IMG/VR virus record: IMGVR_UViG_2534681673_000006
Coordinates: 1 to 15,337 of that record
From: a virus
Taxonomy: Duplodnaviria; Heunggongvirae; Uroviricota; Caudoviricetes
Reading direction: 5' to 3' (one strand)
Length of the DNA: 15,337 nt
In this document: positions 1 through 15,337 of the stretch, piece after piece
How positions within the stretch are numbered: position 1 is the stretch's first letter
Layout of the letters: the number at the start of each line of letters is the position of its first letter
Translations under genes and position numbers: made by a program
The notes under the pieces: model-generated
What the model was told of the DNA's origin: nothing
Seen by the model: only the letters and a program-made list of their open reading frames with translations
Databases searched by the model: none

Positions 1-165
1 ATGGCAAAGCCGATCATCACGCTCAATGGCCTAAAAATCGTCATTATGTTGGGAATGCTGGTCATTATTCTCTGCGGTATCCGTTTTGCCGCCGAGATCA
101 TCGTGCCGTTTATTCTCGCATTATTTATTGCTGTTATATATAACTTATCCCGCATAGTGCATTGA
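1..165 (+). pseudogene. tqsA: 5' fragment of tqsA/ydgG-like (AI-2 exporter family) inner-membrane protein gene, interrupted after ~codon 46
   Basis: Translation [46 protein letters not shown] matches, from memory, the TqsA/YdgG N-terminus; then diverges into YNLSRIVH plus stop at 163-165. Identity is recalled, not searched. Confidence 0.4.
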
Positions 166-620
166 TTTAATTAAGCAATTTTCACTGAGAAAGTGCCAAA
201 ATTCGCAAAATGACTACACCAGTGACTACACCGTTCGGTGCACTGTATGAAACAACGTGGAACAAATAGGCACAAGAAATATAAAGGCGGGTAATTTTAA
301 GGAGGCGTTGCTGTCGATATGGGGATCCCCATAACGGGGCTACCGGATTTTTTTTCCGGTTAACCTTTAATCAGCCAGGTGGGTTTTACATACCCTTGAT
401 CACCGTAATGATGATCCAGATGTGCACCTTTTCCACCAATGGAGGAAAAGCTCCAACCGTAACGATGATCGCTATGGTTGCCTCGATGGTCTGCGTGGTC
501 ATTATGACCATTCAGCCAGTGACCTTAATCAGAATTTTTCGCTAAAAAATGACGTTGGCCACGTCATCCGGAAAGCACAAAATCACGTCGATTTTTAATG
601 AACGGTTAAACCGTCTTTTT

Positions 621-655
621 GTCACGGTGTGTCACTGGTTGTCACTCTCCGTCAC
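621..655. repeat. Four GTCAC pentamers at exact 10-bp spacing (starts 621, 631, 641, 651); candidate phased protein-binding array
   Basis: Read directly: gtcacggtgt gtcactggtt gtcactctcc gtcacgattg. Preceded by near-palindrome aacggttaaaccgt (601-614). Confidence 0.5.
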
Positions 656-683
656 GATTGAGGTGGTGCTCATTCTGCCCGAC

Positions 684-915
684 CGCGCATTTTTGCGCTA
701 TCGGGAATATAAAACAGTTACCGCGCCGACTTCCTCAAATTGAGGTTTCCGAAAATATCAACTAGTTAACGATAAACTGGCGAGTAATTAAACTACGAAA
801 ATTTCGTAGTTTGTGAATATATTCCGGCCTGCTGGTTAACAGTCCTCAGATGTGAGGGATGTAGCCAGCGCAATTTTGCGTTATCGGGAATATCAAACAG
901 TTACCGCCGTCAGCT
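684..915. repeat. Two ~40-bp direct repeats (about 686-725 and 869-908, ~37/40 identical), each with a small hairpin; GTTACCGCCGT recurs at 952-962
   Basis: gcgcatttttgcgctatcgggaatataaaacagttaccgc versus gcgcaattttgcgttatcgggaatatcaaacagttaccgc. Non-coding region downstream of the packaging operon. Confidence 0.5.
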
Positions 916-952
916 ACCCAGCTCAGAATTGAGCCGCCTTTTAATCAACAAG

Positions 953-1234
953 TTACCGCCGTAACCGCTCCGGCTTCTTCCAGTGATACGTGATTTTCTC
1001 CTTCTCCCGATACAGTTCAACGCGGCGATTGTAGGCCAGCATTTCCAGAACGCGGATCCGTATGTCGCGCATATCCGCATCATTAAGCTGGATACCATCA
1101 CGGCGCATCACCTCAGCAACAACACGCGCATAATTTTCGGCTGTCACGCTGTCCGGCTGCGTGGTCTGTTCGTCAGCCTGCTGGCTGATTCCAGAGACGC
1201 GGCGGATTAATCGCAGTATTTCGGCTTCTGTCAT
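953..1234 (-). CDS. Hypothetical protein, 93 aa, immediately downstream of TerL
   Basis: ATG at 1234 preceded by GAGG-type SD 8 nt upstream; 13 nt after the terL stop. No recognisable domain. Confidence 0.5.
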   Translation of the reverse strand: MTEAEILRLIRRVSGISQQADEQTTQPDSVTAENYARVVAEVMRRDGIQLNDADMRDIRIRVLEMLAYNRRVELYREKEKITYHWKKPERLRR

Positions 1235-1247
1235 GCTGCTGACCTCA

Positions 1248-2909
1248 TTACACCCCGCTAAATTCTTCCAGTTTCTGGCGGTGGCTGTCGCTTATATCAA
1301 AAGCAAAATCCTCATGCTCTGCCTGGAATGTACCAAACGCCATCAGCGCCGCCACGCTCGGGTCTATCTTGTTCGGTGATTTTTTCTTGTTCGGCTTGAT
1401 ATTGGCGTTCGCGTCACTCTGCATCACGACGTTACTCATCGACCAGGACAACACCGGATCGCCACGATGCACAATCACCCTGCGGTTAACAAAAACTTCG
1501 AACGATTTCGCCGCCGGACTGAATCTGAGGTAGGTTTGCGGGAACGGCTCCACCTCAAAACCAGCCCCCTGTAATTGCGTCCTGAGATGCGTGGCGTTCC
1601 ACGTATCAAAGCCCACCAGCCTGATATTAAATTTCTCCGCATCCTGCATGATGTCATCTCTGATCCGGTCGTAATCAATGCAGTCACCTGGCGTTGTGCG
1701 TATCCAGCCCGCTTTAGCCCACTGGCGATAGACAGCGCGGTTTTTATTGGCGGGGTTCTGTAGCTGGAACTCCGGCAGATAATGACGGGAAACCAGCATG
1801 ATATTTTTACCGACCGGAAAGGCATAGCACACGCTGGAAATATCGCTGGTTGATGATAAGTCCAGCCCCGCGTAACACTCCTGCCCGTGTAAATCTTCCT
1901 CCGTGAACGTTCCGGCACACTCAGCCCATGCGCCGTTACCCATCCACGGGGTAGCCCCCTGGCACCAGATATTAAATCGCTTTGTCATCATCTCCACCCA
2001 TTGCGACGGAATACCCCGCGCTTTCTGGATGGTTGAGGCCAGTTTTTCACGATCCACGGAAACATCGATGTTAGGGTTAGCCTTTATCCACATCGCCGGA
2101 TCATCAACCTCGTTTTCGTCGTCCAGTTCGTAAATCAGTACAAAAATTGAATCGTTGACCTCTTCGCCGTCCAGGATCTGGCAGCAATAATCATAGTGCT
2201 GCTTACAGGCTGAAACGACGTTACTGCCCGATGTGGTAATGGCAAATAACAGCCCTTCGGGACGTGCGCCCATCCCCAGCTCAAGCGCGGAATAAACGCC
2301 GTTATCGGGGTGTAGGTGGTATTCGTCCACGATGGAAAGGCTGGGGTTTGTTCCCTCGATGGTTGCCGCTTTTGCTGCCAGCGGCTTTAACAGGCTGTTG
2401 CTTTTCGGGTGCATCACCTTGTGGGCCTGAATATTCACCCGCCTGCGTAACGGTCGGGATAAAAGGCACATCTGACGCGCATCATCAAAAACGATCCGCG
2501 CCTGGTCACGGCTCACCGCTGCGGTGTAAATATCCTGCTGCCCGTTCTCCATAATCAGAAACCAGTTAGCCAGAATCGCGGCGGTCGTGGATTTCGCATT
2601 TTTGCGCGGCACTTCGATAAAGGCGCTCGTGTATTTGCGCCGTCCGGTGGCCTTAACCTTAAAGCCGAGGATGCACGCAAAGGCGAACTGCTGCCACGGC
2701 TCCAGCTCAATGGGTCTGCCACGCATCGGCCCTTTTACGTGCGGGCACACCCTGGAAAAGGCAATAAACCGCTCCACAACCTCACGATCGAACGTGTAAA
2801 GGGGGCTTTCAAGGTCCGAAAAGTACCGTTTAACGGCCTGTTTCAGCCGTTTACAGGCCGGAATTTTGCCCGTTTTTACGTCTTCTGCGTACTTATTCCA
2901 GGCGGTCAA
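1248..2909 (-). CDS. Terminase large subunit (Terminase_1 / HK97-like TerL)
   Basis: 553-aa ORF with N-terminal ATPase region (EVPRKNAKS Walker A-like, IVDEYH) and C-terminal nuclease region typical of TerL. Apparent TTG start at 2909 with AGGA SD; overlaps terS end by 17 nt. Confidence 0.85.
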   Translation of the reverse strand: MTAWNKYAEDVKTGKIPACKRLKQAVKRYFSDLESPLYTFDREVVERFIAFSRVCPHVKGPMRGRPIELEPWQQFAFACILGFKVKATGRRKYTSAFIEVPRKNAKSTTAAILANWFLIMENGQQDIYTAAVSRDQARIVFDDARQMCLLSRPLRRRVNIQAHKVMHPKSNSLLKPLAAKAATIEGTNPSLSIVDEYHLHPDNGVYSALELGMGARPEGLLFAITTSGSNVVSACKQHYDYCCQILDGEEVNDSIFVLIYELDDENEVDDPAMWIKANPNIDVSVDREKLASTIQKARGIPSQWVEMMTKRFNIWCQGATPWMGNGAWAECAGTFTEEDLHGQECYAGLDLSSTSDISSVCYAFPVGKNIMLVSRHYLPEFQLQNPANKNRAVYRQWAKAGWIRTTPGDCIDYDRIRDDIMQDAEKFNIRLVGFDTWNATHLRTQLQGAGFEVEPFPQTYLRFSPAAKSFEVFVNRRVIVHRGDPVLSWSMSNVVMQSDANANIKPNKKKSPNKIDPSVAALMAFGTFQAEHEDFAFDISDSHRQKLEEFSGV

Positions 2910-3249
2910 GCTCGTCCTCTTCTTCTGTTTCCGGTGGATTTTTACGGCGGCTTATCGGGTCAAAACCGAGCAAGGAGGCCATTTTTATCATCACTCTTTC
3001 AGCGTCGGATTTTGCGCTTAATGCGGGGTTTCTGCTCTCGCCGCCCTGACTGTTAACAATGCTGAACCCGCGCGCCGCAAGGTCTGCAACGGCTTTCCGG
3101 TAAATGGAGTAGTTGACACAATACAGTTCCAGATTGCTCCAGTCGGCGGGGGTCAGGTCTCCCCGTTCCGCAAGCTGCCGCGATTTTTCCCGCCACTGCT
3201 TCACGGCGATATCATCCAGGTAGGCGGGGGCTTTCGGTGGTCTTGCCAT
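2893..3249 (-). CDS. Terminase small subunit, P27 family
   Basis: 118 aa; conserved P27-family TerS pattern (KQWREK...LELYCVNYSIYRKA...NPALSA...LGFDPISRRK) with acidic C-terminus. Sits directly upstream of terL. Confidence 0.75.
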   Translation of the reverse strand: MARPPKAPAYLDDIAVKQWREKSRQLAERGDLTPADWSNLELYCVNYSIYRKAVADLAARGFSIVNSQGGESRNPALSAKSDAERVMIKMASLLGFDPISRRKNPPETEEEDELDRLE

Positions 3250-3538
3250 GCTTATTTTTTCGCCAGATTATTTTTCAAAAAATTCCCGTGCATAAAAATT
3301 TGAGGAGGCGTTCGGTGCCCGGCGGGGTCGGGTTGGTCCTGAAAACGCCCCCCACCCCGTCATACAGCCTCATCAGCGATTGCGGAAACATTCCATAACC
3401 TCGCGGTCACGGTCGGTTAATCGCTTCGCTGTGATGCGTTCTGCGCGTCCTGACGCTTTATCTTTATGCCCTGTTTCCTGTGTCTTCCATGCGTCACGCT
3501 GCCTTATAAGTCCACGGATAAGGCGGTTTTGCTCCCGC
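3250..3538. other. HNH-terS intergenic region; candidate cos site (G-rich quasi-palindrome about 3317-3359)
   Basis: 289-bp non-coding gap at the position where HK97-like cos phages carry cos, between HNH and TerS. Contains gcccggcggggtcgggttgg ... cgccccccaccccg. Positional inference only. Confidence 0.3.
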
Positions 3539-3979
3539 TCATTCATCAGCGTCATACATCCAGTTATTGCGGTTAGCGGCCCGTTCTTCCTCTTCACGAA
3601 ATCCACCTGCGGCACGCTTGCTTTTTGTTGCCGGATCAAGCCATTTCGTTTTCTGGTTATGACACGCCTGGCACAATGGTTGATGGTTCCATTCGGGCCA
3701 GAAGAGAACATCATCACCGCCATTAATCGGGATAATGTGATCCACCACCACGGCGGGCGTATATATCCCCTTCTCAAGGCATCGCACGCATAACGGGTTT
3801 TTACTCAGATACATGGCGCGGTATTTGTCCCACTGTCTGGAATATCCACGCGCGCGGCGGTGTCCTCGTCTGGCATCCTCTGCACGCCATGCCGCCCGCC
3901 TGTGCTCCTCACACTTGCCGGATTTAACGCGCCTGTTACAGCCTGGTTCTGTGCATCGTCTTAATGGTTGCCACGGCAT
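3539..3979 (-). CDS. HNH endonuclease (phage packaging-associated)
   Basis: 146 aa; Cys-rich N-terminus (CTEPGCNRRV...CEEH) and HNH core VVDHIIPINGGDDVLFWPEWNHQPLCQACHNQKT. Adjacent to terS as in HK97-type cos systems. Confidence 0.8.
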   Translation of the reverse strand: MPWQPLRRCTEPGCNRRVKSGKCEEHRRAAWRAEDARRGHRRARGYSRQWDKYRAMYLSKNPLCVRCLEKGIYTPAVVVDHIIPINGGDDVLFWPEWNHQPLCQACHNQKTKWLDPATKSKRAAGGFREEEERAANRNNWMYDADE

Positions 3980-4275
3980 CAGTACACCCCCACATCACGG
4001 TAAGCCGTCCAGAGTGCGCCTATCGTCATGGGTACGCGTGTTTTTGCGTTATCCGCGACAATCTGGCGATTTTCATACAGGTGAGCGATAAACATCATGC
4101 AGCCAATCTTTATGGCTGGCGTGAACTCCAGCCCGTCATCAAAGCGCCTGCCTATGTGTATCTGGCACGCCTCAAGCGATGCGGCAATGTATCCGCTGAT
4201 TAACTGGTCTTCATCGTCGCCATCGATGCGGCAATGGAGTTTCACTTCTTCCAGGGTGATAAGTTCTTCTGTCAT
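3979..4275 (-). CDS. Head-tail connector protein (gp6-like)
   Basis: 98 aa; N-terminus ITLEEVKLHCRIDGDDEDQLISGYIAASLEA is the gp6-like connector signature. Stop overlaps the HNH start (TGATG). Confidence 0.7.
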   Translation of the reverse strand: MTEELITLEEVKLHCRIDGDDEDQLISGYIAASLEACQIHIGRRFDDGLEFTPAIKIGCMMFIAHLYENRQIVADNAKTRVPMTIGALWTAYRDVGVY

Positions 4276-4610
4276 TTTTCCGCGCCCTCACGACAAAGAA
4301 TTTCAAGGCGTGTCCTGGCGGCATCCGGCAGCGGCTGCCCGATGATATTCAGTACACGCCCCGCCAGCGGCCCCGTACTGACCTTTATCCGACTGGTGGC
4401 GTTGATGTCCTTCCGGTACCGTATCCAGATCCTTACGGTACCAATCGCCAGCTCTGCGCCCGATGAAATGGCCTCCTTGCTGCTGATCATGTTCACGCTT
4501 GCCCAGAGTGTGTGACCGTCCTCCCACGTTTCGAGTATTTCGCCCGTCATGGCTCTGGTCTGTTTCAGGGTCTGAATCGTTATCCTGTCACGCAGTCGCC
4601 CTATGTTCAT
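4272..4610 (-). CDS. Head closure / head-tail adaptor protein (SPP1 gp16 / HK97 gp9-like)
   Basis: Start taken at ATG 4610 (MNIGRLRDRITIQ...), which overlaps the portal stop as ATGA. Size and IRYRKDI motif fit head-tail joining proteins. The ORF track's longer start at 4652 lies inside portal. Confidence 0.65.
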   Translation of the reverse strand: MNIGRLRDRITIQTLKQTRAMTGEILETWEDGHTLWASVNMISSKEAISSGAELAIGTVRIWIRYRKDINATSRIKVSTGPLAGRVLNIIGQPLPDAARTRLEILCREGAEK

Positions 4611-5818
4611 TCCGGTTTTTCTCCCTCGCTGATTTTTACTTCCTGTTTCCATGCCTGGCTGAACTCATCACCACCATCACGCGGTGACAGTCCTTCACGT
4701 TCGCGGGCTTCGTTCGGACACATAACGCCGGATTTGATGCCGCGCTCATAGGTGGCAAAGCGTTCGCCAGGTGTGGCCCGTAACAGGTCCGCGCTGTCAA
4801 ACTCCACCTGATACCGGATACCAGGTACAGGCGAGGCCACCAGCAGGGCGTTTTTTATCTGCTGCTCAAAGTTCGCCAGCCACGGGCGCATCGTCATGGT
4901 GAGAAATGCGCGGCTTGCCTCGCTGAAATTGCTGTAGGTGCTGTTGCTGTATTCCTGCAAAAAAATCGGCGAGACGTTGAACATTCGGGCGATGTCTTCA
5001 ATGGTGAAGCGACGGGAGGCCAGCCATTCAGCATCCTGATTACTCATGCCCAGCTGCTGATAGCTCATACCCCCTTCAAGGATGGGCGTTTTTCCGGCGT
5101 TTCTGGCCCCTTTGTAGCGTTCCAGTGCGGCTAATGCCTGTTTGCCCTTCACGCCGTCCAGCCATTCGCCTGACGTGATAACCCCTGCCGCCATCATGCC
5201 ATCACGCATCACGCTCGCGCCGTGGCGTTGTTGGGCCAGCCCAAGCCCCAGCGATTCGCGGCAGATGGTTACAGGTGAGCGCCCCATAAAGCCGTCATCC
5301 GTGGAGTAACGAAGGTGAAGTACTTCCCACGGTAAATAGTTGCGGGTGTTTCCGGTGTAGGCGTCAGTGATGCAGTAGCGCCAGTTGTGTTCGCCTGTCT
5401 GCTCCACGTTCACCGACTGCGGCGGGTAAGGATGTAAAGCCGCCGGAAAACCATCACGCCCCCACTGAATCACCGCATAAGCATTACCGTTTAACAGGCA
5501 GTGGCGGATCATCATTCGCTTAAACTGGTAGGGGGTTTGCCATGCGTTCGGGCGCTCGTTGAGGATGTGATCGACCGGATGAGAATCAAGCCACTCGCGG
5601 GCCTCCTTCCCCTTCTCATTGCGTACCAGGTACAGGTAACACGGCATGGTAGCCACCGCCTCAGAGATGACCGTGACGGCGTTCATGACGGCGGGCAGTG
5701 ATTCCGCTGTCCCCGATGATACGTACTCACCCGCCCCCGTGTTCGATGTGCCAGCCAGCGCCATAAATTCATCAAGCGTCATGCTGCGCTGCTCTTTTTT
5801 TCTTCTGAAAGGCCACAT
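4607..5818 (-). CDS. Portal protein, HK97 family
   Basis: 403 aa; LLNGNAYAVIQW, LHLRYSTDDGFMGRSP, GKTPILEGGMSYQQLGMSNQDAEWLASRRFTIEDIARMFNVSP match the HK97 portal family pattern. Strong GGGGGTG SD. Confidence 0.85.
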   Translation of the reverse strand: MWPFRRKKEQRSMTLDEFMALAGTSNTGAGEYVSSGTAESLPAVMNAVTVISEAVATMPCYLYLVRNEKGKEAREWLDSHPVDHILNERPNAWQTPYQFKRMMIRHCLLNGNAYAVIQWGRDGFPAALHPYPPQSVNVEQTGEHNWRYCITDAYTGNTRNYLPWEVLHLRYSTDDGFMGRSPVTICRESLGLGLAQQRHGASVMRDGMMAAGVITSGEWLDGVKGKQALAALERYKGARNAGKTPILEGGMSYQQLGMSNQDAEWLASRRFTIEDIARMFNVSPIFLQEYSNSTYSNFSEASRAFLTMTMRPWLANFEQQIKNALLVASPVPGIRYQVEFDSADLLRATPGERFATYERGIKSGVMCPNEAREREGLSPRDGGDEFSQAWKQEVKISEGEKPE

Positions 5819-5819
5819 A

Positions 5820-6392
5820 TCACACCCCCGCTAAATCCACCCACCAGCGGCGATTATCCGCACGCGGCATTTTTTCGGGGTGCTGCTCATACAGGGAACG
5901 GCGGGCCAGCTCCACGCCGGAATCAGGGTAAGCCGGAACGGATGTAACGGTAATTTCGTACAGTTCCGCCACCAGCACGGTGCGCACGCATGGATCTGTT
6001 GTGGTATCCCATACATCCTTACGGGAACGAAAGCCAAAGCTCATGCCGGATATATCACCACGTTTAACCAGTTCGATAACGTCGCGCCCTGTGCTGGTAT
6101 CCGGTGGGGTCAGTTCAAAGCGTAACCCTGTTTCGTCCTCTTCCAGTTTCAGCGTGCCGGAACGGGTACGCCCCAGTAACATGCTGTGGTCATGCTCATA
6201 CAGGCCGCGAACGTCATTACCCGCTGCAAGCCATTCAGTAAACGCTCCCCGCTGGAATTTTTCGTAAAACTCACCCCATAACAGTTCTGAAAGCTTATCC
6301 CAGCGAACAACGTAGCCCGTCAGCGTACCGGCTCCGCTGGTGGTGATTTCCGATGACCGGATTTCCATACTCTTCATAATTTTTTCACCCAT
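5820..6392 (-). CDS. Prohead protease, HK97 family (peptidase S78/U35)
   Basis: 190 aa; LTGYVVRWDK...GAFTEWL...LYEHDHSMLLGRT...ISGMSFGF...TSVPAYPDSG fits the HK97 prohead protease pattern. Start ambiguous: ATG 6392 or ATG 6377 (the latter has a GGGTG SD). Confidence 0.8.
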   Translation of the reverse strand: MGEKIMKSMEIRSSEITTSGAGTLTGYVVRWDKLSELLWGEFYEKFQRGAFTEWLAAGNDVRGLYEHDHSMLLGRTRSGTLKLEEDETGLRFELTPPDTSTGRDVIELVKRGDISGMSFGFRSRKDVWDTTTDPCVRTVLVAELYEITVTSVPAYPDSGVELARRSLYEQHPEKMPRADNRRWWVDLAGV

Positions 6393-6402
6393 AAAACACT
6401 AA

Positions 6403-6420
6403 AGGGGCTTTTAAGCCCCT
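6403..6420 (-). promoter_or_regulatory. Hairpin between capsid and protease genes; candidate partial terminator or mRNA stabiliser
   Basis: aggggctt/aagcccct inverted repeat in the 39-bp capsid-protease gap, followed on the minus strand by uaguguuuu. Read from sequence. Confidence 0.35.
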
Positions 6421-6431
6421 TCTGTATGCTG

Positions 6432-7589
6432 TTAATCGTCGTCCTGTGGCAGTTCCAGAATCTTGATCGCGTTCGAATCCACCACGCCACCGCCTAAATA
6501 TTTCTGCGTGAAAATTTTGATGAAACCCGGCTCTGTGAGGTTGTCCGGTCTGGTGCGAACACCTGTTTCGTGATCAACAATGTAGTAACCGCGTTTGAAG
6601 TCACCCAGGGCAATAACGTTATCAGGCATAAACTCCAGATATTCGACCGGAAGGCCCAGCAACGTATCAGGATCACCCGCCTGTAAACGGTCGCGCCAGA
6701 TGTAATCACCGTTCGCGTTCTTCACCTTCTGAAGTTTTGCCGCCGTCGTGGAGTTAACCACCCAGACCGCGTTTTTGCGGTATTTTTTACGTAATGCAAA
6801 TTTCAGGTCGATCAGCGGGTCCGCAGATGTCCACGCCAGAGATTCGGAAGGTTTAATTACCTGCAACGTACCAAAATCACGCTCTTTGTCGTTCTTCTCT
6901 GCACGGGGTACGGATAAAAAACCTTTTGCTTTTTTGTCACCGTCGCCCACAACCAGATCGCTTTCTTCGGTTTCCGTGAAGGTGTCGCCAATCTCACCCG
7001 TCAGCCATGAAAGGATGTCCACATCGGAAAAATCCACGATTTCCTGTGTGGTGCGCGGGTACGCATAGACCGGATACAGCTTAATGCTCACCTCGTTAAT
7101 CTGCGGGGTGCTGGTCTGTTCGCGTGTCTTACCCTCTTCACCGTGGTTAACGGTCGCACCGCCAGCGGAAACAAGCTGCTTAAACTCGTTGCTGCTGATT
7201 TTCTTCACGGTACAGATGCGGCGCATGGTGGACTCATCCGCCAGCATTCGCATGATTTCGGTGTTCAGCTCGGGGATAACGGTATAACCACCATCAGCGG
7301 GAACGCCTGTACTTAATGCGCGGGTTTCACCCGTCAGAATGTAGTTTCGTAGTTCTGCGGGGTCAGTGGTCTGACTGCTTTTACCTGGCTTGCTGCGCTC
7401 TTCGTCTGCAATGGCTTCAAGGCGGGAAATGTCTTTATCGAGGGATTCAGCTTTAGCGCGTAATTCGTCAAATTTTGCGCCCTCAGCATCGTTAAGACTG
7501 CGGTTTTCTTTTTCCGCGTTCTCCAGCATGTCACGCATCTGATTTTTAATGGCGGTTTTCTGCTGGCGTAATTCGATTATTCTCTGCAT
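6432..7589 (-). CDS. Major capsid protein, HK97 fold, with N-terminal coiled-coil delta (scaffold) domain
   Basis: Start taken at ATG 7589 (MQRIIELRQQKTAIKNQMRDMLENAEK...), a typical delta-domain N-terminus, then a ~280-aa HK97-like body. The ORF track's GTG at 7637 would run the frame through a terminator hairpin. Confidence 0.8.
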   Translation of the reverse strand: MQRIIELRQQKTAIKNQMRDMLENAEKENRSLNDAEGAKFDELRAKAESLDKDISRLEAIADEERSKPGKSSQTTDPAELRNYILTGETRALSTGVPADGGYTVIPELNTEIMRMLADESTMRRICTVKKISSNEFKQLVSAGGATVNHGEEGKTREQTSTPQINEVSIKLYPVYAYPRTTQEIVDFSDVDILSWLTGEIGDTFTETEESDLVVGDGDKKAKGFLSVPRAEKNDKERDFGTLQVIKPSESLAWTSADPLIDLKFALRKKYRKNAVWVVNSTTAAKLQKVKNANGDYIWRDRLQAGDPDTLLGLPVEYLEFMPDNVIALGDFKRGYYIVDHETGVRTRPDNLTEPGFIKIFTQKYLGGGVVDSNAIKILELPQDDD

Positions 7590-7626
7590 AAAAAAAGTCC
7601 TGGGGTTAAGTAAGGAACTCCAGGAC
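7590..7626 (-). terminator. Strong rho-independent terminator whose U-tract abuts the capsid ATG
   Basis: Minus-strand RNA: GUCCUGGAGUUCC-loop-CCCCAGGAC (11-bp stem, one G.U) followed by UUUUUUU then AUG. No SD between hairpin and start. Confidence 0.6.
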
Positions 7627-7679
7627 GCGGCAAACACTCAACCGTTTTTCATAAGGAAATCAGCAATCGCACCGATCGT

Positions 7680-7727
7680 TTTCCCGCCTGGTAATGAATA
7701 TTGGCGGGCACATTAACAGGCGGGAAA
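7680..7727. promoter_or_regulatory. Perfect 11-bp inverted repeat tttcccgcctg (26-nt spacer) caggcgggaaa upstream of the head operon
   Basis: Read from sequence at 7680-7690 and 7717-7727. Lies between the two minus-strand terminators. Confidence 0.45.
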
Positions 7728-7802
7728 GTGGCCCCAGCGTCCTGGCACCACGGGCGAGAATAATCATGATTCAGTTCGGGTAAAATATGCCGATCCGCTC
7801 AG

Positions 7803-7830
7803 TGAACAACGTGGAACAACCACGAACAAA
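7803..7830. promoter_or_regulatory. Three 10-bp phased repeats (minus strand TTGTTCGTGG TTGTTCCACG TTGTTCAC); candidate late promoter / activator site
   Basis: Plus strand gtgaacaacgtggaacaaccacgaacaaa. The 15-mer aacaacgtggaacaa (7805-7819) is identical to 251-265. A weak sigma70-like TTGTTC-16-TATTTT follows on the minus strand. Confidence 0.4.
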
Positions 7831-7837
7831 TAATTTA

Positions 7838-7870
7838 CAAAAAATAACAAAAAGCCGGATTGCTCCGGCT
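7838..7870 (-). terminator. Rho-independent terminator ending the early (replication) operon
   Basis: Hairpin agccgga-ttgc-tccggct at 7853-7870, 5 nt after the stop of the last early gene, followed on the minus strand by UUUUGUUAUUUUUU. Confidence 0.6.
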
Positions 7871-7875
7871 GTTGA

Positions 7876-8148
7876 TTAGCTGTCTGTGTAATTACGCCAT
7901 ATTTCATCGCTTACACCATCCATACCCATTTCAGCATAAGTGCGATCGACTGCCTTTCTCAGGTCTCCGAAGTTATCCGGCGGCTCCGGTGGCCTCTGTG
8001 CCTTCCTGGAACATTCCAGCCGTCGCATCGTAACCTGATGCCGTTCCTTGTCTGTCTCCACCAGTTGCATGACTTCACCCCATCGCGCCGCCGCCCTCCG
8101 GTAAAAGCCTTTTGCCTCGAGTTCCTCCGCTATGCGGTCATGTGCCAT
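7876..8148 (-). CDS. Small regulator-like protein, 90 aa, possibly PerC-family (tentative)
   Basis: Start at ATG 8148 with GAGGGGG SD, 10 nt after the SSB stop. IAEELEAKGFYRRAAARWGEVM resembles, from memory, PerC-type small activators. Last gene before the head-operon control region. Confidence 0.45.
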   Translation of the reverse strand: MAHDRIAEELEAKGFYRRAAARWGEVMQLVETDKERHQVTMRRLECSRKAQRPPEPPDNFGDLRKAVDRTYAEMGMDGVSDEIWRNYTDS

Positions 8149-8158
8149 CGTCACCCCC

Positions 8159-8569
8159 TCAGAACGGAATATCATCACCGTAAGGGTCATCGCCTCCCGC
8201 TGGTGGCTGATTACCCTGTGTGCCTGTGGCTTTGCGTCTGTTCCCGCCAGGACGTGCCGCGCGGGCACTGATTACGCTGTCCGCAATAACCTGATACCCC
8301 TGCCGTGTTTCCCCGTTCTGTCCGGTCCACTGGCTTACCTGCATCGTGCCGGATACGCTGGCAACATCGCCTTTTTGATGTTTAGCCAGGAAATCGGCCT
8401 GTTTGCCAAATGCGATAACCGATAACCATAACGTCGCCTGTCCGTCATGTGCCTGGCTGCATGGCAACGATACCGCCATACGCGCCAGAGTCATCGGTGT
8501 GCCCTTGCTGCTCTGTTTTACCAGCGGGTCGTCCACCAGCCGCCCGTAAGCTGCAATTTGTGCTGTCAT
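8159..8569 (-). CDS. ssb: Single-stranded DNA-binding protein
   Basis: 136 aa; N-terminal OB-fold pattern (IAAYGRLVDDP...WLSVIAFGKQADFLAKHQKGD...VSQWTGQNGETRQGYQVIADSV), Gly/Pro-rich linker and the canonical acidic tail DDIPF. GAGGTGG SD. Confidence 0.85.
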   Translation of the reverse strand: MTAQIAAYGRLVDDPLVKQSSKGTPMTLARMAVSLPCSQAHDGQATLWLSVIAFGKQADFLAKHQKGDVASVSGTMQVSQWTGQNGETRQGYQVIADSVISARAARPGGNRRKATGTQGNQPPAGGDDPYGDDIPF

Positions 8570-8578
8570 ATTGCCACC

Positions 8579-8884
8579 TCAGTGAAGCGATCCGGCGTTG
8601 TTCTTTTTCATCTCTTCCATCATTTTTTCAGTGAGCATTACGCACTGAAAACCCATGCTTTTGATGTCTACGGGTTTCATGCCTTTGTCTGTGGATATCA
8701 CAGGCAGAATATCCTGATACACATCGCGGTCAGGGTAACTAAGCACACAAAGCGCCCATGATGCCACGGGTGAGGATCCTTCGTCTGTTTCAACCCACCA
8801 GCCTGGTGTAGCTGCGCTTATTTGCAGAATCGTGATCCGTCCGTTGTGCTTGTAAAATTTTTCACCAAATTTTGGTTCGCTCAT
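8579..8884 (-). CDS. Hypothetical protein, 101 aa
   Basis: ATGA overlap with the upstream gene and strong GGAGAGGTGG SD. No recognisable domain. Confidence 0.55.
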   Translation of the reverse strand: MSEPKFGEKFYKHNGRITILQISAATPGWWVETDEGSSPVASWALCVLSYPDRDVYQDILPVISTDKGMKPVDIKSMGFQCVMLTEKMMEEMKKNNAGSLH

Positions 8885-9132
8885 GATTCCACCTCTCCGG
8901 TTTTAACGTTGATTGTTGTTACCTGTTCCGCTTCGGCAATCTCCCGTTCTGTCAGCGTGGCAAAGTTTGCCGCCGCTGTGGTCATGAATGCGCTTATCAG
9001 TTCGGGATGCTCCTTCGCGTATCCTTCCCCCGCGTGGCGGTCTATCGTTCTGATTGCCACCTTTAAAGCGTGCTCTGTCATGTCTAACGCTTTATATTTT
9101 GGCTGTGTTCTGTCTCTGCGTTTTTGTGTCAT
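8881..9132 (-). CDS. Hypothetical protein, ~83 aa (start uncertain)
   Basis: Start taken at ATG 9132 (GGGGAG just upstream) because the longer ORF to 9327 would run through the iteron array. ATGA-coupled to the downstream gene. Confidence 0.4.
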   Translation of the reverse strand: MTQKRRDRTQPKYKALDMTEHALKVAIRTIDRHAGEGYAKEHPELISAFMTTAAANFATLTEREIAEAEQVTTINVKTGEVES

Positions 9133-9145
9133 CTCCCCACCTATA

Positions 9146-9335
9146 CCCACTTTTACCCCCCACTTTTCACAATTCCCCATCTCGTTAAAGGCGTGGGATT
9201 TGTAATTTTTATCATGCTGTTTCATAAGGATTTTTTTGCTCCCCACTTTTTGGGATGTATACAGGTCAAAAAGTGGGGGATTGTGTTTAAATTTTGTTAA
9301 ATTCCCCATACCCACCACTTTTGCCACCCACTTTT
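9146..9335. repeat. Iteron array (CCCACTTTT, at least 6 copies, both orientations); candidate replication origin
   Basis: Copies at 9146, 9159, 9242, 9269 (inverted), 9314 and 9327, including a perfect IR ccccacttttt-17 nt-aaaaagtgggg. AT-rich spacers. Directly downstream of the replication ATPase stop (9335). Confidence 0.55.
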
Positions 9336-10318
9336 TACAGTGGCCCTACATCATCGCCGTCAACATAGATAACGCCGTCTTTTTCCAGCTTGCCCAGCCA
9401 GCGCCGGAAGTGCTTTATTTCGTACCCCAGTTTTTTCATGTCATCACGTAACAGCGGGATCGTGCACTTGTCGCCGTTCTGTGTGCGTGAACGGATACAC
9501 CCCCATAGCGCGGTATGGTTTTCCGTCTTGTTGCCTGCCTCTTCGATGCGCTCCAGTTCAACGGGAGGGCGCGGCTTATCCACCACCACCAGCGACGAGA
9601 TTAACTCCCCGTCAGCGTCGGTAAAAAGCTCCACCACCCGCAAATCATAGGCAGCCTCTTTGAGTTCCTCCGCGTCCTTCATTTTGGTGCATGAGATAAC
9701 CAGCGCTTCGCTTCCTGCGTCCTCCCTGCGTATCCGGTATTCAGCATCCAGCGAAGCACGAAATGCACTGGAACCGCGCGCGCCTTTCGTCTCATCCTTG
9801 CCGGAATGGTGAACCACCAGCACCGTGGCCCCTGTGCGTCGTTTCAGTTCGTCACAACCACGGATAAACGCCCCCATATCACGGGAATCATTTTCATCAT
9901 TCCCACCAAAGCAACGCGCCAGCGTATCCAGAATAATCATGCGTACAGGTTTACCCGTTTCCCGCTCCACCTGACGGGCAGCGATAACCATTTCATCAAC
10001 ATCAAGCGGGGCAGCCGGAAAGATGGGGCGGTTTACCAGATACAGATTTTTCACCTGCTCATCGTGCACAACCTCCCAGGCTTTTACACGACGCGGAACA
10101 CCTATACCGCCTTCACCAACCACATAGAGAACCGCACCATGTGCAACCCTGCGGCCTCCCCACTGGCGACCAGTGGCAACATGGCACGCCCACGATCCGG
10201 CAAGGAATGATTTATAGGACCCGCTAGCCCCGTATATGCTGCATAGCGATACCGCCGGAATAATCCCCTTAACCACGTAATCCAGTTGCGTGTCATATCC
10301 GGTAGATCCAACGCTCAT
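9335..10318 (-). CDS. Replication ATPase, AAA_25 / RepA-like (RecA-fold helicase or loader) with C-terminal winged-helix-like domain
   Basis: 327 aa; Walker A GASGSYKS, Walker B MIILDT, VVHHSGKDETKGARGSSAF motif typical of AAA_25 proteins. ATGA overlap with upstream gene. Confidence 0.75.
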   Translation of the reverse strand: MSVGSTGYDTQLDYVVKGIIPAVSLCSIYGASGSYKSFLAGSWACHVATGRQWGGRRVAHGAVLYVVGEGGIGVPRRVKAWEVVHDEQVKNLYLVNRPIFPAAPLDVDEMVIAARQVERETGKPVRMIILDTLARCFGGNDENDSRDMGAFIRGCDELKRRTGATVLVVHHSGKDETKGARGSSAFRASLDAEYRIRREDAGSEALVISCTKMKDAEELKEAAYDLRVVELFTDADGELISSLVVVDKPRPPVELERIEEAGNKTENHTALWGCIRSRTQNGDKCTIPLLRDDMKKLGYEIKHFRRWLGKLEKDGVIYVDGDDVGPL

Positions 10319-10734
10319 CGGTAGCGTGGTTTTTCGCTGGTGGTTTTTTCTTCCGCCGGCTCTTTCCCGCGCACCCGTTCCAGGTATTCGCGCCAGTTCT
10401 CCCGCATATGGCTGTGCATCCCTTCGGGGTAATAATTCGCATCAGTTACACCCGCCGCCGCCAGCTTGTGCGCAATGGCATTAATATTTGATGGCCTGAT
10501 GTGGCCTGCCTTGTACAGCCGGACACAATAGCGCCCCTCGTCGATGATTCTCAGGTCTGCCAGTTCATCCAGTTGATCATCAGCCAGCACAACGGGAGGC
10601 ACATTATCGCCAGCCAGTCGCCCGTCCTGTTCCTGCCACTGTTTCGCATGTGCCCAGGCATCACTACCCGCAAAAATAATGACTTCGGTCATCTTGTCGT
10701 AAGGCTGTTTTTTTAAGTTCGGTGCGCTTTTCAT
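10315..10734 (-). CDS. Hypothetical protein, 139 aa, translationally coupled to the replication ATPase
   Basis: ATGA overlaps at both ends. No recognisable domain; position suggests a replication accessory role. Confidence 0.5.
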   Translation of the reverse strand: MKSAPNLKKQPYDKMTEVIIFAGSDAWAHAKQWQEQDGRLAGDNVPPVVLADDQLDELADLRIIDEGRYCVRLYKAGHIRPSNINAIAHKLAAAGVTDANYYPEGMHSHMRENWREYLERVRGKEPAEEKTTSEKPRYR

Positions 10735-11030
10735 TTCTTGCCCCTGAATCCGTTAATCATGGTTTTCAGCTTCTGGATGTTTGCCCGTGCCCTGGCGTTG
10801 CTGGTGGGCACGTTATGCGGCGCGGTCTGTACCAGAGAAAAATCACGCCGGAACTGATAAACAGGCATCACGCAATCATATTCGTAACCTTCACGGCGGT
10901 AAGTTACGCACCGTCCCGCCACGCCCTTAATCATTACCGTGCCGCCGTACTGGTCGCGGTAAATATCACCGCGCGTAAATTTAGGGTGAGTGTTGCCACT
11001 GGCAGTTAAGCCAGAATATTTAAGTTTCAT
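10731..11030 (-). CDS. Hypothetical protein, 99 aa
   Basis: GGAGA SD 9 nt upstream of ATG 11030; ATGA-coupled downstream. No recognisable domain. Confidence 0.5.
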   Translation of the reverse strand: MKLKYSGLTASGNTHPKFTRGDIYRDQYGGTVMIKGVAGRCVTYRREGYEYDCVMPVYQFRRDFSLVQTAPHNVPTSNARARANIQKLKTMINGFRGKK

Positions 11031-11035
11031 TATTT

Positions 11036-11269
11036 TTATTCTCCGGTGTGCTGTTCGCTATATCTGTCGTGCAATGTCTCTATTTCTTGTAGTTCCATTA
11101 TTACAGGCTCAAGAAGCGTTATTAATGCCGTGACAATTCTTGATTTTTGTTTGTCGCGTTCATTGTCGCCAAGTGTTTCAAGCCATATGCGCAATATTTC
11201 CAGCATGTTTTCACTGTGAGAAAGTGCAAGAAATACGCGTTCTGTTGTTTCGTGGTAAATATCACGCAT
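11036..11269 (-). CDS. Hypothetical protein, 77 aa
   Basis: GAGGA SD; start overlaps the upstream stop by 8 nt. No recognisable domain. Confidence 0.5.
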   Translation of the reverse strand: MRDIYHETTERVFLALSHSENMLEILRIWLETLGDNERDKQKSRIVTALITLLEPVIMELQEIETLHDRYSEQHTGE

Positions 11270-11495
11270 GGCTTACATCCTCAGGAAATTTTCTTCTGTA
11301 ACGCGCCTCTGCCACATATTCCGCATAATCGGCGGCGATATTCAGTACATCAAGCCCCGTTGATTTATATTCTCTCGTGGAAAGTAAGAAAAAAGCCGCT
11401 CTAATAAGTTCTGGCATTGACGAAAGCGCATCAGCCGCATCATCAGGAACGCCGGAAAATTCTTGTTTCAGGGAATTAAAACGATCATCACGCAT
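11262..11495 (-). CDS. Hypothetical protein, ~77 aa
   Basis: Start taken at ATG 11495 (GGGGGG SD), overlapping the upstream stop by 8 nt. No recognisable domain. Confidence 0.45.
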   Translation of the reverse strand: MRDDRFNSLKQEFSGVPDDAADALSSMPELIRAAFFLLSTREYKSTGLDVLNIAADYAEYVAEARYRRKFPEDVSHA

Positions 11496-11928
11496 AACCC
11501 CCCCCATTTTCACAATCAGCAACAAGAATATTTTTAGCGTCATTCAGCGACCGCGTTGCGGTGTATCGGATACATTCCAGGGCGAATAGTGTGTATTCTT
11601 CCCTTTCTTCCTTTTGTGCAAGCTCTGCTGTGCATTCAATATCAATAAGCGCGTGCATCAGCGTAGTGAGTGCGGCGGCGGCTGCGTCCGGTGTGGTTTT
11701 ATTGCACATGTACCCCTCCGCATTTTTTTCGTTAGAAATAAGCGTTCTTCTTTCCTGTTCATCGATCAGGAATACGCAGACCTCACCGCTAAGGCGTTTA
11801 AGTAAGCCGATGATTGCCCCTGATTCGCTGTCGGTCATCATGCCTGGGTAATCCTCTGCCAGTGCGCAAATAACTTCGATTTGGTGGGCGCGTTCTGCTG
11901 CCTGTTGTAGTGTGATTTCCTGGCTCAT
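11488..11928 (-). CDS. Hypothetical protein, 146 aa
   Basis: GGGGGT SD; ATGA overlap with upstream gene. No recognisable domain. Confidence 0.5.
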   Translation of the reverse strand: MSQEITLQQAAERAHQIEVICALAEDYPGMMTDSESGAIIGLLKRLSGEVCVFLIDEQERRTLISNEKNAEGYMCNKTTPDAAAAALTTLMHALIDIECTAELAQKEEREEYTLFALECIRYTATRSLNDAKNILVADCENGGGYA

Positions 11929-12125
11929 AAGCCTACCCCCTGACGAATACGGGCGGCGAATACCATCACGCAGCCAGCCGGGGATTGCTGGCGTGCGTTC
12001 TGTTCGCTAGTGGCCTCGATGGTAATCACGCGCGGTTGTGCCGTGCTCAGGGCGATAAAACGCCAGGTGAATTTATTCAGGTTGTGCAAGTCCCGCCCTT
12101 GCGGGTGTGTGGTATGATTTCTCAT
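11925..12125 (-). CDS. Small protein, 66 aa, first gene of the leftward early operon; possibly Icd-like (tentative)
   Basis: Start at ATG 12125 with GAGGT SD. HPQGR and FAAR motifs resemble, from memory, P4-type Icd-like proteins. Downstream of the divergent operator region. Confidence 0.4.
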   Translation of the reverse strand: MRNHTTHPQGRDLHNLNKFTWRFIALSTAQPRVITIEATSEQNARQQSPAGCVMVFAARIRQGVGL

Positions 12126-12152
12126 AGCTACCTCGATACTGTTGCTATCGTT

Positions 12153-12197
12153 GGTGGTTAGACGCCCTGCATGTGTTGCGAGCACTGCGGGGCGTTG
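12153..12197. repeat. Conserved ~45-bp stem-loop element, copy A; copy B at 12943-12992
   Basis: ggttagacgccc(t/c)g(c/t)atgtgtt...cactgcggggcgttg; about 85% identical. Both copies can form a 10-bp stem with one mismatch; loops differ. Confidence 0.5.
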
Positions 12198-12223
12198 CTT
12201 AATTTGAGTGACAAAACTCAAAC

Positions 12224-12279
12224 TGTGCGCACAGATTAAAATCATATGTGCGCACAGATTAAAATCATATGTGCGCACA
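12224..12279. promoter_or_regulatory. Operator array: three copies of perfect palindrome TGTGCGCACA in 23-bp tandem repeats, in the divergent promoter region
   Basis: Palindromes at 12224-12233, 12247-12256, 12270-12279; repeat unit tgtgcgcacagattaaaatcata. A partial half-site tgtgcgcc sits at 12317-12324 near a candidate TTAACA-17-TATTGT promoter for the RHH gene. Confidence 0.55.
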
Positions 12280-12353
12280 TGTCAATACTTAACATCTCAT
12301 TTTTTTTGCTGTATTGTGTGCGCCCATAAAGTCCATTTAAGTGAGGTGCATCA

Positions 12354-12551
12354 ATGTCTAGCGGTAACACAAACAACAAATCAGCAAAGAAAAATATTCG
12401 ATTCCCACATGAGCTTATAGATGGGATTGATGCCAGCGTTGAACAAGAAAAATTAACTAATCCTAGTGCTAATTTTTCCGCATGGGTCTTAGATGCCTGT
12501 GGACGCAAATTAAAATATGAACAGCGCCGGAAGGCCAAAGAATCAGAATAA
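12354..12551 (+). CDS. Ribbon-helix-helix (CopG/Arc-like) DNA-binding protein, cassette 1
   Basis: 65 aa; GAGGTG SD 5 nt upstream. KNIRFPHELIDGIDASVEQEK...SANFSAWVLDACGRKL fits an RHH strand-helix-helix. Paralogous to the 13113-13292 protein. Confidence 0.65.
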   Translation: MSSGNTNNKSAKKNIRFPHELIDGIDASVEQEKLTNPSANFSAWVLDACGRKLKYEQRRKAKESE

Positions 12552-12600
12552 TCACTATCAGCGCCGTGGTGTGAGGTACTACGGCGCATTGCTTTACAGG
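12527..12600 (+). repeat. ~74-bp near-identical junction element (second copy 13268-13341) spanning the RHH gene 3' end and a hairpin
   Basis: aaggccaaagaatcagaataat(c/t)actatcagcgccgtgg(t/c)gtgaggtactacggcgcattgctttacagg. Stem gcgccgtgg/ctacggcgc with a GAGG-containing loop. Confidence 0.55.
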
Positions 12601-12608
12601 GCAGTAAC

Positions 12609-12836
12609 ATGACCAACAACACACTATCACCAATACAAGACACGCAAACGCAAGATGATGAAATCATCCGGCAAAGGCAGTCAGAAGCCTGCGCCAGACT
12701 TGAGGAAGAACTAACCAGAACAAAAATACCACCACCAGCGCCGCGCTTAGTTCCACCAGAAAAATTTGCCCTTGAAGATTTTGTCGATAAATACCCACGG
12801 CGGCTTAAATCCGGCAAAAACCGACCGCCAGGATGA
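12609..12836 (+). CDS. Small partner protein, cassette 1, 75 aa, unknown function
   Basis: Starts MTN; C-terminal motif FALEDFVDKYPRR is shared with the cassette-2 partner (FVLDEFLKKYSR). Proline-rich middle. No known domain. Confidence 0.5.
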   Translation: MTNNTLSPIQDTQTQDDEIIRQRQSEACARLEEELTRTKIPPPAPRLVPPEKFALEDFVDKYPRRLKSGKNRPPG

Positions 12837-12999
12837 GTGCACAAAACCGAACTATGAAACGGATTATTCCGTTTCCGGGGCGTTTGTGTGTGTATAAAGA
12901 GTAAGCTATGCTCTTTTATAGCCATAATCGTTACCTCAATTAATGGTTTGGTTAGACGCCCCGTATGTGTTCCCATCACTGCGGGGCGTTGTTGTTTTG

Positions 13000-13092
13000 G
13001 GTGTATTTCACCTTTATTTTTAAATCTACATTCAGGTGAAATACACCGCAAGACTTTTTTTATCTTTTTTTTTGCGTATACTGAAATACACC
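13000..13092. promoter_or_regulatory. Operator/promoter of cassette 2: perfect 13-bp inverted repeat ggtgtatttcacc / ggtgaaatacacc plus a third half-site overlapping a TATACT -10
   Basis: Arms at 13000-13012 and 13035-13047 (22-bp spacer); tgaaatacacc at 13082-13092 directly after TATACT (13077-13082). AGGAG SD follows. Confidence 0.55.
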
Positions 13093-13112
13093 GATTATCA
13101 GGAGAACCAGAA

Positions 13113-13292
13113 ATGGCAACAGGTGCAAAGAACGCAAAATCACAAATGACAACGGTCAGAATCCCGCATGAGGTAATGACCGATATTGAGCAACTTAAAG
13201 AACCTGGCGAAAGTACCGCCGGATTTCTAGTTACGGCAGCAAAAGGCGAGATCAAACGCCGCCAGCGCCGCAAGGCCAAAGAATCAGAATAA
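13113..13292 (+). CDS. Ribbon-helix-helix DNA-binding protein, cassette 2
   Basis: 59 aa from ATG 13113 (AGGAG SD). TTVRIPHEVMTDIEQLK...TAGFLVTAAKGEIKRRQ is paralogous to cassette 1 with divergent DNA. Shared C-terminus RRKAKESE. Confidence 0.65.
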   Translation: MATGAKNAKSQMTTVRIPHEVMTDIEQLKEPGESTAGFLVTAAKGEIKRRQRRKAKESE

Positions 13293-13349
13293 TTACTATC
13301 AGCGCCGTGGCGTGAGGTACTACGGCGCATTGCTTTACAGGTACACACA

Positions 13350-13553
13350 ATGACCAATAAAGAATCAACCAATACACCATCGCAAAAAACGAACAGAGAG
13401 CACGAAAATATGGCGCTCGAGCATGAATCAGAAAGATTCGCTCCATGCGCTTTTGTCCTTGATGAGTTTCTAAAAAAATATTCACGTTCTGAACGGATGA
13501 AAATGGCAGCACAATACGGCCCCAACAAGCAAGGTAATTGCCCACCAGCCTGA
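13350..13553 (+). CDS. Small partner protein, cassette 2, 67 aa, unknown function
   Basis: Starts MTN; same position relative to the junction hairpin as the 12609 gene; shares the F.L(E/D)(D/E)F..KY.R motif. Confidence 0.5.
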   Translation: MTNKESTNTPSQKTNREHENMALEHESERFAPCAFVLDEFLKKYSRSERMKMAAQYGPNKQGNCPPA

Positions 13554-13621
13554 TCACGGTTATCATGTTCGGGCTTATGATTGTTGACACATACGGCGCA
13601 GCGGGTTAATTGTTCAGAAAG

Positions 13622-13649
13622 GCGGTTCCATATCGGGACCGCTTTTTTT
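13622..13649 (+). terminator. Rho-independent terminator of the plus-strand RHH operon
   Basis: Stem gcggttcc/gggaccgc (8 bp, one G.U), loop atatc, followed by TTTTTTT. Confidence 0.6.
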
Positions 13650-13765
13650 ATGCCTGAAAATACCCTATAGCATGGCTTTTCAGATTCACCAGGGCGAACG
13701 AATCCCCGCCCCTGTACGGGCGTATATTTCATCATGGTTATACCTCAGTATTATGGCGTTTATTC

Positions 13766-13789
13766 CCGATACCGAGATCCCGGTATCGG
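13766..13789. promoter_or_regulatory. Perfect 9-bp inverted repeat ccgataccg-agatcc-cggtatcgg downstream of alpA
   Basis: Read from sequence. No U-tract on either strand, so more likely a protein site or an mRNA 3' stabiliser than a terminator. Confidence 0.35.
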
Positions 13790-13829
13790 TCAATAATGGA
13801 TTGGTGGTGGCTGTGTGCCGCCAGTCTTT

Positions 13830-14018
13830 TTAGTGAACTGCCTTGCAGCTATCCTTCCAGGCCAAAACCTCAGATAAAGACCAGCCAACAGAACGCCCGC
13901 CAAGTTTACGACGTGATGGGAATTGTCCGGCCTTTTCCAGGCGGTAGCGGCATGAGCGGCTAAGGCCTGTTAGCTTTTCGCATTCTTTTTCACGTATAAA
14001 CCGATCAGTGCTTAACAC
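13830..14018 (-). CDS. alpA: AlpA-family transcriptional regulator / excisionase-like HTH protein
   Basis: 62 aa; RFIREKECEKLTGLSRSCRYRLEKAGQFPSRRKLGGRSVGWSLSEVLAWK matches the AlpA/Xis-type HTH pattern. Apparent GTG start with GGGGG SD. Adjacent to integrase. Confidence 0.75.
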   Translation of the reverse strand: MLSTDRFIREKECEKLTGLSRSCRYRLEKAGQFPSRRKLGGRSVGWSLSEVLAWKDSCKAVH

Positions 14019-14179
14019 TATTGCCCCCTTTCGTTTCTTAAAGAGTTATTTCGTGTTCTATTGCGTTGGGATGTGTCTGATTGTGTCAGGATGATTCAGA
14101 GTTGGCAAATGTTGGTGTCGCATGGTTTACAGAAAGAGGAATAATCAGGATAAAATCATTTAAATTCATGTTAATACAA

Positions 14180-14209
14180 AGGCATAAAATCTTGTTTTAT
14201 GCCTTTTTT
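14180..14209. terminator. Rho-independent terminator between int and alpA, possibly bidirectional
   Basis: Stem ggcataaaa/ttttatgcc (9 bp perfect), loop tcttg. TTTTTT follows on the plus strand; the interrupted run UUUGUAUU follows on the minus strand. Confidence 0.55.
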
Positions 14210-14308
14210 CGCACGCTTTAACGCGTAATTCACTAATGTATAAAAAACCAGCTGAGCATTAAAAATCAGTAACTTACAAATCTGTATTCTTTTTGGCCTC
14301 TTGTTCGT

Positions 14309-14375
14309 GATTGTGTCACGTTGTTGCACATTGTTTCACGTTGTATCTGTGCACTTATCCAGTATGCGCATACTG
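14309..14375. promoter_or_regulatory. Four 10-bp phased repeats (consensus nnCACGTTGT) followed by perfect 16-bp palindrome CAGTATGCGCATACTG
   Basis: tcgtgattgt gtcacgttgt tgcacattgt ttcacgttgt at 14309-14352; palindrome at 14360-14375. The 10-mer gattgtgtca recurs at 14079-14088 in the alpA promoter-proximal region. Confidence 0.5.
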
Positions 14376-14392
14376 AAAAAACACGAAAAAAA

Positions 14393-15337
14393 TTATTTTA
14401 TTCTGGTTACTGGTAGCGTGGTTACGTTTTCATGTGTTCCCGCCAGTATCTCCAACCGCTCCACCCACATATCAAGCGCATTGCGTTTCGCATCAATATA
14501 GCGGGAATGGTTGTACACGCGTTGCATTCCTGGCATCTGGTGGCCTGTAAGCTGCTCCACGACGTGAGGATCAACGCCTAAATCGTTCAGCATGGTTGTA
14601 AAGGTGCGCCGGATGTCATGCAATGACCATTGAGGGTGTTTTAGCCTCCTGTGCGCTAATCTGCCGTACTGCGATACGCTAGCCTCCTGTTTCACTTCCC
14701 CCAGTAATAAGCCCGTGTGCCTGTTCTGGTCCACCAGCCGCGTGACGAACGGCAGGATCGCTTCCGGTATGGGCCGGAATATTGCAACCTTCGTTTTGCT
14801 GTGCTCCTTCGGAACGGTCCATAGCATTTCGGTAAAATCCCACTCGCTGATCTCCGATAACCTCAGTTCTACCGTCCTGGCTCCGAAGACAATCAGGAGG
14901 CGGATTAACGCGACGTAGTAAGGAGAAAATATTTTTTTATCCAGCGCCTGCAATAACTCGCCCAGTTCTTTGGTGCTTAAGACACGTTCGCTTATATCCG
15001 GTTTTTTCCCAACGTCCGCCACGTTCAGATCATCGAGAACGTTGCTGATTGCAAAGCGCCGCCTCCGGCAGAACTTAAGCGCCTGCTTGCATGTCTGTAG
15101 CACGAATCCGGCAGTAACAGGTGTTCGCTTTGCCACCTGGTCAAAACAGGCCAGCCAGTGCCGTAGCTCGCATTTATCCAGCGGCATAGCGCCAATGTAC
15201 TGTATTACGTGATTATTAAGTCGCCTTTTCAGGGCGATATAATCCACGCGGTTTTCCTTTACGTACGACTCAAGCCAGTAGGTGAGCGCATCGCCAACCG
15301 TTACCGGCTTTAACGCTTCCTGTACGGCGTAATTCAT
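14393..15337 (-). CDS. int: Tyrosine site-specific integrase (phage integrase family)
   Basis: 314 aa; core-binding-like N-terminus and catalytic C-terminus with R...HDIRRTF...GHQMPGMQRVYNHSRY (R-H-R-Y signature). ATG sits at the last three bases of the window, so any N-terminal extension cannot be assessed. Confidence 0.85.
   Translation of the reverse strand: MNYAVQEALKPVTVGDALTYWLESYVKENRVDYIALKRRLNNHVIQYIGAMPLDKCELRHWLACFDQVAKRTPVTAGFVLQTCKQALKFCRRRRFAISNVLDDLNVADVGKKPDISERVLSTKELGELLQALDKKIFSPYYVALIRLLIVFGARTVELRLSEISEWDFTEMLWTVPKEHSKTKVAIFRPIPEAILPFVTRLVDQNRHTGLLLGEVKQEASVSQYGRLAHRRLKHPQWSLHDIRRTFTTMLNDLGVDPHVVEQLTGHQMPGMQRVYNHSRYIDAKRNALDMWVERLEILAGTHENVTTLPVTRIK

Follow-up and report, generated by a model that had tools for sequence, protein, structure and literature searches.

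The cf-PICI class was described in the preprint of Alqurainy et al. (2022), which lists six attB sites, and helper induction, the building of own small capsids and tail-dependent transfer have been shown for EcCIEDL933 and a few other members. These islands are abundant in Enterobacteriaceae, being present in 13% of genomes according to SatelliteFinder, whose cf-PICI model has tail and holin/lysis genes as forbidden components. cf-PICIs carry genes between species, their tail-less capsids docking onto tails from different phages. Islands of this type were formerly annotated as cryptic prophages, a usual annotation that is corrected by recognising the present island as a cf-PICI.

The class, its mechanism and its capsid structure are already published, and so is a near-identical relative of the element described here, EcCIEDL933 (Alqurainy et al. 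2022; He et al. 2025; PDB 9GYI), which shares all 11 core genes and their arrangement and is of similar size; our element is one more mosaic member. The DNA analysed is a single stretch of 15,337 nucleotides, hereafter called the window, which very probably holds nearly all of an approximately 15.66-kb cf-PICI that belongs to the lineage of EcCIEDL933 and sits in the tqsA gene of E. coli, an att site shared with other PICIs. With 15,660 bp, against 15.4–15.5 kb for the prototype, the element fits the ~15-kb size for a small T=4 capsid. By analogy with EcCIEDL933, for which it is known, a satellite-type biology with own head, own packaging and helper tails is supported for this element.

Head and packaging module

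Profile searches recovered every gene named in an earlier sequence-only reading of the window (capsid, protease, portal, closure, connector, HNH, TerS, TerL, int, alpA, replication ATPase and SSB), all of them encoded on the minus strand. Pfam matches were strong throughout the head and packaging proteins, as were the profile matches of all 11 cf-PICI core components, and the gene order capsid, protease, portal, connectors, hnh, terS, terL is that described for proteobacterial cf-PICIs.

Specifically, the element has its own HK97-fold major capsid protein of 385 aa (6432–7589; PF05065, 2e-61), with an N-terminal delta domain and a STGVPAD cleavage-region motif, and 383 of its 385 residues are identical to those of the solved EcCIEDL933 T=4 capsid (PDB 9GYI). 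A GTG at 7637 was rejected as the capsid start, since the ATG at 7589 yields the 385 aa of 9GYI. The other head proteins are a prohead serine protease S78 (5820–6392; PF04586, 7e-48), a portal (4607–5818; PF04860, 2.5e-90), the head closure protein Hc1 (4272–4610; PF05521 Phage_HCP, 9e-23; phrog_25) and the head–tail connector or adaptor Ad1 (3979–4275; PF05135 Phage_connect_1, 5.6e-12; phrog_40). Packaging is represented by an HNH endonuclease, the packaging cofactor (3539–3979; PF01844, 1.8e-8), a TerS of the P27/Terminase_4 family (2893–3249; PF05119, 1.3e-23) and a TerL with both ATPase and nuclease domains (1248–2909; PF03354 TerL_ATPase, 1e-25; PF20441 TerL_nuclease, 2e-50). The last gene of the packaging operon encodes a conserved 93-aa protein (953–1234, minus strand; phrog_1561, 1.5e-55) whose function is unassigned and which is 100% identical in the related islands L001, L002 and L003.

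Packaging modules of HK97 type have the layout hnh-cos-terS, and we therefore place a putative cos, as read from the sequence, in the G+C-rich region between the gene for a 60-aa protein and terS (3290–3370, minus strand). Cohesive ends have been reported for a cf-PICI, KpCIDSM30104. The 60-aa protein itself (3373–3555, minus strand; phrog_3173, 7.5e-37) would correspond by position to the EcCIEDL933 gene presumably numbered '1792', a mutation of which severely cuts transfer.

In identity comparisons, the island of O157:H7 strain F6321 (L002) was taken as proxy for the EDL933 type. The head and packaging module is 98.5% identical in DNA to this island, and nine head and packaging proteins are 96–100% identical to its own: TerS and the 60-aa and 93-aa proteins are 100% identical, TerL, portal, HNH and the major capsid protein more than 99%, and connector, closure protein and protease 96–98%. 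Together with the capsid identity to EcCIEDL933, these values bear out the proposal, made from the letters of the window, of a capsid-forming satellite. From such protein identities, helper induction via alpA, island-made small capsids and helper-tail-dependent transfer would be expected of the element; its induction, capsid size, cos position and tail source are inferred.

Following 9GYI, the capsid relatives of known structure that come next are those of the Rhodobacter GTA (6TB9 and 6TBA; E about 3e-46), a likeness that could speak for a GTA-like, host-domesticated head module packaging random host DNA. However, an integrase, att sites, a replicon, TerS/HNH and a putative cos are all part of the element, it is mobile between att sites and strains, and the prototype packages only its own DNA, all of which makes a GTA extremely improbable.

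Absence of tail and lysis genes and relation to phages

The window had also been read as devoid of tail, baseplate, holin and endolysin genes; indeed, profile scans of every ORF (Pfam, PHROGs, NCBIfam or PADLOC) found no tail, holin or lysis family. In addition, no protein has a membrane-span-like segment (19-residue Kyte–Doolittle mean of at least 1.6). The search was extended to the flanks, covering about 5.4 kb to the right in the source contig and 10–12 kb on either side in same-site relatives, and only core chromosomal genes were found. The outcome named in the sequence-only reading as its refutation, tail and lysis genes directly past the window, was not seen in these flanks. Among ten proteins without assigned function, PADLOC and NCBIfam revealed no defence system, a Cas8g match on a 67-aa protein being dismissed as chance level.

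The element resembles HK97-like siphoviruses (HK97, HK106, HK022) in having an HK97-fold capsid with a cleaved delta domain, an S78 protease, a portal, gp6/gp7-type connectors and HNH-dependent cos packaging. It differs from them in the absence of tail, lysis and immunity genes and in its gene order, with morphogenetic genes preceding hnh-terS-terL, while the HK97 capsid is T=7 and that reported for the cf-PICI prototype T=4. As contiguous tail, tape-measure and lysis modules are absent, it is not an intact HK97-like prophage. A remnant of such a prophage, from which deletions had removed the tail, lysis and immunity modules, would agree with the HK97-type phage ancestry of the head and packaging genes and with the annotation of a related 15-kb O157:H7 island as a defective prophage. 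Nevertheless, we judge this origin very improbable: the ORFs are intact, and their compact arrangement is met again at several att sites (47 complete genomes; 627 collection blocks), the int-alpA-rep half is a PICI module, unlike a phage immunity/replication module, and the prototype is experimentally a functional satellite. Furthermore, only four phage records share DNA with the element, at no more than 13% coverage and below 80% identity, and the phage homologues of its head closure protein are all less than 60% identical, the best of them 54.5%.

Comparison with other satellites

We compared the element with its prototype and with other satellites. The position of the putative iteron-type origin and the PerC and SSB genes are further points of likeness to EcCIEDL933. 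On the other hand, EcCIEDL933 lies between phoQ and roxA and our element in tqsA; the int-alpA DNA is only 86% and the replication block 92.6% identical; two putative ribbon-helix-helix (RHH) cassettes are present instead of one, with differing operator sequences; and rep and int are frameshifted in our element.

With classical Gram-negative PICIs (EcCICFT073 type; L016 at tqsA) the element has in common the attB site, the junction, the int-alpA-regulatory-rep-SSB half, a YlcI-type cassette and a DUF4222 gene, and the identical split-rep allele occurs there. In contrast, classical PICIs use helper capsids. Their genes include one for lambda-gpE-like capsid remodelling, one of HDPD decoration-like type and one for a Nu1-type TerS, but none for portal, protease, connectors, HNH or TerL, and no ACAA array is found in them ahead of a capsid operon. 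The PICI model forbids portal, connector, adaptor and TerL; our element, which has a portal, a connector, a closure protein and a TerL, falls outside the classical PICIs.

P4 is likewise a helper-dependent integrative element, and has in common with ours a P4-type integrase (Arm-DNA-bind_3), a regulator of the AlpA/Vis family and an Icd-like gene, but it makes no capsid, portal or terminase, resizing P2 capsids and using the P2 terminase instead. Profile scans found no P4 Sid, Psu, Delta or alpha-primase family in the element.

Integration site and boundaries

The first 138 positions of the window (plus strand) are a 5' fragment of tqsA, coding for the AI-2 transporter; they are chromosomal flank outside the element, annotated as truncated tqsA in relatives of identical sequence. 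The att core TGCTGTTAT (130–138) occurs again some 15.66 kb further on, at the other junction, as seen by comparing both att junctions in L001 and the source contig (L008). Of the span 139–15337 first proposed for the element, the left end holds, while the right end really lies about 460 bp past the window, at approximately 15797. The att arm next to the core (211–275, plus strand) contains two (A/G)TGACTACACC repeats (211–233) followed by a 10-bp-phased ACAA array (252–275), and both motifs recur beside int at the other arm. A terminal tyrosine integrase and insertion at a specific att site of the chromosome are features of cf-PICIs. ARAGORN found no tRNA or tmRNA in the window, which is therefore not a tRNA-site island.

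To the right, the source contig (GCA_000215145.2) continues into tqsA-3', pntB and pntA; to the left, relatives with the identical junction carry mdtJI, ydgD and asr. We attribute to the tqsA flank the only near-universal match of the window, found in 5424 of 5426 complete E. coli genomes; the element (at least 80% of the window) is carried by 47 of these 5426, and the tqsA junction peptide was found in 627 collection blocks. Compared with the O157:H7 island, the element has approximately 250 bp more at 700–950.

Replication module

The element has its own replicase module with a putative origin, as is typical of cf-PICIs. What had been read as a replication ATPase does match AAA_25 (PF13481, 1e-43), yet the gene (9335–10734, minus strand) is not a single ORF: this RepA-type replicase/helicase is split into a 139-aa N-terminal ORF (10315–10734) and a 327-aa AAA_25 ORF (9335–10318), matching positions 1–125 and 136–465 of phrog_2850, whereas in relatives RepA is one protein of 465–469 aa. 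The split falls at an A-run, with A6 in place of A7. The stop overlaps an in-frame ATG (ATGA), and because of this overlap a two-piece replicase may still work.

Directly downstream of rep, in a stretch that is intergenic in annotated relatives, an iteron cluster of six AAAAGTGGG(G/T) copies in both orientations (9145–9335) forms a putative replication origin. The iterons noted in the sequence-only reading were confirmed by counting: with up to one mismatch, CCCCACTTTT has seven matches in the window against 1.3 expected, a number reached in 0 of 200 shuffles, and six of the seven cluster at 9145–9335.

The neighbouring genes are all on the minus strand. Two conserved small proteins of 101 and 81 aa, of unassigned function (8579–9126; phrog_27268, phrog_1231), adjoin an SSB (8159–8569; PF00436, 7e-16) and an accessory PerC-family transcriptional activator (7876–8148; PF06069, 7e-44), PerC alleles being known from E. 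coli PICIs. On the other side of rep lie a DUF4222 protein with three small proteins (10731–11928; PF13973; PHROG families without assigned function) and an Icd-like protein (11925–12122; NF033153, 2e-19; phrog_6196), encoded by the first gene of the long leftward operon.

Integrase, AlpA and functional state of the copy

The window ends at the ATG of a 314-aa fragment of a tyrosine integrase comprising the catalytic part (14393–15337; PF00589 Phage_integrase, 1e-16), and the 91-aa arm-binding part lies past the window, in another frame of the source genome. Adjoining int, as in other cf-PICIs, is the gene for an AlpA-type regulator (13830–14018; PF05930, 5e-18), AlpA being the helper-responsive activator of Gram-negative PICIs.

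A change from A5 to A4 in int is the sole difference from L001 and L003 in an alignment of about 1,240 nt. Two A-runs, in rep and in int, carry one-base deletions that may leave this copy crippled or immobile, or else the 2011 draft may carry homopolymer errors; such frameshifts could defeat helper induction and circle detection in the source copy. That the element is a decaying, immobile cf-PICI, with real frameshifts separating the arm-binding from the catalytic domain of Int and splitting rep, seems to us possible but the less probable case. In its favour, the int change is reproduced by an independent read-set assembly, that assembly and the source being the only ones on record with the frameshifted fragment. 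For the rep stretch, no complete E. coli genome matched at 99% identity or more, and the closest sequence inspected, one complete genome (L004), has A7. Against decay, both changes are single-base A-run losses in a 2011 draft, the typical signature of homopolymer error, and all other genes are intact and 96–100% identical to functional relatives. Moreover, the rep A6 allele is found in at least 24 other contigs of varied element types, among them classical PICIs, one PICI embedded in a prophage and a further cf-PICI.

Predicted life cycle

For a functional cf-PICI, homology with the studied prototype would predict the following cycle. A helper phage would turn on alpA, and AlpA would then act with Int in excision and drive transcription of the long operon that runs leftward. 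Replication of the circle would proceed from the iteron origin by means of the RepA-type helicase and SSB, while HK97-fold capsid protein, S78 protease and portal, all encoded by the island, would build a small T=4 head. HNH, TerS and TerL would then cut at the island cos, filling the head with one island genome, and the connector and head closure proteins would finish a tail-less particle, expected to be infectious only once docked on the tail of a helper siphovirus. Because these two proteins are 96–98% identical to those of EcCIEDL933, an HK106-like tail type is predicted as the requirement of the element. Cell lysis would be left to the helper.

Regulatory region

The variable region downstream of alpA was termed 'of unknown function' in the preprint of He et al. 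(2025). Here, it carries two cassettes in tandem on the plus strand. Cassette 1 (12354–12836) consists of a YlcI/YnfO-type (DUF3950) protein (12354–12551) and a 75-aa partner (12609–12836), with matches to PF13132 and phrog_949, and is preceded by three operator-like TGTGCGCACA repeats with a 23-bp period (12224–12327), a fourth, partial copy being at the -10 of the rightward promoter. Cassette 2 (12999–13553) has three operator-like GGTG-N5-CACC repeats (12999–13092), a second YlcI/YnfO-type protein (13113–13292) and a 67-aa partner (13350–13553). A 497-aa ORF on the minus strand (12242–13735), a gene in the source annotation, is considered spurious, as four small plus-strand genes with family matches lie beneath it.

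DNA-binding proteins of RHH type (Arc/MetJ/CopG) are marked by a strand-helix-helix fold and by repeated operator sites. The AlphaFold2 model of the YlcI/YnfO-type protein reached a pLDDT of 85, and a Foldseek search with it gave no match; a model built on an alignment of the two putative RHH paralogues was poor (pLDDT 64) and was left out. By hhalign, the protein aligned with Arc at P = 7e-4. Arc was also the top match of an RHH alignment profile against the PDB, but at E = 1.4, and no significant match came from sequence searches of the PDB. In the literature, our search found no functional study of DUF3950, YnfO or YlcI, nor any combining PICIs with ribbon-helix-helix proteins.

The DUF3950 gene is read divergently from the icd-rep-packaging operon, and both YlcI/YnfO-type proteins may be autoregulated RHH regulators of this divergent promoter region. 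Five YlcI/YnfO-type variants were seen, each beside a different triple repeat of GGTG-N5-CACC type, giving at least five putative operator specificity types. Tentatively, a DNA binder of this kind, with a variable N-terminal strand co-varying with three cassette-specific operators, might act as a swappable 'immunity' module, with AlpA acting via ACAA arrays; the odds appear to us to be against this full scheme. The region has the look of exchangeable modules, each an RHH regulator with its operators, and the regulatory part could matter.

Between int and alpA, five 10-bp-phased ACAA repeats were observed (14301–14344, minus strand). A search of Rfam (E up to 1) gave one sub-threshold match, BSnc120 (14161–14242), whose 27 bits fall short of the gathering score, 114, and no C4/CI-type antisense RNA near the icd-like gene.

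Arrays of 10-bp-phased ACAA lie at each of the two att arms and also upstream of both alpA and the capsid gene, and may be AlpA sites. The array upstream of the capsid operon (7806–7829, plus strand) would then be a candidate AlpA-dependent late-promoter site, and the arrays are a concrete candidate for an AlpA link between excision and activation of the capsid operon; if true, AlpA would couple excision to late gene activation, much like P4 Vis. Among cf-PICIs, the capsid-operon array is present in L001, L002, L003, L008 and L013 and was not detected in L010; of the classical PICIs, neither L006 nor L016 showed it. In 200 shuffles, the phased pattern had 0 expected matches.

Identity of the element

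The element, which starts at position 139 and runs past the right end of the window, is a capsid-forming phage-inducible chromosomal island (cf-PICI), a kind of element already known in detail. Its prototype, EcCIEDL933, is a 15.4-kb island carrying int, alpA and rep together with the genes for capsid, protease, portal, connectors, HNH, TerS and TerL, without tail genes, and was shown to build its own small capsids and to package only itself, its helper requirement being limited to the tails of HK106 (Alqurainy et al., 2022). The gene order found here is the one given for proteobacterial cf-PICIs in the same study. The cf-PICI definition of SatelliteFinder comprises 11 core components and forbids tails and holins; the element has every one of the 11 and lacks the forbidden genes. 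In addition, the capsid protein matches PDB entry 9GYI at 383 of 385 residues; this entry is the EcCIEDL933 capsid, described in a 2025 preprint (He et al.) as a T=4, 47.5 nm shell with a cleaved N-terminal domain and an SxGxxAD motif, which reads STGVPAD in the protein encoded here. The head and packaging DNA is 98.5% identical to that of the O157:H7 island of strain F6321 (L002, our proxy for the EDL933 type), with proteins 96–100% identical. All together, the complete core, the absence of forbidden genes and the near-identity to EcCIEDL933 proteins support the capsid-forming satellite proposed in the sequence-only reading.

By comparison with phage databases, four records share DNA with the element, at a coverage of at most 13% and an identity below 80%, and the best phage homologue of the head-closure protein is 54.5% identical. 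One of these records, LR881103.1 ('Escherichia phage vB_KppS-Ant', 16.5 kb, labelled as an induced prophage), matches the element in terS and terL (78% identity) and probably represents a cf-PICI that was deposited under a phage name.

Gene content

Each gene named in the earlier reading was recovered by profile matches, with E-values ranging from 2e-8 to 3e-90. Nearly all real genes lie on the minus strand. Specifically, going leftwards from the window's right end, this strand carries a tyrosine integrase fragment (14393–15337), AlpA (13830–14018) and an Icd-like gene (11925–12122), followed by small unknowns, among them a DUF4222 protein (10731–11030), and by the RepA-type AAA_25 helicase gene, rep (9335–10734). 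Beyond an iteron cluster (9145–9335) and two further small unknowns lie SSB (8159–8569), a PerC-family regulator (7876–8148), the HK97-type capsid (6432–7589), the S78 protease (5820–6392), portal (4607–5818), head closure (4272–4610), connector (3979–4275), HNH (3539–3979), a 60-aa protein (3373–3555), TerS (2893–3249), TerL (1248–2909) and a 93-aa protein (953–1234). Four small plus-strand genes are located between the Icd-like gene and alpA. A 497-aa minus-strand ORF at 12242–13735, a gene in the source annotation, overlaps these four genes, which have family matches, and was rejected as spurious.

The predicted lack of tail and lysis genes was borne out by family scans of all the other ORFs, in which no tail, baseplate, holin, endolysin or spanin family was found with Pfam, PHROGs, NCBIfam or PADLOC. 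Moreover, no protein of the element contains a 19-residue window with a hydrophobicity of 1.6 or more, and a small unrecognised holin is therefore unlikely.

The PerC-family activator gene, placed between SSB and the capsid operon, is 88% identical to its O157 island copy; E. coli PICIs are reported to carry PerC alleles, some of which activate the LEE pathogenicity island. Strong terminator-like hairpins on the minus strand directly follow the PerC gene (7853–7870) and the capsid gene (6401–6422); the hairpin behind the capsid gene may govern how much capsid is made relative to protease. The G+C-rich stretch ACGGGGTGGGGGGCG...CCCGACCCCGCCGGGC that separates the 60-aa gene from terS (3290–3370) is probably the cos site.

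Boundaries and attachment site

Positions 1–138 of the window are chromosomal and belong to the 5' end of tqsA. To this stretch we attribute the fact that a window match was found in 5424 of 5426 complete E. coli genomes, while at least 80% of the window is present in only 47. A second copy of the junction TGCTGTTAT (130–138) marks the element's far boundary, beyond which tqsA continues with its 3' part. The right flank was read from the source contig, AEZK02000026.1 (GCA_000215145.2; L008), 100% identical over window positions 315–15337, and consists of the rest of int, a 60-aa ORF, tqsA-3', pntB, pntA and ydgH. In relatives with an identical left junction, the left flank carries ydgV, mdtJI, ydgD, asr and ynfM. 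An alternative to be weighed was that of a complete prophage, with tail and lysis genes lying immediately beyond the window; as chromosomal genes occupy the right side in the source contig and the left side in the relatives, no such genes adjoin the cf-PICI in these flanks. From core to core it measures 15,660 bp, about 460 bp of which fall outside the window at the right end. The tqsA site is heavily used, by cf-PICIs and classical PICIs alike, and a 54-aa tqsA junction peptide is present in 627 blocks of the collection.

Tandem (A/G)TGACTACACC repeats in the same orientation lie near both ends of the element (211–233 and the source-contig equivalent of about 15646–15668) and are likely integrase arm-type sites. 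Within 139–953, which holds no annotated gene, two copies of a 40-nt direct repeat, 93% identical to each other, occupy 685–724 and 868–907, and part of a third lies at 944–975. These repeats bracket about 250 bp missing from the O157 island, and the bracketed segment holds a perfect 23-nt palindrome, AAACTACGAAAATTTCGTAGTTT, at about 791–813.

Mosaic relationship to the O157 island

Relative to the O157 island, the element is a mosaic. The int–alpA DNA is just 86% identical and the replication block 92.6% identical; integration is in tqsA, whereas the O157 island occupies the phoQ–roxA spacer. Furthermore, two putative regulator cassettes are found here versus one in the O157 island, and about 250 extra bases are present at 700–950.

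Frameshifts in rep and int

In relatives, RepA is a single protein of 465–469 aa. Here, within 10315–10336, a run of six A residues at about 10330–10336 (seven in L004, a sequence from a complete genome and the closest one inspected) splits rep into ORFs of 139 and 327 aa, exactly at the linker between the N-terminal and helicase domains. The stop codon created by the shift shares bases with an in-frame ATG (ATGA), an arrangement that would make re-initiation possible. A similar single-base loss affects int in the source contig (L008 5126–6342), just beyond the window: a run of four A residues about 200 bp past the right end (window-equivalent of about 15540), compared with five in the cf-PICI loci L001 and L003, is the sole difference in an alignment of about 1,240 nt and leaves the arm-binding domain (91 aa) and the catalytic domain (314 aa) in separate ORFs. 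The window's right end falls exactly on the ATG of the 314-aa fragment.

Both changes remove one base from an A-run in an assembly drafted in 2011, a pattern consistent with homopolymer sequencing error; alternatively, both frameshifts may be real and this copy genuinely disabled. The 314-aa fragment is on record solely for the source assembly and one read-set assembly (Logan, SRR066811), and no complete E. coli genome showed at least 99% identity over the split-rep stretch. The identical rep allele is found in at least 24 other contigs, which include classical PICIs, a prophage-embedded PICI and another cf-PICI. At one locus with this allele (L007 5176–16846), the PICI lies inside a prophage large-terminase gene (gpA), splitting its ATPase part from its nuclease part, which matches the published 'helper-embedded PICI' configuration.

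Iterons, phased ACAA arrays and putative regulator cassettes

The iterons claimed previously are indeed present. The motif CCCCACTTTT (on the other strand, AAAAGTGGGG) occurs seven times in the window with at most one mismatch, against 1.3 expected; a count of seven was reached in none of 200 shuffles. Six copies cluster within 9145–9335, immediately downstream of rep, a stretch that is gene-free in annotated relatives.

The two regulatory observations that follow are presented as leads only. First, ACAA repeated at a 10-bp period is confined, within the window, to three sites (252–275, 7806–7829 and 14301–14344), and in no shuffled window sequence. Together with a fourth array in relatives, at the int-side att arm (L001 27611–27644), the arrays mark both att arms, the int–alpA spacer and the region upstream of the capsid gene; none was found in flanking chromosome sequence among the loci scanned. 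All cf-PICIs checked except L010 (five of six) have the capsid-upstream array, and both classical PICIs checked lack it. According to a 2018 paper, AlpA turns on its own promoter as well as PICI genes and suffices for excision; the arrays may be AlpA binding sites.

Second, two tandem plus-strand cassettes lie within 12224–13553, each opening with a YlcI/YnfO (DUF3950) protein of ribbon-helix-helix-like type (AlphaFold2 model, pLDDT 85 with a 40-sequence alignment), accompanied by a small acidic partner and three cassette-specific operator-like repeats. Cassettes are also found at L001 24185–25486, L002 18540–19069 and L003 15205–16449. Across the collected loci we distinguished five variants of the YlcI/YnfO protein, each behind a T-run and a –10 element and each with three copies of its own motif (TGTGCGCACA, GGTGAAATACACC, GGTGCATCGCACC, GGTGTCAGCCAC or GGTGTTGAACACC), so that protein type and operator-like type co-vary; the C-terminus RQRRKAKE is common to all five element-borne variants. 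This covariation points to the proteins as candidate autoregulated regulators with distinct specificities in a divergent promoter region. In the 2025 preprint this variable region is labelled 'of unknown function', and the 2018 paper left open the existence of a repressor in Gram-negative PICIs. Finally, a 43-nt hairpin-forming segment of the icd-like operon leader (12155–12197) is duplicated, with 88% identity, at 12949–12991 upstream of cassette 2, which suggests that this cassette arrived through recombination with the regulatory region of another island.

Follow-up and report, generated by a model that had tools for sequence, protein, structure and literature searches.

A very probable capsid-forming PICI insertion in Escherichia coli tqsA that splits the gene without restoring it

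Background

Capsid-forming PICIs (cf-PICIs) are phage satellites that have small capsids of their own and steal only tails (10.1101/2022.09.08.507074; PMC10085698). Those of E. coli use six attB sites, four of which are in common with classical PICIs (10.1101/2022.09.08.507074). EcCIEDL933 and the other E. coli cf-PICIs are about 15 kb long and lack tail and lysis genes, and in these respects, as well as in gene set and gene order, the island described here is the same (10.1101/2022.09.08.507074; PMC10085698).

With respect to the target, elements in tRNA genes and prophages that target icd resemble the present island in having a site-specific tyrosine integrase and an attB in a conserved gene. 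However, their attP carries the displaced segment and a full-length gene is left (PMC3603311; PMC7192596), whereas here we found a core of 9–16 bp and a split gene. On the other hand, comK, sigK, spsM, mlrA and hlb are coding sequences interrupted in a conserved stretch and restored by precise excision (PMC7192596), and tqsA behaves likewise in silico; for those five genes, excision has been tied experimentally to a physiological programme, while tqsA resembles them in sequence.

Previously, Bobay et al. (2013) reported tqsA among the core genes disrupted by integrated elements or prophages (PMC3603311), and Mageeney et al. (2020) added it to the candidates for regulated gene integrity (PMC7192596). 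Three islands of the TIGER survey, Eco282.16.tqsA, Eco33.11.tqsA and Eco557.15.tqsA (PMC7192596), are from the same host species, share the target gene and fall in the class 'Pfam domain disrupted without restoration', as the present island does. Their sizes (11, 15 and 16 kb) agree with the 11.4 and 15.5–15.7 kb of the islands described below, the comparison covering gene and size. Unlike in the present analysis, the tqsA islands were not classed as satellites in either survey (PMC7192596 and PMC3603311). Both the phenomenon and the class of element are already described in the literature.

Results and discussion

Identity of the interrupted gene

The window (the whole 15,337-nt stretch of DNA that was analysed) opens with an ATG, from which an ORF of 54 codons (54 aa) runs to a stop codon at 163–165 (Table 1). 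Base-by-base alignment showed that nt 1–137 of the window are identical (137/137, 100%) to nt 1–137 of MG1655 tqsA (b1601). Positions 138–140 read ATA, versus TCT in K-12 tqsA, the following TAAC (141–144) agrees with tqsA again, and there is no agreement beyond 144. As codon 46 is changed from ATT to ATA, both of which encode Ile, residues 1–46 are those of TqsA. The first-pass annotation had read 46 TqsA-like codons before the frame diverges and stops, which is borne out by this alignment, and it had rightly placed an element inside the 5′ coding region of tqsA, given that an integrase-bearing island follows position 137. The comparison with an uninterrupted tqsA that it had proposed was run against K-12, and the N-terminal peptide agreed with TqsA.

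Pfam gave no match for the 54-aa ORF, because the peptide is too short, and its identity was therefore set at the DNA level. The 5′ segment of tqsA was found in 5,423–5,424 of the 5,426 complete E. coli genomes, so the match to tqsA is far beyond chance, and with a probe over window positions 58–218 the match in island-free genomes ended exactly at 137. K-12 TqsA, which is the same as the rebuilt protein described below, matches PDB 7nb6 end to end. The left flank consists of mdtJ and ydgV in the relatives, as in K-12, while pntB and pntA form the right flank after the tqsA remainder on the source contig. PGAP labels the 5′ stretch in the relatives as 'pheromone autoinducer 2 transporter, incomplete, missing C-terminus'. 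By sequence identity and chromosomal neighbourhood, the interrupted gene is tqsA, encoding the TqsA / AI-2E transporter. The same 54-aa chimeric ORF is present in two relatives (L001 and L002), and a shorter one of 48 aa was found in a PICI-type island, L006.

Table 1 Features of the window and of its right junction, with the basis of each assignment
Feature	Position	Strand	Basis or remark
Native tqsA 5′ end	1..137	+	Codons 1–45 and two bases of codon 46; own upstream region attached
Chimeric 54-aa ORF	1..165	+	46 aa of TqsA (H1 and half of H2), island-encoded YNLSRIVH, stop
attL 9-bp exact core TGCTGTTAT	129..137		Read directly; boundary mapped against K-12
Island-derived core-proximal segment (attP P′ side) ATATAACTTATCCCGCATAGTGC	138..160		Not tqsA sequence
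Predicted cf-PICI body	138..15337	-	Island runs ~460 nt past the window
Tandem 11-mers ATGACTACACC and GTGACTACACC	210..232	+	Putative arm-type integrase sites, P′ arm
Large terminase TerL	1248..2909	-	Pfam TerL_ATPase and TerL_nuclease
Small terminase TerS (P27 / Terminase_4 type)	2893..3249	-	phrog_83, E 2.6e-39; PF05119
HNH endonuclease, packaging module	3539..3979	-	phrog_144, E 8e-45
Head-tail adaptor or connector	3979..4275	-	phrog_40; PF05135
Head closure protein	4272..4610	-	phrog_25; PF05521
Portal protein	4607..5818	-	Pfam Phage_portal, E 2.5e-90
HK97-type prohead protease	5820..6392	-	Pfam Peptidase_S78
HK97-fold major capsid protein	6432..7589	-	Pfam Phage_capsid, E 2e-61; 385 aa in source
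pri-rep (RepA-like helicase), split	9335..10734	-	phrog_2850
AlpA-type regulator or excisionase	13830..14018	-	PF05930; phrog_2790
Tyrosine integrase, catalytic 314 codons	14393..15337	-	Pfam Phage_integrase
attR copy of TGCTGTTAT	Continued coordinates 15797–15805		Beyond window; read on source contig

Junctions and attachment sites

The right junction was read on the source contig (GCA_000215145.2, AEZK02000026.1; here referred to as L005), the reverse complement of which matched window positions 2242–15337 with 0 mismatches in 13,096 nt. The window numbering carried on along this contig is referred to as continued coordinates. Past the window end, the contig continues with the remaining 5′ portion of the integrase gene and an arm of 190 nt, followed by the tqsA junction, the remainder of tqsA, pntB and pntA. 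Because the integrase gene runs across the window end, the junction is located 460 nt further on, and not just right of 15337 as had been predicted.

At the left junction, attL reads ...TTATTTAT-TGCTGTTAT-ATA-TAAC-TTATCC..., while attR reads ...TTGATAAAA-TGCTGTTAT-TCT-TAAC-CCGCTG... and the K-12 attB, which corresponds to tqsA codons 43–48, reads ...TTATTTAT-TGCTGTTAT-TCT-TAAC-CCGCTG.... The direct repeat at the junctions is thus 9 bp if exact, or 16 bp with three mismatches if TAAC is counted, and beyond the 9-bp core the island and the chromosome share only a 7-bp imperfect stretch. When a probe spanning attR was used, the match in unoccupied genomes ended exactly at continued coordinate 15797. 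Because the three bases that follow the 9-bp block are ATA, those of the island, in attL and TCT, those of the host, in attR, we infer that the crossover took place within the 9-bp identity or to its left. A 12-bp palindrome, GTTATATATAAC, at 133–144 is made up of bases 133–137 and the start of the island-derived segment; we rejected it as a marker of the exact crossover point, which the sequence alone does not decide.

It had been predicted from the window that a replacement 5′ segment of tqsA is present at the int-proximal end of the element, with a second copy of ~140 bp to the right of 15337. At the right junction, however, only the 9-bp exact repeat was present, and blastn-short of positions 1–165 against the next 23.5 kb returned chance 10–12-mers only. 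In these 23.5 kb of the source contig there is no repeat of positions 1–140 beyond int, the very outcome that the annotation had named as contradicting it. Among the largest repeat families listed for the window, none involves positions 1–165.

Apart from the tandem 11-mers in the P′ arm, a second tandem pair in the same orientation was identified in the other arm, at continued coordinates 15646–15668. The 11-mer (A/G)TGACTACACC has only four occurrences in 23.7 kb, two per arm and all in a single orientation, and the GTGACTACACC-type repeats are likely sites for the N-terminal arm-binding domain of the integrase.

Gene content of the island

Counted from one core to the other, the island is 15,668 bp long, and all of its sizeable genes are on the minus strand. 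From right to left, the gene order is int, alpA, pri-rep, SSB, PerC, capsid, protease, portal, head closure, adaptor, HNH, TerS and TerL. The size is within the ~10–17 kb of cf-PICIs and the integrase gene is terminal, at the right end, although it reads frameshifted. The island encodes head and packaging functions itself, each component having a strong match in Pfam or PHROG, and an AlpA-type regulator is accompanied by a primase/replicase gene, pri-rep, which is in two ORFs here. Genes for tails, holins or lysis, which SatelliteFinder treats as 'forbidden components' (PMC10085698), were absent from the Pfam matches of all called source genes and from what PGAP annotates in close relatives, with only some of the small hypothetical ORFs searched singly for such genes. 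An Rfam scan of the whole window gave no family at the gathering score. This gene content assigns the island to the cf-PICIs of the EcCIEDL933 type; helper induction and tail hijacking are features of the known systems.

The left end of the island (600–975) is non-coding and rich in repeats, with short iterons of the GTCAC type at ~618–655, a 40-nt repeat at 685–724 and 868–907 (93% identical) and a related unit at 944–975. Perhaps these repeats are packaging (cos) or regulatory sites. Furthermore, an ORF of 497 codons at 12242–13735 (minus strand) had no Pfam or PHROG match, and its translation is rich in Cys, Ser and Arg and not protein-like. It overlaps four small genes on the plus strand, one of them of the DUF3950 / YlcI-YnfO type, and its frame is open for 359–500 codons in diverged relatives, with a single stop in one relative. 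Two pairs of direct repeats were found in this region, one of 43 nt (12155–12197 and 12949–12991; 88% identity) and one of 98 nt (12522–12619 and 13263–13360; 89% identity), both spaced by 741–794 nt. These pairs indicate a putative tandem duplication of a module of ylcI/ynfO-type small genes, which is present in one or two copies in the relatives.

Frameshifts in the integrase and pri-rep genes

The window ends at 15337 because a frameshift makes gene callers split the integrase gene, and the 314-aa catalytic ORF starts there. The N-terminal arm-binding piece (91 aa; Arm-DNA-bind_3) lies in another frame at continued coordinates 15334–15609, and the split gene as a whole occupies 8127–9343 of the source contig. 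Compared with strain 10 (L002), in which the gene is intact and encodes 409 aa, it showed one 1-nt deletion and 0 mismatches, the deletion being the shortening of a T5 run to T4 at continued coordinates 15389–15392. Similarly, pri-rep is split into ORFs of 139 and 327 aa, overlapping by 4 nt and matching positions 1–125 and 136–465 of phrog_2850, respectively, versus a single gene of 465–469 aa in the relatives.

Several small indels relative to the relatives were observed around 10348–10362 in pri-rep, and single-base differences in homopolymer length from near-identical relatives were found at window positions 7590, 11498 and 13643 and at continued coordinate 15389. As several other homopolymer-length differences from the relatives are present, the int frameshift and the pri-rep split may be homopolymer sequencing errors of an older draft assembly. 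If the frameshift is real, it may act as a lock-in mutation, with the island being unable to excise by its own integrase.

Related islands and occupancy of the site

Of the 5,426 complete E. coli genomes, 247 have the attR junction and 221 have the attL junction, so that carriers make up ~4–5% of the total and ~5,180 are unoccupied. Among the carriers listed, many belong to Shiga-toxin-producing serotypes. The best relative in a complete genome covered 94% of the window at 97.3% identity, and annotated islands in other E. coli, O157:H7 included, covered 86–94% at 95–99% identity, those of O157:H7 being at 86% coverage and ~95% identity. EDL933, the carrier of the prototype EcCIEDL933, is of serotype O157:H7. 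The present island would be equivalent to this prototype, the link being made through the O157:H7 relatives, which are presumed to correspond to it.

At the identical position of tqsA, a PICI-like island of 11.4 kb was identified in E. coli O18:H1 CFSAN067215 (L006 8540–20990). It encodes a primase, a capsid-like protein and a head-decoration protein, with neither portal nor terminase annotated, and its integrase differs from that of the cf-PICI in tqsA at 18 of 409 residues. Hence at least two satellite classes use the tqsA site. Since the PICI-like island is at exactly the same tqsA position, the int-attP module is common to the satellite classes, and such use of one site by a cf-PICI as well as a PICI-like island agrees with the report that four of the six attB sites are shared.

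The O157:H7 islands are inserted in the phoQ-roxA intergenic region, with AAATATG as the core (L003 2960–3010 and 18540–18570; L007 3742–3816), in contrast to the present island, the target of which is within a coding sequence. They align with the window only from 160/161 onward. Their integrase is 91% identical, with 39 residues differing, 17 of which are within the first 60. Variant arm repeats, TTGACTACACC and TTAACTACACC, occupy the same places as the 11-mers of the tqsA island, and these variants go together with the 17 N-terminal differences in the integrase. The two attPs differ only in a cassette of ~30 nt between conserved ...AATTGATAAAA and ATTGATTTAATTA.... As the island ends outside this cassette are conserved, the choice of target seems to depend on a short core cassette that can be swapped, together with a few integrase residues.

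State of tqsA in the occupied chromosome

The most probable explanation, and one that we hold with high confidence, is that a 15.7-kb cf-PICI was integrated in tqsA by tyrosine-integrase site-specific recombination, splitting the gene without restoring it. The attP of the island recombined through the tyrosine integrase at attB in codons 43–48, with the N-terminal domain of the integrase presumably bound to the two tandem GTGACTACACC-type repeats in each arm. Because the attP has no copy of the tqsA 5′ end, integration splits the gene and leaves it unrestored. The left piece retains its native upstream region and encodes the 54-aa chimeric peptide, while the right piece has no start codon of its own and lies behind an in-frame stop without a recognisable promoter. 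The displaced native start had been well described as a remnant insofar as it is the native start and looks remnant-like; however, it keeps its native context and nothing replaces it.

The intact tqsA predicted beyond the integrase was not encountered. A TAA in the tqsA frame is located at continued coordinates 15792–15794, two codons upstream of the attR junction, and the first in-frame starts in the tqsA remainder are a GTG at codon 51 and an ATG at codon 54, the longest remaining ORF being that from codon 51 (294 codons). PGAP calls both halves pseudogene pieces ('missing C-terminus' and 'missing N-terminus') in three relatives. We considered an island-encoded N-terminus fused to the tqsA remainder and rejected it in view of this TAA; the only ATG reading across the right junction is in another frame and opens a 35-aa ORF. 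We also rejected 'gene replacement' by a tqsA homologue on the island, as no AI-2E_transport match was found among the island genes.

According to cryo-EM of TqsA, the five protomers of the pentamer make their main cytoplasmic contact through helix H1 (residues 7–29), and helix H2 comprises residues 31–57 (PMC9475539). The split is in the middle of H2, so that the 3′ piece is without H1 and half of H2. Since H1 is the main pentamer contact, tqsA is most likely a null allele while the site is occupied. It is also conceivable, as a speculation, that the promoter-proximal 54-aa peptide, which contains H1, interferes with the pentamer assembly of TqsA paralogues.

In-silico joining of window positions 1–137 to continued coordinate 15806 onward gave a TqsA of 344 aa, identical to that of K-12 at 344/344 positions, and the rebuilt source gene had 10 nucleotide differences from K-12, all of which are synonymous. 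The same in-silico excision gave 0 amino acid differences from K-12 in L001 and L002, and one substitution in L006. Given that the joined halves encode a protein 100% identical to that of K-12, the gene is split rather than restored by the island, and precise excision would rebuild wild-type tqsA. We expect excision to be possible for such islands; in the source genome it is doubtful, as the integrase reads frameshifted.

The split could also be a case of regulated gene integrity. It would then be a reversible switch: on induction by a helper phage or under stress, for instance, the satellite excises, tqsA is rebuilt, and AI-2 export, biofilm and motility change, which would provide the host or the satellite with an on/off state open to selection. 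The site shares two properties with the genes of this kind (PMC7192596), namely a conserved domain that is disrupted and unrestored, as the split in H2 leaves both pieces partial, and repeated integrations at one position by integrases of a coherent clade, with uninterrupted alleles present as well. The integrations appear to be independent, as judged by the different island types and serotypes. Occupation of one position in 221–247 of 5,426 genomes by at least two satellite classes, the undamaged state of both halves and the earlier naming of tqsA as a candidate (PMC7192596) all favour a switch, and deletion of tqsA raised biofilm, motility and intracellular AI-2 (Herzberg 2006, as relayed in PMC9475539). 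However, there is no evidence, here or in PMC7192596, of regulated excision or of a link to AI-2 physiology, undamaged halves are equally expected from recent insertions in a species of low divergence, and the frameshifted integrase, provided that the frameshift is real, would leave the switch locked. Perhaps the site is just tolerated, tqsA being dispensable. We therefore regard such a switch as unlikely, and retain the reading of a plain site-specific insertion that splits the gene.

Another alternative is that tqsA function is reduced but not lost, with a truncated TqsA of 291–294 aa that starts at GTG51 or ATG54 and still works. The 294-codon frame stays open in the 3′ piece, the source gene caller predicted a 291-aa fragment there with an AI-2E_transport match, and a weak internal start (GTG51 or ATG54) may be fed by read-through transcription from the island. 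On the other hand, a consensus scan for sigma-70-like promoters, which is a crude and weak test, detected none toward the 3′ fragment, the sole match pointing in the opposite direction, toward int, and int itself is transcribed away from the 3′ fragment. No Shine-Dalgarno-like sequence was seen by eye ahead of either internal start. As the piece would in addition lack H1, the major pentamer contact, and half of H2 (PMC9475539), a working truncated protein is very unlikely, and a null allele is the preferred reading.

Finally, an innocuous integration, with an int-proximal copy of ~140 bp that re-forms a complete tqsA to the right of the integrase and leaves 1–165 as a mere remnant, has virtually no chance of being correct: copying of the target segment is indeed a common strategy of gene-targeting integrative elements (PMC7192596) and the left piece is remnant-like in sequence, but the source sequence, read directly, already refutes it with its 9-bp repeat (16 bp with three mismatches), the lack of any longer copy of the tqsA start in the 23.5 kb searched by blastn-short, the in-frame stop two codons ahead of the junction and an ORF that resumes only at codon 51, three annotated relatives have the same junctions with tqsA marked 'missing N-terminus', and its rescue needs misassembly here and in all 247 genomes.

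Conclusions

The use of the tqsA split as a switch is an idea that was proposed before in the literature, and we consider it improbable, at about one chance in ten, that the split is a real reversible switch in which induced excision restores AI-2 export and couples satellite or phage activity to quorum-sensing output. If it were true, a cell that acquires the satellite would start to hoard AI-2, and its biofilm formation and motility would be altered. The main use of the present results is correct annotation, with a precise map of the site, a 15,668-bp island and a tqsA that is most likely inactivated rather than restored. The rule of thumb of a remnant plus a restored copy fails at the tqsA attB, and strains that carry the island should be treated as probable tqsA nulls in work on quorum sensing or biofilm.

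Follow-up and report, generated by a model that had tools for sequence, protein, structure and literature searches.

The window, by which we mean the whole 15,337-nucleotide stretch analysed here, has the gene content of a phage satellite, namely a capsid-forming PICI integrated into tqsA, and its non-coding tail carries four copies of a YGTCAC unit at an exact period of 10 bp. This array is very probably a phased protein-binding site, now or until recently, as its layout indicates. It recurs in related satellites, sits intact in different sequence contexts and is independent of the modules of the satellite itself, so that the comparison of tails designates it as an autonomous cis-module that is shuffled horizontally among the PICI tails of E. 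coli. That a protein binds it, which protein this would be and what would follow from binding are points that we infer from these patterns. We tentatively propose that the array is an orphan site of the iteron type, to which a protein supplied in trans would bind, possibly the initiator of a lambdoid prophage; it could just as well be a functionless relic of a phage origin, which is the main rival of this proposal.

Anatomy of the array and of the satellite tail

The GTCAC copies lie on the + strand at 621-625, 631-635, 641-645 and 651-655, at the exact 10-bp intervals that an earlier note on this DNA had described, and read tGTCACggtg tGTCACtggt tGTCACtctc cGTCACgatt. They are preceded by T, T, T and C, so that the repeat unit is YGTCAC. 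GTCAC as such is not enriched in the window (25 copies vs 23.8 expected). Four copies in exact 10-bp register are expected by chance about 4e-8 times per window, and none of 200 shuffled windows contained a four-copy phased cluster. No second phased array was found in the window, even at one mismatch per unit. The cores of the four or five units, depending on the element, are identical although their spacers (ggtgt, tggtt, tctcc, ggtat) are unrelated, and a simple tandem duplication (VNTR) was discarded on this ground. The array thus contains at least three direct repeats whose conserved core recurs in phase with the helix, and this combination of identical 5-6-bp cores, unrelated spacers and one-turn spacing fits a phased protein site. 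The idea of such a site, which the earlier note had put forward, therefore holds, and the array may be read by an architectural or other trans-acting protein; the more specific binders that it had named, Int, the excisionase and TerS, are contradicted by the relatives. The recurrence of GTCACGGT that it had reported in a candidate cos region is also present, at 3406-3413 rather than 3405-3412, and has no particular meaning since an 8-mer is expected about 0.5 times per 15 kb on both strands.

Table 1. Position of the array and of the features that surround it in the window
Position	Strand	Feature	Basis or reading
129-137		att core TGCTGTTAT, left satellite junction within tqsA
211-232	+	tandem TGACTACACC x2 then GTTCG	likely Int arm-type sites and TorI-like RDF core
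602-620	+	hairpin ACGGT-TAA-ACCGT (602-614) followed by CTTTTT, terminator-like	terminator scan, folding
620-655	+	YGTCAC array, four units, exact 10-bp period	sequence, chance estimate
656-952		mosaic DNA of about 300 bp, parting the array from its ancestral neighbour gene
953-1234	-	93-aa gene (phrog_1561), last gene after TerL

The first 144 nucleotides of the window are the 5' end of tqsA, and the remainder is an element of about 15 kb, the first 10 kb of which are 99.5% identical to an element of E. coli O43 RM10042. All its long genes are on the minus strand. They include genes for PerC, SSB and a RepA-type helicase, for an HK97-type capsid, protease and portal, then for connectors, HNH, a P27-family TerS and TerL, followed by the 93-aa gene, and the AlpA and tyrosine integrase genes are at the far end. 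Such a gene set is that of a capsid-forming PICI (10.1101/2022.09.08.507074). Several peculiarities were observed elsewhere in the element. The RepA-family helicase (9335-10734, minus strand) is divided into two overlapping ORFs of 327 and 139 aa for one 470-aa gene in RM10042, which is a frameshift or sequencing error. The region 10372-13793 diverges from RM10042 as a mosaic with 88-98% identity in pieces, and the 497-aa ORF at 12242-13735 may be spurious, given its odd composition and its lack of a Pfam match. The alpA-int intergenic region (14161-14242, minus strand) has a weak Rfam match to the Brucella sRNA BSnc120 (27 bits vs a gathering value of 114, E = 0.011), probably by chance.

The gene-free tail spans about 790-800 bp between the 93-aa gene and the att core, and it houses the array. 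The latter starts about 485-490 bp inside the att core, in agreement with the ~480 bp of the earlier note, and lies downstream of the packaging operon, the stop codon of the last minus-strand gene being 297 bp away. The near-palindrome reported 5' of the array is real and there are even two of them, at 549-567 and 602-614. The former is an inverted repeat, ATGACGT-N5-ACGTCAT, that is kept (~93%) in an 'alpha' flank module (530-656) shared with E. coli 042 and may be an operator; the alpha module is also found without the array (L163, L173, L203). On the other side, the inserted mosaic contains a 40-nt direct repeat (copies at 685-724 and 868-907), a linker of about 20 bp (ATCAAnnAGTTACCGCC) and IHF-consensus matches at 756-768, 891-903 and 943-955. 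This insert is missing from L002, L003 and L004, where the array adjoins the 93-aa gene.

The linker is a recurrent feature of these tails. Copies of the form ATCA(A/G)CnnGTTACCGC(C/G) part the tail cassettes in the window (656-960) as well as in L206 (3240-3640) and L124 (18660-18800), and seven of them are found in about 400 bp of the O157 cf-PICI tail. The linker also takes in the end of the 93-aa gene (its last codons and stop codon), and the three exact IHF-consensus matches of the window (756, 891 and 943, all on the + strand) all fall within it. These linkers could be IHF sites or recombination linkers. The inserted mosaic also holds a perfect 11-bp inverted repeat, AAACTACGAAA-A-TTTCGTAGTTT (790-812), of which the O157 tail carries a related copy (aaactgcgaaaatttcgca). 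Finally, a 41-aa hydrophobic ORF (386-511, minus strand) lies opposite the only promoter-like site of the tail (385-412, + strand). It is probably not a gene, since it is unconserved in strain 042, and the two may form an antisense RNA pair. To our knowledge, the non-coding tails of E. coli PICIs (400-900 bp from the last gene to att) have not been dissected before. They appear here as cassette-like mosaics with at least one discrete, portable and phased putative binding array.

Distribution and portability of the array among relatives

We compared 61 related satellites whose tail could be read. Of these, 28 carry the array and 33 do not; the latter include EcCICFT073, which has been studied experimentally, and the O157 cf-PICI. 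It was found in 281 of the 5426 complete E. coli genomes (~5%), always in unannotated chromosomal DNA, and it is confined to E. coli/Shigella elements. In E. coli 042, E700025 and E423, the array has five units (tGTCACtgtg tGTCACtggt tGTCACtctc cGTCACggta tGTCAC), the fifth being GTCGC in 042, and starts 9-19 nt past the stop codon of the 93-aa gene. From these relatives, the adjoining position is the ancestral arrangement, and the window has lost its fifth unit at a recombination breakpoint right after 655-656. The distance from that stop codon to the array takes values of 9, 19, 66, 91, 117, 252, 273, 300 and 404 nt among the elements, 300 being that of the window, and the array stays intact across at least seven right-hand and two left-hand contexts. 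The sole flank that accompanies it in every context, through eight alleles, is ACCGTCTTTTT (610-620), the 3' half of the hairpin; the left flank that always travels with it reads ACCGTCTTTT(T), that is, this hairpin half and the T-tract. The three variable sites of the first four units are all in spacers, and one allele is shorter by exactly one 10-bp unit, so that the register is kept.

The same observations bear on the main rival, according to which recombination captured a piece of a phage origin (or of some other phage site), which has no present function in the satellite. We hold this to be doubtful. It would agree with tails that are patchworks of short modules bounded by a repeated linker, with the absence of the array from more elements than carry it, EcCICFT073 and the O157 cf-PICI being among those that lack it, and with a fifth unit that common alleles have lost or carry in mutated form (GTCGC). 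The perfect cores themselves could be plain inheritance, as the alleles are near-identical; indeed, conservation says little when all of them are at least 90% alike. Yet substitutions weakly avoid the cores (3 of 15 spacer vs 0 of 20 core positions, p about 0.07), the module has remained intact through all the contexts listed above, and no similarity of the tail or of the array to the deposited phage and plasmid records searched was found, the array being absent from these collections. If the array is a relic, it would record a traffic between phage origins and satellites.

Satellite and host factors as candidate binders

The earlier note had proposed that the array is an arm-type site for Int, an excisionase (AlpA) array or a TerS recognition array. 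These options are largely refuted by the comparison of relatives, and we regard them as highly improbable. The ends of the element have other candidates for the first two functions. Indeed, the TGACTACACC pair and the G(T/A)TCG motif that follows it (211-237) lie 70-100 bp inside the left core, and the pair recurs with this motif, in the same orientation, near the right core (at about 130-150 bp), where it immediately precedes the int start codon; L001 has it at 31361-31390. The conserved part of this arm repeat across elements is ACTACACC, and the adjacent G(T/A)TCG is the same as the cores of the KplE1 TorI excisionase, GTTCG/GATCG/GTCCG (PMC2951348). The TGACTACACC pairs are thus likely to serve Int as arm-type sites, and the TorI-like RDF cores next to them would overlap the promoter region of int, like those of KplE1.

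Some traits of the array do recall such sites. Adjacent direct repeats that contain GTCAC are found in the arm-type sites of lambda and in the attP of HK106, both Int proteins compared have an arm-binding domain, and the element encodes an AlpA-family protein. Moreover, the sites of RDFs are as a rule direct repeats that follow each other at one turn of the helix (PMC7498355), and the 10-bp period of the array is of this kind, with 5-bp cores in the case of TorI (PMC2951348). However, the E423 element, inserted at tRNA-Pro, carries an identical five-unit array with the same spacers next to an integrase that is only 26% identical, a divergent AlpA and arm repeats that read GTAGCTA at both ends instead of ACTACACC (L204 10848-10922). 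The array is about 485 bp from the att core, outside the 50-200 bp expected of arm sites and hence outside the att arms, and in the relatives it is separated from the arm repeats by a variable stretch of about 300 to 620 bp, which is hard to square with the geometry of an intasome. About half of the elements that have the arm repeats of the window lack the array, as do elements of the same family (the AlpA genes of which were outside the comparison). No promoter-like site accompanies it. Int and RDF sites covary with their proteins and the array does not, which argues that it is neither an Int nor an AlpA site, and this comparison sets it apart from the true sites of recombination, which lie at the two ends of the element. 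The array unit GGTGT-GTCAC also resembles the arm repeat GGTGTAGTCAC. This lead was abandoned, as the resemblance is in a non-critical part, the conserved part of the arm repeat elsewhere being ACTACACC and not GTGAC.

The distribution of the array is just as indifferent to packaging and replication. Satellites with their own HK97-type terminase and capsid, or with a lambda-type capsid and no terminase, were crossed with RepA helicase or P4-like primase replicons, and all four combinations occur both with and without the array, so that it would be neither a TerS site nor the satellite's own origin. In particular, some satellites without terminase genes carry the array, half of the satellites that share the TerS of the window lack it, and about 2.2 kb separate it from terS. 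The HK97 TerS, which belongs to the same Pfam family as that of the window and is the member whose structure has been studied, binds a single 15-bp site next to cos (PMC11331095). The published cos1 and cos2 sequences and primers of EcCICFT073 place these sites upstream of the 93-aa gene, and they contain no GTCAC array. Concerning cos sites, no lambda-type cosN was found above chance in the window. In EcCICFT073, lambda-type cosN at L124 17559 (+) and 18309 (-) face each other across a 144-aa gene (17660-18094), and cos2 is immediately upstream of the homologue of the 93-aa gene. The gene-content associations with the array (RepA-type replicon, p = 0.009; a 101-aa gene, p = 0.007; both before correction for about 45 tests and for shared ancestry) were rejected since all combinations exist. 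On this distribution, Int, AlpA, TerS and the satellite's own Rep or origin are excluded as users of the array, and its binder would have to act in trans.

The 93-aa gene deserves separate consideration, as it is the only satellite gene present in every array-bearing element. The array would then be a cis site of its product, for packaging or transfer, and its ancestral position just past the stop codon of this gene is in keeping with the habit of many DNA-binding proteins to bind beside their own gene. A hypothetical gene of the packaging module of EcCIEDL933, '1792', is needed for full transfer (10.1101/2022.09.08.507074) and might be the 93-aa gene. We consider this reading improbable, because identical 93-aa proteins occur with and without the array (window vs L132). 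In addition, the structure model of the protein is a plain assembly of three helices of moderate confidence (pLDDT 69.6), which gave no fold match at E below 0.8, hence none to a DNA-binding fold, and its sequence has no match in Pfam or PDB. Its identification as Rpp was dropped for want of any PDB sequence match. The protein has about 965 homologues, which are all close E. coli sequences without a name, and a scan of GTDB species with it returned one locus only, in Shigella.

The binder could also be provided by the host, as a response regulator or a similar winged-helix factor. Proteins of the OmpR/PhoB family bind tandem head-to-tail repeats, the PhoB core reads TGTCA, and CreB reads TTCAC. 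PhoB would be the nearest example, since three to four units of the array read TGTCAC, which includes its core, in tandem head-to-tail arrangement, and since the array is confined to elements of E. coli and Shigella. The Pho box, however, is made of 7-bp CTGTCAT repeats with 4-bp A/T-rich spacers and a period of 11 bp, whereas the array has a 10-bp period and G/C-rich spacers, so it was rejected as a Pho box. No promoter-like -10 is found at the right distance on either strand. The array was likewise rejected as a promoter: TTGTCA matches the -35 consensus at 5 of 6 positions, but there is no -10 at 16-18 bp. A host regulator is thus, in our opinion, a very improbable binder.

Nor do we give much credit to an action at the RNA level, which we would place among the least probable readings. 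In this case, GUGAC x5 in the 3' UTR of the late operon would act through protein binding or mRNA stability. This would suit beta-type elements, where the array is located between the stop codon and a bidirectional intrinsic terminator; in L003 (E700025), the hairpin is indeed a bidirectional A-tract/U-tract terminator. In the window, on the contrary, the hairpin beside the array terminates transcripts of the + strand and not those of the minus strand according to the terminator scan, and neither the window nor L003 folds better than shuffled sequences (z about -1). An Rfam scan of the whole window gave no match in the tail, and an exact 10-nt period is characteristic of duplex DNA.

Phage initiator iterons and other known systems

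We scanned viral contigs for GTCAC-N5 x4 and obtained 119 loci. Seventy of these arrays are inside clustered initiator ORFs and 21 more are in similar unclustered ORFs of 200-390 aa, so that about 91 of 119 (about three quarters) are inside initiator-type ORFs. These ORFs match replication-initiation PHROGs (phrog_1408, phrog_3729) and a DnaT domain, they are followed by a lambda-P-like (PF06992) or DnaB-like gene, and A-rich repeats lie 3' of the array. From this context, the viral arrays would be origin iterons, as in lambda O/ori. An E. coli prophage family carries 6 + 4 GTCAC units in its initiator gene and is found in 632 of 5426 genomes. DnaT-domain initiators are the only family that our scans tied by context to such arrays (GTSAC cores, 10-bp period, 4-6 units). 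As they are the only class with matching arrays, they lead to the reading of the satellite array as orphan iterons. Another sort of repeat was seen in nine viral contigs (L006, L017, L038, L040, L074, L095, L099, L117 and L120), which carry 4-7 tandem TGTCACCGTT/TGTCACTGAA decamers in variable copy number. These start 3 nt past the stop codon of a 511-aa ORF, and a putative portal gene follows them at a distance of about 45 nt or more; the location of this ORF just upstream of the putative portal suggests that it encodes a large terminase.

In the orphan-iteron reading, the module would combine the terminator half-site ACCGTCTTTTT with four or five YGTCAC sites, so spaced that each turn of the helix has one. 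It would act as a phased docking platform, with a small DNA-binding domain on each core and all of them on about one face of the helix, where they would polymerise head to tail along the array. The binder would be encoded out of linkage with the array and supplied in trans. Once a prophage of this type is induced, its DnaT-domain initiator would load on the satellite tail, which would have one of two effects, namely to bring replication functions to the satellite or to sequester the initiator. The more precise claim that the orphan iterons capture the initiator of one lambdoid helper class, so that the satellite is replicated or the initiator titrated, seems to us unlikely. Were it true, this capture would constitute a cis-acting and gene-free plug into the replication of the helper, shuffled as a module of about 65 bp. 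More generally, if a helper protein reads the array, the satellite would interface with its helper without any gene for this purpose, and the array would mark helper specificity.

The helper and co-occurrence data do not support this proposal. HK106, the one experimentally known cf-PICI helper, has no GTSAC cluster, which is neutral since the prototype O157-type island also lacks the array. Nine of the 25 closest relatives of the window were among the 60 top genomes with an iteron-type initiator; the array and initiator loci are about 57-61 kb apart in several such genomes, a sign of common descent. In spread samples, 5 of 60 array-bearing genomes were among the listed initiator-positive ones vs 3 of 60 in a general PICI sample (60 genomes, whose array status was not checked). 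There is thus no array-specific association, the 9 of 25 are a lineage effect, and co-occurrence with GTCAC-iteron prophages was rejected as evidence for a helper.

The likeness between lambdoid iterons and the satellite array resides in the GTSAC core, the pyrimidine that usually precedes it, the 10-bp (occasionally 11-bp) period, the number of units (4-6) and the unrelated spacers. Proteins that are unrelated can, however, have a core of only 5 bp in common. They differ in their surroundings. Phage iterons are inside their own initiator gene and are followed by A-rich repeats, whereas the satellite array is non-coding, with no initiator gene nearby and no A-rich block. Searches by tblastn and profile HMM found no homologue of the initiator in the window, L001 or EcCICFT073. 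The only A/T-rich DNA beside the array is the T5-6 tract of the terminator hairpin, with no AGATAAAG-type block, and this short tract is on the opposite side of the array relative to the orientation of the repeats. The presence of the array does not track the type of replicon, RepA or primase, of the satellite.

Other systems share part of this layout. The arm sites of the lambda integrase (P'1-P'3, consensus CAGTCACTAT) resemble the array by their GTCAC core and their adjacent direct repeats, whereas the arm repeats of the satellites are based on ACTACACC or GTAGCTA, unlike those of lambda, and the array does not covary with Int. The MatP site matS, a 13-bp palindrome (GTGACRNYGTCAC), has a 5-bp half-site in common with the array, and tqsA lies in the terminus region of the chromosome. 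The array was nevertheless rejected as matS, as its units are all in one orientation with 5-bp spacers and form no 13-bp palindrome. RDF arrays are similar in having 5-bp cores, three to seven direct repeats spaced by one turn and a small winged-helix binder of the AlpA/Xis kind (PMC2951348, PMC7498355). Those of TorI (attL of KplE1) and Apl (phage 186), however, are within att or the promoter that they regulate, and they match their own RDF. The satellite array is 300-620 bp outside the arm sites and is common to elements with divergent AlpA proteins. Finally, the Cox boxes of P2 at the late promoter of P4 are a case in which the protein of a helper phage binds phased direct repeats on a satellite. 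What we propose here is of the same nature, namely a satellite with a one-turn-spaced array that would be read by a protein supplied in trans, with the difference that the Cox boxes sit at a promoter and at att, whereas the satellite array has no evident promoter.

Follow-up and report, generated by a model that had tools for sequence, protein, structure and literature searches.

The stretch of DNA analyzed here, which we call the window, is 15,337 nt long and is an integrated capsid-forming PICI (cf-PICI) in Escherichia coli, a relative of EcCIEDL933 but not EcCIEDL933 itself. All long open reading frames (ORFs) in the window's ORF list lie on the minus strand. From position 7637 down to 1248 on that strand, Pfam recovered genes for the capsid, protease, portal, and two connectors, followed by hnh-terS-terL. 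These genes and the attachment (att) core are as follows.

7637-6432, minus strand: major capsid protein (Pfam)
6392-5820, minus strand: prohead protease (Pfam)
5818-4607, minus strand: portal (Pfam)
4652-4272, minus strand: head completion protein (Pfam)
4275-3979, minus strand: head-tail connector (Pfam)
3539-3979, minus strand: HNH endonuclease gene (Pfam HNH, E = 1.8e-08; phrog_144, E = 8e-45)
3373-3546, minus strand: small conserved gene, 57 aa (PGAP hypothetical protein WP_000174068.1; phrog_3173)
2893-3249, minus strand: terS, P27-family small terminase (Pfam Terminase_4, E = 1.3e-23; TIGR01558, E = 1.9e-16)
1248-2909, minus strand: terL, large terminase with ATPase and nuclease (Pfam TerL_ATPase and TerL_nuclease)
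211-233, no strand assigned: att core repeat TGACTACACCAGTGACTACACCG, a 23-nt direct repeat found at both island ends in a near-identical locus

At higher coordinates, Pfam identified PerC, SSB, an AAA_25 helicase, Phage_AlpA, and Phage_integrase, the tyrosine integrase running past the end of the window. The combination of integrase, AlpA, and replication module that is a trait of cf-PICIs is present both by Pfam and in the PGAP annotation of the near-identical locus (L001, E. coli RM10042), and no tail or lysis genes were found in the window's ORF list, Pfam results, or annotation. Between its att repeats the island in that locus measures about 15.3 kb, which fits the cf-PICI range of 10 to 18 kb. 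The repeat at 211-233 marks the terL-side end of the island and is predicted to be internal to the packaged genome. Positions 2800 to 4000 are 100% identical to E. coli O43 RM10042, and this stretch was matched in 533 of 5,426 complete E. coli genomes. In a straight overlay of the full length on the RM10042 locus, 9,692 of 15,337 positions match, which points to indels or replaced modules outside the packaging genes.

Induction by a helper phage and transfer with helper tails have been shown for EcCIEDL933 and KpCIDSM30104 in the cf-PICI papers. The window island shares with both the order int, alpA, replication, capsid-protease-portal-connectors, and hnh-terS-terL, as well as the size class and the motifs of the gap described below, but it is a distinct island, inserted in tqsA in RM10042. 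Its TerS shares 81 to 83% identity with the copies that come from EDL933 and DSM 30104; for the EDL933-derived record OR845787.1, TerS identity is 81% and nucleotide identity is about 77% over part of the gap and the start of terS. Directly upstream of the capsid operon lies a gene for a PerC-family transcriptional activator (7876-8268, minus strand; Pfam E = 6.8e-44), which may be the activator of that operon. PerC relatives are regulators of virulence genes in pathogenic E. coli. On the other side of the packaging genes, a 93-aa gene after terL (953-1234, minus strand) matches phrog_1561 (E = 1.5e-55), and the approximately 700 bp from 234 to 952, up to att, are low in GC, mostly noncoding, and absent from Klebsiella-type relatives.

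An earlier note on this DNA had placed a candidate cos site in the interval from 3250 to 3538, between the HNH gene and terS. The coordinates are correct, with the HNH stop at 3539 and the terS start at 3249. However, the note's description of these 289 bp as noncoding did not survive closer analysis, because 3373-3546 encodes a conserved 57-aa protein; the true noncoding gap is thus the 123 bp from 3250 to 3372. The ATG of the small ORF at 3546 overlaps the HNH stop, and the start at 3555 chosen by PGAP gives 60 aa. Its product is basic, carries the conserved C-terminal motif RDRE[VL][MR]ECFRNR, and matches phrog_3173 across the full 57 residues (E = 6e-37), with no match in Pfam or NCBIfam. 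In relatives, the frame is intact at 50 to 58 aa in 124 distinct nucleotide versions, and a 7-codon indel keeps it. Variation is highest at the third codon position (11.7, 9.7, and 15.9 for positions 1, 2, and 3), and the median dN/dS is 0.34 at a dS of 0.91. The small ORF is absent or very short in the divergent relatives L238, L241, and L288, where the G-run block described below follows almost directly after the HNH stop; the gene is therefore common, not universal. The cf-PICI packaging module comprises nine genes (He et al. 2025 preprint). All genes of the module are needed for transfer: mutation of eight abolished it, and a mutant in hypothetical gene 1792 reduced it severely (Alqurainy et al. 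2022 preprint). The small ORF may be this ninth packaging gene, the 1792 of the cf-PICI papers.

Several hundred loci related to the window were gathered by a TerS-based search and motif scans. To avoid circularity, conservation was measured solely in loci found through terS. In the direction of transcription, the order of elements in the gap is constant among relatives: the G-run block gGGgtgGGGGaggTTTTcAgGAC, 21 variable nucleotides ending in GGCAC, a C-rich 10-mer, CTCAAATTTTT, the block acGCaCGGt.ATTTTTTtgAAAATAA, and a variable stretch up to the terS ATG. Numbered from the predicted cut, with +1 as base 3304 on the minus strand, the elements are as follows.

3336-3358, minus strand: G-run block gGGgtgGGGGaggTTTTcAgGAC, -54 to -32; mean of 1.57 bits in terS-found loci
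3315-3335, minus strand: spacer of fixed length (21 nt) and variable sequence, ending in GGCAC(C); mean of 1.02 bits
3305-3314, minus strand: predicted 10-nt cohesive end, -10 to -1, reading 5'-CGAACGCCTC-3' on the minus strand and GAGGCGTTCG on the plus strand; placed by the contig ends of a relative
3294-3304, minus strand: most conserved block, CTCAAATTTTT, +1 to +11; 1.89 bits per position
3268-3293, minus strand: block acGCaCGGt.ATTTTTTtgAAAATAA, +12 to +37; 1.70 bits per position

In the terS-found loci, the gap elements carry 1.57, 1.46, 1.89, and 1.70 bits per position, compared with 1.82, 1.82, and 1.17 bits at codon positions 1, 2, and 3 of terS. The noncoding blocks, being close to codon positions 1 and 2 and above position 3, are thus constrained as strongly as protein-coding positions. 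Specifically, CTCAAATTTTT, which would form the first bases of the packaged genome, is exact in 88 of 98 distinct regions and has one mismatch in 9 more. Spacing is conserved as well, with 31 nt separating the G-run block from +1 in 181 of 184 distinct relatives. Sequence varies in the 10-mer between the predicted nicks, of which the 157 distinct junctions have at least 23 versions. CACCCGCCCC is the commonest of these and the window's own version occurs in 14, with the pattern CnnnnGCC(C/T)C being kept. The G-run pattern occurs in at least 119 contigs of IMG/VR, 75 contigs from metagenomes, and 11 species-representative genomes of Enterobacterales, the last including E. coli/Shigella, Klebsiella, Kluyvera, Serratia, Erwinia, Pectobacterium, Pluralibacter, Phytobacter, and Rosenbergiella. 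We speculate that this block could be a nuclease or termination signal. The block at 3268-3293, with its T-tract at +23 to +28, is proposed as a candidate TerS recognition site.

Two relatives have ends within this gap. The first, IMGVR_UViG_3300022664_000095 (L273 and L162), is a metagenome contig of 15,518 nt that is island-sized and circularly permuted with respect to the integrated form. It starts at CTCAAATTTTT, the equivalent of 3304, 60 nt before terS, and ends with GGCAC, the equivalent of 3315, 21 nt after the G-run block. Because the corresponding interval is 31 nt in nearly all uncut relatives (181/184), the contig is without exactly the C-rich 10-mer. Sequencing reads stop at a physical end, and 3' overhangs are lost during end-polishing, so that a 10-nt gap matches the prediction of a cos site with 10-nt 3' overhangs. 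From 5' overhangs, a 10-nt terminal duplication would be expected, and from a circular assembly, a k-mer overlap. The fact that 10 nt are missing, not duplicated, argues against 5' overhangs. We therefore place the minus-strand nick at 3304|3305 and the plus-strand nick at 3314|3315, provisionally for the window itself, a geometry that would give 3' overhangs. Phage lambda has 12-nt 5' overhangs, no HNH protein, and a Nu1-type TerS that works with IHF. The tripartite logic of its cosQ-cosN-cosB is plausible here as an upstream block, a nick site, and a downstream TerS site. A lambda-type cos was rejected, given the missing nucleotides at the contig ends and a TerS of the P27 family.

The second case is LR881103.1 (vB_KppS-Ant, or Ant; L082), a linear assembly of 16,548 nt from particles for which K. 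pneumoniae DSM 30104, the strain carrying KpCIDSM30104, served as host. The record was described as a filamentous ssDNA prophage in the vB_KppS-Ant paper; it is the packaged genome of the K. pneumoniae DSM 30104 cf-PICI and carries capsid, portal, HNH, terS, and terL genes. The record starts 22 nt before terS and ends at TTTTCAGGAC. When compared with the chromosome of ATCC 13883 (= DSM 30104; NZ_KN046818.1), it is identical at 3000 of 3000 positions on each side, and 69 nt spanning the cut point are absent. This loss brackets the predicted cut and would fit terminal loss during library preparation. Ant and the metagenome contig share the same permutation and are 89 to 96% identical across aligned backbone blocks. 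In both, int (5123-6343 of 16548 in Ant) and the joined att are internal. In addition, a 2.3-kb gene after terL in Ant is labeled as a tape measure protein, a label that looks doubtful. Ant and the metagenome contig are both about 78% identical to the window across terS-terL, and neither comes from the window's subfamily. The exact ends are those of one metagenome contig, to which Ant adds a wider gap of 69 nt, and the window element, as a relative of both, would be expected to behave as they do.

These ends bear on much of what the earlier note had put forward. Its central suggestion, that cos lies between the HNH gene and terS, gains support from the fact that independent assemblies of excised or packaged DNA from two relatives break here and nowhere else. 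It is further strengthened by the cohesive ends reported for KpCIDSM30104, by the homology of TerL and HNH to HK97 gp2 and gp74, and by the in-register alignment with HK97 cos, all considered below. The range that it gave for the ends, 3300-3370, contains the positions predicted from the relatives (3304/3305 and 3314/3315). Its layout for the packaged genome, running from terS to HNH with int and att inside, is the one seen in the Ant record and the metagenome contig, except that the right end follows the small conserved gene rather than HNH directly. A metagenome scan with the G-run motif gave 75 matches and no further contig that ends at the site, and two subfamily scans of IMG/VR found no further ends. 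Other apparent ends in the gap were set aside. L099 and L199 are adjacent stored pieces of one contig, and L140, the nearest case, stops at GGCACC in an isolate draft and could reflect an assembly break at a repeat boundary. L351 stops 33 nt after the G-run motif, which is possibly not a contig end.

The earlier note had also drawn attention to a G-rich quasi-palindrome at 3317-3359. The inverted repeat exists: its arms, 3323-3332 and 3350-3359, are 10 nt each, lie 17 nt apart, and are complementary at 9 of 10 positions (90%). However, it is lineage-specific and no more stable than chance. The G-run block includes its left arm, and the right arm of this window-specific palindrome lies in the variable spacer. 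Compared with dinucleotide shuffles, neither the RNA fold (minimum free energy of -30.3 kcal/mol, z = +0.18) nor the DNA fold (z = -0.06) has excess stability, and in a set of 30 diverse relatives the bases can pair in 63.0% of cells versus 63.1% in shuffles. The palindrome is therefore not a conserved cos element, and the predicted cut falls just outside it. These results also weigh on the possibility that the conserved gap is a transcription signal only, either an intrinsic terminator or an attenuator that follows the small ORF or a promoter that drives terS-terL, with cos located elsewhere. A G-rich stem can indeed be drawn, with ATTTTT some bases later, and in all relatives the G-run can pair with a C-run near the cut. 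Yet a second possible stem pairs no more often than expected (68.5 versus 68.5% in shuffles), neither this stem nor that of the palindrome shows covariation, and RNAalifold on the relatives returned solely the invariant G-run/C-run pairs. Promoter and terminator consensus scans of the minus strand from 2800 to 4100 found no match, nor did an Rfam search. An intrinsic terminator was rejected on the absence of a scan match, z-scores near 0, and the lack of covariation; the hairpin, terminator, promoter, and RNA readings of the gap were each tested, and none was supported. Furthermore, a transcription signal would leave the breaks in assemblies of particle DNA at this place unexplained. We regard this explanation as very unlikely.

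The arrangement at the locus can be compared with that of phage HK97, in which the HNH gene (gp74) is last, terS is first, and terS starts at base 50 of the RefSeq record. The cos site of HK97 has 10-nt 3' overhangs (PMC11331095; PMC9410871). Its TerS binds +15 to +29, where an A/T tract occupies +24 to +29, and cleavage is enhanced by gp74 (PMC11331095; PMC9410871). The numbering in the HK97 paper agrees with the RefSeq record (T16, C:G at 21, A:T at 24-29). By BLASTP, the window's TerL is 27% identical to HK97 gp2 over about 500 aa (E = 6e-47), and its HNH protein is 39% identical to gp74 (E = 2e-19). For TerS there was no detectable similarity to gp1 (BLASTP E = 2.4). The window TerS belongs to P27/Terminase_4 and gp1 to another family: in Pfam, gp1 had no match above the cutoff and none to Terminase_4, its best being YgfZ_barrel (E = 0.025; 15.1 bits against a cutoff of 27.2). 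With the two TerS proteins unrelated in sequence, carrying the HK97 TerS site over to the window is an analogy only.

We compared the junctions themselves in a register that was fixed beforehand, with the first base of the metagenome contig set to HK97 base 1 and positions -60 to +35 compared without gaps. The cf-PICI majority consensus agreed with the HK97 cos junction in 46 of the 95 positions, which is the maximum and is reached by 2 of 80,076 offsets on both strands of the HK97 genome. The metagenome contig matched at 43 of 85 positions, a score reached by 2 of the 80,076 offsets and exceeded by none. Taken alone, the window matched at 37 of 95 positions, and 129 offsets did as well. An nhmmer profile of the 157 cf-PICI junctions gave no significant match to the circularized HK97 genome. 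Given the weak score of the window and this null result, the likeness to HK97 is positional and weak and not a demonstrated homology; as such it supports the predicted cut. The features shared by the two are a site between the HNH gene and terS, 10 nt between the nicks (predicted ones in the window), and several short motifs: a run of G residues from about -55 to -43, CAAAACC from about -32 to -26, AC|C where the upstream nick falls, TTT(A/T)ACGC from +8 to +15, and the A/T tract GATTTTTTT from +21/22 to +29/30. Besides the family of TerS, the systems differ in the conserved small gene that the window has between HNH and cos, in the overhang (CGAACGCCTC versus CGCCGCCAAA in HK97), and in the element itself, since the window island is 15 kb long, lacks tail genes, and has small capsids. 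The cos SaPIs provide another comparison: the staphylococcal phages phi12 and phiSLT and cos SaPIs such as SaPIbov5 reportedly need HNH, TerS, and TerL together. The cos SaPIs borrow the terminase of their helper and carry the helper's cos, whereas the window island brings its own terminase, HNH, and cos.

Taken together, our results suggest that the 123 bp from 3250 to 3372 are the cos site of a cf-PICI built on the HK97 plan, a reading to which we assign a probability of roughly 80%. It draws on the positions at which relatives break, the conservation and spacing of the blocks, the match in position to HK97 cos, and the fact that TerL and HNH are homologous to HK97 proteins. Once a helper has induced excision at att, replication would yield concatemers of the island (after Alqurainy et al.). 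The island's own P27-family TerS would recognize the block at about 3268-3293, just inside the left genome end, and TerL and HNH together would then nick the gene-sense strand at 3304|3305 and the opposite strand at 3314|3315, 10 nt apart. The products would be 10-nt cohesive ends, CGAACGCCTC and its complement, probably with 3' polarity. The DNA would enter the capsid terS first, continuing through terL, att, and int to the replication genes and then the capsid genes, and packaging would stop when the following cos is reached, directly past the small ORF. Fixed at 31 nt from the cut, the G-run block at 3336-3358 would be part of the signal. The pairing of particular proteins with particular blocks is our proposal, made by analogy with HK97.

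Alternatively, the gap could hold a pac-type initiation site, where a single cut is followed by headful packaging so that the ends are not unique. Small terminase genes often contain a pac site or lie beside one, and a lone initiation cut would likewise interrupt assemblies around this position. Headful packaging would not be expected to leave the metagenome contig as it is, of exactly unit length, lacking 10 nt, and with both ends at one site. Once packaged, the DNA of KpCIDSM30104 joins into concatemers via cohesive cos ends (He et al. 2025 preprint), an HNH gene beside terS-terL marks HNH-assisted cos systems in the literature, and the window's TerL is homologous to gp2 of HK97, which is of the cos type. 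Pac-type initiation is, for these reasons, highly improbable. The least probable of the explanations that we considered is that cos lies elsewhere, for example at 600-950 downstream of terL, which the earlier note had named as the alternative place for the ends, and that the breaks between HNH and terS are assembly artifacts of the G/C runs. Such homopolymer runs can lower Illumina coverage, and 234-952 is largely noncoding. However, more than 180 other assemblies pass through the G/C runs unbroken, and a dip in coverage would not remove exactly 10 nt that match the HK97 geometry. Ant and the 15.5-kb contig are unbroken through the region after terL, where their similarity to the window stops at the end of terL; terS, terL, and HNH, whose products must recognize cos, are conserved. 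The 600-950 segment is a variable accessory one that has no counterpart in the two broken relatives, and the region after terL is among the variable accessory zones of He et al.

As recently described and widespread satellites, cf-PICIs build their own capsids and move between species. The text of the cf-PICI preprints (Alqurainy et al. 2022; He et al. 2025) states that cos is used and gives neither its position nor its sequence. An HK97-style cos in a known satellite family is otherwise what the HK97 model predicts and comes as a modest surprise; the new part is the proposal at the nucleotide level. With it, packaging specificity becomes testable, including why an island and its helper do not package each other's DNA. 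The proposal also defines a minimal signal for loading foreign DNA into cf-PICI capsids and allows virome contigs of cf-PICIs to be recognized as complete genomes. More tentatively, the site could represent a modular cos code, in which the nuclease-facing blocks and their spacing are common to HK97-like helpers, the 10-nt end and the 21-nt spacer set the partners for cross-packaging and end joining, whole arms are swapped at cos, and the phrog_3173 protein is a dedicated factor for cos recognition or termination that has no counterpart in HK97. We consider this larger scheme doubtful.

Some islands appear to be recombinant at the junction. In L012/L192, L023, L025, and L055/L173, all from E. 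coli, the upstream flank of one subfamily is joined to the terS-side flank of another, in both directions, with the switch located somewhere from about -6 to +12 of the predicted cut (approximately 3293-3311 in the window). Crossovers within some 18 nt of the cut hint at the swapping of whole arms at cos. One reading of the switch is an exchange of arms by cohesive-end joining; another is ordinary recombination in the most conserved 25 nt. In a separate case, a Shigella flexneri island (L367; CP182556.1, approximately 3077-3130) has a deletion between two CCCCGCC repeats that extends from 15 nt after the G-run block into codon 9 of terS. Since it removes the cos core and the start of terS, this island has decayed and should no longer package. 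Finally, IMGVR_UViG_3300016725_000266 (L287 and L385; 21,312 nt) bears two different cos-type junctions on one contig, possibly because two islands lie in tandem, because the assembly is chimeric, or because the contig is a hybrid concatemer.

Follow-up and report, generated by a model that had tools for sequence, protein, structure and literature searches.

A conserved hairpin downstream of the major capsid gene in the capsid-first head module of an E. coli/Shigella-type capsid-forming PICI

In the 15,337-nt stretch of DNA analyzed here (the window), the major capsid gene precedes the protease and portal genes, and a hairpin lies in the short gap between the capsid and protease genes. A first-pass annotation had proposed that this hairpin, by partial termination or 3′ stabilization, could provide many capsid subunits and few protease and portal subunits. 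We asked what kind of element carries this arrangement, whether the hairpin is tied to the inverted gene order, and what the hairpin may do.

The 15.3-kb window is an E. coli/Shigella-type capsid-forming PICI (cf-PICI), a phage satellite. This assignment is based on the presence of an integrase gene, alpA, and a replication module together with the absence of tail genes. The size of the window, with its integrase and alpA, fits a cf-PICI island (~10–15 kb), and the replication module detected with Pfam and PHROGs contains a RepA-like helicase, a primase-like ORF, and an SSB. No match to tail or lysis families was found among window ORFs of at least 50 aa (Pfam, PHROGs). The annotated features were as follows:

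15337..14393, minus strand: tyrosine integrase (PF00589)
13830..14018, minus strand: alpA, the PICI inducer (PF05930, E = 5e-18)
10734..10315: ORF with a primase-like N-terminal, replication module
10318..9335: RepA-like AAA_25 helicase, replication module
8569..8159: SSB, replication module
7853..7870, minus strand: terminator-like hairpin with a U run, directly 3′ of a PerC/PchE-like gene
6432..7589, minus strand: HK97-fold major capsid protein, 385 aa, first gene of the packaging operon (PF05065, E = 2.1e-61)
5820..6392, minus strand: prohead serine protease, S78 (PF04586, E = 7e-48), with the RefSeq start at 6392
4607..5818, minus strand: portal protein (PF04860, E = 2.5e-90), starting 1 nt past the protease stop
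4272..4652, minus strand: head closure/head completion protein (PF05521; annotation of the related locus L001)
3979..4275, minus strand: gp6-like head-tail adaptor (PF05135)
3539..3979, minus strand: HNH endonuclease (PF01844)
2893..3249, minus strand: small terminase TerS, P27 family (PF05119)
1248..2909, minus strand: large terminase TerL (PF03354 and PF20441)

The HK97-type head set is thus present as an HK97-fold capsid, an S78 prohead protease, and a portal (PF05065, PF04586, PF04860). The capsid protein was 99% identical to a RefSeq "phage major capsid protein", and the RefSeq-equivalent start of the head closure gene lies near 4610. Upstream of the head module are also a PerC-family gene, DUF4222, and small ORFs, and the hairpin at 7853..7870 stands between the PerC/PchE-like gene and the packaging operon. 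A 497-aa ORF in the region downstream of alpA had no family match. For the head module, 358 complete E. coli genomes contained copies at 95–99.9% identity, and a near-identical island was found at the tqsA locus of strain RM10042.

All eight head and packaging genes were found by Pfam in the published proteobacterial cf-PICI order, which on the minus strand reads capsid-protease-portal-closure-adaptor-HNH-TerS-TerL. The capsid gene therefore does come first, followed by protease and portal, as the first-pass annotation had described. This differs from the canonical HK97-type head module (TerS-TerL-portal-protease-capsid-adaptor-closure). The order portal-protease-capsid, given in that annotation as typical of HK97-like phages, was indeed seen in HK97 and five other HK97-type phages: ST64B, YeP1, VW-6S, D14E, and Burkholderia vB_PR2a all share with HK97 the order TerL-portal-protease-capsid-adaptor-closure. 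The suggested comparison of gene order among related satellites gave capsid-protease-portal at 200 of the 200 loci examined, including 80/80 genome loci (Enterobacterales and Orbales, capsid identity 60–99%), 118 IMG/VR loci, and Pasteurella Pmp8 and vB_KppS-Ant, two satellites deposited as "phages". These counts cover loci with enough DNA, none of which deviates. As capsid-protease-portal has been reported as the conserved organization of proteobacterial cf-PICIs (Alqurainy et al., bioRxiv 10.1101/2022.09.08.507074), the capsid-first order is an already published hallmark of the family and is not new.

We then examined the junction between the capsid and protease genes. The 39-nt gap (6393–6431) was found to hold a hairpin and a U-rich tail, as had been claimed, with the qualification that the U tract is broken:

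6401..6422, minus strand: GC-rich hairpin GAAGGGGCU-UAAA-AGCCCCUUU, 9 nt past the capsid stop codon
6391..6400, minus strand: interrupted U-rich tail AGUGUUUUAU
6385..6390, minus strand: probable protease Shine-Dalgarno (SD) sequence GGGUGA, aligning with UGGAGU in relatives

The hairpin (6422..6401) has 9 bp, including 5 GC pairs, and a 4-nt loop, with a centroid energy of −14.8 kcal/mol. It has the stem of an intrinsic terminator (GC-rich, at least 5 bp, short loop) and was scored as terminator-like by a rule-based scan. Counted from the GC core, the tail tract is UUUAGUGUUUU; as UUU-AGUG-UUUU it passes the scan's rule of five U in eight, yet it is interrupted, the ideal for an intrinsic terminator being ~7–9 nt uninterrupted. 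Its energy alone does not set the hairpin apart: it ranked 7th among non-overlapping 30-nt windows on the minus strand (top 0.2% of windows), and terminator-like sites were not enriched in the window as a whole (24 versus 17.1 ± 4.4 expected). Rather, it stands above chance because of its conservation and its position, as it occupies one of only two true intergenic gaps in the packaging module. Rfam scans of the whole window, of 6300–7900, and of one relative's leader and junction gave best matches far below gathering scores.

The protease start is more likely the ATG at 6377 than the RefSeq ATG at 6392, judging from SD energies (−3.7 kcal/mol for 6377 versus −0.1 for 6392) and from alignments in which relatives conserve UGGAGU 6–8 nt upstream of the protease ATG; the window reads AUGGGUGA at this place. 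Taken together, the conserved SD sequence and the SD energies would assign the ATG at 6392 to the U-rich tail and SD region. With the start at 6377, the capsid-protease gap would be ~54 nt rather than 39.

The hairpin was kept at 166 of 182 capsid-protease junctions (67/78 in genomes and 99/104 in IMG/VR), directly past the capsid stop and with energies of −7.8 to −21.7 kcal/mol. It was found across Enterobacterales, Orbales, and Pasteurellales and was retained while capsid identity dropped to 51–75%. The genome junctions contained 49 distinct hairpin sequences and the IMG/VR junctions 39, and the genome set by itself showed 26 different loops. Hardly any variation was seen in the core GGGGC/GCCCC stem or its flanking A/U pairs, and the spacers on both sides of the hairpin were unconserved. 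Double changes that preserve stem pairing were observed as GGGAU/AUCCC, CGGGGC/GCCCCG, and GGAGGC/GCCUCC; for these pair counts the stems were anchored by script, and a MAFFT junction alignment, which was out of register because loop lengths differ, was left out. Proteus and Pasteurella carry rebuilt, longer hairpins with better U tracts, the remodeled Proteus stem reaching 14 bp. Conserved stems with compensatory changes, next to loops and flanks that are free to vary, indicate that the post-capsid hairpin is under purifying selection.

The U tract was less uniform. In relatives, the U run directly past the GC core is mostly 3–5 nt long. At least three U follow the core in 54 of 67 hairpins, and these residues also pair with upstream A, extending the stem. 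Counted from the GC core, 37/67 pass the five-of-eight rule, versus 5/67 when counting begins after the full stem. At 11 of the 78 genome junctions the hairpin was missing: a Xenorhabdus lineage shows a clean deletion with the SD sequence retained, and in Photorhabdus temperata, Symbiopectobacterium, and a Ca. Pantoea symbiont the capsid and protease genes abut or overlap without a hairpin. As at least three lineages lack it, the hairpin is not essential.

The first-pass annotation had also implied a tie between the hairpin and the inverted order. This tie did not hold, as the same type of GC hairpin was present directly past the capsid stop in 6/6 canonical-order HK97-type phages:

HK97: GGGGGCGGG-GAAA-CCCGCCCUUUU past the capsid stop
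ST64B: GGGGCGCC-GAAC-GGCGCCCC past the capsid stop
YeP1: GGGGCC-UGAU-GGCCCCUUUCUUUU past the capsid stop
VW-6S (Pseudomonas phage): hairpin present, U tract absent
D14E (Pseudomonas phage): hairpin present, U tract absent
vB_PR2a: hairpin present past the capsid stop

These phages were sampled singly; a broad IMG/VR capsid alignment yielded only ST64B-like prophages at 96–100% identity. Hairpins of this kind are already known from the archetype phage HK97, whose record (NC_002167) annotates 5192–5213, directly past gp5, as a "putative terminator", and does likewise after the major tail gene. Its presence in canonical-order phages thus marks the hairpin as an ancestral or common 3′ element of HK97-type capsid genes, one that traveled along with the gene, and the hairpins of VW-6S and D14E, having no U tract, argue against termination as the conserved activity. 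The hairpin past HK97 gp5 resembles that of the window in being GC-rich with a short U run, in lying between the capsid stop and the next start, and in its setting within a long co-directional morphogenesis operon. Its stem, of 11 bp (about −26 kcal/mol in context), is the longer of the two, and it differs in place, following portal-protease-capsid and preceding the adaptor gene. Because portal and protease precede it, the HK97 hairpin cannot separate capsid from these genes by termination.

The proposed effect on stoichiometry thus stood in its factual premises, namely the two gene orders and the hairpin, and failed in linking the inverted order to the hairpin. It remains plausible that, through the hairpin, capsid mRNA is enriched relative to that of protease and portal. 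A scan found no promoter-like site on the coding strand of the capsid-protease gap, so the downstream genes need read-through. Gene junctions downstream of the protease are 1-nt gaps or overlaps. The SD energy of the capsid gene was −4.0 kcal/mol, compared with −9.9 for portal, −9.7 for HNH, and −8.5 for closure, and the capsid SD sequence, AGGA, lies partly within a hairpin. For the related island EcCIEDL933, He et al. (bioRxiv 10.1101/2025.02.11.637232) report a T=4 shell built from 11 pentons and 30 hexons. With ~235 capsid copies needed per T=4 shell and a weak SD sequence, a boost at the mRNA level for capsid is plausible. The conservation of the hairpin, the gap without a promoter, and the weak capsid SD sequence all fit an enrichment of capsid mRNA.

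Published transcript data come from a silent state of the operon. In uninduced EDL933, RNA-seq gave 2 RPKM for capsid, 2 for protease, and 0 for portal (PMC4048457 supplement), and the head genes of CP-933C stayed at 0–4 RPKM across all 11 conditions (Landstorfer 2014, PMC4048457). In the same uninduced strain, pchE reached 69 RPKM versus 2 for capsid (PMC4048457). These values show only a silent operon, which the terminator at 7870..7853 insulates from pchE. The cf-PICI papers are silent on terminators, promoters, and stoichiometry and on the hairpin or leader, further CP-933C papers mention the island in passing and give no transcript evidence on the capsid/protease step, and our literature search for a statement that a post-capsid terminator tunes stoichiometry returned nothing usable.

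From these features, we infer termination or stabilization by the hairpin and a resulting tuning of stoichiometry. On balance, the hairpin is probably a weak, leaky terminator that forms a capsid-only 3′ end, with the stem also protecting that end. Some RNA polymerases would stop at the hairpin and produce capsid-only mRNA, whose 3′ end the same stem-loop would shield from 3′-to-5′ exonucleases. Polymerases reading through would produce the mRNA for protease, portal, connectors, and terminase, and these genes would be translated from tightly coupled or overlapping cistrons. Placing the capsid gene first and the hairpin after it would split a ~235-copy protein from those that are needed in ~12 copies or are catalytic.

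As the main alternative, the hairpin could serve solely as a post-transcriptional stabilizer, with no termination there because the entire island, or at minimum its packaging operon, would be transcribed by a terminator-resistant polymerase, for example one modified by AlpA in the way that Q modifies it for the HK97 late operon. In that case, an endonucleolytic cut would be made downstream, the stem-loop would block 3′ exonucleases, and together with the 5′ leader described below this would yield a long-lived monocistronic capsid mRNA. We consider this possible but rather unlikely. The late operon of HK97 is Q-antiterminated, following the pattern of lambdoid late transcription, and it has several "putative terminators" after highly expressed genes. 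Such a role would also agree with the conservation of the stem next to a U tract that varies and is missing in VW-6S and D14E, and with the conserved hairpins that flank the capsid ORF on both sides. The island itself encodes alpA, and overexpression of alpA alone is published to drive EcCIEDL933 reproduction. The family of AlpA (PF05930) includes a known processive antiterminator, the Q-like AlpA of P. aeruginosa (PMC7969949, PMC9371919). If the AlpA of the island shared this activity, it would suppress termination at the hairpin, but the activity is established for the P. aeruginosa protein. Moreover, the three or more U past the GC core in 54/67 hairpins would be needless for a pure exonuclease barrier, although they do extend the stem. 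The leaky terminator and the pure stabilizer both predict a capsid-only RNA ending at ~6400–6390.

It seems improbable that the hairpin has little function today and was simply inherited, having served an ancestral portal-protease-capsid block as terminator or 3′ element, traveled with the capsid gene to the front, and persisted only through short evolutionary time or weak constraint. The same element past the capsid genes of canonical-order phages, and its several losses from modules that otherwise stayed intact, would agree with this; yet it was kept in Enterobacterales, Orbales, and Pasteurellales at 51–75% capsid identity while spacers and loop were randomized, and the independent compensatory stem changes and the remodeling in Proteus and Pasteurella indicate purifying selection. 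Because the stem covaries, a functionless relic is unlikely. An even less probable role, which we give very little weight, is that of a complete terminator for a capsid-only unit, with protease and the following genes expressed from their own promoter. Although the hairpin in the window satisfies the terminator rule of the scan, its U tract is weak, and the 39–54 nt gap is filled by hairpin, tail, and SD sequence, with equally short gaps in relatives. A complete stop followed by a promoter dedicated to protease was thus excluded for practical purposes, there being neither space nor a promoter-like site for it. A leaky terminator with a protective stem remains our preferred reading of the post-capsid hairpin.

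Apart from the hairpin, a covarying leader RNA of ~150 nt was observed that adjoins the cf-PICI capsid start codon and has no Rfam match. The ~230 nt from the upstream gene to the capsid ATG are conserved. In the window, the leader comprises:

7590..7775, minus strand: structured 5′ leader of the capsid gene, three hairpins, z = −4.9
7751–7728, minus strand: leader hairpin P1, loop GACG
7727–7680, minus strand: leader hairpin P2
7626–7597, minus strand: leader hairpin P3, followed by U7 (7596–7590) adjoining the ATG

A covariance model of the leader (R1; 147 positions, 44 pairs) was run against 90 sources totaling 974,647 bases; it matched 28 of them, and every match ended at the capsid ATG. 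In the R1 alignment, 97% of cells were paired, and 15 pairs showed double changes versus 7.0 ± 1.6 in shuffles (0/500) and 2–6 in slid controls. The many G-U pairs indicate a sense-strand RNA. The exact P1 21-mer occurred in at least 120 IMG/VR contigs, lying 110–149 nt upstream of a cf-PICI capsid gene in 118, with the other two cut by the contig end; a degenerate P1 pattern recovered from IMG/VR only the E. coli type and random matches away from capsid genes. The leader of the window is a diverged version (7.1 bits, E = 0.016 in 601 nt with R1) with the same three-hairpin layout; in its P1 the GACG loop is unchanged, but three pairs in a row carry compensatory changes compared with 25 relatives. 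Its P3 is followed by U7–8 and then the ATG, making it a better-looking terminator than the post-capsid hairpin. At loci without an R1-type leader, a hairpin still adjoins or covers the capsid start codon. No second copy of the conserved TTTGTAAATTATTTGT box was found in the window, for example near alpA.

The P1 apex and the 5′ strand of P3 have complementary sequences. Most relatives pair AGACGUG with CACGUCU, the window pairs CCAGGACGC with GCGUCCUGG, and locus L073 pairs GGCGGG with CCCGUC, including one U-A to G-C double change. This complementarity hints at alternative leader folds, which in the folding model lie 3.5 to 9.5 kcal/mol above the minimum-energy fold; the statistics for P1-P3 pairing are weak (19/500 shuffles), since the columns concerned show almost no variation. 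A put-type antiterminator, as in HK022 putL/putR, was considered for the leader and rejected, since R1 had no match in HK022 26–40.7 kb or HK97 1–8.5 kb; HK022 put RNA shares with it only the coarse trait of two adjacent stem-loops.

We tentatively propose, as a possibility falling short of an expectation, that the capsid cistron of proteobacterial cf-PICIs is a separately controlled RNA unit, with a new three-helix, ~150-nt cis-regulatory leader upstream and the 3′ hairpin downstream. If the P1 apex paired with the 5′ side of P3, the hairpin abutting or occluding the capsid ribosome-binding site would be opened, and the E. coli-type P3 hairpin, with its U7–8, would double as a terminator. Leader and 3′ hairpin together would make capsid output switchable and set the capsid:portal ratio, and the capsid-first order might have evolved so that one leader and one hairpin govern the single high-copy protein. 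As a lead to new biology, the leader RNA is more novel and more promising than the post-capsid hairpin. For the latter, our results are a confirmation rather than a surprise, as capsid-first is the textbook arrangement in this family and hairpins of this type are common and already annotated. If the hairpin does set the ratio of capsid to portal and protease, this would give an RNA-level account of how a 15-kb satellite builds T=4 heads from one operon, and it would account for the family's rearrangement of an otherwise very stable HK97 head-gene order. It would also aid the engineering of cf-PICI particles, now under study as delivery vehicles with swappable tails.

Among known systems, the window is closest to EcCIEDL933 (CP-933C) and the proteobacterial cf-PICIs, with which it shares int, alpA, the replication module, a PerC/PchE-like gene, and the capsid-to-TerL module, as well as, with EcCIEDL933 and other cf-PICIs, a size of ~15 kb and the absence of tail and lysis genes. 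For EcCIEDL933, whose head module is near-identical, induction by a helper phage, small T=4 capsids, and the use of helper tails have been shown (bioRxiv 10.1101/2025.02.11.637232). The window differs from CP-933C in its integrase and insertion site (tqsA locus, as in L001) and in the region downstream of alpA, which holds the 497-aa ORF. Phage T7 offers a likeness in layout, with a major capsid gene followed by a stem-loop that is a leaky terminator in T7 and a putative one here. Part of the T7 polymerases read on past this terminator, T-phi, to the downstream structural genes, and the T7 capsid mRNA is stabilized by 5′ and 3′ stem-loops. Dunn and Studier are said to have described in 1983 the succession of gene 10 (major capsid) and leaky T-phi. 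There is no homology between the two cases, and T7 relies on a phage-encoded RNA polymerase and a T7 terminator of class I, whereas the window uses the host enzyme. Differential mRNA stability or partial termination operates within papBA of the pap pilus and Rhodobacter pufBALMX, operons that encode one major and several minor subunits, and an intercistronic hairpin there leads to a more abundant short transcript. As in the window, this hairpin follows the gene of the most abundant subunit, although these systems are unrelated and the likeness is a functional analogy only.

The packaging genes on the minus strand are preceded by a structured leader RNA, whose last helix lies against the capsid start codon:

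7590-7775 (-): structured leader RNA of ~150 nt with three helices, P1 (GACG loop), P2 and P3
7590-7626 (-): P3 hairpin and U tract, GUCCUGGAGUU..AACCCCAGGAC, about -14 kcal/mol (E. coli type)

The leader was also found directly 5' of the capsid ATG in the related cf-PICI loci L003-L081 / L169, and its 3' end is always the cf-PICI capsid start codon. Covariation was strong, with 15 double-change pairs against 7.0 ± 1.6 in shuffles (0/500), and no match to the leader was found in Rfam. At least 120 IMG/VR contigs contain the exact P1 21-mer, and in 118 of these a cf-PICI capsid gene lies 110-149 nt downstream. The window's own copy of the leader has diverged, and its P1 differs by three compensatory pairs.

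In the E. coli type, a U7 tract, extended to U8 in some IMG/VR copies, joins P3 directly to the capsid ATG, and the sole Shine-Dalgarno-like AGGA is predicted to be sequestered within the hairpin. By appearance, P3 with its U tract resembles an intrinsic terminator or attenuator, and a stronger one than the post-capsid hairpin, the GC-rich stem-loop in the capsid-protease gap. The apex of P1 and the 5' strand of P3 are also complementary (7745-7737 versus 7629-7621 (-) in the window; columns 12-18 versus 152-158 of alignment A6). The complementary stretch is 9 nt long in the window and 7 nt long in most relatives; in L073 it covers 6/7 and includes one U-A to G-C double change. It suggests that the P1 and P3 folds may be mutually exclusive and thus form a switch, but support is weak (19/500 shuffles) because the alignment columns are nearly invariant.

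Three further features lie upstream of the leader:

7826-7841 (-): conserved box TTTGTAAATTATTTGT, kept in 26/26 aligned loci
7853-7870 (-): clean terminator ending the PerC-family gene
7876-8148 (-): PerC-family (PchE-like) regulator gene, just upstream of the packaging operon

The box occurs once in the window, and a -10-like TAT(A/C)TT, 5' of P1, lies about 65-70 nt downstream of it. The box may serve the packaging-operon promoter as an activator or IHF-type site. In uninduced EDL933, the PerC/PchE-like counterpart was expressed at 69 RPKM versus 2 for the capsid gene, indicating that the PerC-family gene is a separately expressed, moron-like unit.

At the other end of the capsid gene, the post-capsid hairpin is gone from the capsid-protease junctions of L005, L012, L028, L031, L046, L071, L043, L053, L055, L069 and L070, by either clean deletion or gene overlap. 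These losses represent several nematode- or insect-symbiont lineages (Xenorhabdus, Photorhabdus, Arsenophonus, Symbiopectobacterium and Ca. Pantoea). Xenorhabdus genomes carry many cf-PICI copies. The protease start also falls here:

6375-6392 (-): protease start region, with the RefSeq-equivalent start at 6392 and the proposed ATG at 6377

Because of a conserved Shine-Dalgarno sequence and the starts in relatives, the RefSeq start is probably wrong and ATG 6377 correct, giving a protease of 185 aa rather than the annotated 190.

Two regions outside these junctions also drew attention:

12242-13735 (-): 497-aa ORF directly downstream of alpA
3250-3538 (-): HNH-TerS gap, the one remaining sizeable gap of the module that is non-coding or poorly coding

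The ORF, without a match in Pfam, PHROGs or PADLOC, is possibly an accessory or defence gene; the cf-PICI authors termed its region variable and of unknown function. The HNH-TerS gap, about 140-540 nt in relatives, is the candidate position at which a cos site would be expected for HNH-dependent HK97-type packaging.

Follow-up and report, generated by a model that had tools for sequence, protein, structure and literature searches.

A leader RNA with two mutually exclusive folds precedes the capsid operon of a capsid-forming PICI and probably gates capsid output

In the window analysed here (the whole stretch of 15,337 nucleotides), a hairpin and a run of seven U residues lie directly against the start codon of a major capsid gene, raising the question of how transcripts of the head operon get past them. 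The original prediction read the layout as a lambdoid PR'-qut-tR' late unit, in which a terminator gates the head genes and a helper or island antiterminator or activator opens the gate. Capsid output is probably gated by refolding of the leader RNA itself, and not by a helper protein of the lambda Q type. In its full form, our reading is that a cis-acting RNA attenuator combined with a translational operator gates the capsid operon, and that Q-type modification of RNA polymerase does not; we hold this tentatively, at slightly less than even confidence.

The window is a capsid-forming PICI (cf-PICI). Pfam assignments give the gene order int, alpA and replication genes, followed by an HK97-type capsid, protease, portal, HNH, TerS and TerL, with no tail or lysis genes found in the island; all island genes lie on the same strand, and the layout is identical in the closest annotated relatives. 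One edge of the island lies at about base 137/138, adjoining tqsA, and the other lies beyond the window, giving a size of at least 15.2 kb, where the cf-PICI size criterion is about 10-18 kb. Islands of this kind make their own capsids and steal phage tails alone, and alpA is needed for their induction. Tail-less capsids are made by cf-PICIs without a helper phage, and those of EcCIEDL933 are produced by over-expression of alpA (10.1101/2025.02.11.637232), which contradicts the proposed helper dependence. The cf-PICI literature consulted mentions neither a promoter nor a terminator, and the way in which timing and dose of the capsids are set has not been described.

Positions 7590-7870 make up the region that controls the packaging (head) operon (Table 1). 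The capsid start at ATG 7589 was upheld when an alternative was checked: an alignment of capsids with 63-99% identity brings M1 and the N-terminus into register, the RefSeq start is identical, and GTG 7637 is ruled out by both the protein alignment and the RefSeq annotation.

Table 1. Features of the capsid operon control region and its flanking genes, in window coordinates
Feature	Position	Strand	Evidence and remarks
HK97-type major capsid gene, first in packaging operon	6432..7589	-	Pfam Phage_capsid, E = 2.1e-61
U7 tract between HP4 and start codon	7590..7596	-	Direct reading; no spacer
HP4, start-proximal hairpin (intrinsic terminator stem)	7597..7626	-	Arms 7626-7616 and 7607-7597, 8-nt loop (I5)
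AGGA, SD-like, in HP4 3' arm	7598..7601	-	Buried; 8 nt to ATG, normal SD spacing
GCGUCCUGG, strand of HP4 5' arm	7620..7628	-	Pairs with 7745-7737 (9/9) or with terminator 3' arm 7607-7597
HP2, long hairpin abutting HP1	7680..7727	-	Inverted repeat I1; -23.5 kcal/mol
HP1, 5'-terminal hairpin, GACG loop	7728..7751	-	-15.6 kcal/mol
CCAGGACGC, putative antiterminator strand	7737..7745	-	Comprises 5' strand and loop of HP1 with one further base; complementary to 7628-7620 at all 9 nt (I6)
-10-like hexamer TATTCT (putative)	7757..7762	-	Aligns with TATNNT in 107 unique type B upstream regions
-35-like hexamer TTTACC (putative)	7779..7784	-	Aligns with conserved TTTAC(A/T) of type B; 16-nt spacer to -10
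Three TTGTTC direct repeats, 10-bp phase	7804..7829	-	About -78 to -53 from putative start; 0 mismatches
Conserved TTGTAAAT block	7833..7840	-	About -89 to -82 from putative start; in nearly all related loci
Intrinsic terminator of upstream PerC gene	7843..7870	-	Stem 7870-7853, then T-run TTTTGTTATT; terminator scan, inverted repeat I2
PerC-family gene, last of upstream (early) block	7876..8148	-	Pfam PerC, E = 2.3e-44; also matches PHROG "transcriptional activator" families

Several elements of the original prediction are present as described, namely the early-operon terminator, the phased TTGTTC repeats in three perfect copies, and the 11-bp inverted repeat with a 26-nt spacer. The last of these (TTTCCCGCCTG/CAGGCGGGAAA) belongs to HP2 and extends further, to 17-nt arms (7727-7711 and 7696-7680, 94% complementary, 14 nt between them). 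A 221-nt stretch was compared with 200 shuffles and folded better than 199 of them (z = -3.3). The terminator claimed next to the capsid gene, an 11-bp stem followed by seven U and AUG, corresponds to HP4, the T7 run and ATG 7589, with 10 and not 11 of its stem positions paired; the single A.C mismatch is the reason that HP4 is missing from a simple terminator scan (loop of at most 8, perfect stem). Seven of the paired positions form a contiguous G+C-rich run, the folding energy is -13.0 to -14.7 kcal/mol (z = -2.56 against shuffles), and HP4 with its U7 tract has the sequence hallmarks of an intrinsic (Rho-independent) terminator, for which a G+C-rich stem-loop and, right behind it, about 6 or more U are required. 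The statement that the capsid gene has no Shine-Dalgarno (SD) sequence was mistaken, AGGA being located inside the 3' arm of HP4. Rfam 15, searched with the whole window at E <= 1, returned only an unrelated weak match at 14161-14242.

The leader was followed through 234 fetched capsid loci, whose diversity comes from IMG/VR scans; a contig scan with the capsid alignment gave five loci. A leader bearing HP1 was detected in 177 of the 234. We distinguish type A, the sub-lineage of the window with its U-tract terminator (43 loci), from type B, in which 134 leaders share the architecture without any U-tract. All 43 type A loci, which comprise eight sequence variants, retain the hairpin and a run of seven or eight U. 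In the L009-type and L066 variants of HP4 bases are changed and pairing is restored; in L066, a diverged locus with a capsid 69% identical, the inner stem differs in sequence and pairs nonetheless. The equivalent type B hairpin also covers the GGA/GAG ribosome-site region, and HP1 is conserved in both sequence and symmetry, GTGGC..GCCAC becoming GTGAC..GTCAC. Thus the predicted gate stands in part: there is a promoter-leader unit with a canonical-looking terminator abutting the start codon throughout type A, but since 134 relatives keep the architecture without a U-tract, the conserved function is the RNA fold and termination is a lineage-specific addition.

Termination signals appear elsewhere in the family as well. 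A hairpin with U7 lies inside the leaders of another lineage (L136, L216 and L218-220), and one relative, from Symbiopectobacterium (L005/L006), carries a Phage_antitermQ gene (Pfam E = 1.5e-36) and a terminator between the same conserved promoter and the capsid gene, an independent precedent within this family for a head operon gated by termination. Against 50,697 phage records the window leader has no significant match, and the type B leader matches three only, of which at least one (16.5 kb, labelled "induced prophage") is, on our reading, a mis-filed cf-PICI. The leader thus appears to be a widespread RNA family absent from Rfam and from real phages.

Upstream of the leader, a promoter of fixed geometry was placed by alignment alone. 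The TATNNT hexamer of type B ends 5 nt before HP1, with TTTAC(A/T) 16 nt farther upstream in one large type B subgroup, and the corresponding hexamers of the window would set the transcription start at about G7751. Since the two together match the consensus at 8 of 12 positions, below the scan threshold, the promoter is judged to be weak. TGTAAA and HP1 are separated by 86-87 nt in 101 of the 107 type B upstream regions that are unique, and by 89 nt in every one of the 20 unique regions of type A. In the first 25 transcribed bases as counted from the putative start (GTGGTGCCAGGACGCTGGGGCCAC), no -10-like pause element was seen by eye (no TAnnnT). An alternative promoter, with the third TTGTTC as its -35 hexamer, 16 nt, and TATTTT at 7787-7782, keeps its spacing in L066 and has no type B equivalent, and is considered less likely than TTTACC-16-TATTCT. 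Two other features were set aside. The 10-nt complementarity of 7765-7756 to capsid codons 2-5 (I4) is taken as chance, because the -10 hexamer overlaps its upstream arm, which would lie outside the transcript. Leader-peptide attenuation is rejected: the only upstream ATG, at 7767, opens a 35-codon ORF across HP1 and HP2 that has no SD, begins upstream of where transcription putatively starts, and lacks conservation in both L066 and type B.

The triple TTGTTC pattern, expected 0.01 times by chance in the window, is probably a set of tandem activator sites. Comparable arrays lie at the same place in other lineages, in a sequence that is specific to each lineage. The motif recurs in the window at 250-275 and 14301-14326, and several E. 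coli island types have it close to the att ends or between int and alpA. That AlpA binds the array is a lead only, given that the capsid array does not change between islands with AlpA alleles of just 45-67% identity, and that non-E. coli islands with other array sequences have no second array copy above background elsewhere in the island. A small conserved protein of 74-98 aa encoded upstream of the array was discarded as the regulator; neither the window nor about half of the type A islands encode it, and its sequence varies without regard to the type of array.

What the original prediction had overlooked is that CCAGGACGC is perfectly complementary to the 5' arm of the terminator, GCGUCCUGG. 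This pairing is the window version of a family-wide long-range helix, GACGYGA:UCZCGUC, that competes with the first and last hairpins. RNAalifold, given 52 diverse leaders, itself picked the long-range helix, and all seven pairs are kept in 52 of 52, where the CGUC core of the GCGUCCUGG strand is invariant. Across these leaders the proportion of paired cells is 99% for the long-range helix, 97% for HP1, 92.5% for HP2 and 92% for HP4, against 33-52% for slid controls. Five of nine HP1 pairs are changed on both sides and nine of ten basal HP2 pairs show compensatory changes, while in the long-range helix column 17:140 is UA (40), GC (8) or CG (4) and column 21:138 is AU (48) or GC (4). Moreover, the loop-closing base of HP1, its HP1 partner and the bulged base of HP4 covary as a triple (A/U/A, C/G/C or G/C/G), with no exception among unique leaders in which both motifs are readable. 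Two mutually exclusive folds are therefore both backed by covariation. The covariation of the long-range helix comprises few independent events, perhaps in two to three lineages, and most of its pairs never vary.

In the window the terminator fold has an energy of -66.0 kcal/mol and the antiterminator fold -54.5 kcal/mol. The default fold is more stable by 11.5 kcal/mol here and by 4-8 kcal/mol in type B leaders, from which it follows that a switch would require an effector. For a nascent RNA of 142 nt, in which the 3' arm is not yet made, the antiterminator fold is the minimum-energy structure.

We propose the following order of events. The upstream PerC transcript would stop at its own terminator. 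The weak sigma-70 promoter would fire only with an activator at TTGTAAAT and the three phased TTGTTC sites, candidates being island proteins made after AlpA induction, and would give a leader of about 160 nt consisting of HP1, HP2, a linker and HP4. In the default fold, which is thermodynamically favoured, HP1 and HP4 would form, HP4 with U7 would terminate and AGGA would be buried, so that most transcripts would end at 7596-7590 and read-through would be poorly translated. In the alternative fold, pairing of CCAGGACGC with GCGUCCUGG would prevent the terminator from forming and expose the SD and AUG. Termination in vivo and use of the alternative fold are what we infer. If induction by AlpA readily yields capsids, a leaky terminator may be all that is needed to explain it, and U residues ahead of a start codon can have a translational role as well.

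The best-placed alternative, unlikely though of some weight, is that the start-proximal hairpin serves chiefly as an operator of translation or to stabilise the mRNA, with the U-run as an S1-binding spacer, termination minor and timing set at the promoter only. Hairpins at the 5' terminus, like HP1, are known to stabilise mRNA, and the 134 type B hairpins that cover the ribosome-site region do so without a U-tract. A hairpin with GAGGA in its 3' arm, a U-run and an ATG likewise precedes alpA in four loci (L047, L072, L080 and L085), and capsids are readily made once alpA is expressed (10.1101/2025.02.11.637232). However, a G+C-rich stem of 7-11 bp followed by seven to eight U physically suffices as an intrinsic terminator whatever its other roles, and at least seven U are kept in all 43 type A loci. 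The 9-nt antiterminator complement and the long-range fold favoured at 142 nt also fit co-transcriptional control.

More doubtful is the late unit of the lambda kind, in which polymerase would be stopped at the terminator unless a protein antiterminator (helper Q, PerC or AlpA) acts; we regard this as improbable. A canonical hairpin and U7 do lie between the promoter and the first head gene, the Symbiopectobacterium relative has a true Q gene and a terminator at this position, and terminator-like hairpins, seen by eye, precede alpA itself. PerC occupies the position of a lambdoid Q, and 36 of 38 terminator-type (type A) leaders have a PerC of the window type ahead of them, as against none of 123 type B leaders. 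This association may be linkage alone, since in L004 and L026 the leaders are intact and the PerC matches weak and partial. No PerC relatives were found in the PDB by sequence. The single-sequence AlphaFold model of PerC is a simple protein of four helices (pLDDT 83.5, pTM 0.37), without a Foldseek match to Q proteins or to any structure at E < 8, an uninformative result. Neither Pfam (20 ORFs) nor PHROGs reveals a Q-family or other recognised antiterminator among the island ORFs. The island AlpA is a Phage_AlpA protein of 62 aa whose only sequence relative in the PDB is a 73-aa "AlpA family phage regulatory protein" (8c3t), and it has no sequence match to the P. aeruginosa AlpA complexes at E <= 1, which speaks against the suggestion that it is a Q-like antiterminator. 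Together with the weak promoter, the lack of a visible pause element and capsid production without a helper, this leaves the lambda-like, helper-dependent mechanism of the original prediction disfavoured, and the conserved alternative RNA pairing would go unexplained.

Two further explanations are very improbable. The terminated leader of about 160 nt might itself be the product, a trans-acting small RNA on, for example, helper or host mRNAs, with capsid read-through secondary; it is strongly structured, would end in a terminator hairpin and U tail, and sister islands (L003) encode an RNA chaperone of the ProQ/FinO family 0.5 kb upstream of it, but most family members lack a terminator and so release no discrete RNA, intramolecular pairing accounts for the conserved parts, and there is no Rfam match. 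Equally remote is a DNA operator for a dimeric repressor at +1 to +24 in place of the HP1 hairpin, for which the conserved symmetry of HP1 and an ORF of a "transcriptional repressor" family (PHROGs) at 11925-12278 could be cited, but its two halves do not mirror each other (an additional A in the left one, CC in the right one), HP2 and HP4 covary too, and the covariation of the HP1 loop-closing base with a base about 110-130 nt downstream is explained only by RNA pairing.

For the timing and dosing of capsids the analysis supplies a testable control region, comprising a fixed-geometry promoter with tandem sites, a leader RNA family and two exclusive folds, whose gate has been converted in particular lineages to a terminator or a Q-dependent unit; it also cautions against a lambda-like, helper-dependent reading of the element. 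If the switch is real, it would be a new class of cis-regulatory RNA specific to phage satellites and an engineering handle for cf-PICI-based delivery particles. A broader conjecture, to which we give rather little credence, is that the cf-PICI leader is an undescribed, widespread riboregulator that times the making of capsids in response to a signal from island or helper, and that the E. coli lineage of the window upgraded it to a true attenuator that co-evolved with PerC acting on the leader or promoter; this would give the enigmatic PerC/Pch family its native function.

Compared with known systems, the region shares with the lambdoid PR'-qut-tR' unit a promoter, a short leader, an intrinsic terminator and morphogenesis genes, with a small regulator gene directly upstream; the lambda 6S RNA leader is 194 nt long. 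One relative, L005/L006, has in addition a Q-family protein at this position. The window differs in having no Q homologue, a weak and apparently activator-dependent promoter where PR' is strong and constitutive, no visible pause element, capsid production without a helper, and a conserved antiterminator pairing that the Q mechanism does not need. P. aeruginosa AlpA is a Q-like antiterminator whose complexes with RNA polymerase have been solved; it is a protein of at least 140 residues with an HTH at the C-terminus and an N-terminal part that encircles the path of the RNA as a ring in the exit channel, unlike the short AlpA of the island.

The putL site of HK022, of about 70 nt, forms two stem-loops just downstream of PL (PMC9378689). 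HP1 and HP2 resemble it in forming 72 nt (7751-7680) at the 5' end, without a spacer and upstream of a terminator, a likeness that is architectural only. A covariance model of the two hairpins, run with filters off against HK022 22000-33500 (in the stretches 22000-30000 and 27500-33500, which should include the early region), gave a best score of 8.1 bits (E = 4.9) and no homologue. Rfam reported no family on HK022 27500-30099, so no curated put model is applicable. Moreover, the action of put on RNA polymerase is constitutive, so that a put-like leader would make its own terminator pointless as a gate, and no -10-like pause sequence was seen.

With attenuators and riboswitch platforms the leader shares a strand, 7628-7620, that can pair with 7745-7737 or with the terminator 3' arm, and an antiterminator strand sequestered in HP1, which would act as an anti-antiterminator. 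It differs in having no likely leader peptide, no known ligand-binding aptamer and no Rfam match, and in most family members the switch would control ribosome access only, and not termination. Activator-dependent late operons are those of P2/P4 (Ogr/Delta) and SaPI/80-alpha (LtrC and RinA), in which, as in the window, a weak promoter with upstream protein sites lies ahead of the packaging and morphogenesis genes. The window has tandem direct repeats in 10-bp phase and TTGTAAAT where P2/P4 has a TGT-N12-ACA dyad and, in contrast to the late operons of both P2/P4 and SaPI, an extra RNA-level gate would follow its promoter.

Every gene of the window lies on the minus strand, and no tail or lysis genes were found among them. 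This layout is that of a capsid-forming PICI (cf-PICI) such as EcCIEDL933 (10.1101/2022.09.08.507074). The first bases belong to the host gene tqsA, found in 5,423 of 5,426 E. coli genomes, and the island end is therefore placed at about base 138. Among 5,426 complete E. coli genomes, 830 contain DNA related to the window.

Coordinates of genes and control elements in the window
Feature	Position	Strand	Remarks
Host gene tqsA	1-137		
Tandem direct repeat	211-232	-	GGTGTAGTCA-CT-GGTGTAGTCA
TTGTTC triple	250-275	-	~115 bp inside left end of island
Prohead protease, portal, HNH, TerS, TerL		-	after capsid, in that order; protease start 6392
Hairpin after capsid gene	6401-6422	-	9 bp, G+C-rich, T-rich tail
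HK97-type capsid	6432-7589	-	stop 6432, ATG 7589
SD-like AGGA	7601-7598	-	8 nt 5' of ATG
HP4, terminator hairpin	7626-7597	-	followed by seven T and ATG
HP2	7727-7680	-	
HP1	7751-7728	-	
Long-range pairing	7745-7737 : 7628-7620	-	9 nt, perfect
Predicted promoter	7784-7779, 7762-7757	-	TTTACC, 16 nt, TATTCT
Phased TTGTTC repeats	7829-7804	-	three perfect copies, 10-bp phase
Upstream-gene terminator	7870-7853	-	
PerC-family gene	7876-8148	-	
SSB (replication)	8159-8569	-	
AAA_25/RepA-like replication gene	9335-10318	-	
Phage_AlpA protein (Pfam)	13830-14018	-	62 aa
Match to BSnc120	14161-14242	-	
Hairpin before alpA	14170-14195	-	GGCATAAAA..TTTTATGCC then TTTGTATT
TTGTTC triple	14301-14326	+	between int stop codon and alpA; extends to ~14355
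Tyrosine integrase	14393 to window end	-	

The best-supported reading of the head-gene control region is a predicted cis-acting RNA switch from a conserved, undescribed family of cf-PICI leaders, here combined with a predicted intrinsic terminator. The original prediction of a gated head operon holds for a terminator-like gate 3' of its own putative promoter, but antitermination by a Q-type or helper-dependent system is not favoured as its mechanism. The predicted upstream-gene terminator, the phased repeats (chance expectation of a three-copy array about 0.01) and, from comparison of related capsids, the capsid start were all borne out. An inverted repeat described as 11 bp with a 26-nt spacer is present, though its arms are 17 nt, and the 11-bp terminator stem (HP4) contains one A.C mismatch. 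A Shine-Dalgarno sequence, said to be absent, has an SD-like candidate inside the 3' arm of this hairpin. HP4 folds with -13 to -14.7 kcal/mol (z = -2.6) and the entire leader with z = -3.3. Overlooked previously was the perfect complementarity of CCAGGACGC, in the first leader hairpin (HP1), to GCGUCCUGG, in the terminator 5' arm.

About 235 loci encoding related capsids of 63-99% identity were collected from three sources (E. coli genomes, GTDB genomes, IMG/VR) and classed on the 90 nt 5' of the capsid ATG. Type A, to which the window belongs, comprises 43 loci with a hairpin, U7-8 and the ATG; type B comprises 134 loci with GGUUUC(A/C)CGUC...ACGGAAACC ending 4-6 nt 5' of the ATG and no U-tract; 57 loci were classed as other. 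The type A terminator has eight sequence variants, all retaining the hairpin and 7-8 U; one (L009-type, CC to UU) restores pairing at the mismatch, and in a diverged one (L066) the inner stem has another sequence yet still pairs. Upstream, almost all loci carry a TTGTAAAT block, then three direct repeats at 10-11-bp phase whose sequence depends on lineage (TTGTTC, GTTTACC, ATTACC and others), and 3' of these a TATNNT hexamer whose end is 5 nt from the conserved HP1. TGTAAA and HP1 are 86-87 nt apart in 101 of the 107 unique upstream regions of type B; in type A the spacing is 89 nt.

For a structure alignment of 52 diverse leaders, RNAalifold chose a long-range helix rather than the local 5' hairpin. 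This helix joins GACGYGA (HP1 loop and part of its 3' strand) to UCZCGUC in the HP4 5' arm, and all seven pairs are retained in 52/52 leaders, with variation at pairs 17:140 (UA in 40, GC in 8, CG in 4) and 21:138 (AU in 48, GC in 4). Counted by named structure, 99% of the long-range helix is paired, 97% of HP1 (both-sided changes at 5/9 pairs), 92.5% of HP2 (compensatory at 9/10 pairs) and 92% of HP4 (changes mostly one-sided), against 33-52% in slid controls. Covariation also ties together three bases: the final one of the HP1 5' strand, the base it pairs with in HP1, and the HP4 bulged base. They read A/U/A, C/G/C or G/C/G, with zero exceptions among unique leaders in which both motifs are readable. 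Such a pattern is what two mutually exclusive helices, each used, would leave, although its states are confined to two or three lineages and independent events are therefore few. The family has no match in Rfam, and a search of phage records showed next to none of it in real phages.

The type A form of the long-range helix, the 9-bp pairing of 7745-7737 with 7628-7620, spans all seven G+C-rich pairs of the terminator 5' arm. For the full window leader the terminator fold (HP1 + HP2 + HP4) was computed at -66.0 kcal/mol and the antiterminator fold at -54.5 kcal/mol; a 142-nt nascent RNA without the 3' arm has its energy minimum in the antiterminator fold. In type B leaders, too, the closed fold is the more stable, by 4-8 kcal/mol. 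Because the closed fold is favoured in both, the modelled default state is "off": type A leaders would terminate, the ribosome site of both types would be occluded, and switching on would need some factor favouring the open fold. A further hairpin lies between the capsid stop and the protease start; flanked in this way by two terminator-like hairpins, the capsid gene could yield much more product than those for protease and portal.

A terminator-like hairpin also precedes alpA, and in the alpA alleles of four related loci (L047, L072, L080, L085) the capsid-gene layout returns: a hairpin whose 3' arm contains GAGGA, then a U-run, then ATG. The order "hairpin, U-tract, AUG" thus apparently recurs in these islands. 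A weak Rfam match overlapping the alpA-upstream hairpins, to the Brucella sRNA BSnc120, scored 27 bits where the gathering score is 114 (E = 0.011) and is almost certainly due to chance.

Alignment places the putative window promoter immediately upstream of HP1, with transcription probably starting at about G7751, the first HP1 base. It agrees with consensus at 8/12 positions and was missed by a promoter scan; this weak match, together with the tandem upstream sites, points to an activator-dependent promoter. In many lineages (L120, L126, L096 among them) a G+C-rich hairpin with a T-run, e.g. CCCCCG..CGGGGG TTTTCTTTAT, occupies the -35 position between repeat array and -10 hexamer, and such a terminator-like element may shield the promoter from transcription running in from upstream.

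The DNA upstream of the promoter is variable. In O157:H7-type islands (L001 3326-3690 vs window ~7850-7875) an inserted 355 bp, encoding a 74-aa protein, separates PerC from the TTGTAAAT block. Its homologues (74-98 aa, motif "DHHDF...ATN.EQ", no Pfam family) are encoded upstream of the capsid promoter in 111/211 loci; the gene is missing from the window. Loci L080, L073 and L068 carry large, divergently oriented cargo genes (414 aa, or 258 + 169 aa) just upstream of TTGTAAAT; they part the capsid promoter from the gene of the small conserved protein, at what appears to be an accessory-gene hotspot, possibly for defence genes.

AlpA, which activates its own promoter (PMC6092414), is a candidate binder of the capsid array. 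The TTGTTC array recurs near the island end and in the int-alpA spacer, there in inverted orientation with a run of five TTGT repeats, and several E. coli island types repeat this pattern; however, the capsid array is invariant across AlpA alleles, and other array types have no second copy elsewhere in their islands. The extra arrays could be bound by AlpA, as an excisionase-like protein, or serve as arm sites of the integrase, with the sites shared with the capsid promoter. Adjoining the island end, just 3' of the TTGTTC-like array, a tandem repeat resembles paired arm-type sites for integrase. Window-type PerC lies upstream of 36/38 type A and 0/123 type B leaders, a suggestive association confounded by linkage; a structure model of PerC gave no clue to function. 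L003 and the type B islands related to it lack PerC; a ProQ/FinO-family RNA-chaperone gene (2178-2720 in L003) lies ~0.5 kb upstream of their structured leader, and its product is a possible RNA-binding partner.

The RNA switch is favoured over the lambdoid PR'-qut-tR' late unit originally proposed, in which Q-type or helper antitermination would overcome the terminator. In two Symbiopectobacterium loci (L005, L006) the same conserved promoter and HP1-like start do drive a Phage_antitermQ gene (E = 1.5e-36), with a terminator hairpin and T6 45 nt 5' of the capsid ATG. This Q module (L005 3540-4495) was apparently inserted in the same control region, with a separate terminator before the capsid. 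Another lineage has a hairpin and U7 within the leader, so termination gates 5' of the capsid gene arose repeatedly. The window ORFs, however, gave zero matches to Q or other antiterminator families in Pfam or PHROGs, the promoter is weak, and no pause element was seen by eye in the first 25 presumed transcribed bases. Induction requires alpA (10.1101/2022.09.08.507074), and EcCIEDL933 capsids are produced via alpA over-expression, tail-less capsids arising without helper phage (10.1101/2025.02.11.637232). Since O157:H7 islands, whose locus L001 we infer to be EcCIEDL933 itself, have the same leader (with U8), a helper-encoded antiterminator is unnecessary. With DNA contacts made by its residues 128-142, the P. 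aeruginosa AlpA antiterminator is much longer than the AlpA of the window, which matched only the 73-aa AlpA-family structure 8c3t.

Follow-up and report, generated by a model that had tools for sequence, protein, structure and literature searches.

Gene content of the element and the perC locus

The window, i.e., the whole stretch of 15,337 nucleotides analysed here, is a capsid-forming PICI (cf-PICI) of the EcCIEDL933 type inserted in tqsA, the 5' fragment of which occupies positions 1-165; a RefSeq-annotated, 99.5%-identical copy of the element sits between the split halves of tqsA. Nearly all sizeable genes lie on the minus strand. In the direction of transcription they run from int (cut by the end of the window) through alpA (PF05930), small orfs with DUF4222 and a RepA/primase-type replication gene to two small orfs, ssb and perC, which are followed by the genes for the major capsid protein, prohead protease, portal, head closure, connector, HNH, TerS and TerL. 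The open reading frames and family scans show int, alpA, rep and a full head/packaging module within ~15 kb and no tail or lysis genes, matching the cf-PICI architecture and definition typified by EcCIEDL933 (preprint 10.1101/2022.09.08.507074). The genes and signals that concern perC are the following.

6432-7589, minus strand: major capsid gene (PF05065, E=2.1e-61; RefSeq 'phage major capsid protein'), the first head/packaging gene
7843-7870, minus strand: intrinsic terminator after perC (AGCCGGAGCAATCCGGCT followed by a T-tract; terminator scan and folding), also the module junction
7876-8148, minus strand: perC/pchE-like CDS, 90 aa plus stop (ORF list, Pfam PF06069, RefSeq WP_000929753.1)
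8149-8161, minus strand: ribosome-binding region of perC (GAGGGGG), overlapping the ssb stop codon at 8159-8161 (from the sequence)
8159-8569, minus strand: ssb (PF00436, E=6.6e-16; TIGR00621), directly upstream of perC in a shared transcription unit
13830-14018, minus strand: alpA (PF05930, E=5e-18), a rival candidate regulator of the head operon

The initial annotation had described a 90-residue open reading frame with an EELEAKG...RRAAARW motif, which is indeed present at 7876-8148, with the correction that it lies on the minus strand. Its ATG is at 8148 and its TAA at 7878-7876 (ORF list), and a GAGGGGG Shine-Dalgarno sequence stands 6 nt before the start codon. The ssb stop codon precedes this ATG by 10 nt, a gap that fits co-transcription, as was found by 5'-RACE for the O157 allele, where a polycistronic ECs1586-ECs1587(ssb)-pchE mRNA starts 10 nt upstream of ECs1586 (PMC7369912). 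Directly 3' of the perC stop codon lies a GC-rich terminator hairpin (7870-7853) with a folding energy of -13.3 kcal/mol (z=-4.6), its 24-mer being 100% conserved in EcCICFT073 and duplicated around an orf74 cassette in O157. perC is the last cistron of an ori-proximal transcription unit (small orfs, ssb, perC) that is closed by this strong intrinsic terminator. The O157 mRNA is active in uninduced cells and is lowered 2-3 fold by SOS (PMC7369912). The earlier description of perC as the last gene of an early operon was therefore right about its operon-final position, as the O157 RACE data show, but the unit is constitutive and ori-proximal rather than purely induction-dependent and early. The GC content of perC (55%) is similar to that of ssb, so that perC is not a low-GC moron.

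Several other features of the element were observed alongside perC. The replication gene (9335-10734, minus strand) consists of two ORFs, one N-terminal of 139 aa and one AAA_25 of 327 aa, with an ATGA overlap at 10315-10318, whereas its counterpart in RM10042 and EC4115 is one RepA-family gene of ~469 aa. The N-terminal part has strongly diverged from RM10042, which marks the replication gene as mosaic, and its split form could represent either two genuine genes or a frameshift. Between alpA and the early genes, on the opposite (plus) strand, two tandem two-gene cassettes occupy 12350-13560, each encoding a 65-134 aa protein that ends in ...RRKAKESE and then a 67-75 aa orf; in RM10042, the annotation of the corresponding region includes a YlcI/YnfO family protein. 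A permissive Rfam scan of the whole window gave no match in the head-operon leader, its sole match being a sub-threshold one to BSnc120 (a Brucella sRNA) at 14161-14242 on the minus strand, in the alpA upstream region (27 bits, gathering score 114, E=0.011), which is most likely a hairpin matched by chance.

Family, allele and predicted fold of the perC product

The product of perC begins MAHDRIAEELEAKGFYRRAAARWGEV and reads in full MAHDRIAEELEAKGFYRRAAARWGEVMQLVETDKERHQVTMRRLECSRKAQRPPEPPDNFGDLRKAVDRTYAEMGMDGVSDEIWRNYTDS. The Pfam profile PF06069 (PerC) aligned with residues 1-90 over model positions 1-90 (E=2.3e-44), and the score of 150 bits against a cut-off of 22.6 places the match far above chance; PHROG 994 was matched with E=1.3e-45. 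Family membership was judged by whether the curated gathering score was exceeded over the whole ~90-aa domain, and the 90-aa product exceeds it over that length. The RefSeq entry WP_000929753.1, labelled 'PerC family transcriptional regulator', is identical to the product, and the identical gene is annotated under this accession in the near-identical genome of E. coli O43 RM10042. The resemblance to PerC-type activators, which the initial annotation had read from a motif, is thus confirmed by the open reading frame, both profiles and the identical RefSeq entry.

Among characterized relatives, PerC of the EPEC plasmid pMAR2 is collinear with the window protein at 41-42% identity (BLASTP, 87 aa, E=3e-25), and the copy in O157:H7 Xuzhou21 shares ~94% of its amino acids and the same synteny. 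The name PchE was attached to one partial database match of the product. Assignment to the PchE subgroup (group 3) rests on the 94% identity to the Xuzhou21 copy together with the place after ssb in an island of the OI-51/Sp7 type. Judged by its sequence, the 90-residue gene is an already annotated and already known PerC-family regulator, an allele of O157 PchE.

The PerC family is small, with 242 representatives at E<=0.001 in a profile search of 1.84 billion cluster representatives. Homologues of perC were found in 936 of 5,426 complete E. coli genomes and on 143 plasmids; by tblastn, deposited phage genomes gave matches in just 2 of 50,697, both weak, so this subgroup is rare among them. 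Across 17 perC alleles, with identities down to 61%, 32 positions are invariant, and full-length homologues stand at the same position in Pantoea, Lonsdalea, Erwinia and Chimaeribacter. One could regard perC as a functionless hitch-hiker kept through its linkage to ssb, since it is optional among PICIs and a C-terminally altered 82-aa allele of the CFT073 type is in circulation. The intact reading frame with its strong ribosome-binding site, the invariant positions, the full-length homologues in four other genera and the published phenotypes of PchE all speak against such a remnant, which we consider highly improbable.

In four of the compared loci (L004-L007, from Pantoea, Lonsdalea, Chimaeribacter and Erwinia; ~6000-11000), the PerC homologue directly follows a primase of ~930 aa and precedes a lipoprotein-like gene, two small orfs and a protein of 860-1140 aa that looks tape-measure-like by eye. 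They represent a different type of element in which PerC occupies the same module boundary.

The AF2 model of the product has five helices and a pLDDT of 84, predicting a small all-helical protein without a recognisable DNA-binding domain. Searching the PDB with this model in Foldseek returned no match at E<=0.001, the hits short of significance being weak, TPR-like helical hairpins, and a sequence-profile search of the PDB gave nothing below E=1.9. A five-helix model with no relative in the PDB would fit a non-canonical DNA or protein binder. In the Pfam scan, PerC was the sole match at E<=0.01. The ANR profile NF033650 aligned with residues 6-52 at 18 bits (E=0.0019, i.e., ~0.002) against a cut-off of 32, and by this curated criterion the product is not an ANR member.

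The head-operon leader and the linkage of perC to late modules

From the perC stop codon to the capsid ATG (7589) there are 286 nt (7590-7875), which contain the structured leader of the head operon and one repeated motif that recurs elsewhere in the island.

250-275, minus strand: TTGTTC-type repeats ~100 nt inside the island end (att arm), with a 15-mer in common with the leader
7590-7626, minus strand: hairpin (GTCCTGG...CCAGGAC) followed by U7, -14.1 kcal/mol, z=-4.0, abutting the capsid ATG
7590-7852, minus strand: head-operon leader with an unusually stable RNA fold (z=-5.27)
7804-7829, minus strand: three perfect phased TTGTTC repeats with a 10-bp period, after the TTTGTAAATTAT box in the leader
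7830-7841, minus strand: TTTGTAAATTAT box at the 5' end of the leader, a single exact match in the window
14301-14390, strand unassigned: TTGTTC-type repeats in AT-rich DNA between int and alpA (alpA promoter region)

The placement of perC just before a terminator-gated head operon, as claimed in the initial annotation, agrees with what we find, namely the terminator at 7870-7853, a second hairpin with U7 and the capsid ATG at 7589. On the coding strand of the leader (7590-7852) there is no sigma-70 consensus at the scan threshold, and with one hairpin after perC, this lack of a consensus site and the hairpin-U7 at the capsid ATG, 'terminator-gated' is a fair structural description. The hairpin at 7590-7626 sequesters the only SD-like AGGA of the leader, and in locus L057 its stem is retained while the loop differs; the same applies to a long CCCGCCTG...CAGGCGGG hairpin at 7681-7726 (minus strand). 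The leader as a whole is 97% conserved in Xuzhou21 and RM10042, is partly alignable to L057, L052 and L059, and has a GC content of 47% (41% over its first 96 nt). No LexA box was seen in it by eye. Its structured RNA could serve attenuation, translational control or processing. The TTTGTAAATTAT box is common to the PerC-bearing L057 and the PerC-less L052, L059 and L069.

Two further motifs were considered and set aside. A 10-bp palindrome, AATCATGATT, is present in the head leader and in the late leader of EcCICFT073, but since it is mutated in the closest relatives (AATCATGAGT in Xuzhou21, AATTCTGATT in EC4115) and is not enriched, we dropped it as an operator candidate. A TTACCC repeat in L052 and L059 was rejected as a leader motif after it was not found in L069 or L070.

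This arrangement is what one would expect if PerC were the late-gene regulator of the satellite, activating a weak promoter in the 286-nt leader or allowing read-through of its own terminator and the hairpin-U7, a role proposed from the gene's position. perC immediately precedes the head operon, from which two terminator-like hairpins separate it, and a leader without a consensus sigma-70 promoter implies that some factor is needed. In addition, perC moves jointly with its terminator and the pair is found before two kinds of late module, and perC is retained in all close relatives. Expression data point the same way, in that pchE and the head genes shift in parallel in strain PA20: the Sp7 head genes are transcribed in uninduced cells and drop alongside pchE after 12 h of high-dose SMX-TM (supplementary RNA-seq, PMC5931665), with log2 fold changes of -1.46 for pchE, -2.31 for orf74, -2.69 for the capsid, -2.57 for the protease and -2.27 for the portal gene (supplementary table, PMC5931665). 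This is a correlation only, which could reflect PchE-dependent expression or, equally, transcription reading through from the same upstream promoter or a general, island-wide effect. Control of the head operon by PerC, if real, would give Gram-negative capsid-forming satellites their first described late-module regulator, and a family known as virulence regulators would be recast as housekeeping genes of mobile elements.

To assess how closely perC is tied to the head operon, we compared the junction in the window with that in EcCICFT073, EC4115 (a classical PICI) and Xuzhou21 (a cf-PICI). Across the four elements, nucleotide identity is 92-97% for ssb, perC and the 24-nt terminator. Similarity to the classical PICIs ends exactly past the terminator, where the other late module starts (lambda-type capsid, decoration genes, Rpp/TerS). 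Among 52 PerC-bearing loci, identical PerC alleles precede both kinds of late module; one allele is found in L015 and L061 (cf) as well as in L137 and EC4115 (non-cf), and the 82-aa CFT073-type allele lies upstream of both cf and non-cf modules. Since identical alleles precede unrelated late modules, PerC is not co-adapted with a particular leader, and it reassorts freely with late modules at the terminator.

Within the close relatives the linkage is constant. Capsid, leader and perC are contiguous in 351 complete E. coli genomes; none of 60 records drawn as a spread sample from the 828 that matched had the head module without perC; and all IMG/VR loci with a capsid at least 97% identical and enough upstream DNA had a PerC match (weak and partial in L029). 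However, close relatives of the head module, in E. coli genomes and IMG/VR alike, are at least 95% identical to each other, so the constant presence of perC may reflect shared ancestry or linkage. In five loci with 66-70% identical capsids and the same head-gene order (L051, L052, L055, L056 and L058; with rep and DUF4222), there is no PerC between rep and the capsid gene. By broad family HMM, PerC was found in 6 of 80 primase-anchored PICI loci and was absent from 26 of the 27 capsid-forming loci within this sample. Divergent cf-PICIs thus keep the same head-operon order without PerC, and absence from most related late operons is unlike a dedicated late regulator.

Another small gene keeps closer company with the head operon. 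Of the 27 divergent cf-PICIs, 21 encode a phrog_1957 homologue (74-91 aa) directly before the capsid gene, for example at 6649-6873 in L010 (Xuzhou21), 6647-6871 in L009, 4013-4273 in L052 and 4494-4769 in L058. In the O157 elements of Xuzhou21 and EC4115 it forms a 330-nt cassette with a 74-aa orf and a copy of the terminator on each side, between pchE and the late leader; this cassette is absent from the window (between 7852 and 7853), having been lost or never present. The phrog_1957 orf is thus conserved next to the head operon more often than PerC. The PerC-less L052 also has, between its orf74 homologue and the leader, a 136-aa opposite-strand gene with TSRQGTDGRV-type repeats (4307-4717, minus strand), which is probably accessory.

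The repeats in the leader point to a different regulator. In the window there are 11 instances of TTGTTC-N4-TTGTTC (with <=2 mismatches), where 1.9 would be expected, and 0 of 200 shuffles gave as many; besides the sites listed above TTGTTC-type repeats are found at 12708-12854. In L001, L008, L009 and L010 they are present at both island ends and in the int-alpA region (L001, 17061-17129; L008, 12946-13001; L009, 12190-12279 and 13585-13653). Among these four related islands, only the capsid-forming elements have them in the late leader, and they are absent from that of the classical PICIs with the same PerC. The last TTGTTC of the leader could serve as a -35 element (TTGTTC-16-TATTTT). A search with exact 11-mers for leader motifs shared with the att and alpA regions in PerC-less cf-PICI lineages gave nothing above chance. 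AlpA switches on its own promoter as well as PICI genes further downstream, and PICI induction depends on it (PMC6092414); it is needed for induction and transfer of PICIs including EcCIEDL933 (10.1101/2022.09.08.507074). The repeats are probably binding sites for AlpA or arm-type sites for Int, and their shared presence in the leader, the att arms and the alpA promoter region points to control of the head operon by AlpA (or Int). We infer that AlpA (or Int), acting through the leader repeats, is a more probable driver of the head operon than PerC. If so, excision, autoactivation of alpA and expression of the head genes would be linked, and the repeats shared by the leader, att and alpA regions provide a concrete candidate for what switches on cf-PICI head genes. 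AlpA of P. aeruginosa, a Q-like antiterminator, was considered as a model for PICI AlpA and rejected; its DNA contacts lie at residues 128-142 and it is far larger than the 62-aa PICI protein (PMC9371919), and it is kept only as a loose promoter-plus-terminator analogy.

Taken together, the distribution of PerC, its reassortment and the leader motifs disfavour, although they do not refute, the proposal that PerC is an activator or antiterminator of late genes, and we regard this role as unlikely. Beyond the absence from divergent cf-PICIs and the unrelated leaders behind identical alleles, the sole repeated motif of the leader is shared with the att arms and the alpA region and is missing from classical PICI leaders with the same PerC. 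Expression of pchE in uninduced cells is poor timing for a late switch (PMC7369912), the protein bears no similarity to regulators of the Q, Ogr/Delta or RinA type (Pfam, Foldseek), and a leader with 47% GC is unlike the very AT-rich known targets of Pch proteins (PMC4764244).

Function of PerC and comparison with known systems

What is published on PchE suggests that PerC acts on the host. Overexpression of PchE represses csgD/curli, eae and lpfA and raises fliC 20-fold, and its host phenotypes derive mostly from such plasmid overexpression (PMC6265319, PMC7369912). Its effect on ler/LEE1 is <2-fold or nil (PMC5931665; PMC11773190, citing Porter 2005). PchE and phage structural genes have been placed together in OI-51 (PMC3378721). 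The related PchA relieves silencing by H-NS, StpA and Hha at very AT-rich DNA and has no recognisable DNA-binding domain (PMC4764244). By analogy with the 94%-identical O157 allele, the unit containing perC would have basal transcription in an uninduced lysogen, dropping 2-3 fold on SOS. The protein would act in trans on AT-rich, H-NS-bound host promoters, as expected from the biology of the family and shown for PchA, with a net outcome like that of PchE, i.e., csgD/curli, eae and lpfA down, flagella up and little effect on LEE1. The gene itself would travel with the ssb end of the replication module as an optional regulator and not as a dedicated switch of the head operon. Our analysis thus favours perC as an optional, host-directed (lysogenic-conversion) regulator that probably acts through H-NS-bound AT-rich DNA. 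The suggestion that such proteins cross-activate host virulence loci is borne out as far as the family's tie to virulence regulation goes, but not for LEE1/ler, on which the PchE subgroup has little or no effect (PMC5931665, PMC11773190).

PerC could instead act within the island or on the helper phage as a modulator at the protein level, either as an H-NS anti-silencer or as an ANR-like anti-activator, for instance at the alpA promoter, where it would set the induction threshold, or by interfering with a regulator of the helper. The region upstream of alpA is the lowest-GC stretch of the window (29-36% GC) and of the kind bound by PchA (PMC4764244), the weak N-terminal similarity to ANR has likewise been noted for the LEE1-repressing EcCIMP1_025 (PMC11773190), and the helical-hairpin model would suit a protein-binding scaffold. 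The ANR score is nevertheless below the curated cut-off, and most PICIs manage without PerC. Moreover, when the post-ori genes of EcCICFT073 were cloned singly, only c1503 blocked lambda (whether perC was among the clones is unstated; PMC6739421), which argues against strong interference with the helper by PerC, and we consider this role quite unlikely. It is tempting to speculate that PerC, produced from the constitutive ori-proximal transcript, is the satellite's own counter-silencer, keeping H-NS away from the AT-rich alpA promoter region or the start of the late leader, or promoting read-through of the terminator that accompanies it. If this rather improbable scenario were true, PerC would set the readiness of the island to fire and the strength of its late module, and the effects on curli, flagella and LEE would be side effects.

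The useful results are negative and contextual, in that PerC is optional in these satellites and reassorts at the terminator, and that the head leader instead has its repeats in common with the att arms and the alpA promoter region. perC as an annotated PchE allele was already known, while the idea that it regulates the head operon is unproven and disfavoured. Known late regulators, namely lambda Q, P2 Ogr/P4 Delta and RinA/LtrC/ArpU of Gram-positive phages and SaPIs, resemble PerC by position only, as products of a small gene before a terminator-preceded head operon. No sequence or fold similarity to any of them was detected (Pfam, Foldseek against the PDB, PDB profile search), and with one conserved Cys the protein has no zinc finger of the Ogr/Delta type. 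Families of late regulators are expected to occur with their operon, whereas PerC is absent from most related head operons, as the cf-PICI loci described above show.

The closest known system is PchE itself (ECs1588 of O157:H7 Sakai, in Sp7/O-island 51/CP-933C, i.e., the cf-PICI EcCIEDL933), with which the window shares the order ssb, pchE, terminator and head operon. The window protein differs by five to six amino acid changes, the island sits in tqsA whereas the O157 element lies next to phoQ, and the O157 element has the extra 330-nt orf74 (phrog_1957) cassette between pchE and the leader, which the window lacks. EPEC PerC, encoded by perABC on the EAF plasmid pMAR2, shares family, length, collinearity and the place as last gene of an operon. 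It activates LEE1/ler, in contrast to the PchE subgroup with little or no such effect (PMC5931665; PMC11773190, citing Porter 2005), and it belongs to a plasmid virulence operon, whereas PerC of the window belongs to the replication module of a satellite.

EcCIMP1_025 of the classical PICI EcCIMP1 is likewise a PICI-borne PerC homologue that has been treated as an accessory virulence regulator, and is ~40% identical to the copies in EcCIEDL933 and EcCICFT073 (PMC11773190). According to its published description, it silences LEE1 in Citrobacter rodentium, and ANR-like behaviour was proposed by the authors (PMC11773190). Proteins of the ANR (Aar) family are also small, helical and of similar size, although the window protein falls under their 32-bit cut-off. 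PchA/B/C, encoded by lambdoid prophages of EHEC, belong to the same family; by published description they form group 1, are SOS-induced, where pchE is repressed, and activate ler >4-fold (PMC5931665). Relief of H-NS silencing of the PchA type is the best mechanistic model available for PerC of the window (PMC4764244).

Follow-up and report, generated by a model that had tools for sequence, protein, structure and literature searches.

What is the function of the non-coding gap that separates the helicase gene from the next gene in IMG/VR record IMGVR_UViG_2534681673_000006? The gap is ~200 bp long and rich in short repeats. We analysed it in the context of the window, by which we mean the whole 15,337-nt stretch of this record (A+T content 0.49). 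A preliminary description of the same DNA had proposed an iteron-type origin, bound by its own initiator, immediately downstream of a replication ATPase gene in a satellite element. Our analysis points the same way. Judged from sequence, and with a probability of about 0.85, the gap (9133-9337, minus strand, running from the rep stop codon to the next ATG) is where replication of a capsid-forming phage-inducible chromosomal island (cf-PICI) of E. coli starts, as the origin cognate to its Pri-Rep initiator-helicase. Origins of this kind have already been described for PICIs and the present picture of PICI replication is unchanged. New here are a residue-to-base covariation that predicts a specificity determinant, a conserved palindromic centre and a frameshift in the pri-rep gene of the window copy. 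The analysis also locates the putative origin of a widespread family of phage satellites in E. coli and Enterobacterales. The predicted determinant, His303 reading the seventh iteron base, would be of use for annotating satellite islands, for understanding why islands in one host may be incompatible and for constructing small orthogonal replicons.

PICIs are elements of ~10-16 kb with a specific attachment site and genes for packaging or interference. The window contains an integrase, a small HTH regulator, pri-rep, packaging genes and an attachment site, and is transcribed in one direction, with all real genes on the minus strand. Genes for the head and packaging encode an HK97-type capsid, prohead protease, portal, head-completion and connector proteins, HNH, TerS and TerL. 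PerC, SSB and an Icd-like protein are also encoded. A tyrosine recombinase gene (14393-15337, minus strand) lies at the far end of the island. At the other end, positions 1-165 are a fragment of tqsA, which encodes an AI-2 transporter, and the island is inserted in this gene. In E. coli RM10042, tqsA carries an island that is 98.7% identical, and an insertion in tqsA is also found in HY220605. The window is a cf-PICI of E. coli; the assumption that the element is a satellite was therefore correct.

Two other genes of the island deserve comment. As listed, the PerC open reading frame (ORF; 7876-8268) overlaps that of SSB (8159-8569) by 110 nt. The Pfam match to PerC covers residues 41-130 only and PerC has 90 amino acids in relatives. 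Hence, the true PerC start is probably near 8148. A 497-aa ORF (12242-13735, minus strand) sits in a variable region, with the small HTH regulator on one side and the Icd-like gene on the other. It has no match in Pfam, PHROGs, NCBIfam or PADLOC. The closest relatives have small plus-strand genes of the YlcI/YnfO type in its place. The ORF may be spurious, or it may be a new gene with an accessory or defence role.

The repeats are built from one 9-bp unit. We found five exact copies of CCCACTTTT, four on the plus strand (9146-9154, 9159-9167, 9242-9250 and 9327-9335) and one on the minus strand (9269-9277). Read on the coding strand, the unit is AAAAGTGGG. Outside the array there are no copies in the 15,337 bases, where 0.17 would be expected by chance, and none of 200 shuffles had five or more. 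A sixth copy with one mismatch (ACCACTTTT) is at 9314-9322. At least six units had been claimed at the outset, and these six, spanning 9146-9335, agree with that count. Weak copies were picked out by eye and are clearer in relatives. These are ATTCCCCAT at 9173-9181 and 9301-9309, and CTCCCCACC at 9133-9141.

The copies form three clusters, and matching copies of these are 83 and 85 bp apart, or ~8 helical turns. The left, rep-proximal pair (9314-9335, minus strand) consists of AAAAGTGGG at 9335-9327 and AAAAGTGGT at 9322-9314, which are 13 bp apart; the weak copy at 9301-9309 would be the third of this set. The first iteron overlaps the rep TAA stop codon (9337-9335). In the centre is an inverted pair (9241-9278). 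Its 11-bp arms, CCCCACTTTTT at 9241-9251 and AAAAAGTGGGG at 9268-9278, are complementary at 11 of 11 positions. Between the arms are 16 nt, with the palindrome TGTATACA (9256-9263) centred on the dyad axis. Hence, the perfect 11-bp inverted repeat on a GTATAC centre, as first noticed, is there. The right, rep-distal set (9133-9181, minus strand) has AAAAGTGGG at 9167-9159 and 9154-9146, again 13 bp apart, and weak copies at 9181-9173 and 9141-9133. The last of these overlaps the ribosome-binding site of the next gene, which encodes 83 amino acids. Between the clusters are two A+T-rich stretches: stretch A (9280-9311; 75% A+T) and stretch B (9182-9240; 68% A+T), the latter a candidate unwinding region. 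The GC minimum, 0.32, is at 9200-9299. The AT-rich setting given in the preliminary description is thus evident against the 49% of the window. So is the position of the array between the AAA_25 gene, with its stop codon at 9335-9337, and the next gene, with its ATG at 9132.

We also considered whether the gap is coding. The next gene (8881-9132, minus strand) has no assigned function and bounds the putative origin. Its product, read from the ATG at 9132, matches phrog_1231 over residues 1-83 of 83. The same frame can be extended upstream to a GTG at 9327. Only the window and its 98% twin keep this extension open over 71 codons; other relatives have a stop after 25, 9, 2 or 1 codons. Since the extension is closed in these relatives, and phrog_1231 is matched from end to end, the ORF 8881-9327 is an artefact. 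We rejected the gap as coding sequence on these grounds, plus-strand ORFs included, and the earlier suspicion that read-through ORFs are artefactual was justified. Genes of the phrog_1231 family encode 83-85 amino acids and are 74% identical across islands with unrelated Rep and origin cassettes (8881-9132 in the window and 9285-9542 in locus L007). Because an SSB gene always follows, a role as a replication accessory is possible.

The location of the array agrees with what is known of PICIs. In PICIs from Gram-positive and Gram-negative bacteria alike, the origin directly follows the 3' end of rep and always has two iteron sets flanking an A+T-rich region; the E. coli elements are divided among four Pri-Rep alleles (Fillol-Salom et al. 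2018, PMC6092414). In the window, the sets at 9314-9335 and 9146-9167 flank DNA of 68-75% A+T. The best comparison is with EcCICFT073. Here, pri-rep-ori maintains a temperature-sensitive plasmid, and deletion of rep or ori abolishes replication (PMC6092414). As in the window, the origin slot of EcCICFT073 is directly 3' of rep and is followed by the 83-85-aa gene, SSB and PerC. The DUF4222 protein encoded upstream of rep is 91% identical to that of the window, and the downstream 85-aa protein is 74% identical. Conversely, the Pri-Rep proteins are unrelated (E = 3). That of EcCICFT073 is a 584-aa protein of the "DNA primase family", whereas the window encodes a RepA-type helicase with a predicted winged helix. 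The EcCICFT073 gap is 288 bp and has iterons TGTCTACC/GGTAGACA, unrelated to AAAAGTGGG of the window. Because the flanks are conserved while Pri-Rep and iterons are not, rep and the repeats swap as one cassette. This is as expected of an initiator and its cognate origin. The window allele also differs in its central inverted pair on a conserved TGTATACA core, and the proof of replication belongs to the CFT073 allele. Within the literature library searched, there was no experimental work on the RepA-helicase allele. Our iteron strings had no relevant match in full texts, nor did the supplements of the 2018 paper, and the paper on capsid-forming PICIs does not mention the origin.

Repeats beside a gene start might instead be operators. 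Rep or another island regulator could bind the array to control transcription or translation of the 83-aa gene, SSB, PerC and the capsid operon. The overlap of the last weak iteron with the ribosome-binding site of the 83-aa gene fits this idea, as does the place of the array, where the late genes begin in an island transcribed in one direction. Furthermore, inverted iteron copies double as autoregulatory operators in classical iteron plasmids. However, a scan of 8800-9600 found no sigma-70 promoter. The one terminator-like site in the same interval is on the non-coding (plus) strand, inside the span of rep, so the coding strand has none. An array downstream of rep is in no position to autoregulate the promoter of that gene, and the homologous slot of EcCICFT073 is needed for replication (PMC6092414). 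We therefore consider control by operators very unlikely as the main role. Origin function could nonetheless go together with some regulatory side-effect when Rep binds. In addition, an Rfam scan of the whole window gave no match.

Repeats and a palindrome in an intergenic position of a packaged element could also mark a packaging (cos/pac) or recombination site. But the array is ~6 kb from terS, HNH and terL, and it travels with rep rather than with the packaging module: head and terminase genes differ widely among relatives that share this rep and origin. As for recombination, the island has its attachment site at its ends, in tqsA. Of all the explanations considered, this is the one that we find hardest to credit. 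We return to the preferred explanation, an origin for Rep.

If the array is an origin, which protein would act on it? The gene that ends at the first iteron (9335-10318, minus strand) encodes Rep, a 327-aa helicase of the RepA family with a RecA-like AAA_25 motor and a predicted C-terminal winged helix (residues ~262-327). The sole Pfam match of Rep is PF13481 (AAA_25; 149 bits against a cut-off of 27, E = 1e-43) and its RefSeq relatives are named "helicase RepA family protein". Immediately upstream, a separate 139-aa ORF (10315-10734, minus strand) encodes the N-terminal, primase-like part of Pri-Rep. The two products align to different parts of one family. Rep covers positions 136-465 of phrog_2850 and the 139-aa product covers positions 1-125; the latter also aligns to a "DNA primase" family. 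In relatives, both parts are fused as one protein of 465-471 aa. The preliminary description thus needs a refinement. What it called the AAA_25 ATPase makes up the C-terminal two-thirds of Pri-Rep, which is normally a single fused protein of 466 aa and is split here by a frameshift.

The cause of the split is a 1-nt deletion. A run of seven A residues in 25 relatives is a run of six in the window (A6; ~10344-10349). Among 31 loci with the same sequence context, only the window and locus L166 have this deletion. Real mutation, slippage and sequencing error are all possible causes. Because pri-rep is frameshifted, the window copy may replicate poorly or not at all. Accordingly, the array could be an origin by descent that no longer functions in this copy, with the island relying on another resident element or having lost autonomous replication. 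The rare deletion, which leaves 139-aa and 327-aa products in place of the 466-aa protein, is the case for this scenario. Against it, the window copy shows no damage to its iterons, inverted repeat or centre. The helicase keeps its own ATG, and this overlaps the stop codon of the 139-aa ORF (ATGA, 10315-10318), an arrangement that allows translational coupling. A 327-aa form has a large cluster of its own, with 967 proteins (P0024), and Salmonella has a similar form (P0024 and P0081). Separate pri and rep genes are normal in PICIs (PMC6092414). Finally, the short run may be a homopolymer error. Loss of function in the window copy is unlikely in our view, though less so than any of the other alternatives.

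We examined the structure of Rep by modelling. A search of PDB sequences gave a single weak match, to RSF1010 RepA (1g8y; E = 0.0055). The model of full-length Rep has a mean pLDDT of 61.5 and is poor in places, but the last 65 residues are confident. Foldseek hits for this full-length model were Rossmann-like matches without meaning and were discarded. Modelled alone, the last 75 residues fold as helix, helix, helix and beta-hairpin (pLDDT 87.6). The best PDB folds for this segment are all winged-helix: MepR, DtxR/IdeR, LexA, HrcA, PcaR and the MCM8 WH domain. TM-scores were 0.55-0.67 with weak E-values (0.03-0.2), as is usual for a domain of 70 residues. The C-terminus of Rep is thus predicted to be a winged-helix DNA-binding domain. 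In the model, the third helix, usually the one that serves for recognition, has His303 at its start. True phages also have homologues of the helicase core (33-40% identity), and 11 of the 12 matches listed end at query residue 241-277. These end points are at or before the first helix of the predicted winged-helix domain. The twelfth, from a Salmonella contig, is 56% identical and runs to residue 311.

If this domain reads the iterons, changes in one should be mirrored in the other. We compared 6 E. coli relatives, 80 loci chosen as one genome per species (53-71% identity) and 79 IMG/VR loci (82-99% identity). Among the E. coli relatives, the iteron core is either AAAGTGGG or AAAGTGAG. Each origin uses a single variant, and this includes the inverted copy. 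The Rep C-termini divide likewise, into K-H-F-R-R-W and K-N-F-R-R-W. To extend the comparison, the residue before [F/L/M]-x-R-W was set against N of the iteron pattern AGTG-N-G in 145 pairs of Rep and origin with at least three iteron copies. Asparagine accompanies A (68 pairs), histidine accompanies G (45), lysine accompanies G followed by an extra G (25) and serine accompanies C (7). Eight loci have AAAGTGGGC iterons and are concordant under the AGTG-N-G pattern. No discordant pair was found among the 145, a perfect association to which co-inheritance by linkage contributes, since the covarying codon is only ~75 bp from the first iteron. Three comparative features of the region thus support the preliminary description: a position 3' of the initiator gene, iterons flanking A+T-rich DNA and covariation of the iterons with the predicted DNA-binding helix of the initiator in 145 of 145 pairs.

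The history of the covariation is informative. On a tree of the helicase core, the His/Asn state switches at least 17 times, and the iteron base switches each time. So many switches on the tree of the Rep core imply mosaic recombination. Two pairs of origins, L117/L115 and L134/L159, can be aligned over their whole length. Within each pair, G in one is replaced by A in the other at every iteron, degenerate copies included, while the DNA between iterons is largely unchanged. At the level of sequence, such concerted change across iterons is stronger evidence than covariation across the tree. Two IMG/VR loci (L152 and L156) have hybrid origins. In these, an Asn-type Rep is followed by GTGAGG iterons in the left and central clusters, whereas GTGGGG is found in the last two iterons on the right (180-215 nt after the Rep stop codon). 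The origin itself has therefore probably been a site of recombination. Such hybrids are exceptions in structure but leave the residue-to-base rule standing.

A broader interpretation is that Rep and origin make up a family of naturally orthogonal replicons with something close to a one-residue, one-base code. Histidine, asparagine, serine or lysine at the N-terminal end of the recognition helix would set iteron base 7 as G, A, C, or G with an extra G, respectively, and all 6-9 iterons would be re-tuned together. We regard the arguments for and against this interpretation as evenly balanced. If it is true, several islands could coexist in one cell without cross-talk, and the code would offer a simple handle for engineering specificity.

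The overall layout is conserved. In nearly all sampled loci, the array is within 330 nt of the Rep stop codon and has the same pattern of clusters. Direct iterons follow the stop codon; next come an inverted-plus-direct pair ~25 bp apart, an A+T-rich stretch of 60-75 bp and further direct iterons. We saw this arrangement in loci from E. coli, Xenorhabdus, Pantoea, Kosakonia, Pectobacterium, Serratia, Morganella and Klebsiella. Part or all of a 1.6-kb segment comprising rep, the origin and the next gene is matched in 1,556 of 5,426 complete E. coli genomes, and at least 80% of the segment is present in 631 of the 5,426. The arms of the central repeat vary with iteron class. Conversely, the core CTGTATAYA is kept in the His, Asn, Ser and Lys classes, and TGTATAYA or TATATA is found at the centre of 112 of 127 distinct origins. 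Because the core is constant while the arms vary, it is not read by the variable residue. We take the TGTATACA centre to be a melting nucleus or the axis where two Rep assemblies meet. It is also possible that the centre is a site for a host factor or a hairpin signal. The CTGTATA of the core resembles one half of a LexA box but the other half is absent. In a strict motif search of 9100-9360 we found no DnaA box, IHF site, GATC or LexA box. For a self-loading initiator, the absence of DnaA, IHF and GATC motifs is uninformative either way.

Could the central palindrome work mainly as a single-stranded hairpin, like the ssi sites of an IncQ oriV, or as a cruciform, rather than as a pair of duplex sites? 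Folded as single-stranded DNA, the central repeat forms a 12-bp hairpin of -11.7 kcal/mol (z = -4.7 versus shuffles). Plasmid RSF1010 uses hairpin ssi sites, the helicase of the window is of the RSF1010 RepA family and a primase-like N-terminal domain is present. However, the arms are iterons, and they change with the recognition residue of Rep like every other copy. This fits recognition as duplex. In addition, the centre of the loop is conserved while the arms vary. A role mainly as a hairpin is, in our judgement, distinctly improbable, although a hairpin is compatible with the proposed origin as an extra step.

Known replication systems resemble the proposed Rep origin in different ways. 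In IncQ plasmids the iterons are bound by a separate protein, RepC, and RepA has no DNA-binding domain. RSF1010 is nonetheless similar to the window in that its helicase core is of the same Pfam family and its origin has iterons and an A+T-rich region. The difference is that the helicase of the window is predicted to carry its own winged helix. In classical iteron plasmids (pPS10, F, R6K and RK2), a winged-helix initiator binds direct iterons beside an A+T-rich unwinding element. These initiators have no helicase activity and depend on DnaA boxes and host DnaB/DnaC. Direct iterons by A+T-rich DNA are shared with the window, and inverted copies occur in both. Unlike these plasmids, the window has an initiator that is a helicase, no DnaA box in 9100-9360 and no Pfam match of the Rep_3 type. 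For SV40 large T antigen and papillomavirus E1, two hexamers of the initiator-helicase assemble on inverted repeats with a palindromic core and A+T-rich flanks. Similarity between these origins and that of the window would be a functional analogy, with no homology.

The origins and Rep proteins of SaPIs (Ubeda et al.; Qiao et al. 2022) offer a further parallel. SaPI Rep is a self-loading AAA+ initiator-helicase (SF3/MCM-like) with a C-terminal winged helix that reads iterons (Qiao et al. 2022, PMC9371898). The SaPI origin has at least two iterons on each side of an A+T-rich region, and the two groups run in opposite directions (PMC9371898). The window shares with SaPIs short iterons just after the gene for their own initiator, an A+T-rich centre, pri and rep that may be fused or separate and a winged helix, which is predicted for the window. 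Two differences are clear. First, the outer iteron sets of the window are co-directional, and only the copy at 9269-9277 is inverted, so the strict SaPI description does not apply. Second, the Rep motor is AAA+ in SaPIs but RecA-like AAA_25 in the window, which sets the window helicase apart from that of SaPIs. Given these different motors, the resemblance is analogous rather than homologous.

A model for initiation can be put forward. Based on the covariation and the structural model, the C-terminal winged helix of Rep would recognise the 9-bp iteron AAAAGTGGG, with His303, at the N-terminal end of the recognition helix, reading the seventh base. From the anatomy of the region, Rep would occupy three clusters: two direct copies by the stop codon, the central inverted pair and two to four direct copies on the far side. 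By analogy with SaPI Rep and self-loading viral helicases, binding would then distort and melt the A+T-rich stretches, the TGTATACA centre, or both. By the same analogy, the RecA-like helicase part would be its own loader and form a ring, with two such rings probably placed on the inverted pair. The N-terminal primase-like domain, a separate polypeptide here, may then prime synthesis. A host polymerase would copy the excised circle after induction by a helper phage.

Some loci depart from the common layout. In one IMG/VR locus (L151, 1-45 nt after the Rep stop codon), a natural deletion has brought the rep-proximal and rep-distal iterons together. With the inverted repeat of the centre and the two A+T-rich stretches gone, the locus amounts to a natural delta-ori. 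The deletion looks like recombination between direct iterons. In E. coli L7_E1373_ETEC (L006, 1300-2043), the gap after rep is ~700 bp rather than 200 bp. It has what appears to be a second module of iteron, palindrome and iteron (TTACCTCACTTTTGCGTATATATAAGGATTAAAAAGTGAG), and the origin is possibly duplicated.

One relative is known as a circle. Klebsiella pneumoniae pKp_Goe_795-4 (CP018459.1; L168) is a closed circle of 16,971 bp that has been filed as a plasmid. It is a cf-PICI with an integrase, capsid, terminase, Rep of the Ser class, GTGCGGC iterons and an CTGTATACA centre. The record offers circumstantial support for an episomal form, in which islands of this type can persist or build up as circles. 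The circle also carries a 3.4-kb gene annotated as "tail tape measure protein".

Follow-up and report, generated by a model that had tools for sequence, protein, structure and literature searches.

Tandem RHH cassettes inside a stop-free antisense frame: a candidate control module of a capsid-forming PICI

Introduction

How a Gram-negative PICI is held silent until a helper phage arrives is the question raised by the locus described here. [quoted passage not shown] AlpA alone has so far sufficed in published accounts of induction.

The stretch of DNA analyzed (the window, 15,337 nucleotides) is a capsid-forming PICI of approximately 15 kb, a family described in 10.1101/2022.09.08.507074. It encodes int, alpA, and replication genes together with its own capsid, protease, portal, connector, and terminase genes; RefSeq names in matching islands are terminase, portal, capsid, RepA helicase, and integrase. 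Two plus-strand cassettes sit between two minus-strand genes of this island, and their place is fixed, with alpA on one side and an Icd-like gene on the other.

11925..12125, minus strand: Icd-like gene (NF033153, 69 bits), which heads the early operon and would be the controlled gene under the proposal below
13830..14018, minus strand: alpA (PF05930, 65 bits; PMC6092414), upstream activator gene and source of read-through for the antisense frame

About one in four complete E. coli genomes carries the cassette locus, which is also present in many Enterobacterales, and AntA or Bro genes adjoin the cassette in some related islands. A tblastn search with RHH2 and partner 2, the two proteins of the second cassette, against 50,697 phage records returned zero matches, and experiments on the cassette genes were not found in the literature.

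The answer that we favor, and regard as somewhat probable, is that immunity-type repressors and antisense RNAs silence the early operon, while transcription driven from alpA passes through the cassettes along a frame that is translated. The region would then be the maintenance and immunity control module of a Gram-negative satellite, present in two tandem copies of different specificity.

Architecture of the tandem cassettes

The initial annotation described a duplicated and diverged cassette composed of a stem-loop element, an operator, an RHH gene, a junction hairpin, and a small partner gene. Every element was found again at or near the proposed place. The four plus-strand ORFs (12354–12551, 12609–12836, 13113–13292, and 13350–13553) are the same four that RefSeq annotates in other E. 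coli genomes. Two blocks are repeated between the units, namely the 43-nt stem-loop element (12155–12197 and 12949–12991; 88% identity) and a 98-nt junction (12522–12619 and 13263–13360; 89% identity). Outside these blocks, the units are strongly diverged.

The units themselves are real, but their limits are wider than the initial extents of 12153–12836 and 12943–13553. Each extends approximately 45 nt more to the left, where it starts with a promoter-like TAnnnT and an icd start that is either real or a remnant, and each closes with its own terminator-like hairpin (12856–12892 and 13621–13649). The proposed transcription of the cassettes convergent with alpA and int is supported.

12522..12619, plus strand: conserved junction 1, comprising the RHH C-terminal tail QRRKAKESE, a hairpin, and the partner start
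12856..12892, plus strand: unit 1 end hairpin, terminator-like, GAAACGGA/TCCGTTTC followed by a T-rich run
13263..13360, plus strand: conserved junction 2, with a hairpin at 13302–13328
13621..13649, plus strand: unit 2 end, an intrinsic terminator with a GC stem and then T7 (−20.4 kcal/mol on the plus strand)

The junction 1 hairpin (12561–12587, plus strand) has a weak U tail and is terminator-like, possibly an attenuator; the junction folds at −24.3 kcal/mol on the plus strand versus −15.1 on the minus strand. The unit 1 end hairpin is kept downstream of partner 1 in other islands. Junction 1 seems, in addition, to have served as a recombination joint. Among E. coli sequences, the best match to the window starts exactly at 12522, the first position of the junction, and the same partners are found combined with different RHH types, which together argue for a mosaic origin of the tandem arrangement. 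The tandem state may have arisen when islands recombined at the hairpin and the junction, which make up the two conserved flanks.

RHH genes and their operators

12354..12551, plus strand: RHH1, 65 aa, YlcI/YnfO family, specificity type a
13113..13292, plus strand: RHH2, 59 aa, YlcI/YnfO family, type b

RHH1 and RHH2 share 37% identity (E 4e-14), and both belong to NCBIfam NF041551, scoring 59.0 and 62.1 bits, respectively, against a cut-off of 30. Pfam DUF3950 is matched by RHH1 (28.3 bits; cut-off 25), and RHH2 is not listed for it at E ≤ 0.1. The RHH fold suggested initially is borne out for both first genes by structure prediction, with a predicted N-terminal strand and two helices. At 59–65 aa, the proteins hold a DNA-binding fold and a short basic tail, nothing more. 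dN/dS is lower in the plus-strand gene frame than in the antisense frame; on these sequence comparisons, purifying selection acts on the frames of the plus-strand genes. Variation within the family concentrates in RHH residues 10–18.

12224..12279: type a operators, three copies of TGTGCGCACA starting at 12224, 12247, and 12270, a 23-nt tandem repeat
12312–12317, plus strand: RHH1 promoter −10, TATTGT, whose end is overlapped by a fourth, degenerate operator, TGTGCGCCCA (12317–12326)
13000..13092: type b operators, GGTGTATTTCACCT at 13000–13013 inverted relative to 13034–13047, and a third site, CTGAAATACACC, at 13081–13092

The three type a copies proposed for unit 1 are thus joined by a fourth. 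The three copies of TGTGCGCACA and the TGTGCGCCCA at 12317 make 4 matches versus 0.84 expected; related islands have two type a copies. The degenerate site lies right behind the −10, so that unit 1 is laid out like unit 2. For unit 2, the inverted repeat and half-site of the initial annotation are present, but the half-site does not lie over the −10; it directly follows TATACT (13077–13082).

The proposed difference in operator specificity turned out to be a general pattern. In a set of 34 cassettes drawn from many genera, changes in the operator core go together with changes in RHH residues 10–18, the DNA-reading strand, and at least 13 types can be told apart. Type b is uniform: in 14 of 14 cassettes (13 plus unit 2 of the window) from about ten genera, one and the same operator is found with the RHH beta-strand KSQMTTVRIPH. 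The −10 lies at −36 in most of the 34 cassettes and at −33 to −42 in the others, with one start that could not be placed. One operator follows the −10 directly, one lies at approximately −75, and one between −97 and −114. Because the operator core co-varies with these residues at fixed promoter positions, a two-specificity immunity reading appears reasonable.

12256..12285, minus strand: candidate divergent promoter toward the Icd-like gene, −35 TTGACA (12285–12280) and −10 TAATCT (12261–12256)

The 18-nt spacer of this candidate contains one operator copy. A minus-strand promoter candidate is present in 24 of the 34 cassettes and is missing or weak in the other 10, unit 2 of the window included, where the site (TTGCGG, 17 nt, TAGATT; 13051–13023) has 7 of 12 consensus matches. 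Among the 24, a −35 of TTGAC(G/A) or TTGAAG stands at −62 from the RHH ATG in 18 (at −61 in one of them), followed after 17–18 nt by TAnnnT. At the level of consensus matching, we infer a divergent promoter facing the Icd-like operon. The RHH promoter and the candidate minus-strand promoter would lie back to back, with operators inside and beside both.

A more modest reading is that the RHH proteins autoregulate their own small operons only and that the cassettes have no silencing role. The partners would then be payload, for example factors for helper-phage interference, exclusion, or host modification made in the quiescent island. This reading fits the finding that operator copies are confined to each cassette's own promoter region, with none elsewhere in the island, and the site right after the −10 is the classic layout of autorepression. 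It does not account for the fixed place between alpA and the Icd-like gene or for a conserved minus-strand −35 that abuts an operator. We consider it unlikely, though worth keeping in view, and further evidence on both sides comes from the elements described below.

A candidate antisense RNA over the Icd-like start

12110..12118, plus strand: extended −10 promoter TGgTATGAT of candidate antisense RNA 1, within the first Icd-like codons
12124..12207, plus strand: candidate cis-antisense small RNA 1, approximately 80 nt, with hairpin 1, then a terminator hairpin (12161–12196) and a U-rich tail
12908..13001, plus strand: second copy of the candidate small-RNA gene, −10 TATGCT (12908–12913), two hairpins and a U tail

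The stem-loop element at 12155–12197 falls inside candidate small RNA 1, which by position is complementary to the start codon and Shine-Dalgarno sequence of the Icd-like gene. Its structure is supported by covariation: RNAalifold gives 23 pairs, of which 13 have compensatory changes, and pairing is kept in 95.9% of cells, a value equaled by 0 of 500 shuffles and set against approximately 40% in slid controls. The structure is also strand-specific. The alignment has 109 G.U cells on the plus strand versus 4 on the minus strand, and the minimum free energy of small RNA 1 is −38.7 kcal/mol on the plus strand versus −24.0 on the minus strand. No clear −35 accompanies the candidate promoter. Within its −10 hexamer, T1 and T6 are invariant and A2 is nearly invariant over 32 diverse cassettes, and both the middle bases and the overlapping Icd codons vary. 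From the strand-specific covarying structure and this TAnnnT box, we infer that the stem-loop is the terminator of an approximately 80-nt antisense RNA over the Icd-like start.

The second copy folds at −33.5 kcal/mol on the plus strand versus −23.9 on the minus strand. Its minus strand retains a remnant icd start (Shine-Dalgarno GAGGTA, 12938–12933; ATG, 12926–12924; MAIKEHSLLFIHTQT) that resembles the Icd N-terminus MVAVNHTPHLVHTQT. Rfam C4 and IsrK gave no match over the whole window at E ≤ 1 or over 12050–13060 at E ≤ 10, and the small RNA matched no Rfam family, either in the search of the whole window or in that of the cassette region, run with laxer filters. A full-length minus-strand match to the R1162 antisense RNA (18 bits versus 55) was far below threshold and was taken as chance.

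Partner proteins

12609..12836, plus strand: partner 1, 75 aa, small and non-globular, motif FALEDFVDKYPRRLKSGKNRPPG
13350..13553, plus strand: partner 2, 67 aa, motif FAPCAFVLDEFLKKYSR

The partners share only 25% identity (E 0.009). The common C-terminal motif noted initially is retained in about 30 homologs with the core F[AV]L[ED].F..KY.R. Their lack of a recognized family likewise stands, as no credible match was obtained in Pfam, NCBIfam, PADLOC, or PDB. PADLOC gave only Cas8 fragments for partner 2 far below cut-off (17.6 bits versus 125), and a profile of the partner family against PDB sequences found no match. By their sequence conservation, the partners are real but tiny proteins, conserved at the protein level. 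The family is tiny and confined to E. coli. A partner-like ORF follows the RHH gene in 0 of 46 cassettes outside this species. A partner also occurs without an upstream RHH gene (L052–L054).

Protein-level conservation of the partners suits the autoregulation-only reading, and genes co-transcribed with maintenance repressors are often cargo. The 46 cassettes without a partner-like ORF point the other way, since they leave RHH gene, operators, and hairpin as the conserved core. In the silencing reading that we favor, the partners would be accessory cargo, co-transcribed at low level past a weak terminator.

Each partner could instead modulate its RHH protein as an anti-repressor or co-repressor in a two-protein switch, for instance through an acidic helix on the basic RHH tail. 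The sole conserved DNA block contains both the tail RRQRRKAKESE and the N-terminus of the partner, the model of partner 1 predicts a long, charged helix, and a weak terminator between the genes would fix their ratio. Yet most RHH cassettes are without a partner, the same partner also accompanies RHH types with a different tail (type e), and a partner can stand alone, so we regard such a switch as quite improbable.

Two type II toxin-antitoxin modules, each with an RHH antitoxin and a small toxin, were among the initial suggestions. The layout, a two-gene operon with the autoregulated RHH gene first, would agree with them, as would the best structural matches of RHH2, which include the RHH antitoxins Rv0298, CopA_SO, HicB, and TacA. 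The second gene, however, belongs to no recognizable toxin or defense family and matches no solved structure. The model of partner 1, a long helix and a short helix (pTM 0.34), argues against a globular toxin. The gene pairing is not obligate either, with a tiny family limited to E. coli, most RHH genes lacking a partner, and none in any of the 46 cassettes outside this species. The RHH proteins also have only a short basic tail beyond the DNA-binding fold. A toxin-antitoxin function is, in our judgment, very improbable. The initial reading is thus partly upheld, with its two-specificity immunity retained and its toxin-antitoxin modules set aside.

The stop-free antisense frame

12242..13735, minus strand: stop-free antisense frame of 497 codons, with ATG at 13735 and GAGGT 6 nt upstream

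The initial annotation had overlooked three features, namely this frame, the strand-specific terminator-like character of the stem-loop, and the candidate divergent promoter facing the Icd-like gene. The frame spans all four plus-strand genes and all intervening DNA and shares third-codon positions with them. Over its region it has 0 stops, whereas the two remaining minus frames have 26 and 49; from the island's other genes approximately 15 would be expected (P(0) = 3e-7). Open antisense frames recur in other genera, with 200–600 codons in many, and in most loci the frame is in frame with the Icd-like gene. In the window it ends 117 nt before the Icd-like start, since the third 23-bp repeat shifts the frame, and in-frame read-in is therefore impossible here. 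Its product matched nothing in Pfam or PHROG.

Three alternative origins of the overlap were considered and rejected. The frame is not a by-product of the RHH family, as prophage ylcI has no open antisense frame, nor of codon usage, as the island's other genes show 3 stops in every 100 codons when read in that relative frame. The converse, a long minus-strand gene that yields the plus-strand ORFs as a side effect, fails on their family membership, fold, and dN/dS.

These last points also weigh on the view that the long minus-strand ORF is the true gene, of Icd/Ash type with a long N-terminal extension, and that the plus-strand ORFs are chance or secondary. Gene callers do predict the long ORF, it has a Shine-Dalgarno sequence and an ATG, and in many genera the 200–600 open codons usually run into the Icd-like gene. 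The part upstream of the Icd/Ash domain is nevertheless without matches, its composition is serine- and cysteine-rich, and it is unlike between genera except where it mirrors plus-strand elements. With the plus-strand RHH genes in a curated family, folding as RHH, and showing the lower dN/dS, we can lend hardly any credence to this view.

Both the open frame and the strand-specific hairpin behind TAnnnT are left unexplained if the RHH proteins autoregulate their own operons only. On the proposal that the frame counteracts Rho, the minus-strand RNA has a C/G ratio of 0.97, compared with 0.86 for the remainder of the operon, a difference too small to point to Rho sensitivity. AlpA was also considered as an antiterminator of the P. 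aeruginosa type; the window's AlpA has no detectable sequence similarity to the P. aeruginosa protein, and the idea is kept as a lead only.

Proposed mode of control

Under the silencing reading, the YlcI/YnfO RHH repressor would bind three or four cassette-specific sites in its own promoter region, as the co-variation suggests. One operator in the spacer of the divergent promoter toward the Icd-like operon, and another near its start, would bring that promoter under the same control. The approximately 80-nt antisense RNA would extend over both the start codon and the ribosome-binding site of the Icd-like message. As long as the island is quiescent, the repressor would close the early promoter and limit itself, and the antisense RNA would block Icd-like translation. 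Once a helper phage induces the island, a transcript started at the alpA promoter would enter the cassettes from the opposite side. Translation of the stop-free frame may carry this transcript across them by preventing premature Rho-dependent termination, so that it reaches the early operon while colliding with the transcription of the repressors.

A bolder formulation, which we advance tentatively and consider rather doubtful, is that the locus represents an overlooked Gram-negative master-repressor system, in which a hypervariable Arc-like RHH protein and a cis-antisense RNA are encoded backwards inside a stop-free translated conduit. The conduit would be a sequence-independent open frame of 0.6 to 1.8 kb, kept stop-free by selection. 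It would let AlpA-driven transcription and, in most islands, in-frame translation pass into the Icd-like and replication genes, and this passage would override both layers of repression. If this is true, approximately 1.5 kb is read on both strands throughout, with one of the two readings selected only for openness.

Comparison with known control systems

The closest parallels lie in phage immunity regions. As in P22 immI (Arc, Mnt, ant, sar), small RHH repressors are predicted here on operators in back-to-back promoters, and a short candidate antisense RNA would act where translation of the controlled gene begins. The counterpart of the latter in P22 is the sar antisense RNA. The AntA or Bro genes beside the cassette in some related islands are a further likeness. 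The RHH proteins show no significant similarity to Arc (E 0.57). Control here, unlike in P22, would fall on an Icd-like gene with replication genes behind it rather than on ant, and an antisense open frame runs over the repressor gene.

P1 immI (C4 RNA, icd, ant) shares with the window an Icd-type gene at the head of the controlled operon. The C4 RNA of P1 and the CI RNA of P4 block translation at the start of an operon, which leads to Rho-dependent termination, and the same logic is proposed here. P4 and the Rfam families C4 and IsrK have been discussed for PICIs (PMC10111431). The window differs in having no Rfam C4 or IsrK match, in a proposed RNA that is cis-antisense with its own promoter rather than processed from the sense transcript, and in a candidate protein repressor that is present as well.

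Among the Gram-positive PICIs (SaPIs), the gene for the Stl/Rpr repressor and the operon for excision and replication diverge from one control region (PMC6092414), a layout comparable to the one predicted here, and these repressors too occur in many specificity variants among islands. Stl proteins, however, are large helix-turn-helix proteins unrelated to RHH. The int and alpA genes here are located on the far side of the repressor gene and are transcribed toward it, and AlpA is the established inducer of Gram-negative islands.

Coliphages 186 and P2 have face-to-face promoters in which the repressor is transcribed against the lytic or early transcript, and the overlap can interfere, as it may here. 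Their overlap measures tens of bases, whereas that in the islands extends over 0.6 to 1.7 kb with an antisense strand kept translatable. Omega (pSM19035) and CopG-like RHH antitoxins bind short repeat sites, direct or inverted, and the predicted operators of the types here likewise show both orientations, but no partition or toxin partner is present and sequence similarity is not detectable.

The nearest relatives by family are YlcI (DLP12) and YnfO (Qin) of E. coli K-12, both in NF041551; YlcI shares the core RFP..I....FSAWV with RHH1. The two differ in location, as they lie in lambdoid prophages near packaging genes, and ylcI has neither the hairpin nor the open antisense frame. A report on the function of YlcI or YnfO was not found in the literature.

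Concluding remarks

The locus is a concrete and widespread candidate for the off switch of Gram-negative PICIs. With so many operator specificities, satellites would be expected to form immunity groups, which would bear on the co-residence of islands and on engineered PICI vectors. The stop-free antisense frame offers a rare and statistically clean case of selection for openness rather than for protein sequence. As such, it is relevant to overlapping genes and Rho-dependent polarity, and also to gene callers, whose strand annotation of the region is at present inconsistent. The YlcI/YnfO (DUF3950) family would, through this locus, gain its first functional context.

Island layout and genomic setting

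The window comprises an entire phage satellite, a capsid-forming PICI. Read from right to left, its minus strand carries the integrase, alpA, the Icd-like gene, and several small genes, including a DUF4222 gene. Genes for a RepA-type helicase and an SSB follow leftward, and then the capsid, protease, portal, connector, HNH, and terminase genes. The only plus-strand genes of the whole island are the four ORFs of two tandem units, located between alpA and the Icd-like gene. Each unit comprises a stem-loop element, operators, a ribbon-helix-helix (RHH) gene, a junction, and a partner gene.

14393-15337, minus strand, integrase
13830-14018, minus strand, alpA
13350-13553, plus strand, partner 2
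13113-13292, plus strand, RHH2
12609-12836, plus strand, partner 1
12354-12551, plus strand, RHH1
11925-12125, minus strand, Icd-like gene

This arrangement is found in 1341 of 5426 complete E. coli genomes, where RefSeq names these ORFs 'YlcI/YnfO family protein' or 'hypothetical protein'. The duplication described in the initial annotation is confirmed as an observation, and its interpretation is partly supported. All described elements are present, and each unit reaches further left and right than first proposed. The stem-loop element (43 nt, 88% identical between units) and the junction (98 nt, 89%) are conserved; the remainder has strongly diverged.

Several features were recorded in the flanking regions. 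A terminator-like hairpin with a T-run at 13798-13827 (plus strand) adjoins the alpA stop codon and would halt plus-strand transcripts escaping the 13621-13649 terminator before they run antisense into alpA. The int-alpA intergenic region holds two exact copies of GATTGTGTCA (14079-14088 and 14309-14318) and a degenerate third (14329-14338), which flank promoter-like sites for alpA. AlpA or the integrase may bind these copies; with two mismatches allowed, their number in the window as a whole is at chance level. Also between int and alpA, the minus strand at 14161-14242 gives a sub-threshold Rfam match to the Brucella sRNA BSnc120 (27 bits, E 0.011; the gathering score is 114), and this hairpin plus T-run is probably just a terminator. 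Further left, phrog_2512 (154 positions) is divided over two overlapping minus-strand ORFs (11262-11928). Positions 1-76 correspond to the C-terminal half of the 11488-11928 ORF, whose N-terminal half matches a different family (phrog_1478), and positions 63-154 to the 11262-11543 ORF; the split looks like a frameshift or gene fusion.

Predicted RHH repressors and their operators

The first genes of the units are predicted to encode ribbon-helix-helix repressors, belonging to a family with many specificities. RHH1 and RHH2 are 37% identical, and each scores above the cut-off of the curated YlcI/YnfO model. Modeled by AlphaFold from 29 family members, RHH2 shows the expected strand-helix-helix layout (pLDDT 85).

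For comparison, 46 further loci were fetched from Enterobacterales and Gilliamella, one genome per species, and the 230 nt upstream of each RHH gene were compared. The promoter layout is nearly fixed: most cassettes have a -10 TATACT at -36 from the RHH ATG. An operator site comes immediately downstream of this -10, another sits near -75, and a further one falls anywhere from -97 to -114, the orientation being direct or inverted. The core of the operator varies jointly with RHH residues 10-18, defining at least 13 types. KSQMTTVRIPH pairs with GA(A/C)ATACACC in about ten genera, KSKKLEARVPH with GTCAGCCACC, and KSAKKNIRFPH with GTGCGCACA. This co-variation is the strongest evidence short of experiment that RHH proteins bind these sites.

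The operators are as initially annotated, without copies elsewhere in the island, and their sequences differ between units. Unit 1 shares the layout of unit 2 and includes a degenerate fourth site. In unit 2, a half-site had been placed over the -10, but the third site of its operator type (type b, that of RHH2) comes after the -10. The window has three operator copies of a 23-nt unit, TGTGCGCACAGATTAAAATCATA (12224-12292); 94%-identical islands, among them that of E. coli 042, have two. With the additional copy, the likely 5' leader gains an operator.

A candidate divergent promoter was found in 24 of 34 cassettes. There, a minus-strand TTGAC(G/A) or TTGAAG hexamer adjoins the middle operator and is followed by 17-18 nt and TAnnnT; the -35 starts at -62 in 18 of these (-61 in one).

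12285-12256, minus strand, unit 1 candidate divergent promoter (TTGACA, 18 nt, TAATCT)

In unit 1, one operator lies within the spacer and another at the likely start. The unit 2 counterpart is weaker, and this unit no longer faces a real icd gene. At the level of consensus, transcription of the Icd-like gene and of the tightly coupled genes that follow would start from this promoter, which would be shut off by the RHH protein.

Stem-loop element and predicted antisense RNA

Thirty-two non-redundant copies of the stem-loop element were aligned. RNAalifold returned two hairpins together comprising 23 pairs, with compensatory changes in 13. Pairing holds in 95.9% of cells; none of 500 shuffles reached the observed values, and slid controls gave about 40%. 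The structure favors the plus strand, with 109 G.U cells versus 4 on the minus strand (where pairing falls to 81.6%) and folding energies for the window copies of -38.7 and -33.5 versus -24.0 and -23.9 kcal/mol. A U-rich run comes after the second hairpin. About 45 nt upstream of the first hairpin stands a TAnnnT hexamer, with T1 and T6 invariant and A2 nearly so, and these bases sit on variable codons of the overlapping Icd-like gene.

12110-12118, window copy of the TAnnnT box with extended TG (TGgTATGAT)

The element thus reads as a plus-strand terminator behind a promoter-like box. Hairpins, strand specificity, U-rich run, and TAnnnT box together predict an RNA of about 80 nt, which would be complementary to the Icd-like start codon and Shine-Dalgarno sequence. 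No Rfam family matched the predicted RNA. The minus strand at 12124-12197 resembles the model of the R1162-like plasmid antisense RNA over its full length but far below threshold (18 bits, where 55 are required; E 2.5). This hit lies on the strand opposite to that favored by G.U pairs and was taken as chance. In PHROGs, the Icd-like family (phrog_6196, phrog_1743; the window gene and loci L051, L007, and L014) carries the label 'transcriptional repressor'. Its 93-position profile begins about 26 residues upstream of the ATG used for the window gene, so in some phage records the ORF is called through the hairpin region.

Unit 2 contains a full second small-RNA copy and a remnant icd start (SD, ATG, and MAIKEHSLLFIHTQT). 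The duplication therefore copied the whole control module, beyond the two genes.

Partner proteins and origin of the tandem state

Both partners are real genes, as dN/dS is lower in the partner frame than in the antisense frame, but they are marginal ones. About 30 partner clusters occur among 5.8 billion proteins, the named ones all from E. coli, and a profile search of 1.84 billion representatives found 22 members. Their genes are always located in this zone of PICIs. As initially described, the two share a motif: the pair is barely alike, yet a short core, (K/R)FALE.F..KYPRRLK..KNRPPG or FAPCAFALE.FLKEY, is kept in all homologs. The RHH-partner junction hairpin likewise belongs to the plus strand; its U tail is weak, and it could be an attenuator.

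A toxin-antitoxin role had been among the initial suggestions. Searches against toxin, defense, and other families gave no match, in line with the first impression of the partners. In the partner 1 model (pTM 0.34), a proline-rich linker joins a long helix to a short one. Among 46 cassettes from other genera, none was found to have a partner-like ORF downstream of its RHH gene. The toxin-antitoxin reading was rejected on these grounds. Given their marginal standing, the lack of a family match, and partnerless cassettes outside E. coli, the partners are treated as accessory cargo.

The conserved junction starts at 12522, and the best E. coli match to the window begins at precisely this position; left of it, the window is 94% identical to a different island type. 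In other genomes, different RHH types are joined to the same two partners. A variable core (the operators and the DNA-reading part of the RHH protein) is bordered by two conserved blocks, which appear to act as crossover points. A variant order occurs in three E. coli loci (L052-L054, about 3001-3567), where a partner-type gene comes first after the Ash/Icd-type gene, preceded by only a remnant of the junction hairpin. A full small-RNA-plus-RHH cassette of another specificity (type e) with a second partner follows, all inside a 605-codon open antisense frame.

A stop-free antisense frame

On the minus strand, 497 codons from an ATG at 13735 to 12242 contain no stop, with GAGGT 6 nt upstream of the ATG; the two remaining minus frames contain 26 and 49 stops. 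The open frame spans all four genes and every promoter, operator, hairpin, and terminator between them. Non-coding DNA makes up 690 nt of it, and over this part the two other frames contain 15 and 32 stops. The four plus-strand genes are all in one frame, and the antisense frame shares third-codon positions with them. Other island genes carry 3.0 stops per 100 codons in the same relative frame, so fifteen would be expected here (P(0) = 3e-7).

In most of the 46 loci, the RHH gene is overlapped by an open minus frame of 200 to 370 codons, and in one E. coli island the frame reaches 605 codons. In compact islands, the frame begins just after alpA and has 0-3 stops, all beside alpA, versus 10-25 in other frames. 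It runs in frame into the Icd-like gene in most loci; in the window, this continuity is broken by the third operator repeat, as 23 bp does not divide into whole codons. Upstream of the Icd/Ash domain, the frame matched no protein family and shows no likeness between genera, and ylcI, a related gene of lambdoid prophage, has no open antisense frame. Taken with the recurrence, these comparisons suggest that the frame is selected for openness, not for a product. Annotation pipelines are inconsistent here: one assembly has a 353-aa antisense ORF called over the RHH and partner genes (L051, 2361-3422), and in E. coli 042 (L002, 3399-3870) RefSeq marks an antisense stretch as a pseudogene 'missing C-terminus'.

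Proposed mechanism and relation to known systems

The module is assembled from pieces of known kinds, namely an Arc-like repressor with operators, an antisense RNA (here predicted), and convergent transcription. In the literature searched, no description was found of their combination, of its occurrence in Gram-negative satellites, or of the open antisense frame. P4 and PICIs are discussed in PMC10111431, and the AlpA of P. aeruginosa is a processive antiterminator (PMC7969949, PMC9371919). As the window AlpA has no detectable sequence similarity to that protein, antitermination by the window AlpA is a lead only.

The analysis shows the RHH fold and family membership, the co-variation of the operators, hairpins that covary and are strand-specific, and the open frame with its stop statistics; the mechanism that follows is inferred. 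In it, the RHH protein would repress the divergent Icd-like promoter, and the hairpins would be part of an antisense RNA preventing translation of the Icd-like gene. In P1 and P4, an Icd-type operon undergoes termination when translation is blocked at its start. The open frame would allow transcripts driven by alpA to pass through the inverted module without being terminated by Rho, a proposal that fits two published results and the logic of P1 and P4.

Follow-up and report, generated by a model that had tools for sequence, protein, structure and literature searches.

The three copies of the palindrome TGTGCGCACA found in a 15,337-nucleotide stretch of satellite DNA (the window) are very probably operators of the small ribbon-helix-helix (RHH) protein encoded next to them at 12354-12551, as judged by comparison with related loci. 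The evidence is best read as describing the operators of an autoregulated RHH repressor whose specificity can be swapped, and our confidence that this protein also serves as the maintenance repressor of the element is lower. In a preliminary description of this DNA, the palindromes had been likened to the tripartite operator of a lysogeny-type switch. The features on which our argument is built are listed here, with P_L and P_R standing for the leftward and the rightward promoter and O1 to O3 for the operator positions of the family.

11925..12125, minus strand: Icd-like gene (66 aa), first of the leftward operon and proposed target of repression; NF033153, E=2.3e-19, and Icd-like in the annotation of relatives.
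12125..12206, plus strand, ends approximate: candidate antisense small RNA of ~80 nt with conserved structure, complementary to the ribosome-binding site, start codon and leader of the Icd-like gene.
12224..12233: putative extra operator copy, TGTGCGCACA, exact match, at about +16 to +26 of the predicted leftward transcript.
12247..12256: putative operator at family site O1, TGTGCGCACA, abutting the P_L -10 and lying over the predicted start; 23 bp from O2, as in most of 44 loci.
12256..12285, minus strand: predicted promoter P_L with -35 TTGACA (12285-12280), 18-bp spacer and -10 TAATCT (12261-12256), at a conserved position.
12270..12279: putative operator at family site O2, TGTGCGCACA, filling the P_L spacer right after the -35 and preceding a conserved GTCAA in nearly all loci.
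12289..12317, plus strand: predicted promoter P_R of the RHH gene with -35 TTAACA (12289-12294), 17-bp spacer and -10 TATTGT (12312-12317).
12317..12326: putative operator at family site O3, TGTGCGCCCA, one mismatch, overlapping the last base of the P_R -10 and the predicted start.
12354..12551, plus strand: gene for the 65-aa YlcI/YnfO (DUF3950) protein, the proposed RHH repressor; NF041551, E=3.5e-16.
12921..13292, plus strand: second module of other specificity, with an RNA copy, three repeats and the RHH2 gene.
About 12921-12999, plus strand: second copy of the candidate antisense RNA.
13000-13012 (GGTGTATTTCACC), 13035-13047 (GGTGAAATACACC) and 13082-13093 (TGAAATACACCG): repeats of the second module.
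13113-13292, plus strand: RHH2 gene, YlcI-type; NF041551, E=3.8e-17.

An exact-match count over the whole window found TGTGCGCACA exactly three times, at 12224-12233, 12247-12256 and 12270-12279. The chance expectation was 0.03 exact copies, the mean of 200 dinucleotide-preserving shuffles of the window, and three copies were seen in 0/200 of these. Tandem Repeats Finder returned a unit of 23 bp, TGTGCGCACAGATTAAAATCATA, with 2.4 copies, 100% matches and a score of 112. Hence the earlier observation of three perfect palindromes in a 23-bp tandem repeat between divergent genes was borne out by exact matching, by the shuffles and by the repeat search, and the flanking genes are also as claimed. 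The palindromes sit in a gap of 228 bp between the leftward gene at 11925-12125, which is Icd-like (NF033153), and the rightward gene at 12354-12551, which belongs to the YlcI/YnfO family (NF041551). A fourth copy with one mismatch, TGTGCGCCCA, is present at 12317-12326, 37 bp ahead of the ATG of the rightward gene (12354).

By its gene content the window is a capsid-forming PICI (cf-PICI). On the minus strand, Pfam identified TerL, a small terminase (Terminase_4), an HNH endonuclease, head-tail connector, head completion and portal proteins, an S78 prohead protease, the major capsid protein, a replication protein of the RepA type (AAA_25) and a tyrosine integrase, within whose gene the window ends. 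The product of 13830-14018 is an AlpA-type excisionase/regulator according to PHROGs. Tail or lysis genes were not found among the long ORFs of the 15.3-kb window, and the gene set matches that of the capsid-forming PICIs described in bioRxiv 10.1101/2022.09.08.507074. The RepA-family gene at 9335-10734 consists of two overlapping ORFs of 139 aa (10315-10734) and 327 aa (9335-10318). Its counterpart in E. coli 2012C-4221 is a single protein of 469 aa, to which the 327-aa part is identical in 307 of 327 positions and the N-termini are similar by eye. Repeats related to TTGTTCGTGATTGTGTCACG occur between integrase and alpA at 14071-14098 and 14301-14340; one of them adjoins promoter-like elements upstream of alpA, and they could be sites for AlpA or the integrase.

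To place the palindromes in a family context, relatives of the 65-aa protein were collected. A scan restricted to one genome per species yielded 46 loci encoding such relatives, which belong to Enterobacterales and Orbales. The layout was tabulated in 44 loci anchored on the conserved GTCAA, and promoter elements were counted in 39 distinct loci. In nearly all loci, O2 ends one base before GTCAA (TTGAC on the minus strand). O1 starts 23 bp to the left of O2 in most of them and 22-27 bp in a few, and O3 adjoins TAT(A/G)GT, ~30-40 bp upstream of the RHH start codon, in nearly all. The -35 of P_L reads TTGAC(G/A) in 36-39 and its -10 reads TA...T at the fixed distance of 18 bp in 36-38 of the 39 distinct loci. 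The -10 in the window, TAATCT, is weak, agreeing with the consensus at 3/6 positions, and P_L was missing from a consensus promoter scan of the window; the promoter is assigned there because its position is conserved. P_R was listed by that scan with 9/12 matches. Its -10, TAT(A/G)GT beside O3, is conserved among the loci and its -35 is merely T-rich. The -35 elements of P_L and P_R stand back to back with 3 bp between them. At the O3 position (-37 to -39 from the ATG), Rahnella and Klebsiella have a perfect TGTGCGCACA, and an Erwinia locus has a perfect TGTGCGCACA as O3 at -46 from a frameshifted RHH gene. In this last locus (L035, Erwinia tracheiphila, ~2462-2644), the RHH gene is broken at a poly-A run and three perfect TGTGCGCACA sites are retained; the island is probably decaying. 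From the earlier proposal of a tripartite operator we retain that several sites lie on divergent promoters. The conserved trio, however, consists of two tandem sites and the site at 12317-12326, which had been missed.

Among complete E. coli genomes, 1456/5426 match 12126-12560. The K-12 gene ylcI lies in a different context, in prophage DLP12 upstream of nohD, and no palindromes comparable to those of the window were found there, so nothing can be transferred from K-12. One further locus from the scan (L049, NZ_NMZQ01000081.1, 529 bp, 'Veillonella sp. R32') is K-12-like, being near-identical to the ylcI region of DLP12, and this contig is probably a contamination of that assembly.

The three tandem copies had also been taken as the functional unit, and here the comparison led to a different result. 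In E. coli 042, O157:H7 F6321 and 2012C-4221 the region aligns with ~91-94% identity minus exactly 23 bp, leaving two tandem palindromes, and the Rahnella, Klebsiella and Erwinia loci with TGTGCGCACA likewise have two tandem copies. Among the 42 complete E. coli genomes matching 12190-12345, the 30 matches listed all span 133 bp and not 156. The exact three-copy array had no match in IMG/VR, nor did three palindromes at 23-bp spacing in JGI metagenomes. The third tandem copy appears to be strain-specific, a recent duplication of 23 bp. The two spacers of the window have the same sequence, as a recent duplication would lead one to expect, and this fits slippage or unequal exchange involving a pair of 10-bp direct repeats at a distance of 23 bp. 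The leftmost copy (12224-12233) would have arisen by such slippage between two ancestral sites and would now form a further site inside the early transcribed region, where it may tighten repression or be neutral. With a chance that we put slightly below even, it is a neutral slippage product with no function of its own, which would be compatible with the remaining sites being RHH operators. The two copies of the relatives, the identical spacers and the failure to find the three-copy allele in IMG/VR or the JGI metagenomes agree with neutrality. On the other hand, one would expect the same protein to occupy an extra high-affinity site 23 bp away, where it could increase cooperativity or obstruct elongation, and three tandem sites, 23-24 bp apart, also occur in Pantoea dispersa (L029).

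The 65-aa YlcI/YnfO protein is most likely an RHH dimer. Its AlphaFold2 single-chain model (pLDDT 76) contains helices at residues 19-33 and 41-63 that follow an unstructured N-terminus and, as modelled, it resembles an RHH monomer without the partner strand. The best structural matches were RHH antitoxins (TacA, CopG-type, ParD); Foldseek against PDB and PDB sequence searches returned no matches. Only DUF3950 and NF041551 passed as family profiles, with no RHH family profile reaching threshold, and the profiles for Arc, RHH_1, CopG_antitoxin, NikA-like and HicB C-terminus were hit below threshold by single or few family members. A marginal hhalign match aligned residues 10-26 with Arc 7-23 (E=0.005, probability 7%) in a register that sets K12, N14 and R16 opposite Arc Q9, N11 and R13. 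These Arc residues are the base-contacting residues of its strand. Among the aligned family members, R16 never changes, K13 hardly ever does, and variation is seen at positions 12 and 14. The sites behave in a similar way among the loci compared, with a nearly constant outer TGT/ACA and a variable centre. From this we infer a MetJ-like mode, in which each palindrome would be bound by one dimer, the outer G being contacted by Arg16 and the centre by residues 12 and 14.

Comparison of the loci indicates which protein reads the sites. Loci from Escherichia, Rahnella, Klebsiella and Erwinia in which the site is TGTGCGCACA have retained each of the three 10-mers, the sole change being the mismatch in O3 of E. 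coli, whereas the 13-bp spacers diverge among them (GATTAAAATCATG, GTATGTTTCTAAG, GATTACCCCTTTG and GATTAGCCTCATG). This indicates selection on the sites and not on the spacer. O1 and O2 differ on average by 1.3 bases inside a locus as opposed to 3.5 between loci, which shows that the sites of one locus change together. Operator differences correlated with differences at RHH residues 12 and 14 with r=0.60, compared with r=0.21 for the adjacent RNA region and r=0.19 for the rest of the RHH protein. Controlling for the RNA region nearby or for the remainder of the RHH protein left the association in place (partial Mantel r=0.58, p=2e-4), the Mantel p-values being optimistic as the loci are related and not independent samples. 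Individual pairings can be read directly from the loci. A strand motif xYKG or FKG before IRFP goes with the site TGTTTAAACA, TTKG with TGCA(C/T)A(T/A)ACA, KRKD (Gilliamella, Orbus) with TGTCCG(C/T)ACA and AKKH with TGTG(A/C/T)ACCCA. Further types are found in E. coli, namely KKLEARVP with three copies of GGTGTCAGCCACC and QKLQARAP with CTGGATTCCAG/GTGGAATCCAC, and the RHH proteins of four E. coli islands bearing TGTGCGCACA are 98-100% identical. Palindromic sites close to its own promoter that are read by strand residues would be typical of an RHH regulator, and the sites on both promoters in the 44 loci together with the covariation of residues 12 and 14 are consistent with this.

It is quite improbable that the palindromes are bound by another protein, such as the 66-aa Icd-like protein, AlpA or a factor of the host or helper phage. 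The earlier suggestion that a binder is encoded alongside holds for the RHH-like protein of 12354-12551, which the comparative evidence fits, but not for the Icd-like protein. The family of the latter carries the label 'transcriptional repressor' in PHROGs (phrog_6196, phrog_1743), as against host cell division inhibitor in NCBIfam. Distances between Icd-like proteins showed no correlation with operator distances (r=0.085, p=0.14), Icd-like proteins with 87-92% identity go with three operator types (L018, L037, L033), and several loci with a different, a truncated or no Icd-like first gene still keep the operators. AlpA is a DNA-binding regulator of such islands (PMC6092414), but the AlpA-type proteins of the window, 042 and F6321 are only 50-67% identical despite the common operator. 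In the 2012C-4221 island, both AlpA and the replication protein match those of the window. The coexistence of several operator types inside E. coli argues against a host factor. Two host sites were also rejected on inspection: CTGT-GCGC-ACAG has 4 and not 10 bases between CTG and CAG as a LexA site would, and TGTG-CG-CACA is without the 6-bp spacer of CRP.

Iterons are direct repeats with a typical period of ~22-23 bp. The period of 23 bp found here would agree with a replication origin bound by the RepA or primase of the satellite, an explanation that we consider scarcely credible. The same palindromes occur in islands with unrelated or dissimilar replication proteins, i.e. the RepA-type AAA_25 protein in the window, DUF927 in E. 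coli 042 and a primase family in O157 F6321, and the repeat does not follow the type of replication initiator. Moreover, the sites are palindromes whose distance from the -35 and -10 elements is fixed at both promoters, and they covary with the RHH protein.

To the left of the palindromes, the region 12125-12206 encodes a candidate cis-antisense RNA that would cover the Icd-like mRNA at its ribosome-binding site and start codon. Its consensus contains three helices with 22 pairs, and compensatory changes are seen in 16/22. Pairing was possible in 96.5% of the alignment cells; the corresponding values were 84.4% for shuffles and 34-47% after the partner columns had been slid. On the minus strand, the pairing cells dropped to 83.8%, and G-U cells numbered 114 on the plus strand versus 6 on the minus strand. 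Pairing and G-U bias together indicate that the structure belongs to the plus strand. The folding energy of the window sequence was -38.7 kcal/mol (z=-4.8) on the plus strand versus -24.0 on the minus strand. A terminator-like hairpin is located at the 3' end (12161-12196), a T-rich run follows the last helix and a possible extended -10, TGgTATGAT, lies at 12110-12118. Most loci have a TAnnnT element that precedes the complement of the Icd-like start codon by 4 or 10 nt; it overlaps coding sequence, which renders its conservation ambiguous. Rfam returned no credible family, either at the gathering score over the whole window or with E up to 10 over 11800-14400, and there was no match to C4.

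The second module of the window (12921..13292) has a different specificity. Its strand motif is QMTTVRIP and it comes with its own GGTGTATTTCACC-type repeats. The arrangement is looser, with O1 and O2 35 bp apart and inverted, and the Icd-like gene is reduced to a stub. An identical RHH2 protein and upstream region are present in E. coli STEC1587, where they stand behind a first module of another type, and the STEC1587-like similarity to the window starts at ~12522, still within the 3'-terminal part of the first RHH gene. According to this pattern, the part comprising operators and strand behaves as an exchangeable cassette, and the position at which the similarity starts suggests that cassettes are exchanged by recombination.

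Several structures accompany the two RHH genes. Each is directly followed by a conserved hairpin with a 12-bp stem (12561-12587 and 13302-13328), and the hairpins lie in a 98-nt repeat that is 89% identical between its copies (12522-12619 and 13263-13360). The small ORFs after the hairpins (75 aa and 67 aa) both begin with MTN and are without family assignment. A further hairpin with a T run is located at 13798-13827, just past the stop codon of alpA; the rightward RHH2 operon would end there and, speculatively, the hairpin may be a terminator that is bypassed in the leftward direction by an AlpA-type antiterminator. An ORF of 497 aa on the minus strand (12242-13735) was rejected as a gene. 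It runs antisense through both RHH modules, relatives have plus-strand genes annotated there and it is probably spurious.

Based on these findings we propose the following mechanism. The RHH protein would be made from the weak promoter P_R, and P_L would be a strong promoter that drives the Icd-like gene and then the replication, capsid and packaging genes. Leftward transcription would be blocked once repressor sits at 12270-12279 in the P_L spacer and at 12247-12256 over the P_L -10 and +1, P_L thus being shut by occupancy of O2 and O1. At higher concentration, the repressor would also fill the weaker O3 (12317-12326) on the -10 and +1 of P_R and limit its own synthesis. The invariant Arg16 would read the invariant outer TGT/ACA and the variable residues 12 and 14 the variable centre, a pairing that would give the satellites their differing 'immunity' specificities. 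The antisense RNA opposite the Icd-like ribosome-binding site would probably be a second safeguard against leaky expression. Binding, repression, autoregulation and relief of repression are what we infer here from the observed positions, conservation and covariation of the sites and from the fold prediction. The claim of a switch-like arrangement is sustained to the extent that the comparative evidence fits an on/off switch of the main operon of the satellite.

Relief of repression must come from elsewhere, since the RHH protein is without a cleavable domain. According to published work, it is the activator AlpA that turns Gram-negative PICIs on, and their global repressor has been called unclear (PMC6092414). 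AlpA, the transcription of which is induced by the helper phage, was necessary and sufficient for induction of EcCICFT073 (PMC6092414). Read-through from alpA, which points in the same direction as the main operon, could be assisted by AlpA and would be one possibility. A related but different role is conceivable for the RHH protein: it may bind the sites and act like Arc, being made upon induction and turning the leftward operon down after a burst, while quiescence would rest on the absence of AlpA-driven transcription. We consider this unlikely. The weak hhalign similarity is indeed to Arc. However, the RHH gene has a promoter of its own that diverges from P_L and bears an operator, which is the usual layout for a repressor of the silent state, and the -35 of P_L is near-consensus in almost all loci, which implies that P_L needs to be held off.

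In design, the closest analogue of this arrangement would be immI of P22, the Icd-like gene ties it to immI of P1, and the proposed role would be that of Stl. P22 immI resembles the window in having RHH repressors (Arc, Mnt) on divergent promoters (Pant/Pmnt) and an antisense RNA (sar). Nevertheless, sequence similarity is marginal, each module here has one RHH regulator and P22 has two, and the palindromes of 10-14 bp that lie 23 bp apart contrast with a single operator of 21 bp. Furthermore, the element is a satellite and not a phage, and its operon starts with an Icd-like gene instead of an antirepressor gene. With immI of P1 and P7 (c4-icd-ant), the window shares the Icd homologue at the head of the controlled operon (NF033153, E=2.3e-19) and a conserved small structured RNA complementary to the Icd ribosome-binding region. 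Differences are that the RNA is encoded here on the opposite strand as a true cis-antisense RNA and not upstream on the same transcript, that it matches neither C4 nor any other Rfam family, and that promoter control would be exerted by an RHH protein and not by C1. Stl and Rpr of Gram-positive PICIs and SaPIs are comparable in that a satellite-encoded repressor, divergent from the main operon, is proposed to keep the island silent (PMC6092414) and that an SOS-cleavable domain is lacking. They differ from the RHH protein in fold and size, a helper-phage antirepressor is not known for the latter, and induction of Gram-negative PICIs has been published to proceed via AlpA.

The likeness to OR1-3 of lambda, which had been put forward earlier, turned out to be loose. 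Common to both are several related sites between divergent promoters, one of which controls the promoter of the repressor itself. Here, however, the presumed regulator is an RHH and not a helix-turn-helix protein, the third tandem site is not conserved and the geometry is different, one of the back-to-back promoters having two sites and the other one, at distances of 23 and 47 bp. The relatives showed no second, Cro-like regulator gene that is conserved beside the sites. Type II RHH antitoxins (TacA, CopG-type, ParD), the best structural matches, autoregulate via palindromes in their own promoters, but they differ from the protein studied here, which has no conserved toxin gene downstream. A toxin-antitoxin pair was rejected as an assignment: E. 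coli 042 and O157 F6321 lack the 75-aa ORF that follows the RHH gene, and this ORF matches no family.

The kind of mechanism proposed is well known. In the literature searched, no work was found that assigns it to the DUF3950 family or to Gram-negative PICIs; YlcI/YnfO (DUF3950) appeared there in annotation mentions only, without a functional study, and searches of the PICI literature for Icd-like proteins, repressors and ribbon-helix-helix proteins gave the same outcome. In a wider proposal, which we offer tentatively and as somewhat less probable than not, the YlcI/YnfO RHH proteins would be the missing repressors of many Gram-negative PICIs and cf-PICIs. Residues 12 and 14 and the operator triplets would then form exchangeable 'immunity cassettes' that define immunity groups, the cis-antisense RNA would be a second lock on the Icd-like gene, and islands with two cassettes could have immunity to two types of satellite or cross-regulate them.

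If the protein is indeed a sequence-specific repressor of the main operon, a widespread family of unknown function would gain a role, and simple binding and reporter assays would open satellite quiescence and induction in Gram-negative bacteria to study. The loci would provide a natural set of matched pairs of protein residues and DNA bases for studies of RHH recognition, and engineered cf-PICI delivery vehicles could receive orthogonal control cassettes. The proposal touches a question of satellite biology that is still open, and it brings with it a testable recognition code.

Follow-up and report, generated by a model that had tools for sequence, protein, structure and literature searches.

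A conserved stem-loop junction between regulator and partner genes at a gene-shuffling site of Escherichia phage satellites

The closest described systems and the satellite locus

Stem-loops located between the cistrons of an mRNA set differential expression within the operon, as in the malE-malF (REP), puf and pap operons. In the immI region of phage P22, a structured stretch with the sar antisense RNA separates the cistrons arc and ant. Linker or boundary sequences that are conserved at the module junctions of mosaic lambdoid phages were reportedly described by Clark et al. in 2001.

The stretch of DNA analysed here (the window, 15,337 nucleotides) is a capsid-forming phage satellite of E. 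coli, of the cfPICI type. Its minus strand encodes an integrase, AlpA, an Icd-like protein, a RepA-type helicase, the capsid protein, a prohead protease, a portal protein and TerL, while the plus strand carries two cassettes, each composed of a gene of the YlcI/YnfO family and a small unannotated partner gene. In cassette 1, the upstream gene (RHH-type gene 1; 12354-12551, plus strand, 65 aa) matches NF041551 YlcI_YnfO_N with 59 bits, and also DUF3950. It is followed by partner gene 1 (12609-12836, plus strand, 75 aa), which belongs to a family with a FALEDF motif and is an orphan confined to Escherichia and Shigella. In cassette 2, RHH-type gene 2 (13113-13292, plus strand, 59 aa; NF041551, 62 bits) precedes partner gene 2 (13350-13553, plus strand, 67 aa), a member of the same family as partner 1. 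Cassette 2 is closed by a canonical intrinsic terminator (GGCGGTTCC...GGGACCGC and then TTTTTTT, at about 13620-13650, plus strand). The alpA gene (13830-14018, minus strand; Phage_AlpA), a counterpart of P4 vis, converges on this terminator, with about 180 nt between the terminator and the alpA 3' end. On the other side of the cassettes, the Icd-like or Kil-like gene (11925-12128, minus strand; NF033153, 69 bits) leads the leftward replication operon.

The junction between the two genes of each cassette resembles the malE-malF REP, puf and pap elements in being a stable GC-rich hairpin between cistrons, placed beyond the footprint of the terminating ribosome, devoid of a U-tract and conserved with its operon. 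It differs from them in not being a REP sequence, in travelling with the downstream gene and in doubling as a recombination boundary. The likeness to the arc-ant region of P22 consists in a small, probably RHH-type gene followed by a short structured region that carries the RBS of the next gene, all within an immunity-type region. Here, however, no opposite-strand promoter was found (the minus strand of 12600-12700 and 13340-13440 had no promoter-like site in a consensus scan, which is not decisive), the hairpin of the minus strand is weaker and has no U-run, and the partner is an orphan of 57-75 aa rather than an antirepressor. Like the linkers of lambdoid phages, the junction is a short conserved stretch between non-homologous modules that are reassorted by homologous recombination; unlike them, it overlaps a structured RNA and an RBS, and some of its substitutions preserve base pairs. 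The element is an undescribed, genus-restricted intercistronic or 5'-UTR stem-loop that marks a site of gene shuffling, and as such it is fairly ordinary. The architecture of the cassettes, which are embedded antisense in a long open frame, is more unusual than the element itself.

Anatomy, conservation and reassortment of the junction

A preliminary description of the window had proposed a 74-nt repeat, about 95% identical, at 12527-12600 and 13268-13341. The coordinates proved to be right, and the two copies are 95.9% identical, with three differences (12530, 12553 and 12570). The conserved block reaches further to the left, to 12522 and 13263 respectively, and 76 of the 79 positions of 12522-12600 and 13263-13341 are identical. 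On the right, the 8-nt spacer between CAGG and the partner start is diverged (2/8 identical between the copies of the window), and identity returns past it, at the partner start ATGACCAA (12609-12616). Between the two cassettes, the promoter, the body of the RHH gene, the partner gene and the 3' flank show an identity of 0.46-0.54 in global alignments, against 0.49-0.51 for shuffled sequences; at the protein level, identity is 41% for the RHH pair and 26% for the partners. The conservation of DNA beside diverged coding sequence, which had also been claimed, was borne out by these shuffle-level flanks, and the pattern holds across the whole family.

The order of parts is the same in both copies: the basic C-terminal tail of the RHH-type protein with the stop codon, a 9-nt spacer, a GC-rich stem-loop of 27 nt, a tail with CAGG, an 8-nt spacer and the partner ATG. 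In copy 1, the 3' end of the RHH-type gene that forms the left part of the block (12522-12551, plus strand) encodes the tail QRRKAKESE and the stop codon, and the corresponding end of RHH-type gene 2 (13263-13292, plus strand) likewise encodes the conserved tail and the stop codon. The hairpin announced in the preliminary description was confirmed, running from G12561 to C12587 (GCGCCGTGG / CTACGGCGC, plus strand) and from G13302 to C13328 (plus strand). Nine base pairs form in both copies, with an extension to 11-12 bp in copy 1, and pair 8 is a G·U; in copy 2 a T to C change at 13311 opens the upper stem. The conserved tail ATTGCTTTACAGG with the partner SD, CAGG (12597-12600), and the variable 8-nt spacer occupy 12588-12608 (plus strand), and the same parts of copy 2 occupy 13329-13349 (plus strand), with CAGG at 13338-13341. 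CAGG is a weak SD. It lies 10 nt 3' of the stem and the partner ATG (12609) 22 nt 3' of it; the stem itself holds no SD. The loop does contain the GTGAGGT that had been pointed out as SD-like, in agreement with the preliminary description, but as a conserved SD-like feature this motif does not stand, since loops with GTGAGTA and TGCGGTGAA are common. An SD-like loop was for this reason rejected as a functional feature, GAGT and GCGGTGAA versions being among its variants.

The same spacing recurs throughout the family. Of 97 unique cassettes, 95 have 9 nt between the end of the upstream stop codon and the stem, and the other two have a different upstream gene. The partner ATG stands 21 nt past the stem with about ten exceptions among the 97, nine of which have lost the partner gene and retain the hairpin. 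The comparison of homologous elements was made on 2153 cassette pairs differing in both the upstream and the partner allele group. For these non-allelic pairs, identity in 10-nt bins is 0.65-0.92 over 12519-12618 and 0.22-0.51 outside, and the block is more conserved than its neighbours across the family. The spacer 12601-12608 reaches approximately 0.2-0.7, with one invariant A. Many cassettes were retrieved by a pattern fixing the outer four stem pairs, which inflates the apparent conservation of these pairs. In the profile, this pattern fixes six positions on the left of the stem and about ten on the right; the picture is unchanged in the cassettes retrieved through protein or BLAST searches. 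The partner-anchored set is unbiased toward the hairpin and small.

Eleven upstream allele groups and seven partner groups are seen in 30 combinations among the 97 unique cassettes, which makes the block a recombination boundary between regulator and partner alleles. Two of the 11 upstream groups are RHH types with a different tail (...RGIEPKG). A single hairpin variant can be found with up to six upstream alleles and with essentially one partner allele. In CP148318 (L105 / L232, 3192753-3193742), the variant zone holds four small plus-strand genes, including a tandem of two partner-family genes. A junction hairpin of its own stands before each of the two, and neither gene follows an RHH-type stop codon at the usual spacing. 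Since the hairpin variant tracks the partner allele and the tandem partners each have a hairpin, the hairpin appears to belong to the 5' region of the partner gene. As one hairpin variant is tied to one partner group and meets up to six upstream alleles, the crossovers fall mostly in the left part of the block. The best E. coli relatives of the window are 96-99.8% identical to it from exactly 12522 to 13700 and have no match left of 12522, which places a breakpoint at this very position in the ancestry of the window.

Of 5426 complete E. coli genomes, 1615 contain the 87-nt block; the 2133 places show 75-99% identity and are almost all chromosomal. A phage collection of 50,697 records gave no match to the block. 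In all 14 annotated E. coli examples it lies between the gene of an alpA-type HTH regulator and the Icd-like gene of a satellite, and annotated relatives have one or two cassettes at that position. Every instance examined is located in the regulatory zone of phage satellites (PICI/cfPICI). Homologues of YlcI are widespread in Enterobacterales; the block was not found behind the YlcI homologues of 37 other species or in 54 viral contigs, E. coli-type loci excepted. The partner family, which carries no annotation, is present in Escherichia and Shigella only, and a partner-protein search of viral contigs returned one locus only. The YlcI homologues of Serratia, Xenorhabdus, Proteus and others have another, canonical terminator, AAAGGGTAGCATTCGC.GTGCTACCCTTTT, about 20-100 nt past their stop codons (loci L004, L005, L010, L017, L018 and L028), in which compensatory changes are visible (TAGCA/TGCTA versus TCACA/TGTGA).

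The stem-loop and the explanations of its conservation

The predicted folding energy of the 27-nt stem-loop alone is -17.8 kcal/mol for copy 1 and -14.9 kcal/mol for copy 2, and the 46-nt segments give -19.3 kcal/mol (z -3.1) and -16.4 kcal/mol (z -1.8), respectively. The preliminary description had suggested a covariance analysis across homologous elements, and its outcome is mixed. The first 41 variants showed no covariation in the stem, and distant versions of the hairpin were added via the loci of divergent partner proteins. Over 28 distinct sequences, all from one genus and not independent of one another through recombination, 92.5% of the cells of the 9-bp stem are paired; none of 500 shuffles reaches that value, and slid controls reach 23-56%. 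Changes on both sides occur at pairs 1, 2 and 5 (GC to UA once and CG to UA at two pairs), and double substitutions preserve the stem in the diverged variants L231, L238 and L245. Statistically, however, the covariation is weak: the number of pairs with double changes (three) is matched by 55 of 500 shuffles, and the covariation score of 0.175 by 37 of 500, which makes this signal suggestive rather than decisive.

The two strands do not pair equally well. Paired cells amount to 92% for the plus strand and to 80% for the minus strand. At pair 8, the invariant G·U can form only on the plus strand, its minus-strand equivalent being a mismatched A·C. Of the single changes, those compatible with pairing on the plus strand alone outnumber those compatible with it on the minus strand alone by about 17 to 7 variant cells. 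Among 53 variants, the mean hairpin energy is -13.7 kcal/mol for the plus strand, -10.5 kcal/mol for the minus strand and -7.3 kcal/mol for shuffled sequences, and the plus-strand fold is the more stable one in 45 of them. Pair 7 is broken in 18 of the 53 variants, and there are a few weak folders (-5.6 and -6.6 kcal/mol). The G·U changes, the few compensatory changes and the folding energies favour a hairpin in plus-strand RNA. Of the RNA-level reading proposed earlier, a plus-strand RNA hairpin is the part which gained support, and the element may have a role in processing or stability, or in coupling. The reading of the hairpin as an occlusion structure for the partner gene fails: the partner SD lies outside the stem, on its 3' side, and folds that might sequester it in another way are not conserved, a second local fold covering the SD being present in copy 1 only.

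The explanation favoured here, with modest confidence, is that the element is a conserved junction of a regulator-partner module containing a cis-acting stem-loop of the plus strand, which is kept by selection and used as a crossover site. Its descriptive part is secure, and the role given to the stem-loop is the tentative part. The RHH-type regulator and the small orphan partner would form a two-gene module in the regulatory ('Bro') zone of Escherichia satellites. The stem-loop would form in the rightward (plus-strand) mRNA and act in cis, within what we infer to be the 5'-UTR of the partner gene, just past the reach of a ribosome that terminates translation of the regulator, and 21 nt before the start of the partner gene, whose SD is weak. 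Its most likely role would be that of a barrier or stabiliser through which the regulator and partner transcripts are set at separate levels, whether it caps the regulator cistron at the 3' end, a processed partner cistron at the 5' end, or both, or modulates partner expression in some other way. Selection on the stem, the RBS and the basic protein tail would maintain the sequence between diverged cassettes, and homologous recombination among satellites, with the block as the crossover site, would homogenise it further. It seems that the element is most likely a stability or expression element of the partner 5'-UTR, and that the block is probably conserved for a function and exploited by recombination rather than being merely a linker.

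It is unlikely that the element works instead as a leaky Rho-independent terminator, an attenuator at which most rightward transcripts would stop after the regulator gene and less of the partner would be made. Such a role would suit the GC-rich stem of -15 to -18 kcal/mol followed by ATTGCTTTAC, the classification of copy 1 as terminator-like in a terminator scan, the canonical terminator that directly follows the YlcI homologue of other genera, and the nine E. coli cassettes that have the hairpin and no partner gene. The U-tract, however, is poor, with a T-score of 1.45 against 4.07 for the canonical terminator at about 13623-13650, and the d-scores of -27 and -37 compare with +1.8 for the terminator at the cassette end (the score serves as a relative measure only). 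Moreover, the tails of the variants are not kept U-rich (ACAGGGTTAC, ATTGCTATGC and ACCGCTTTAC), and copy 2 is absent from the listing of the terminator scan. With a U-tract that is poor and not conserved among the variants, efficient intrinsic termination was rejected as the main function.

An equally improbable explanation is that the noncoding part has no function of its own and is a recently arisen sequence, propagated through recombination or gene conversion, that hitch-hikes with the protein tail and RBS, both of which are under selection. Reassortment across the block is indeed extensive, the whole family is restricted to Escherichia and Shigella, the covariation is statistically weak and some variants fold poorly. 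Yet the block is present in all 30 allele combinations although both flanks are saturated, and the divergence of the internal 8-nt spacer means that the tract is not simply young. The preservation of the stem by double substitutions in L231, L238 and L245 and the bias of transition-type changes toward plus-strand pairing, about 17 to 7, also speak against simple hitch-hiking. As for the recent gene-conversion tract suggested in the preliminary description, a private conversion between the two copies was rejected, because each copy carries the variant typical of its own partner allele, the block is kept across E. coli, the stretch 12522-13700 is 99.8% identical in another strain and the spacer inside the tract is diverged (2/8).

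The antisense frame, the regulators and the place of the cassettes in satellite control

The cassettes lie opposite a stop-free frame of 500 codons (12245-13744, minus strand), a counterpart of P4 eta, which extends from just below alpA through both cassettes and contains the junction elements in antisense orientation. The other two minus-strand frames have 26 and 49 stops in this interval, and the best minus-strand frame has at least seven stops in each of 2000 dinucleotide shuffles. In synonymous recoding, the plus-strand genes alone leave the frame open in 10-22% of the trials, so that the signal of openness comes mainly from the intergenic parts of the plus strand and from conservation across genera. 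In most of 91 loci, drawn from many genera of Enterobacterales, a frame of this kind encloses the YlcI gene in antisense orientation, and in all but three the third codon position of the frame is opposite the third position of YlcI. In several relatives (L002, L041 and L237) the frame runs unbroken from the alpA stop to the icd stop; in the window it is out of register with icd by one frame shift. A domain search of the long frame gave no match besides the terminal Icd-like domain. In the loci L231 and L237, another gene caller predicts a long minus-strand ORF (341-380 aa) overlapping the plus-strand genes. In the E. coli RefSeq records L040-L042, L098, L100 and L104, PGAP places minus-strand pseudogenes annotated as 'Icd-like', 'BRO-N', 'ash' or 'hypothetical' over the cassettes, and the partner gene, and sometimes the RHH gene, is left unannotated on the plus strand.

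The arrangement recalls the c4-icd-ant region of P1 and the immunity region of the P4 left operon, in which vis is followed by eta, with kil nested inside eta, and which also holds the CI RNA and seqA. There, a gene of the alpA/vis type is followed by a long frame ending in a domain of the Icd/Kil type. In P4, the end of vis is overlapped by the open frame 8171-8821, of which the last 65 aa (Kil) score 76 bits with NF033153. The eta and kil genes, their coupling to the alpA homologue and the role of eta translation in preventing termination have been described (PMC10111431), in a study that names this zone the Bro zone of PICIs and makes no mention of RHH genes on the opposite strand. According to that work, translation of the long frame of P4 prevents Rho-dependent termination. 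The window differs from P4 and P1 in having no RNA of the CI, C4 or isrK type and in carrying RHH-partner cassettes antisense in the frame instead; in P4, neither an RHH gene nor a counterpart of the junction hairpin was found. In Rfam 15, the window had no match at gathering scores and the element had none at E<=10, C4/CI-type RNAs and isrK included.

This setting raises the possibility that the element acts via the other strand or via contacts with RNA or protein. The stem-loop could be a recognition site at which the rightward regulator-partner mRNA pairs with the fully complementary leftward alpA-eta-icd transcript, in a P4-like, RNA-based control of read-through, or it could be a protein site in DNA or RNA, for example, as a speculation, for CsrA at the GGA of the loop and the SD. 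In favour of this, the leftward frame that contains the element is clearly selected to stay open; the frame is the counterpart of P4 eta, and there RNA-RNA pairing controls termination (PMC10111431); and the primary sequence is kept beyond the needs of a generic hairpin. Nevertheless, such a mode of action is judged quite improbable, as the minus strand pairs worse (80% against 92%, with A·C at pair 8 and -10.5 against -13.7 kcal/mol), the loop sequence is not conserved in the wider family, the Rfam search gave no C4, isrK or other match even at E<=10, and the scan showed nothing promoter-like from which a sar-type antisense RNA could start. A U-turn motif of the YUNR type in the loop of the minus strand was dropped because it fits the narrower variant set only, is too common by chance and lies in a loop that is not conserved in the wider set.

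A more specific version, for which the probability is lower still, makes the stem-loop the recognition or nucleation site of a sense-antisense switch, in which the regulator-partner mRNA would pair with the alpA-eta-icd transcript and cause premature termination or cleavage. To reach the replication genes, that leftward transcript has to be translated across all of the cassette region. If this were true, the cassettes would be a protein-plus-RNA counterpart, in Gram-negative PICIs, of the immunity exerted by the CI RNA of P4, and the conserved sequence would let co-resident satellites cross-regulate one another.

A second hairpin repeated between the cassettes, named D3 here and absent from the preliminary description, is located at 12155-12197, in the icd leader, and at 12949-12991, with 88% identity between the copies. 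Read on the minus strand, either copy is followed about 25 nt downstream by an SD and an ATG (icd at 12128 and, 24 nt from copy 2, the ATG at 12925 in the frame of the long ORF). On the plus strand, copy 2 is followed by TTGTTGTTTTGG, and together they may end cassette 1. D3 and the junction hairpin show marginal similarity (p about 0.003 for one pair, the other not significant), and in Rfam D3 has a weak match to the R1162 antisense RNA (E=5.5). A 12/13 complementarity between 13587-13599, in the 3' flank of cassette 2, and 12958-12970, in an arm of D3 copy 2, recalls the pairing of seqA and seqB in P4; about one such match is expected by chance in 2.2 kb.

The upstream genes of the YlcI/YnfO type probably encode ribbon-helix-helix proteins. 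Apart from NF041551 and DUF3950, the profile matches are Pfam RHH_1 with E=0.021 for one allele, a HicB-like profile with E=0.22 for RHH1 and the N-terminal domain of NikR with E=0.002. The AF2 model consists of an extended N-terminus and two helices (pLDDT 74), and no PDB match was found by sequence or Foldseek. The global repressor of Gram-negative PICIs is not known, according to Fillol-Salom et al. (PMC6092414). Since the RHH genes are divergent from the icd operon and allele-specific repeats are found in between, they appear to be candidates for this missing repressor. The operator-like repeats comprise, at 12224-12279, TGTGCGCACA three times with a spacing of 23 bp and, at 13000-13093, GGTGTATTTCACC / GGTGAAATACACC plus TGAAATACACCG twice. 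Each set is allele-specific and is located between the leftward unit and one of the RHH genes. The minus strand also has a perfect TTGACA (12286-12281) and, 16 nt beyond it, TTTAAT, in overlap with the first repeat set; this pair, which was read by eye and does not appear in the promoter scan, could represent a PLE-like promoter.

The block is present in about 30% of E. coli genomes and lies in the zone that decides the expression of the satellite replication operon. On account of the operator-like repeats and of their antisense position in an eta-like frame that needs translation, the RHH-partner cassettes are good candidates for the missing control of PICIs. For the study of these cassettes across their alleles, the junction offers one invariant handle, at which PCR primers, probes or mutations can be placed.
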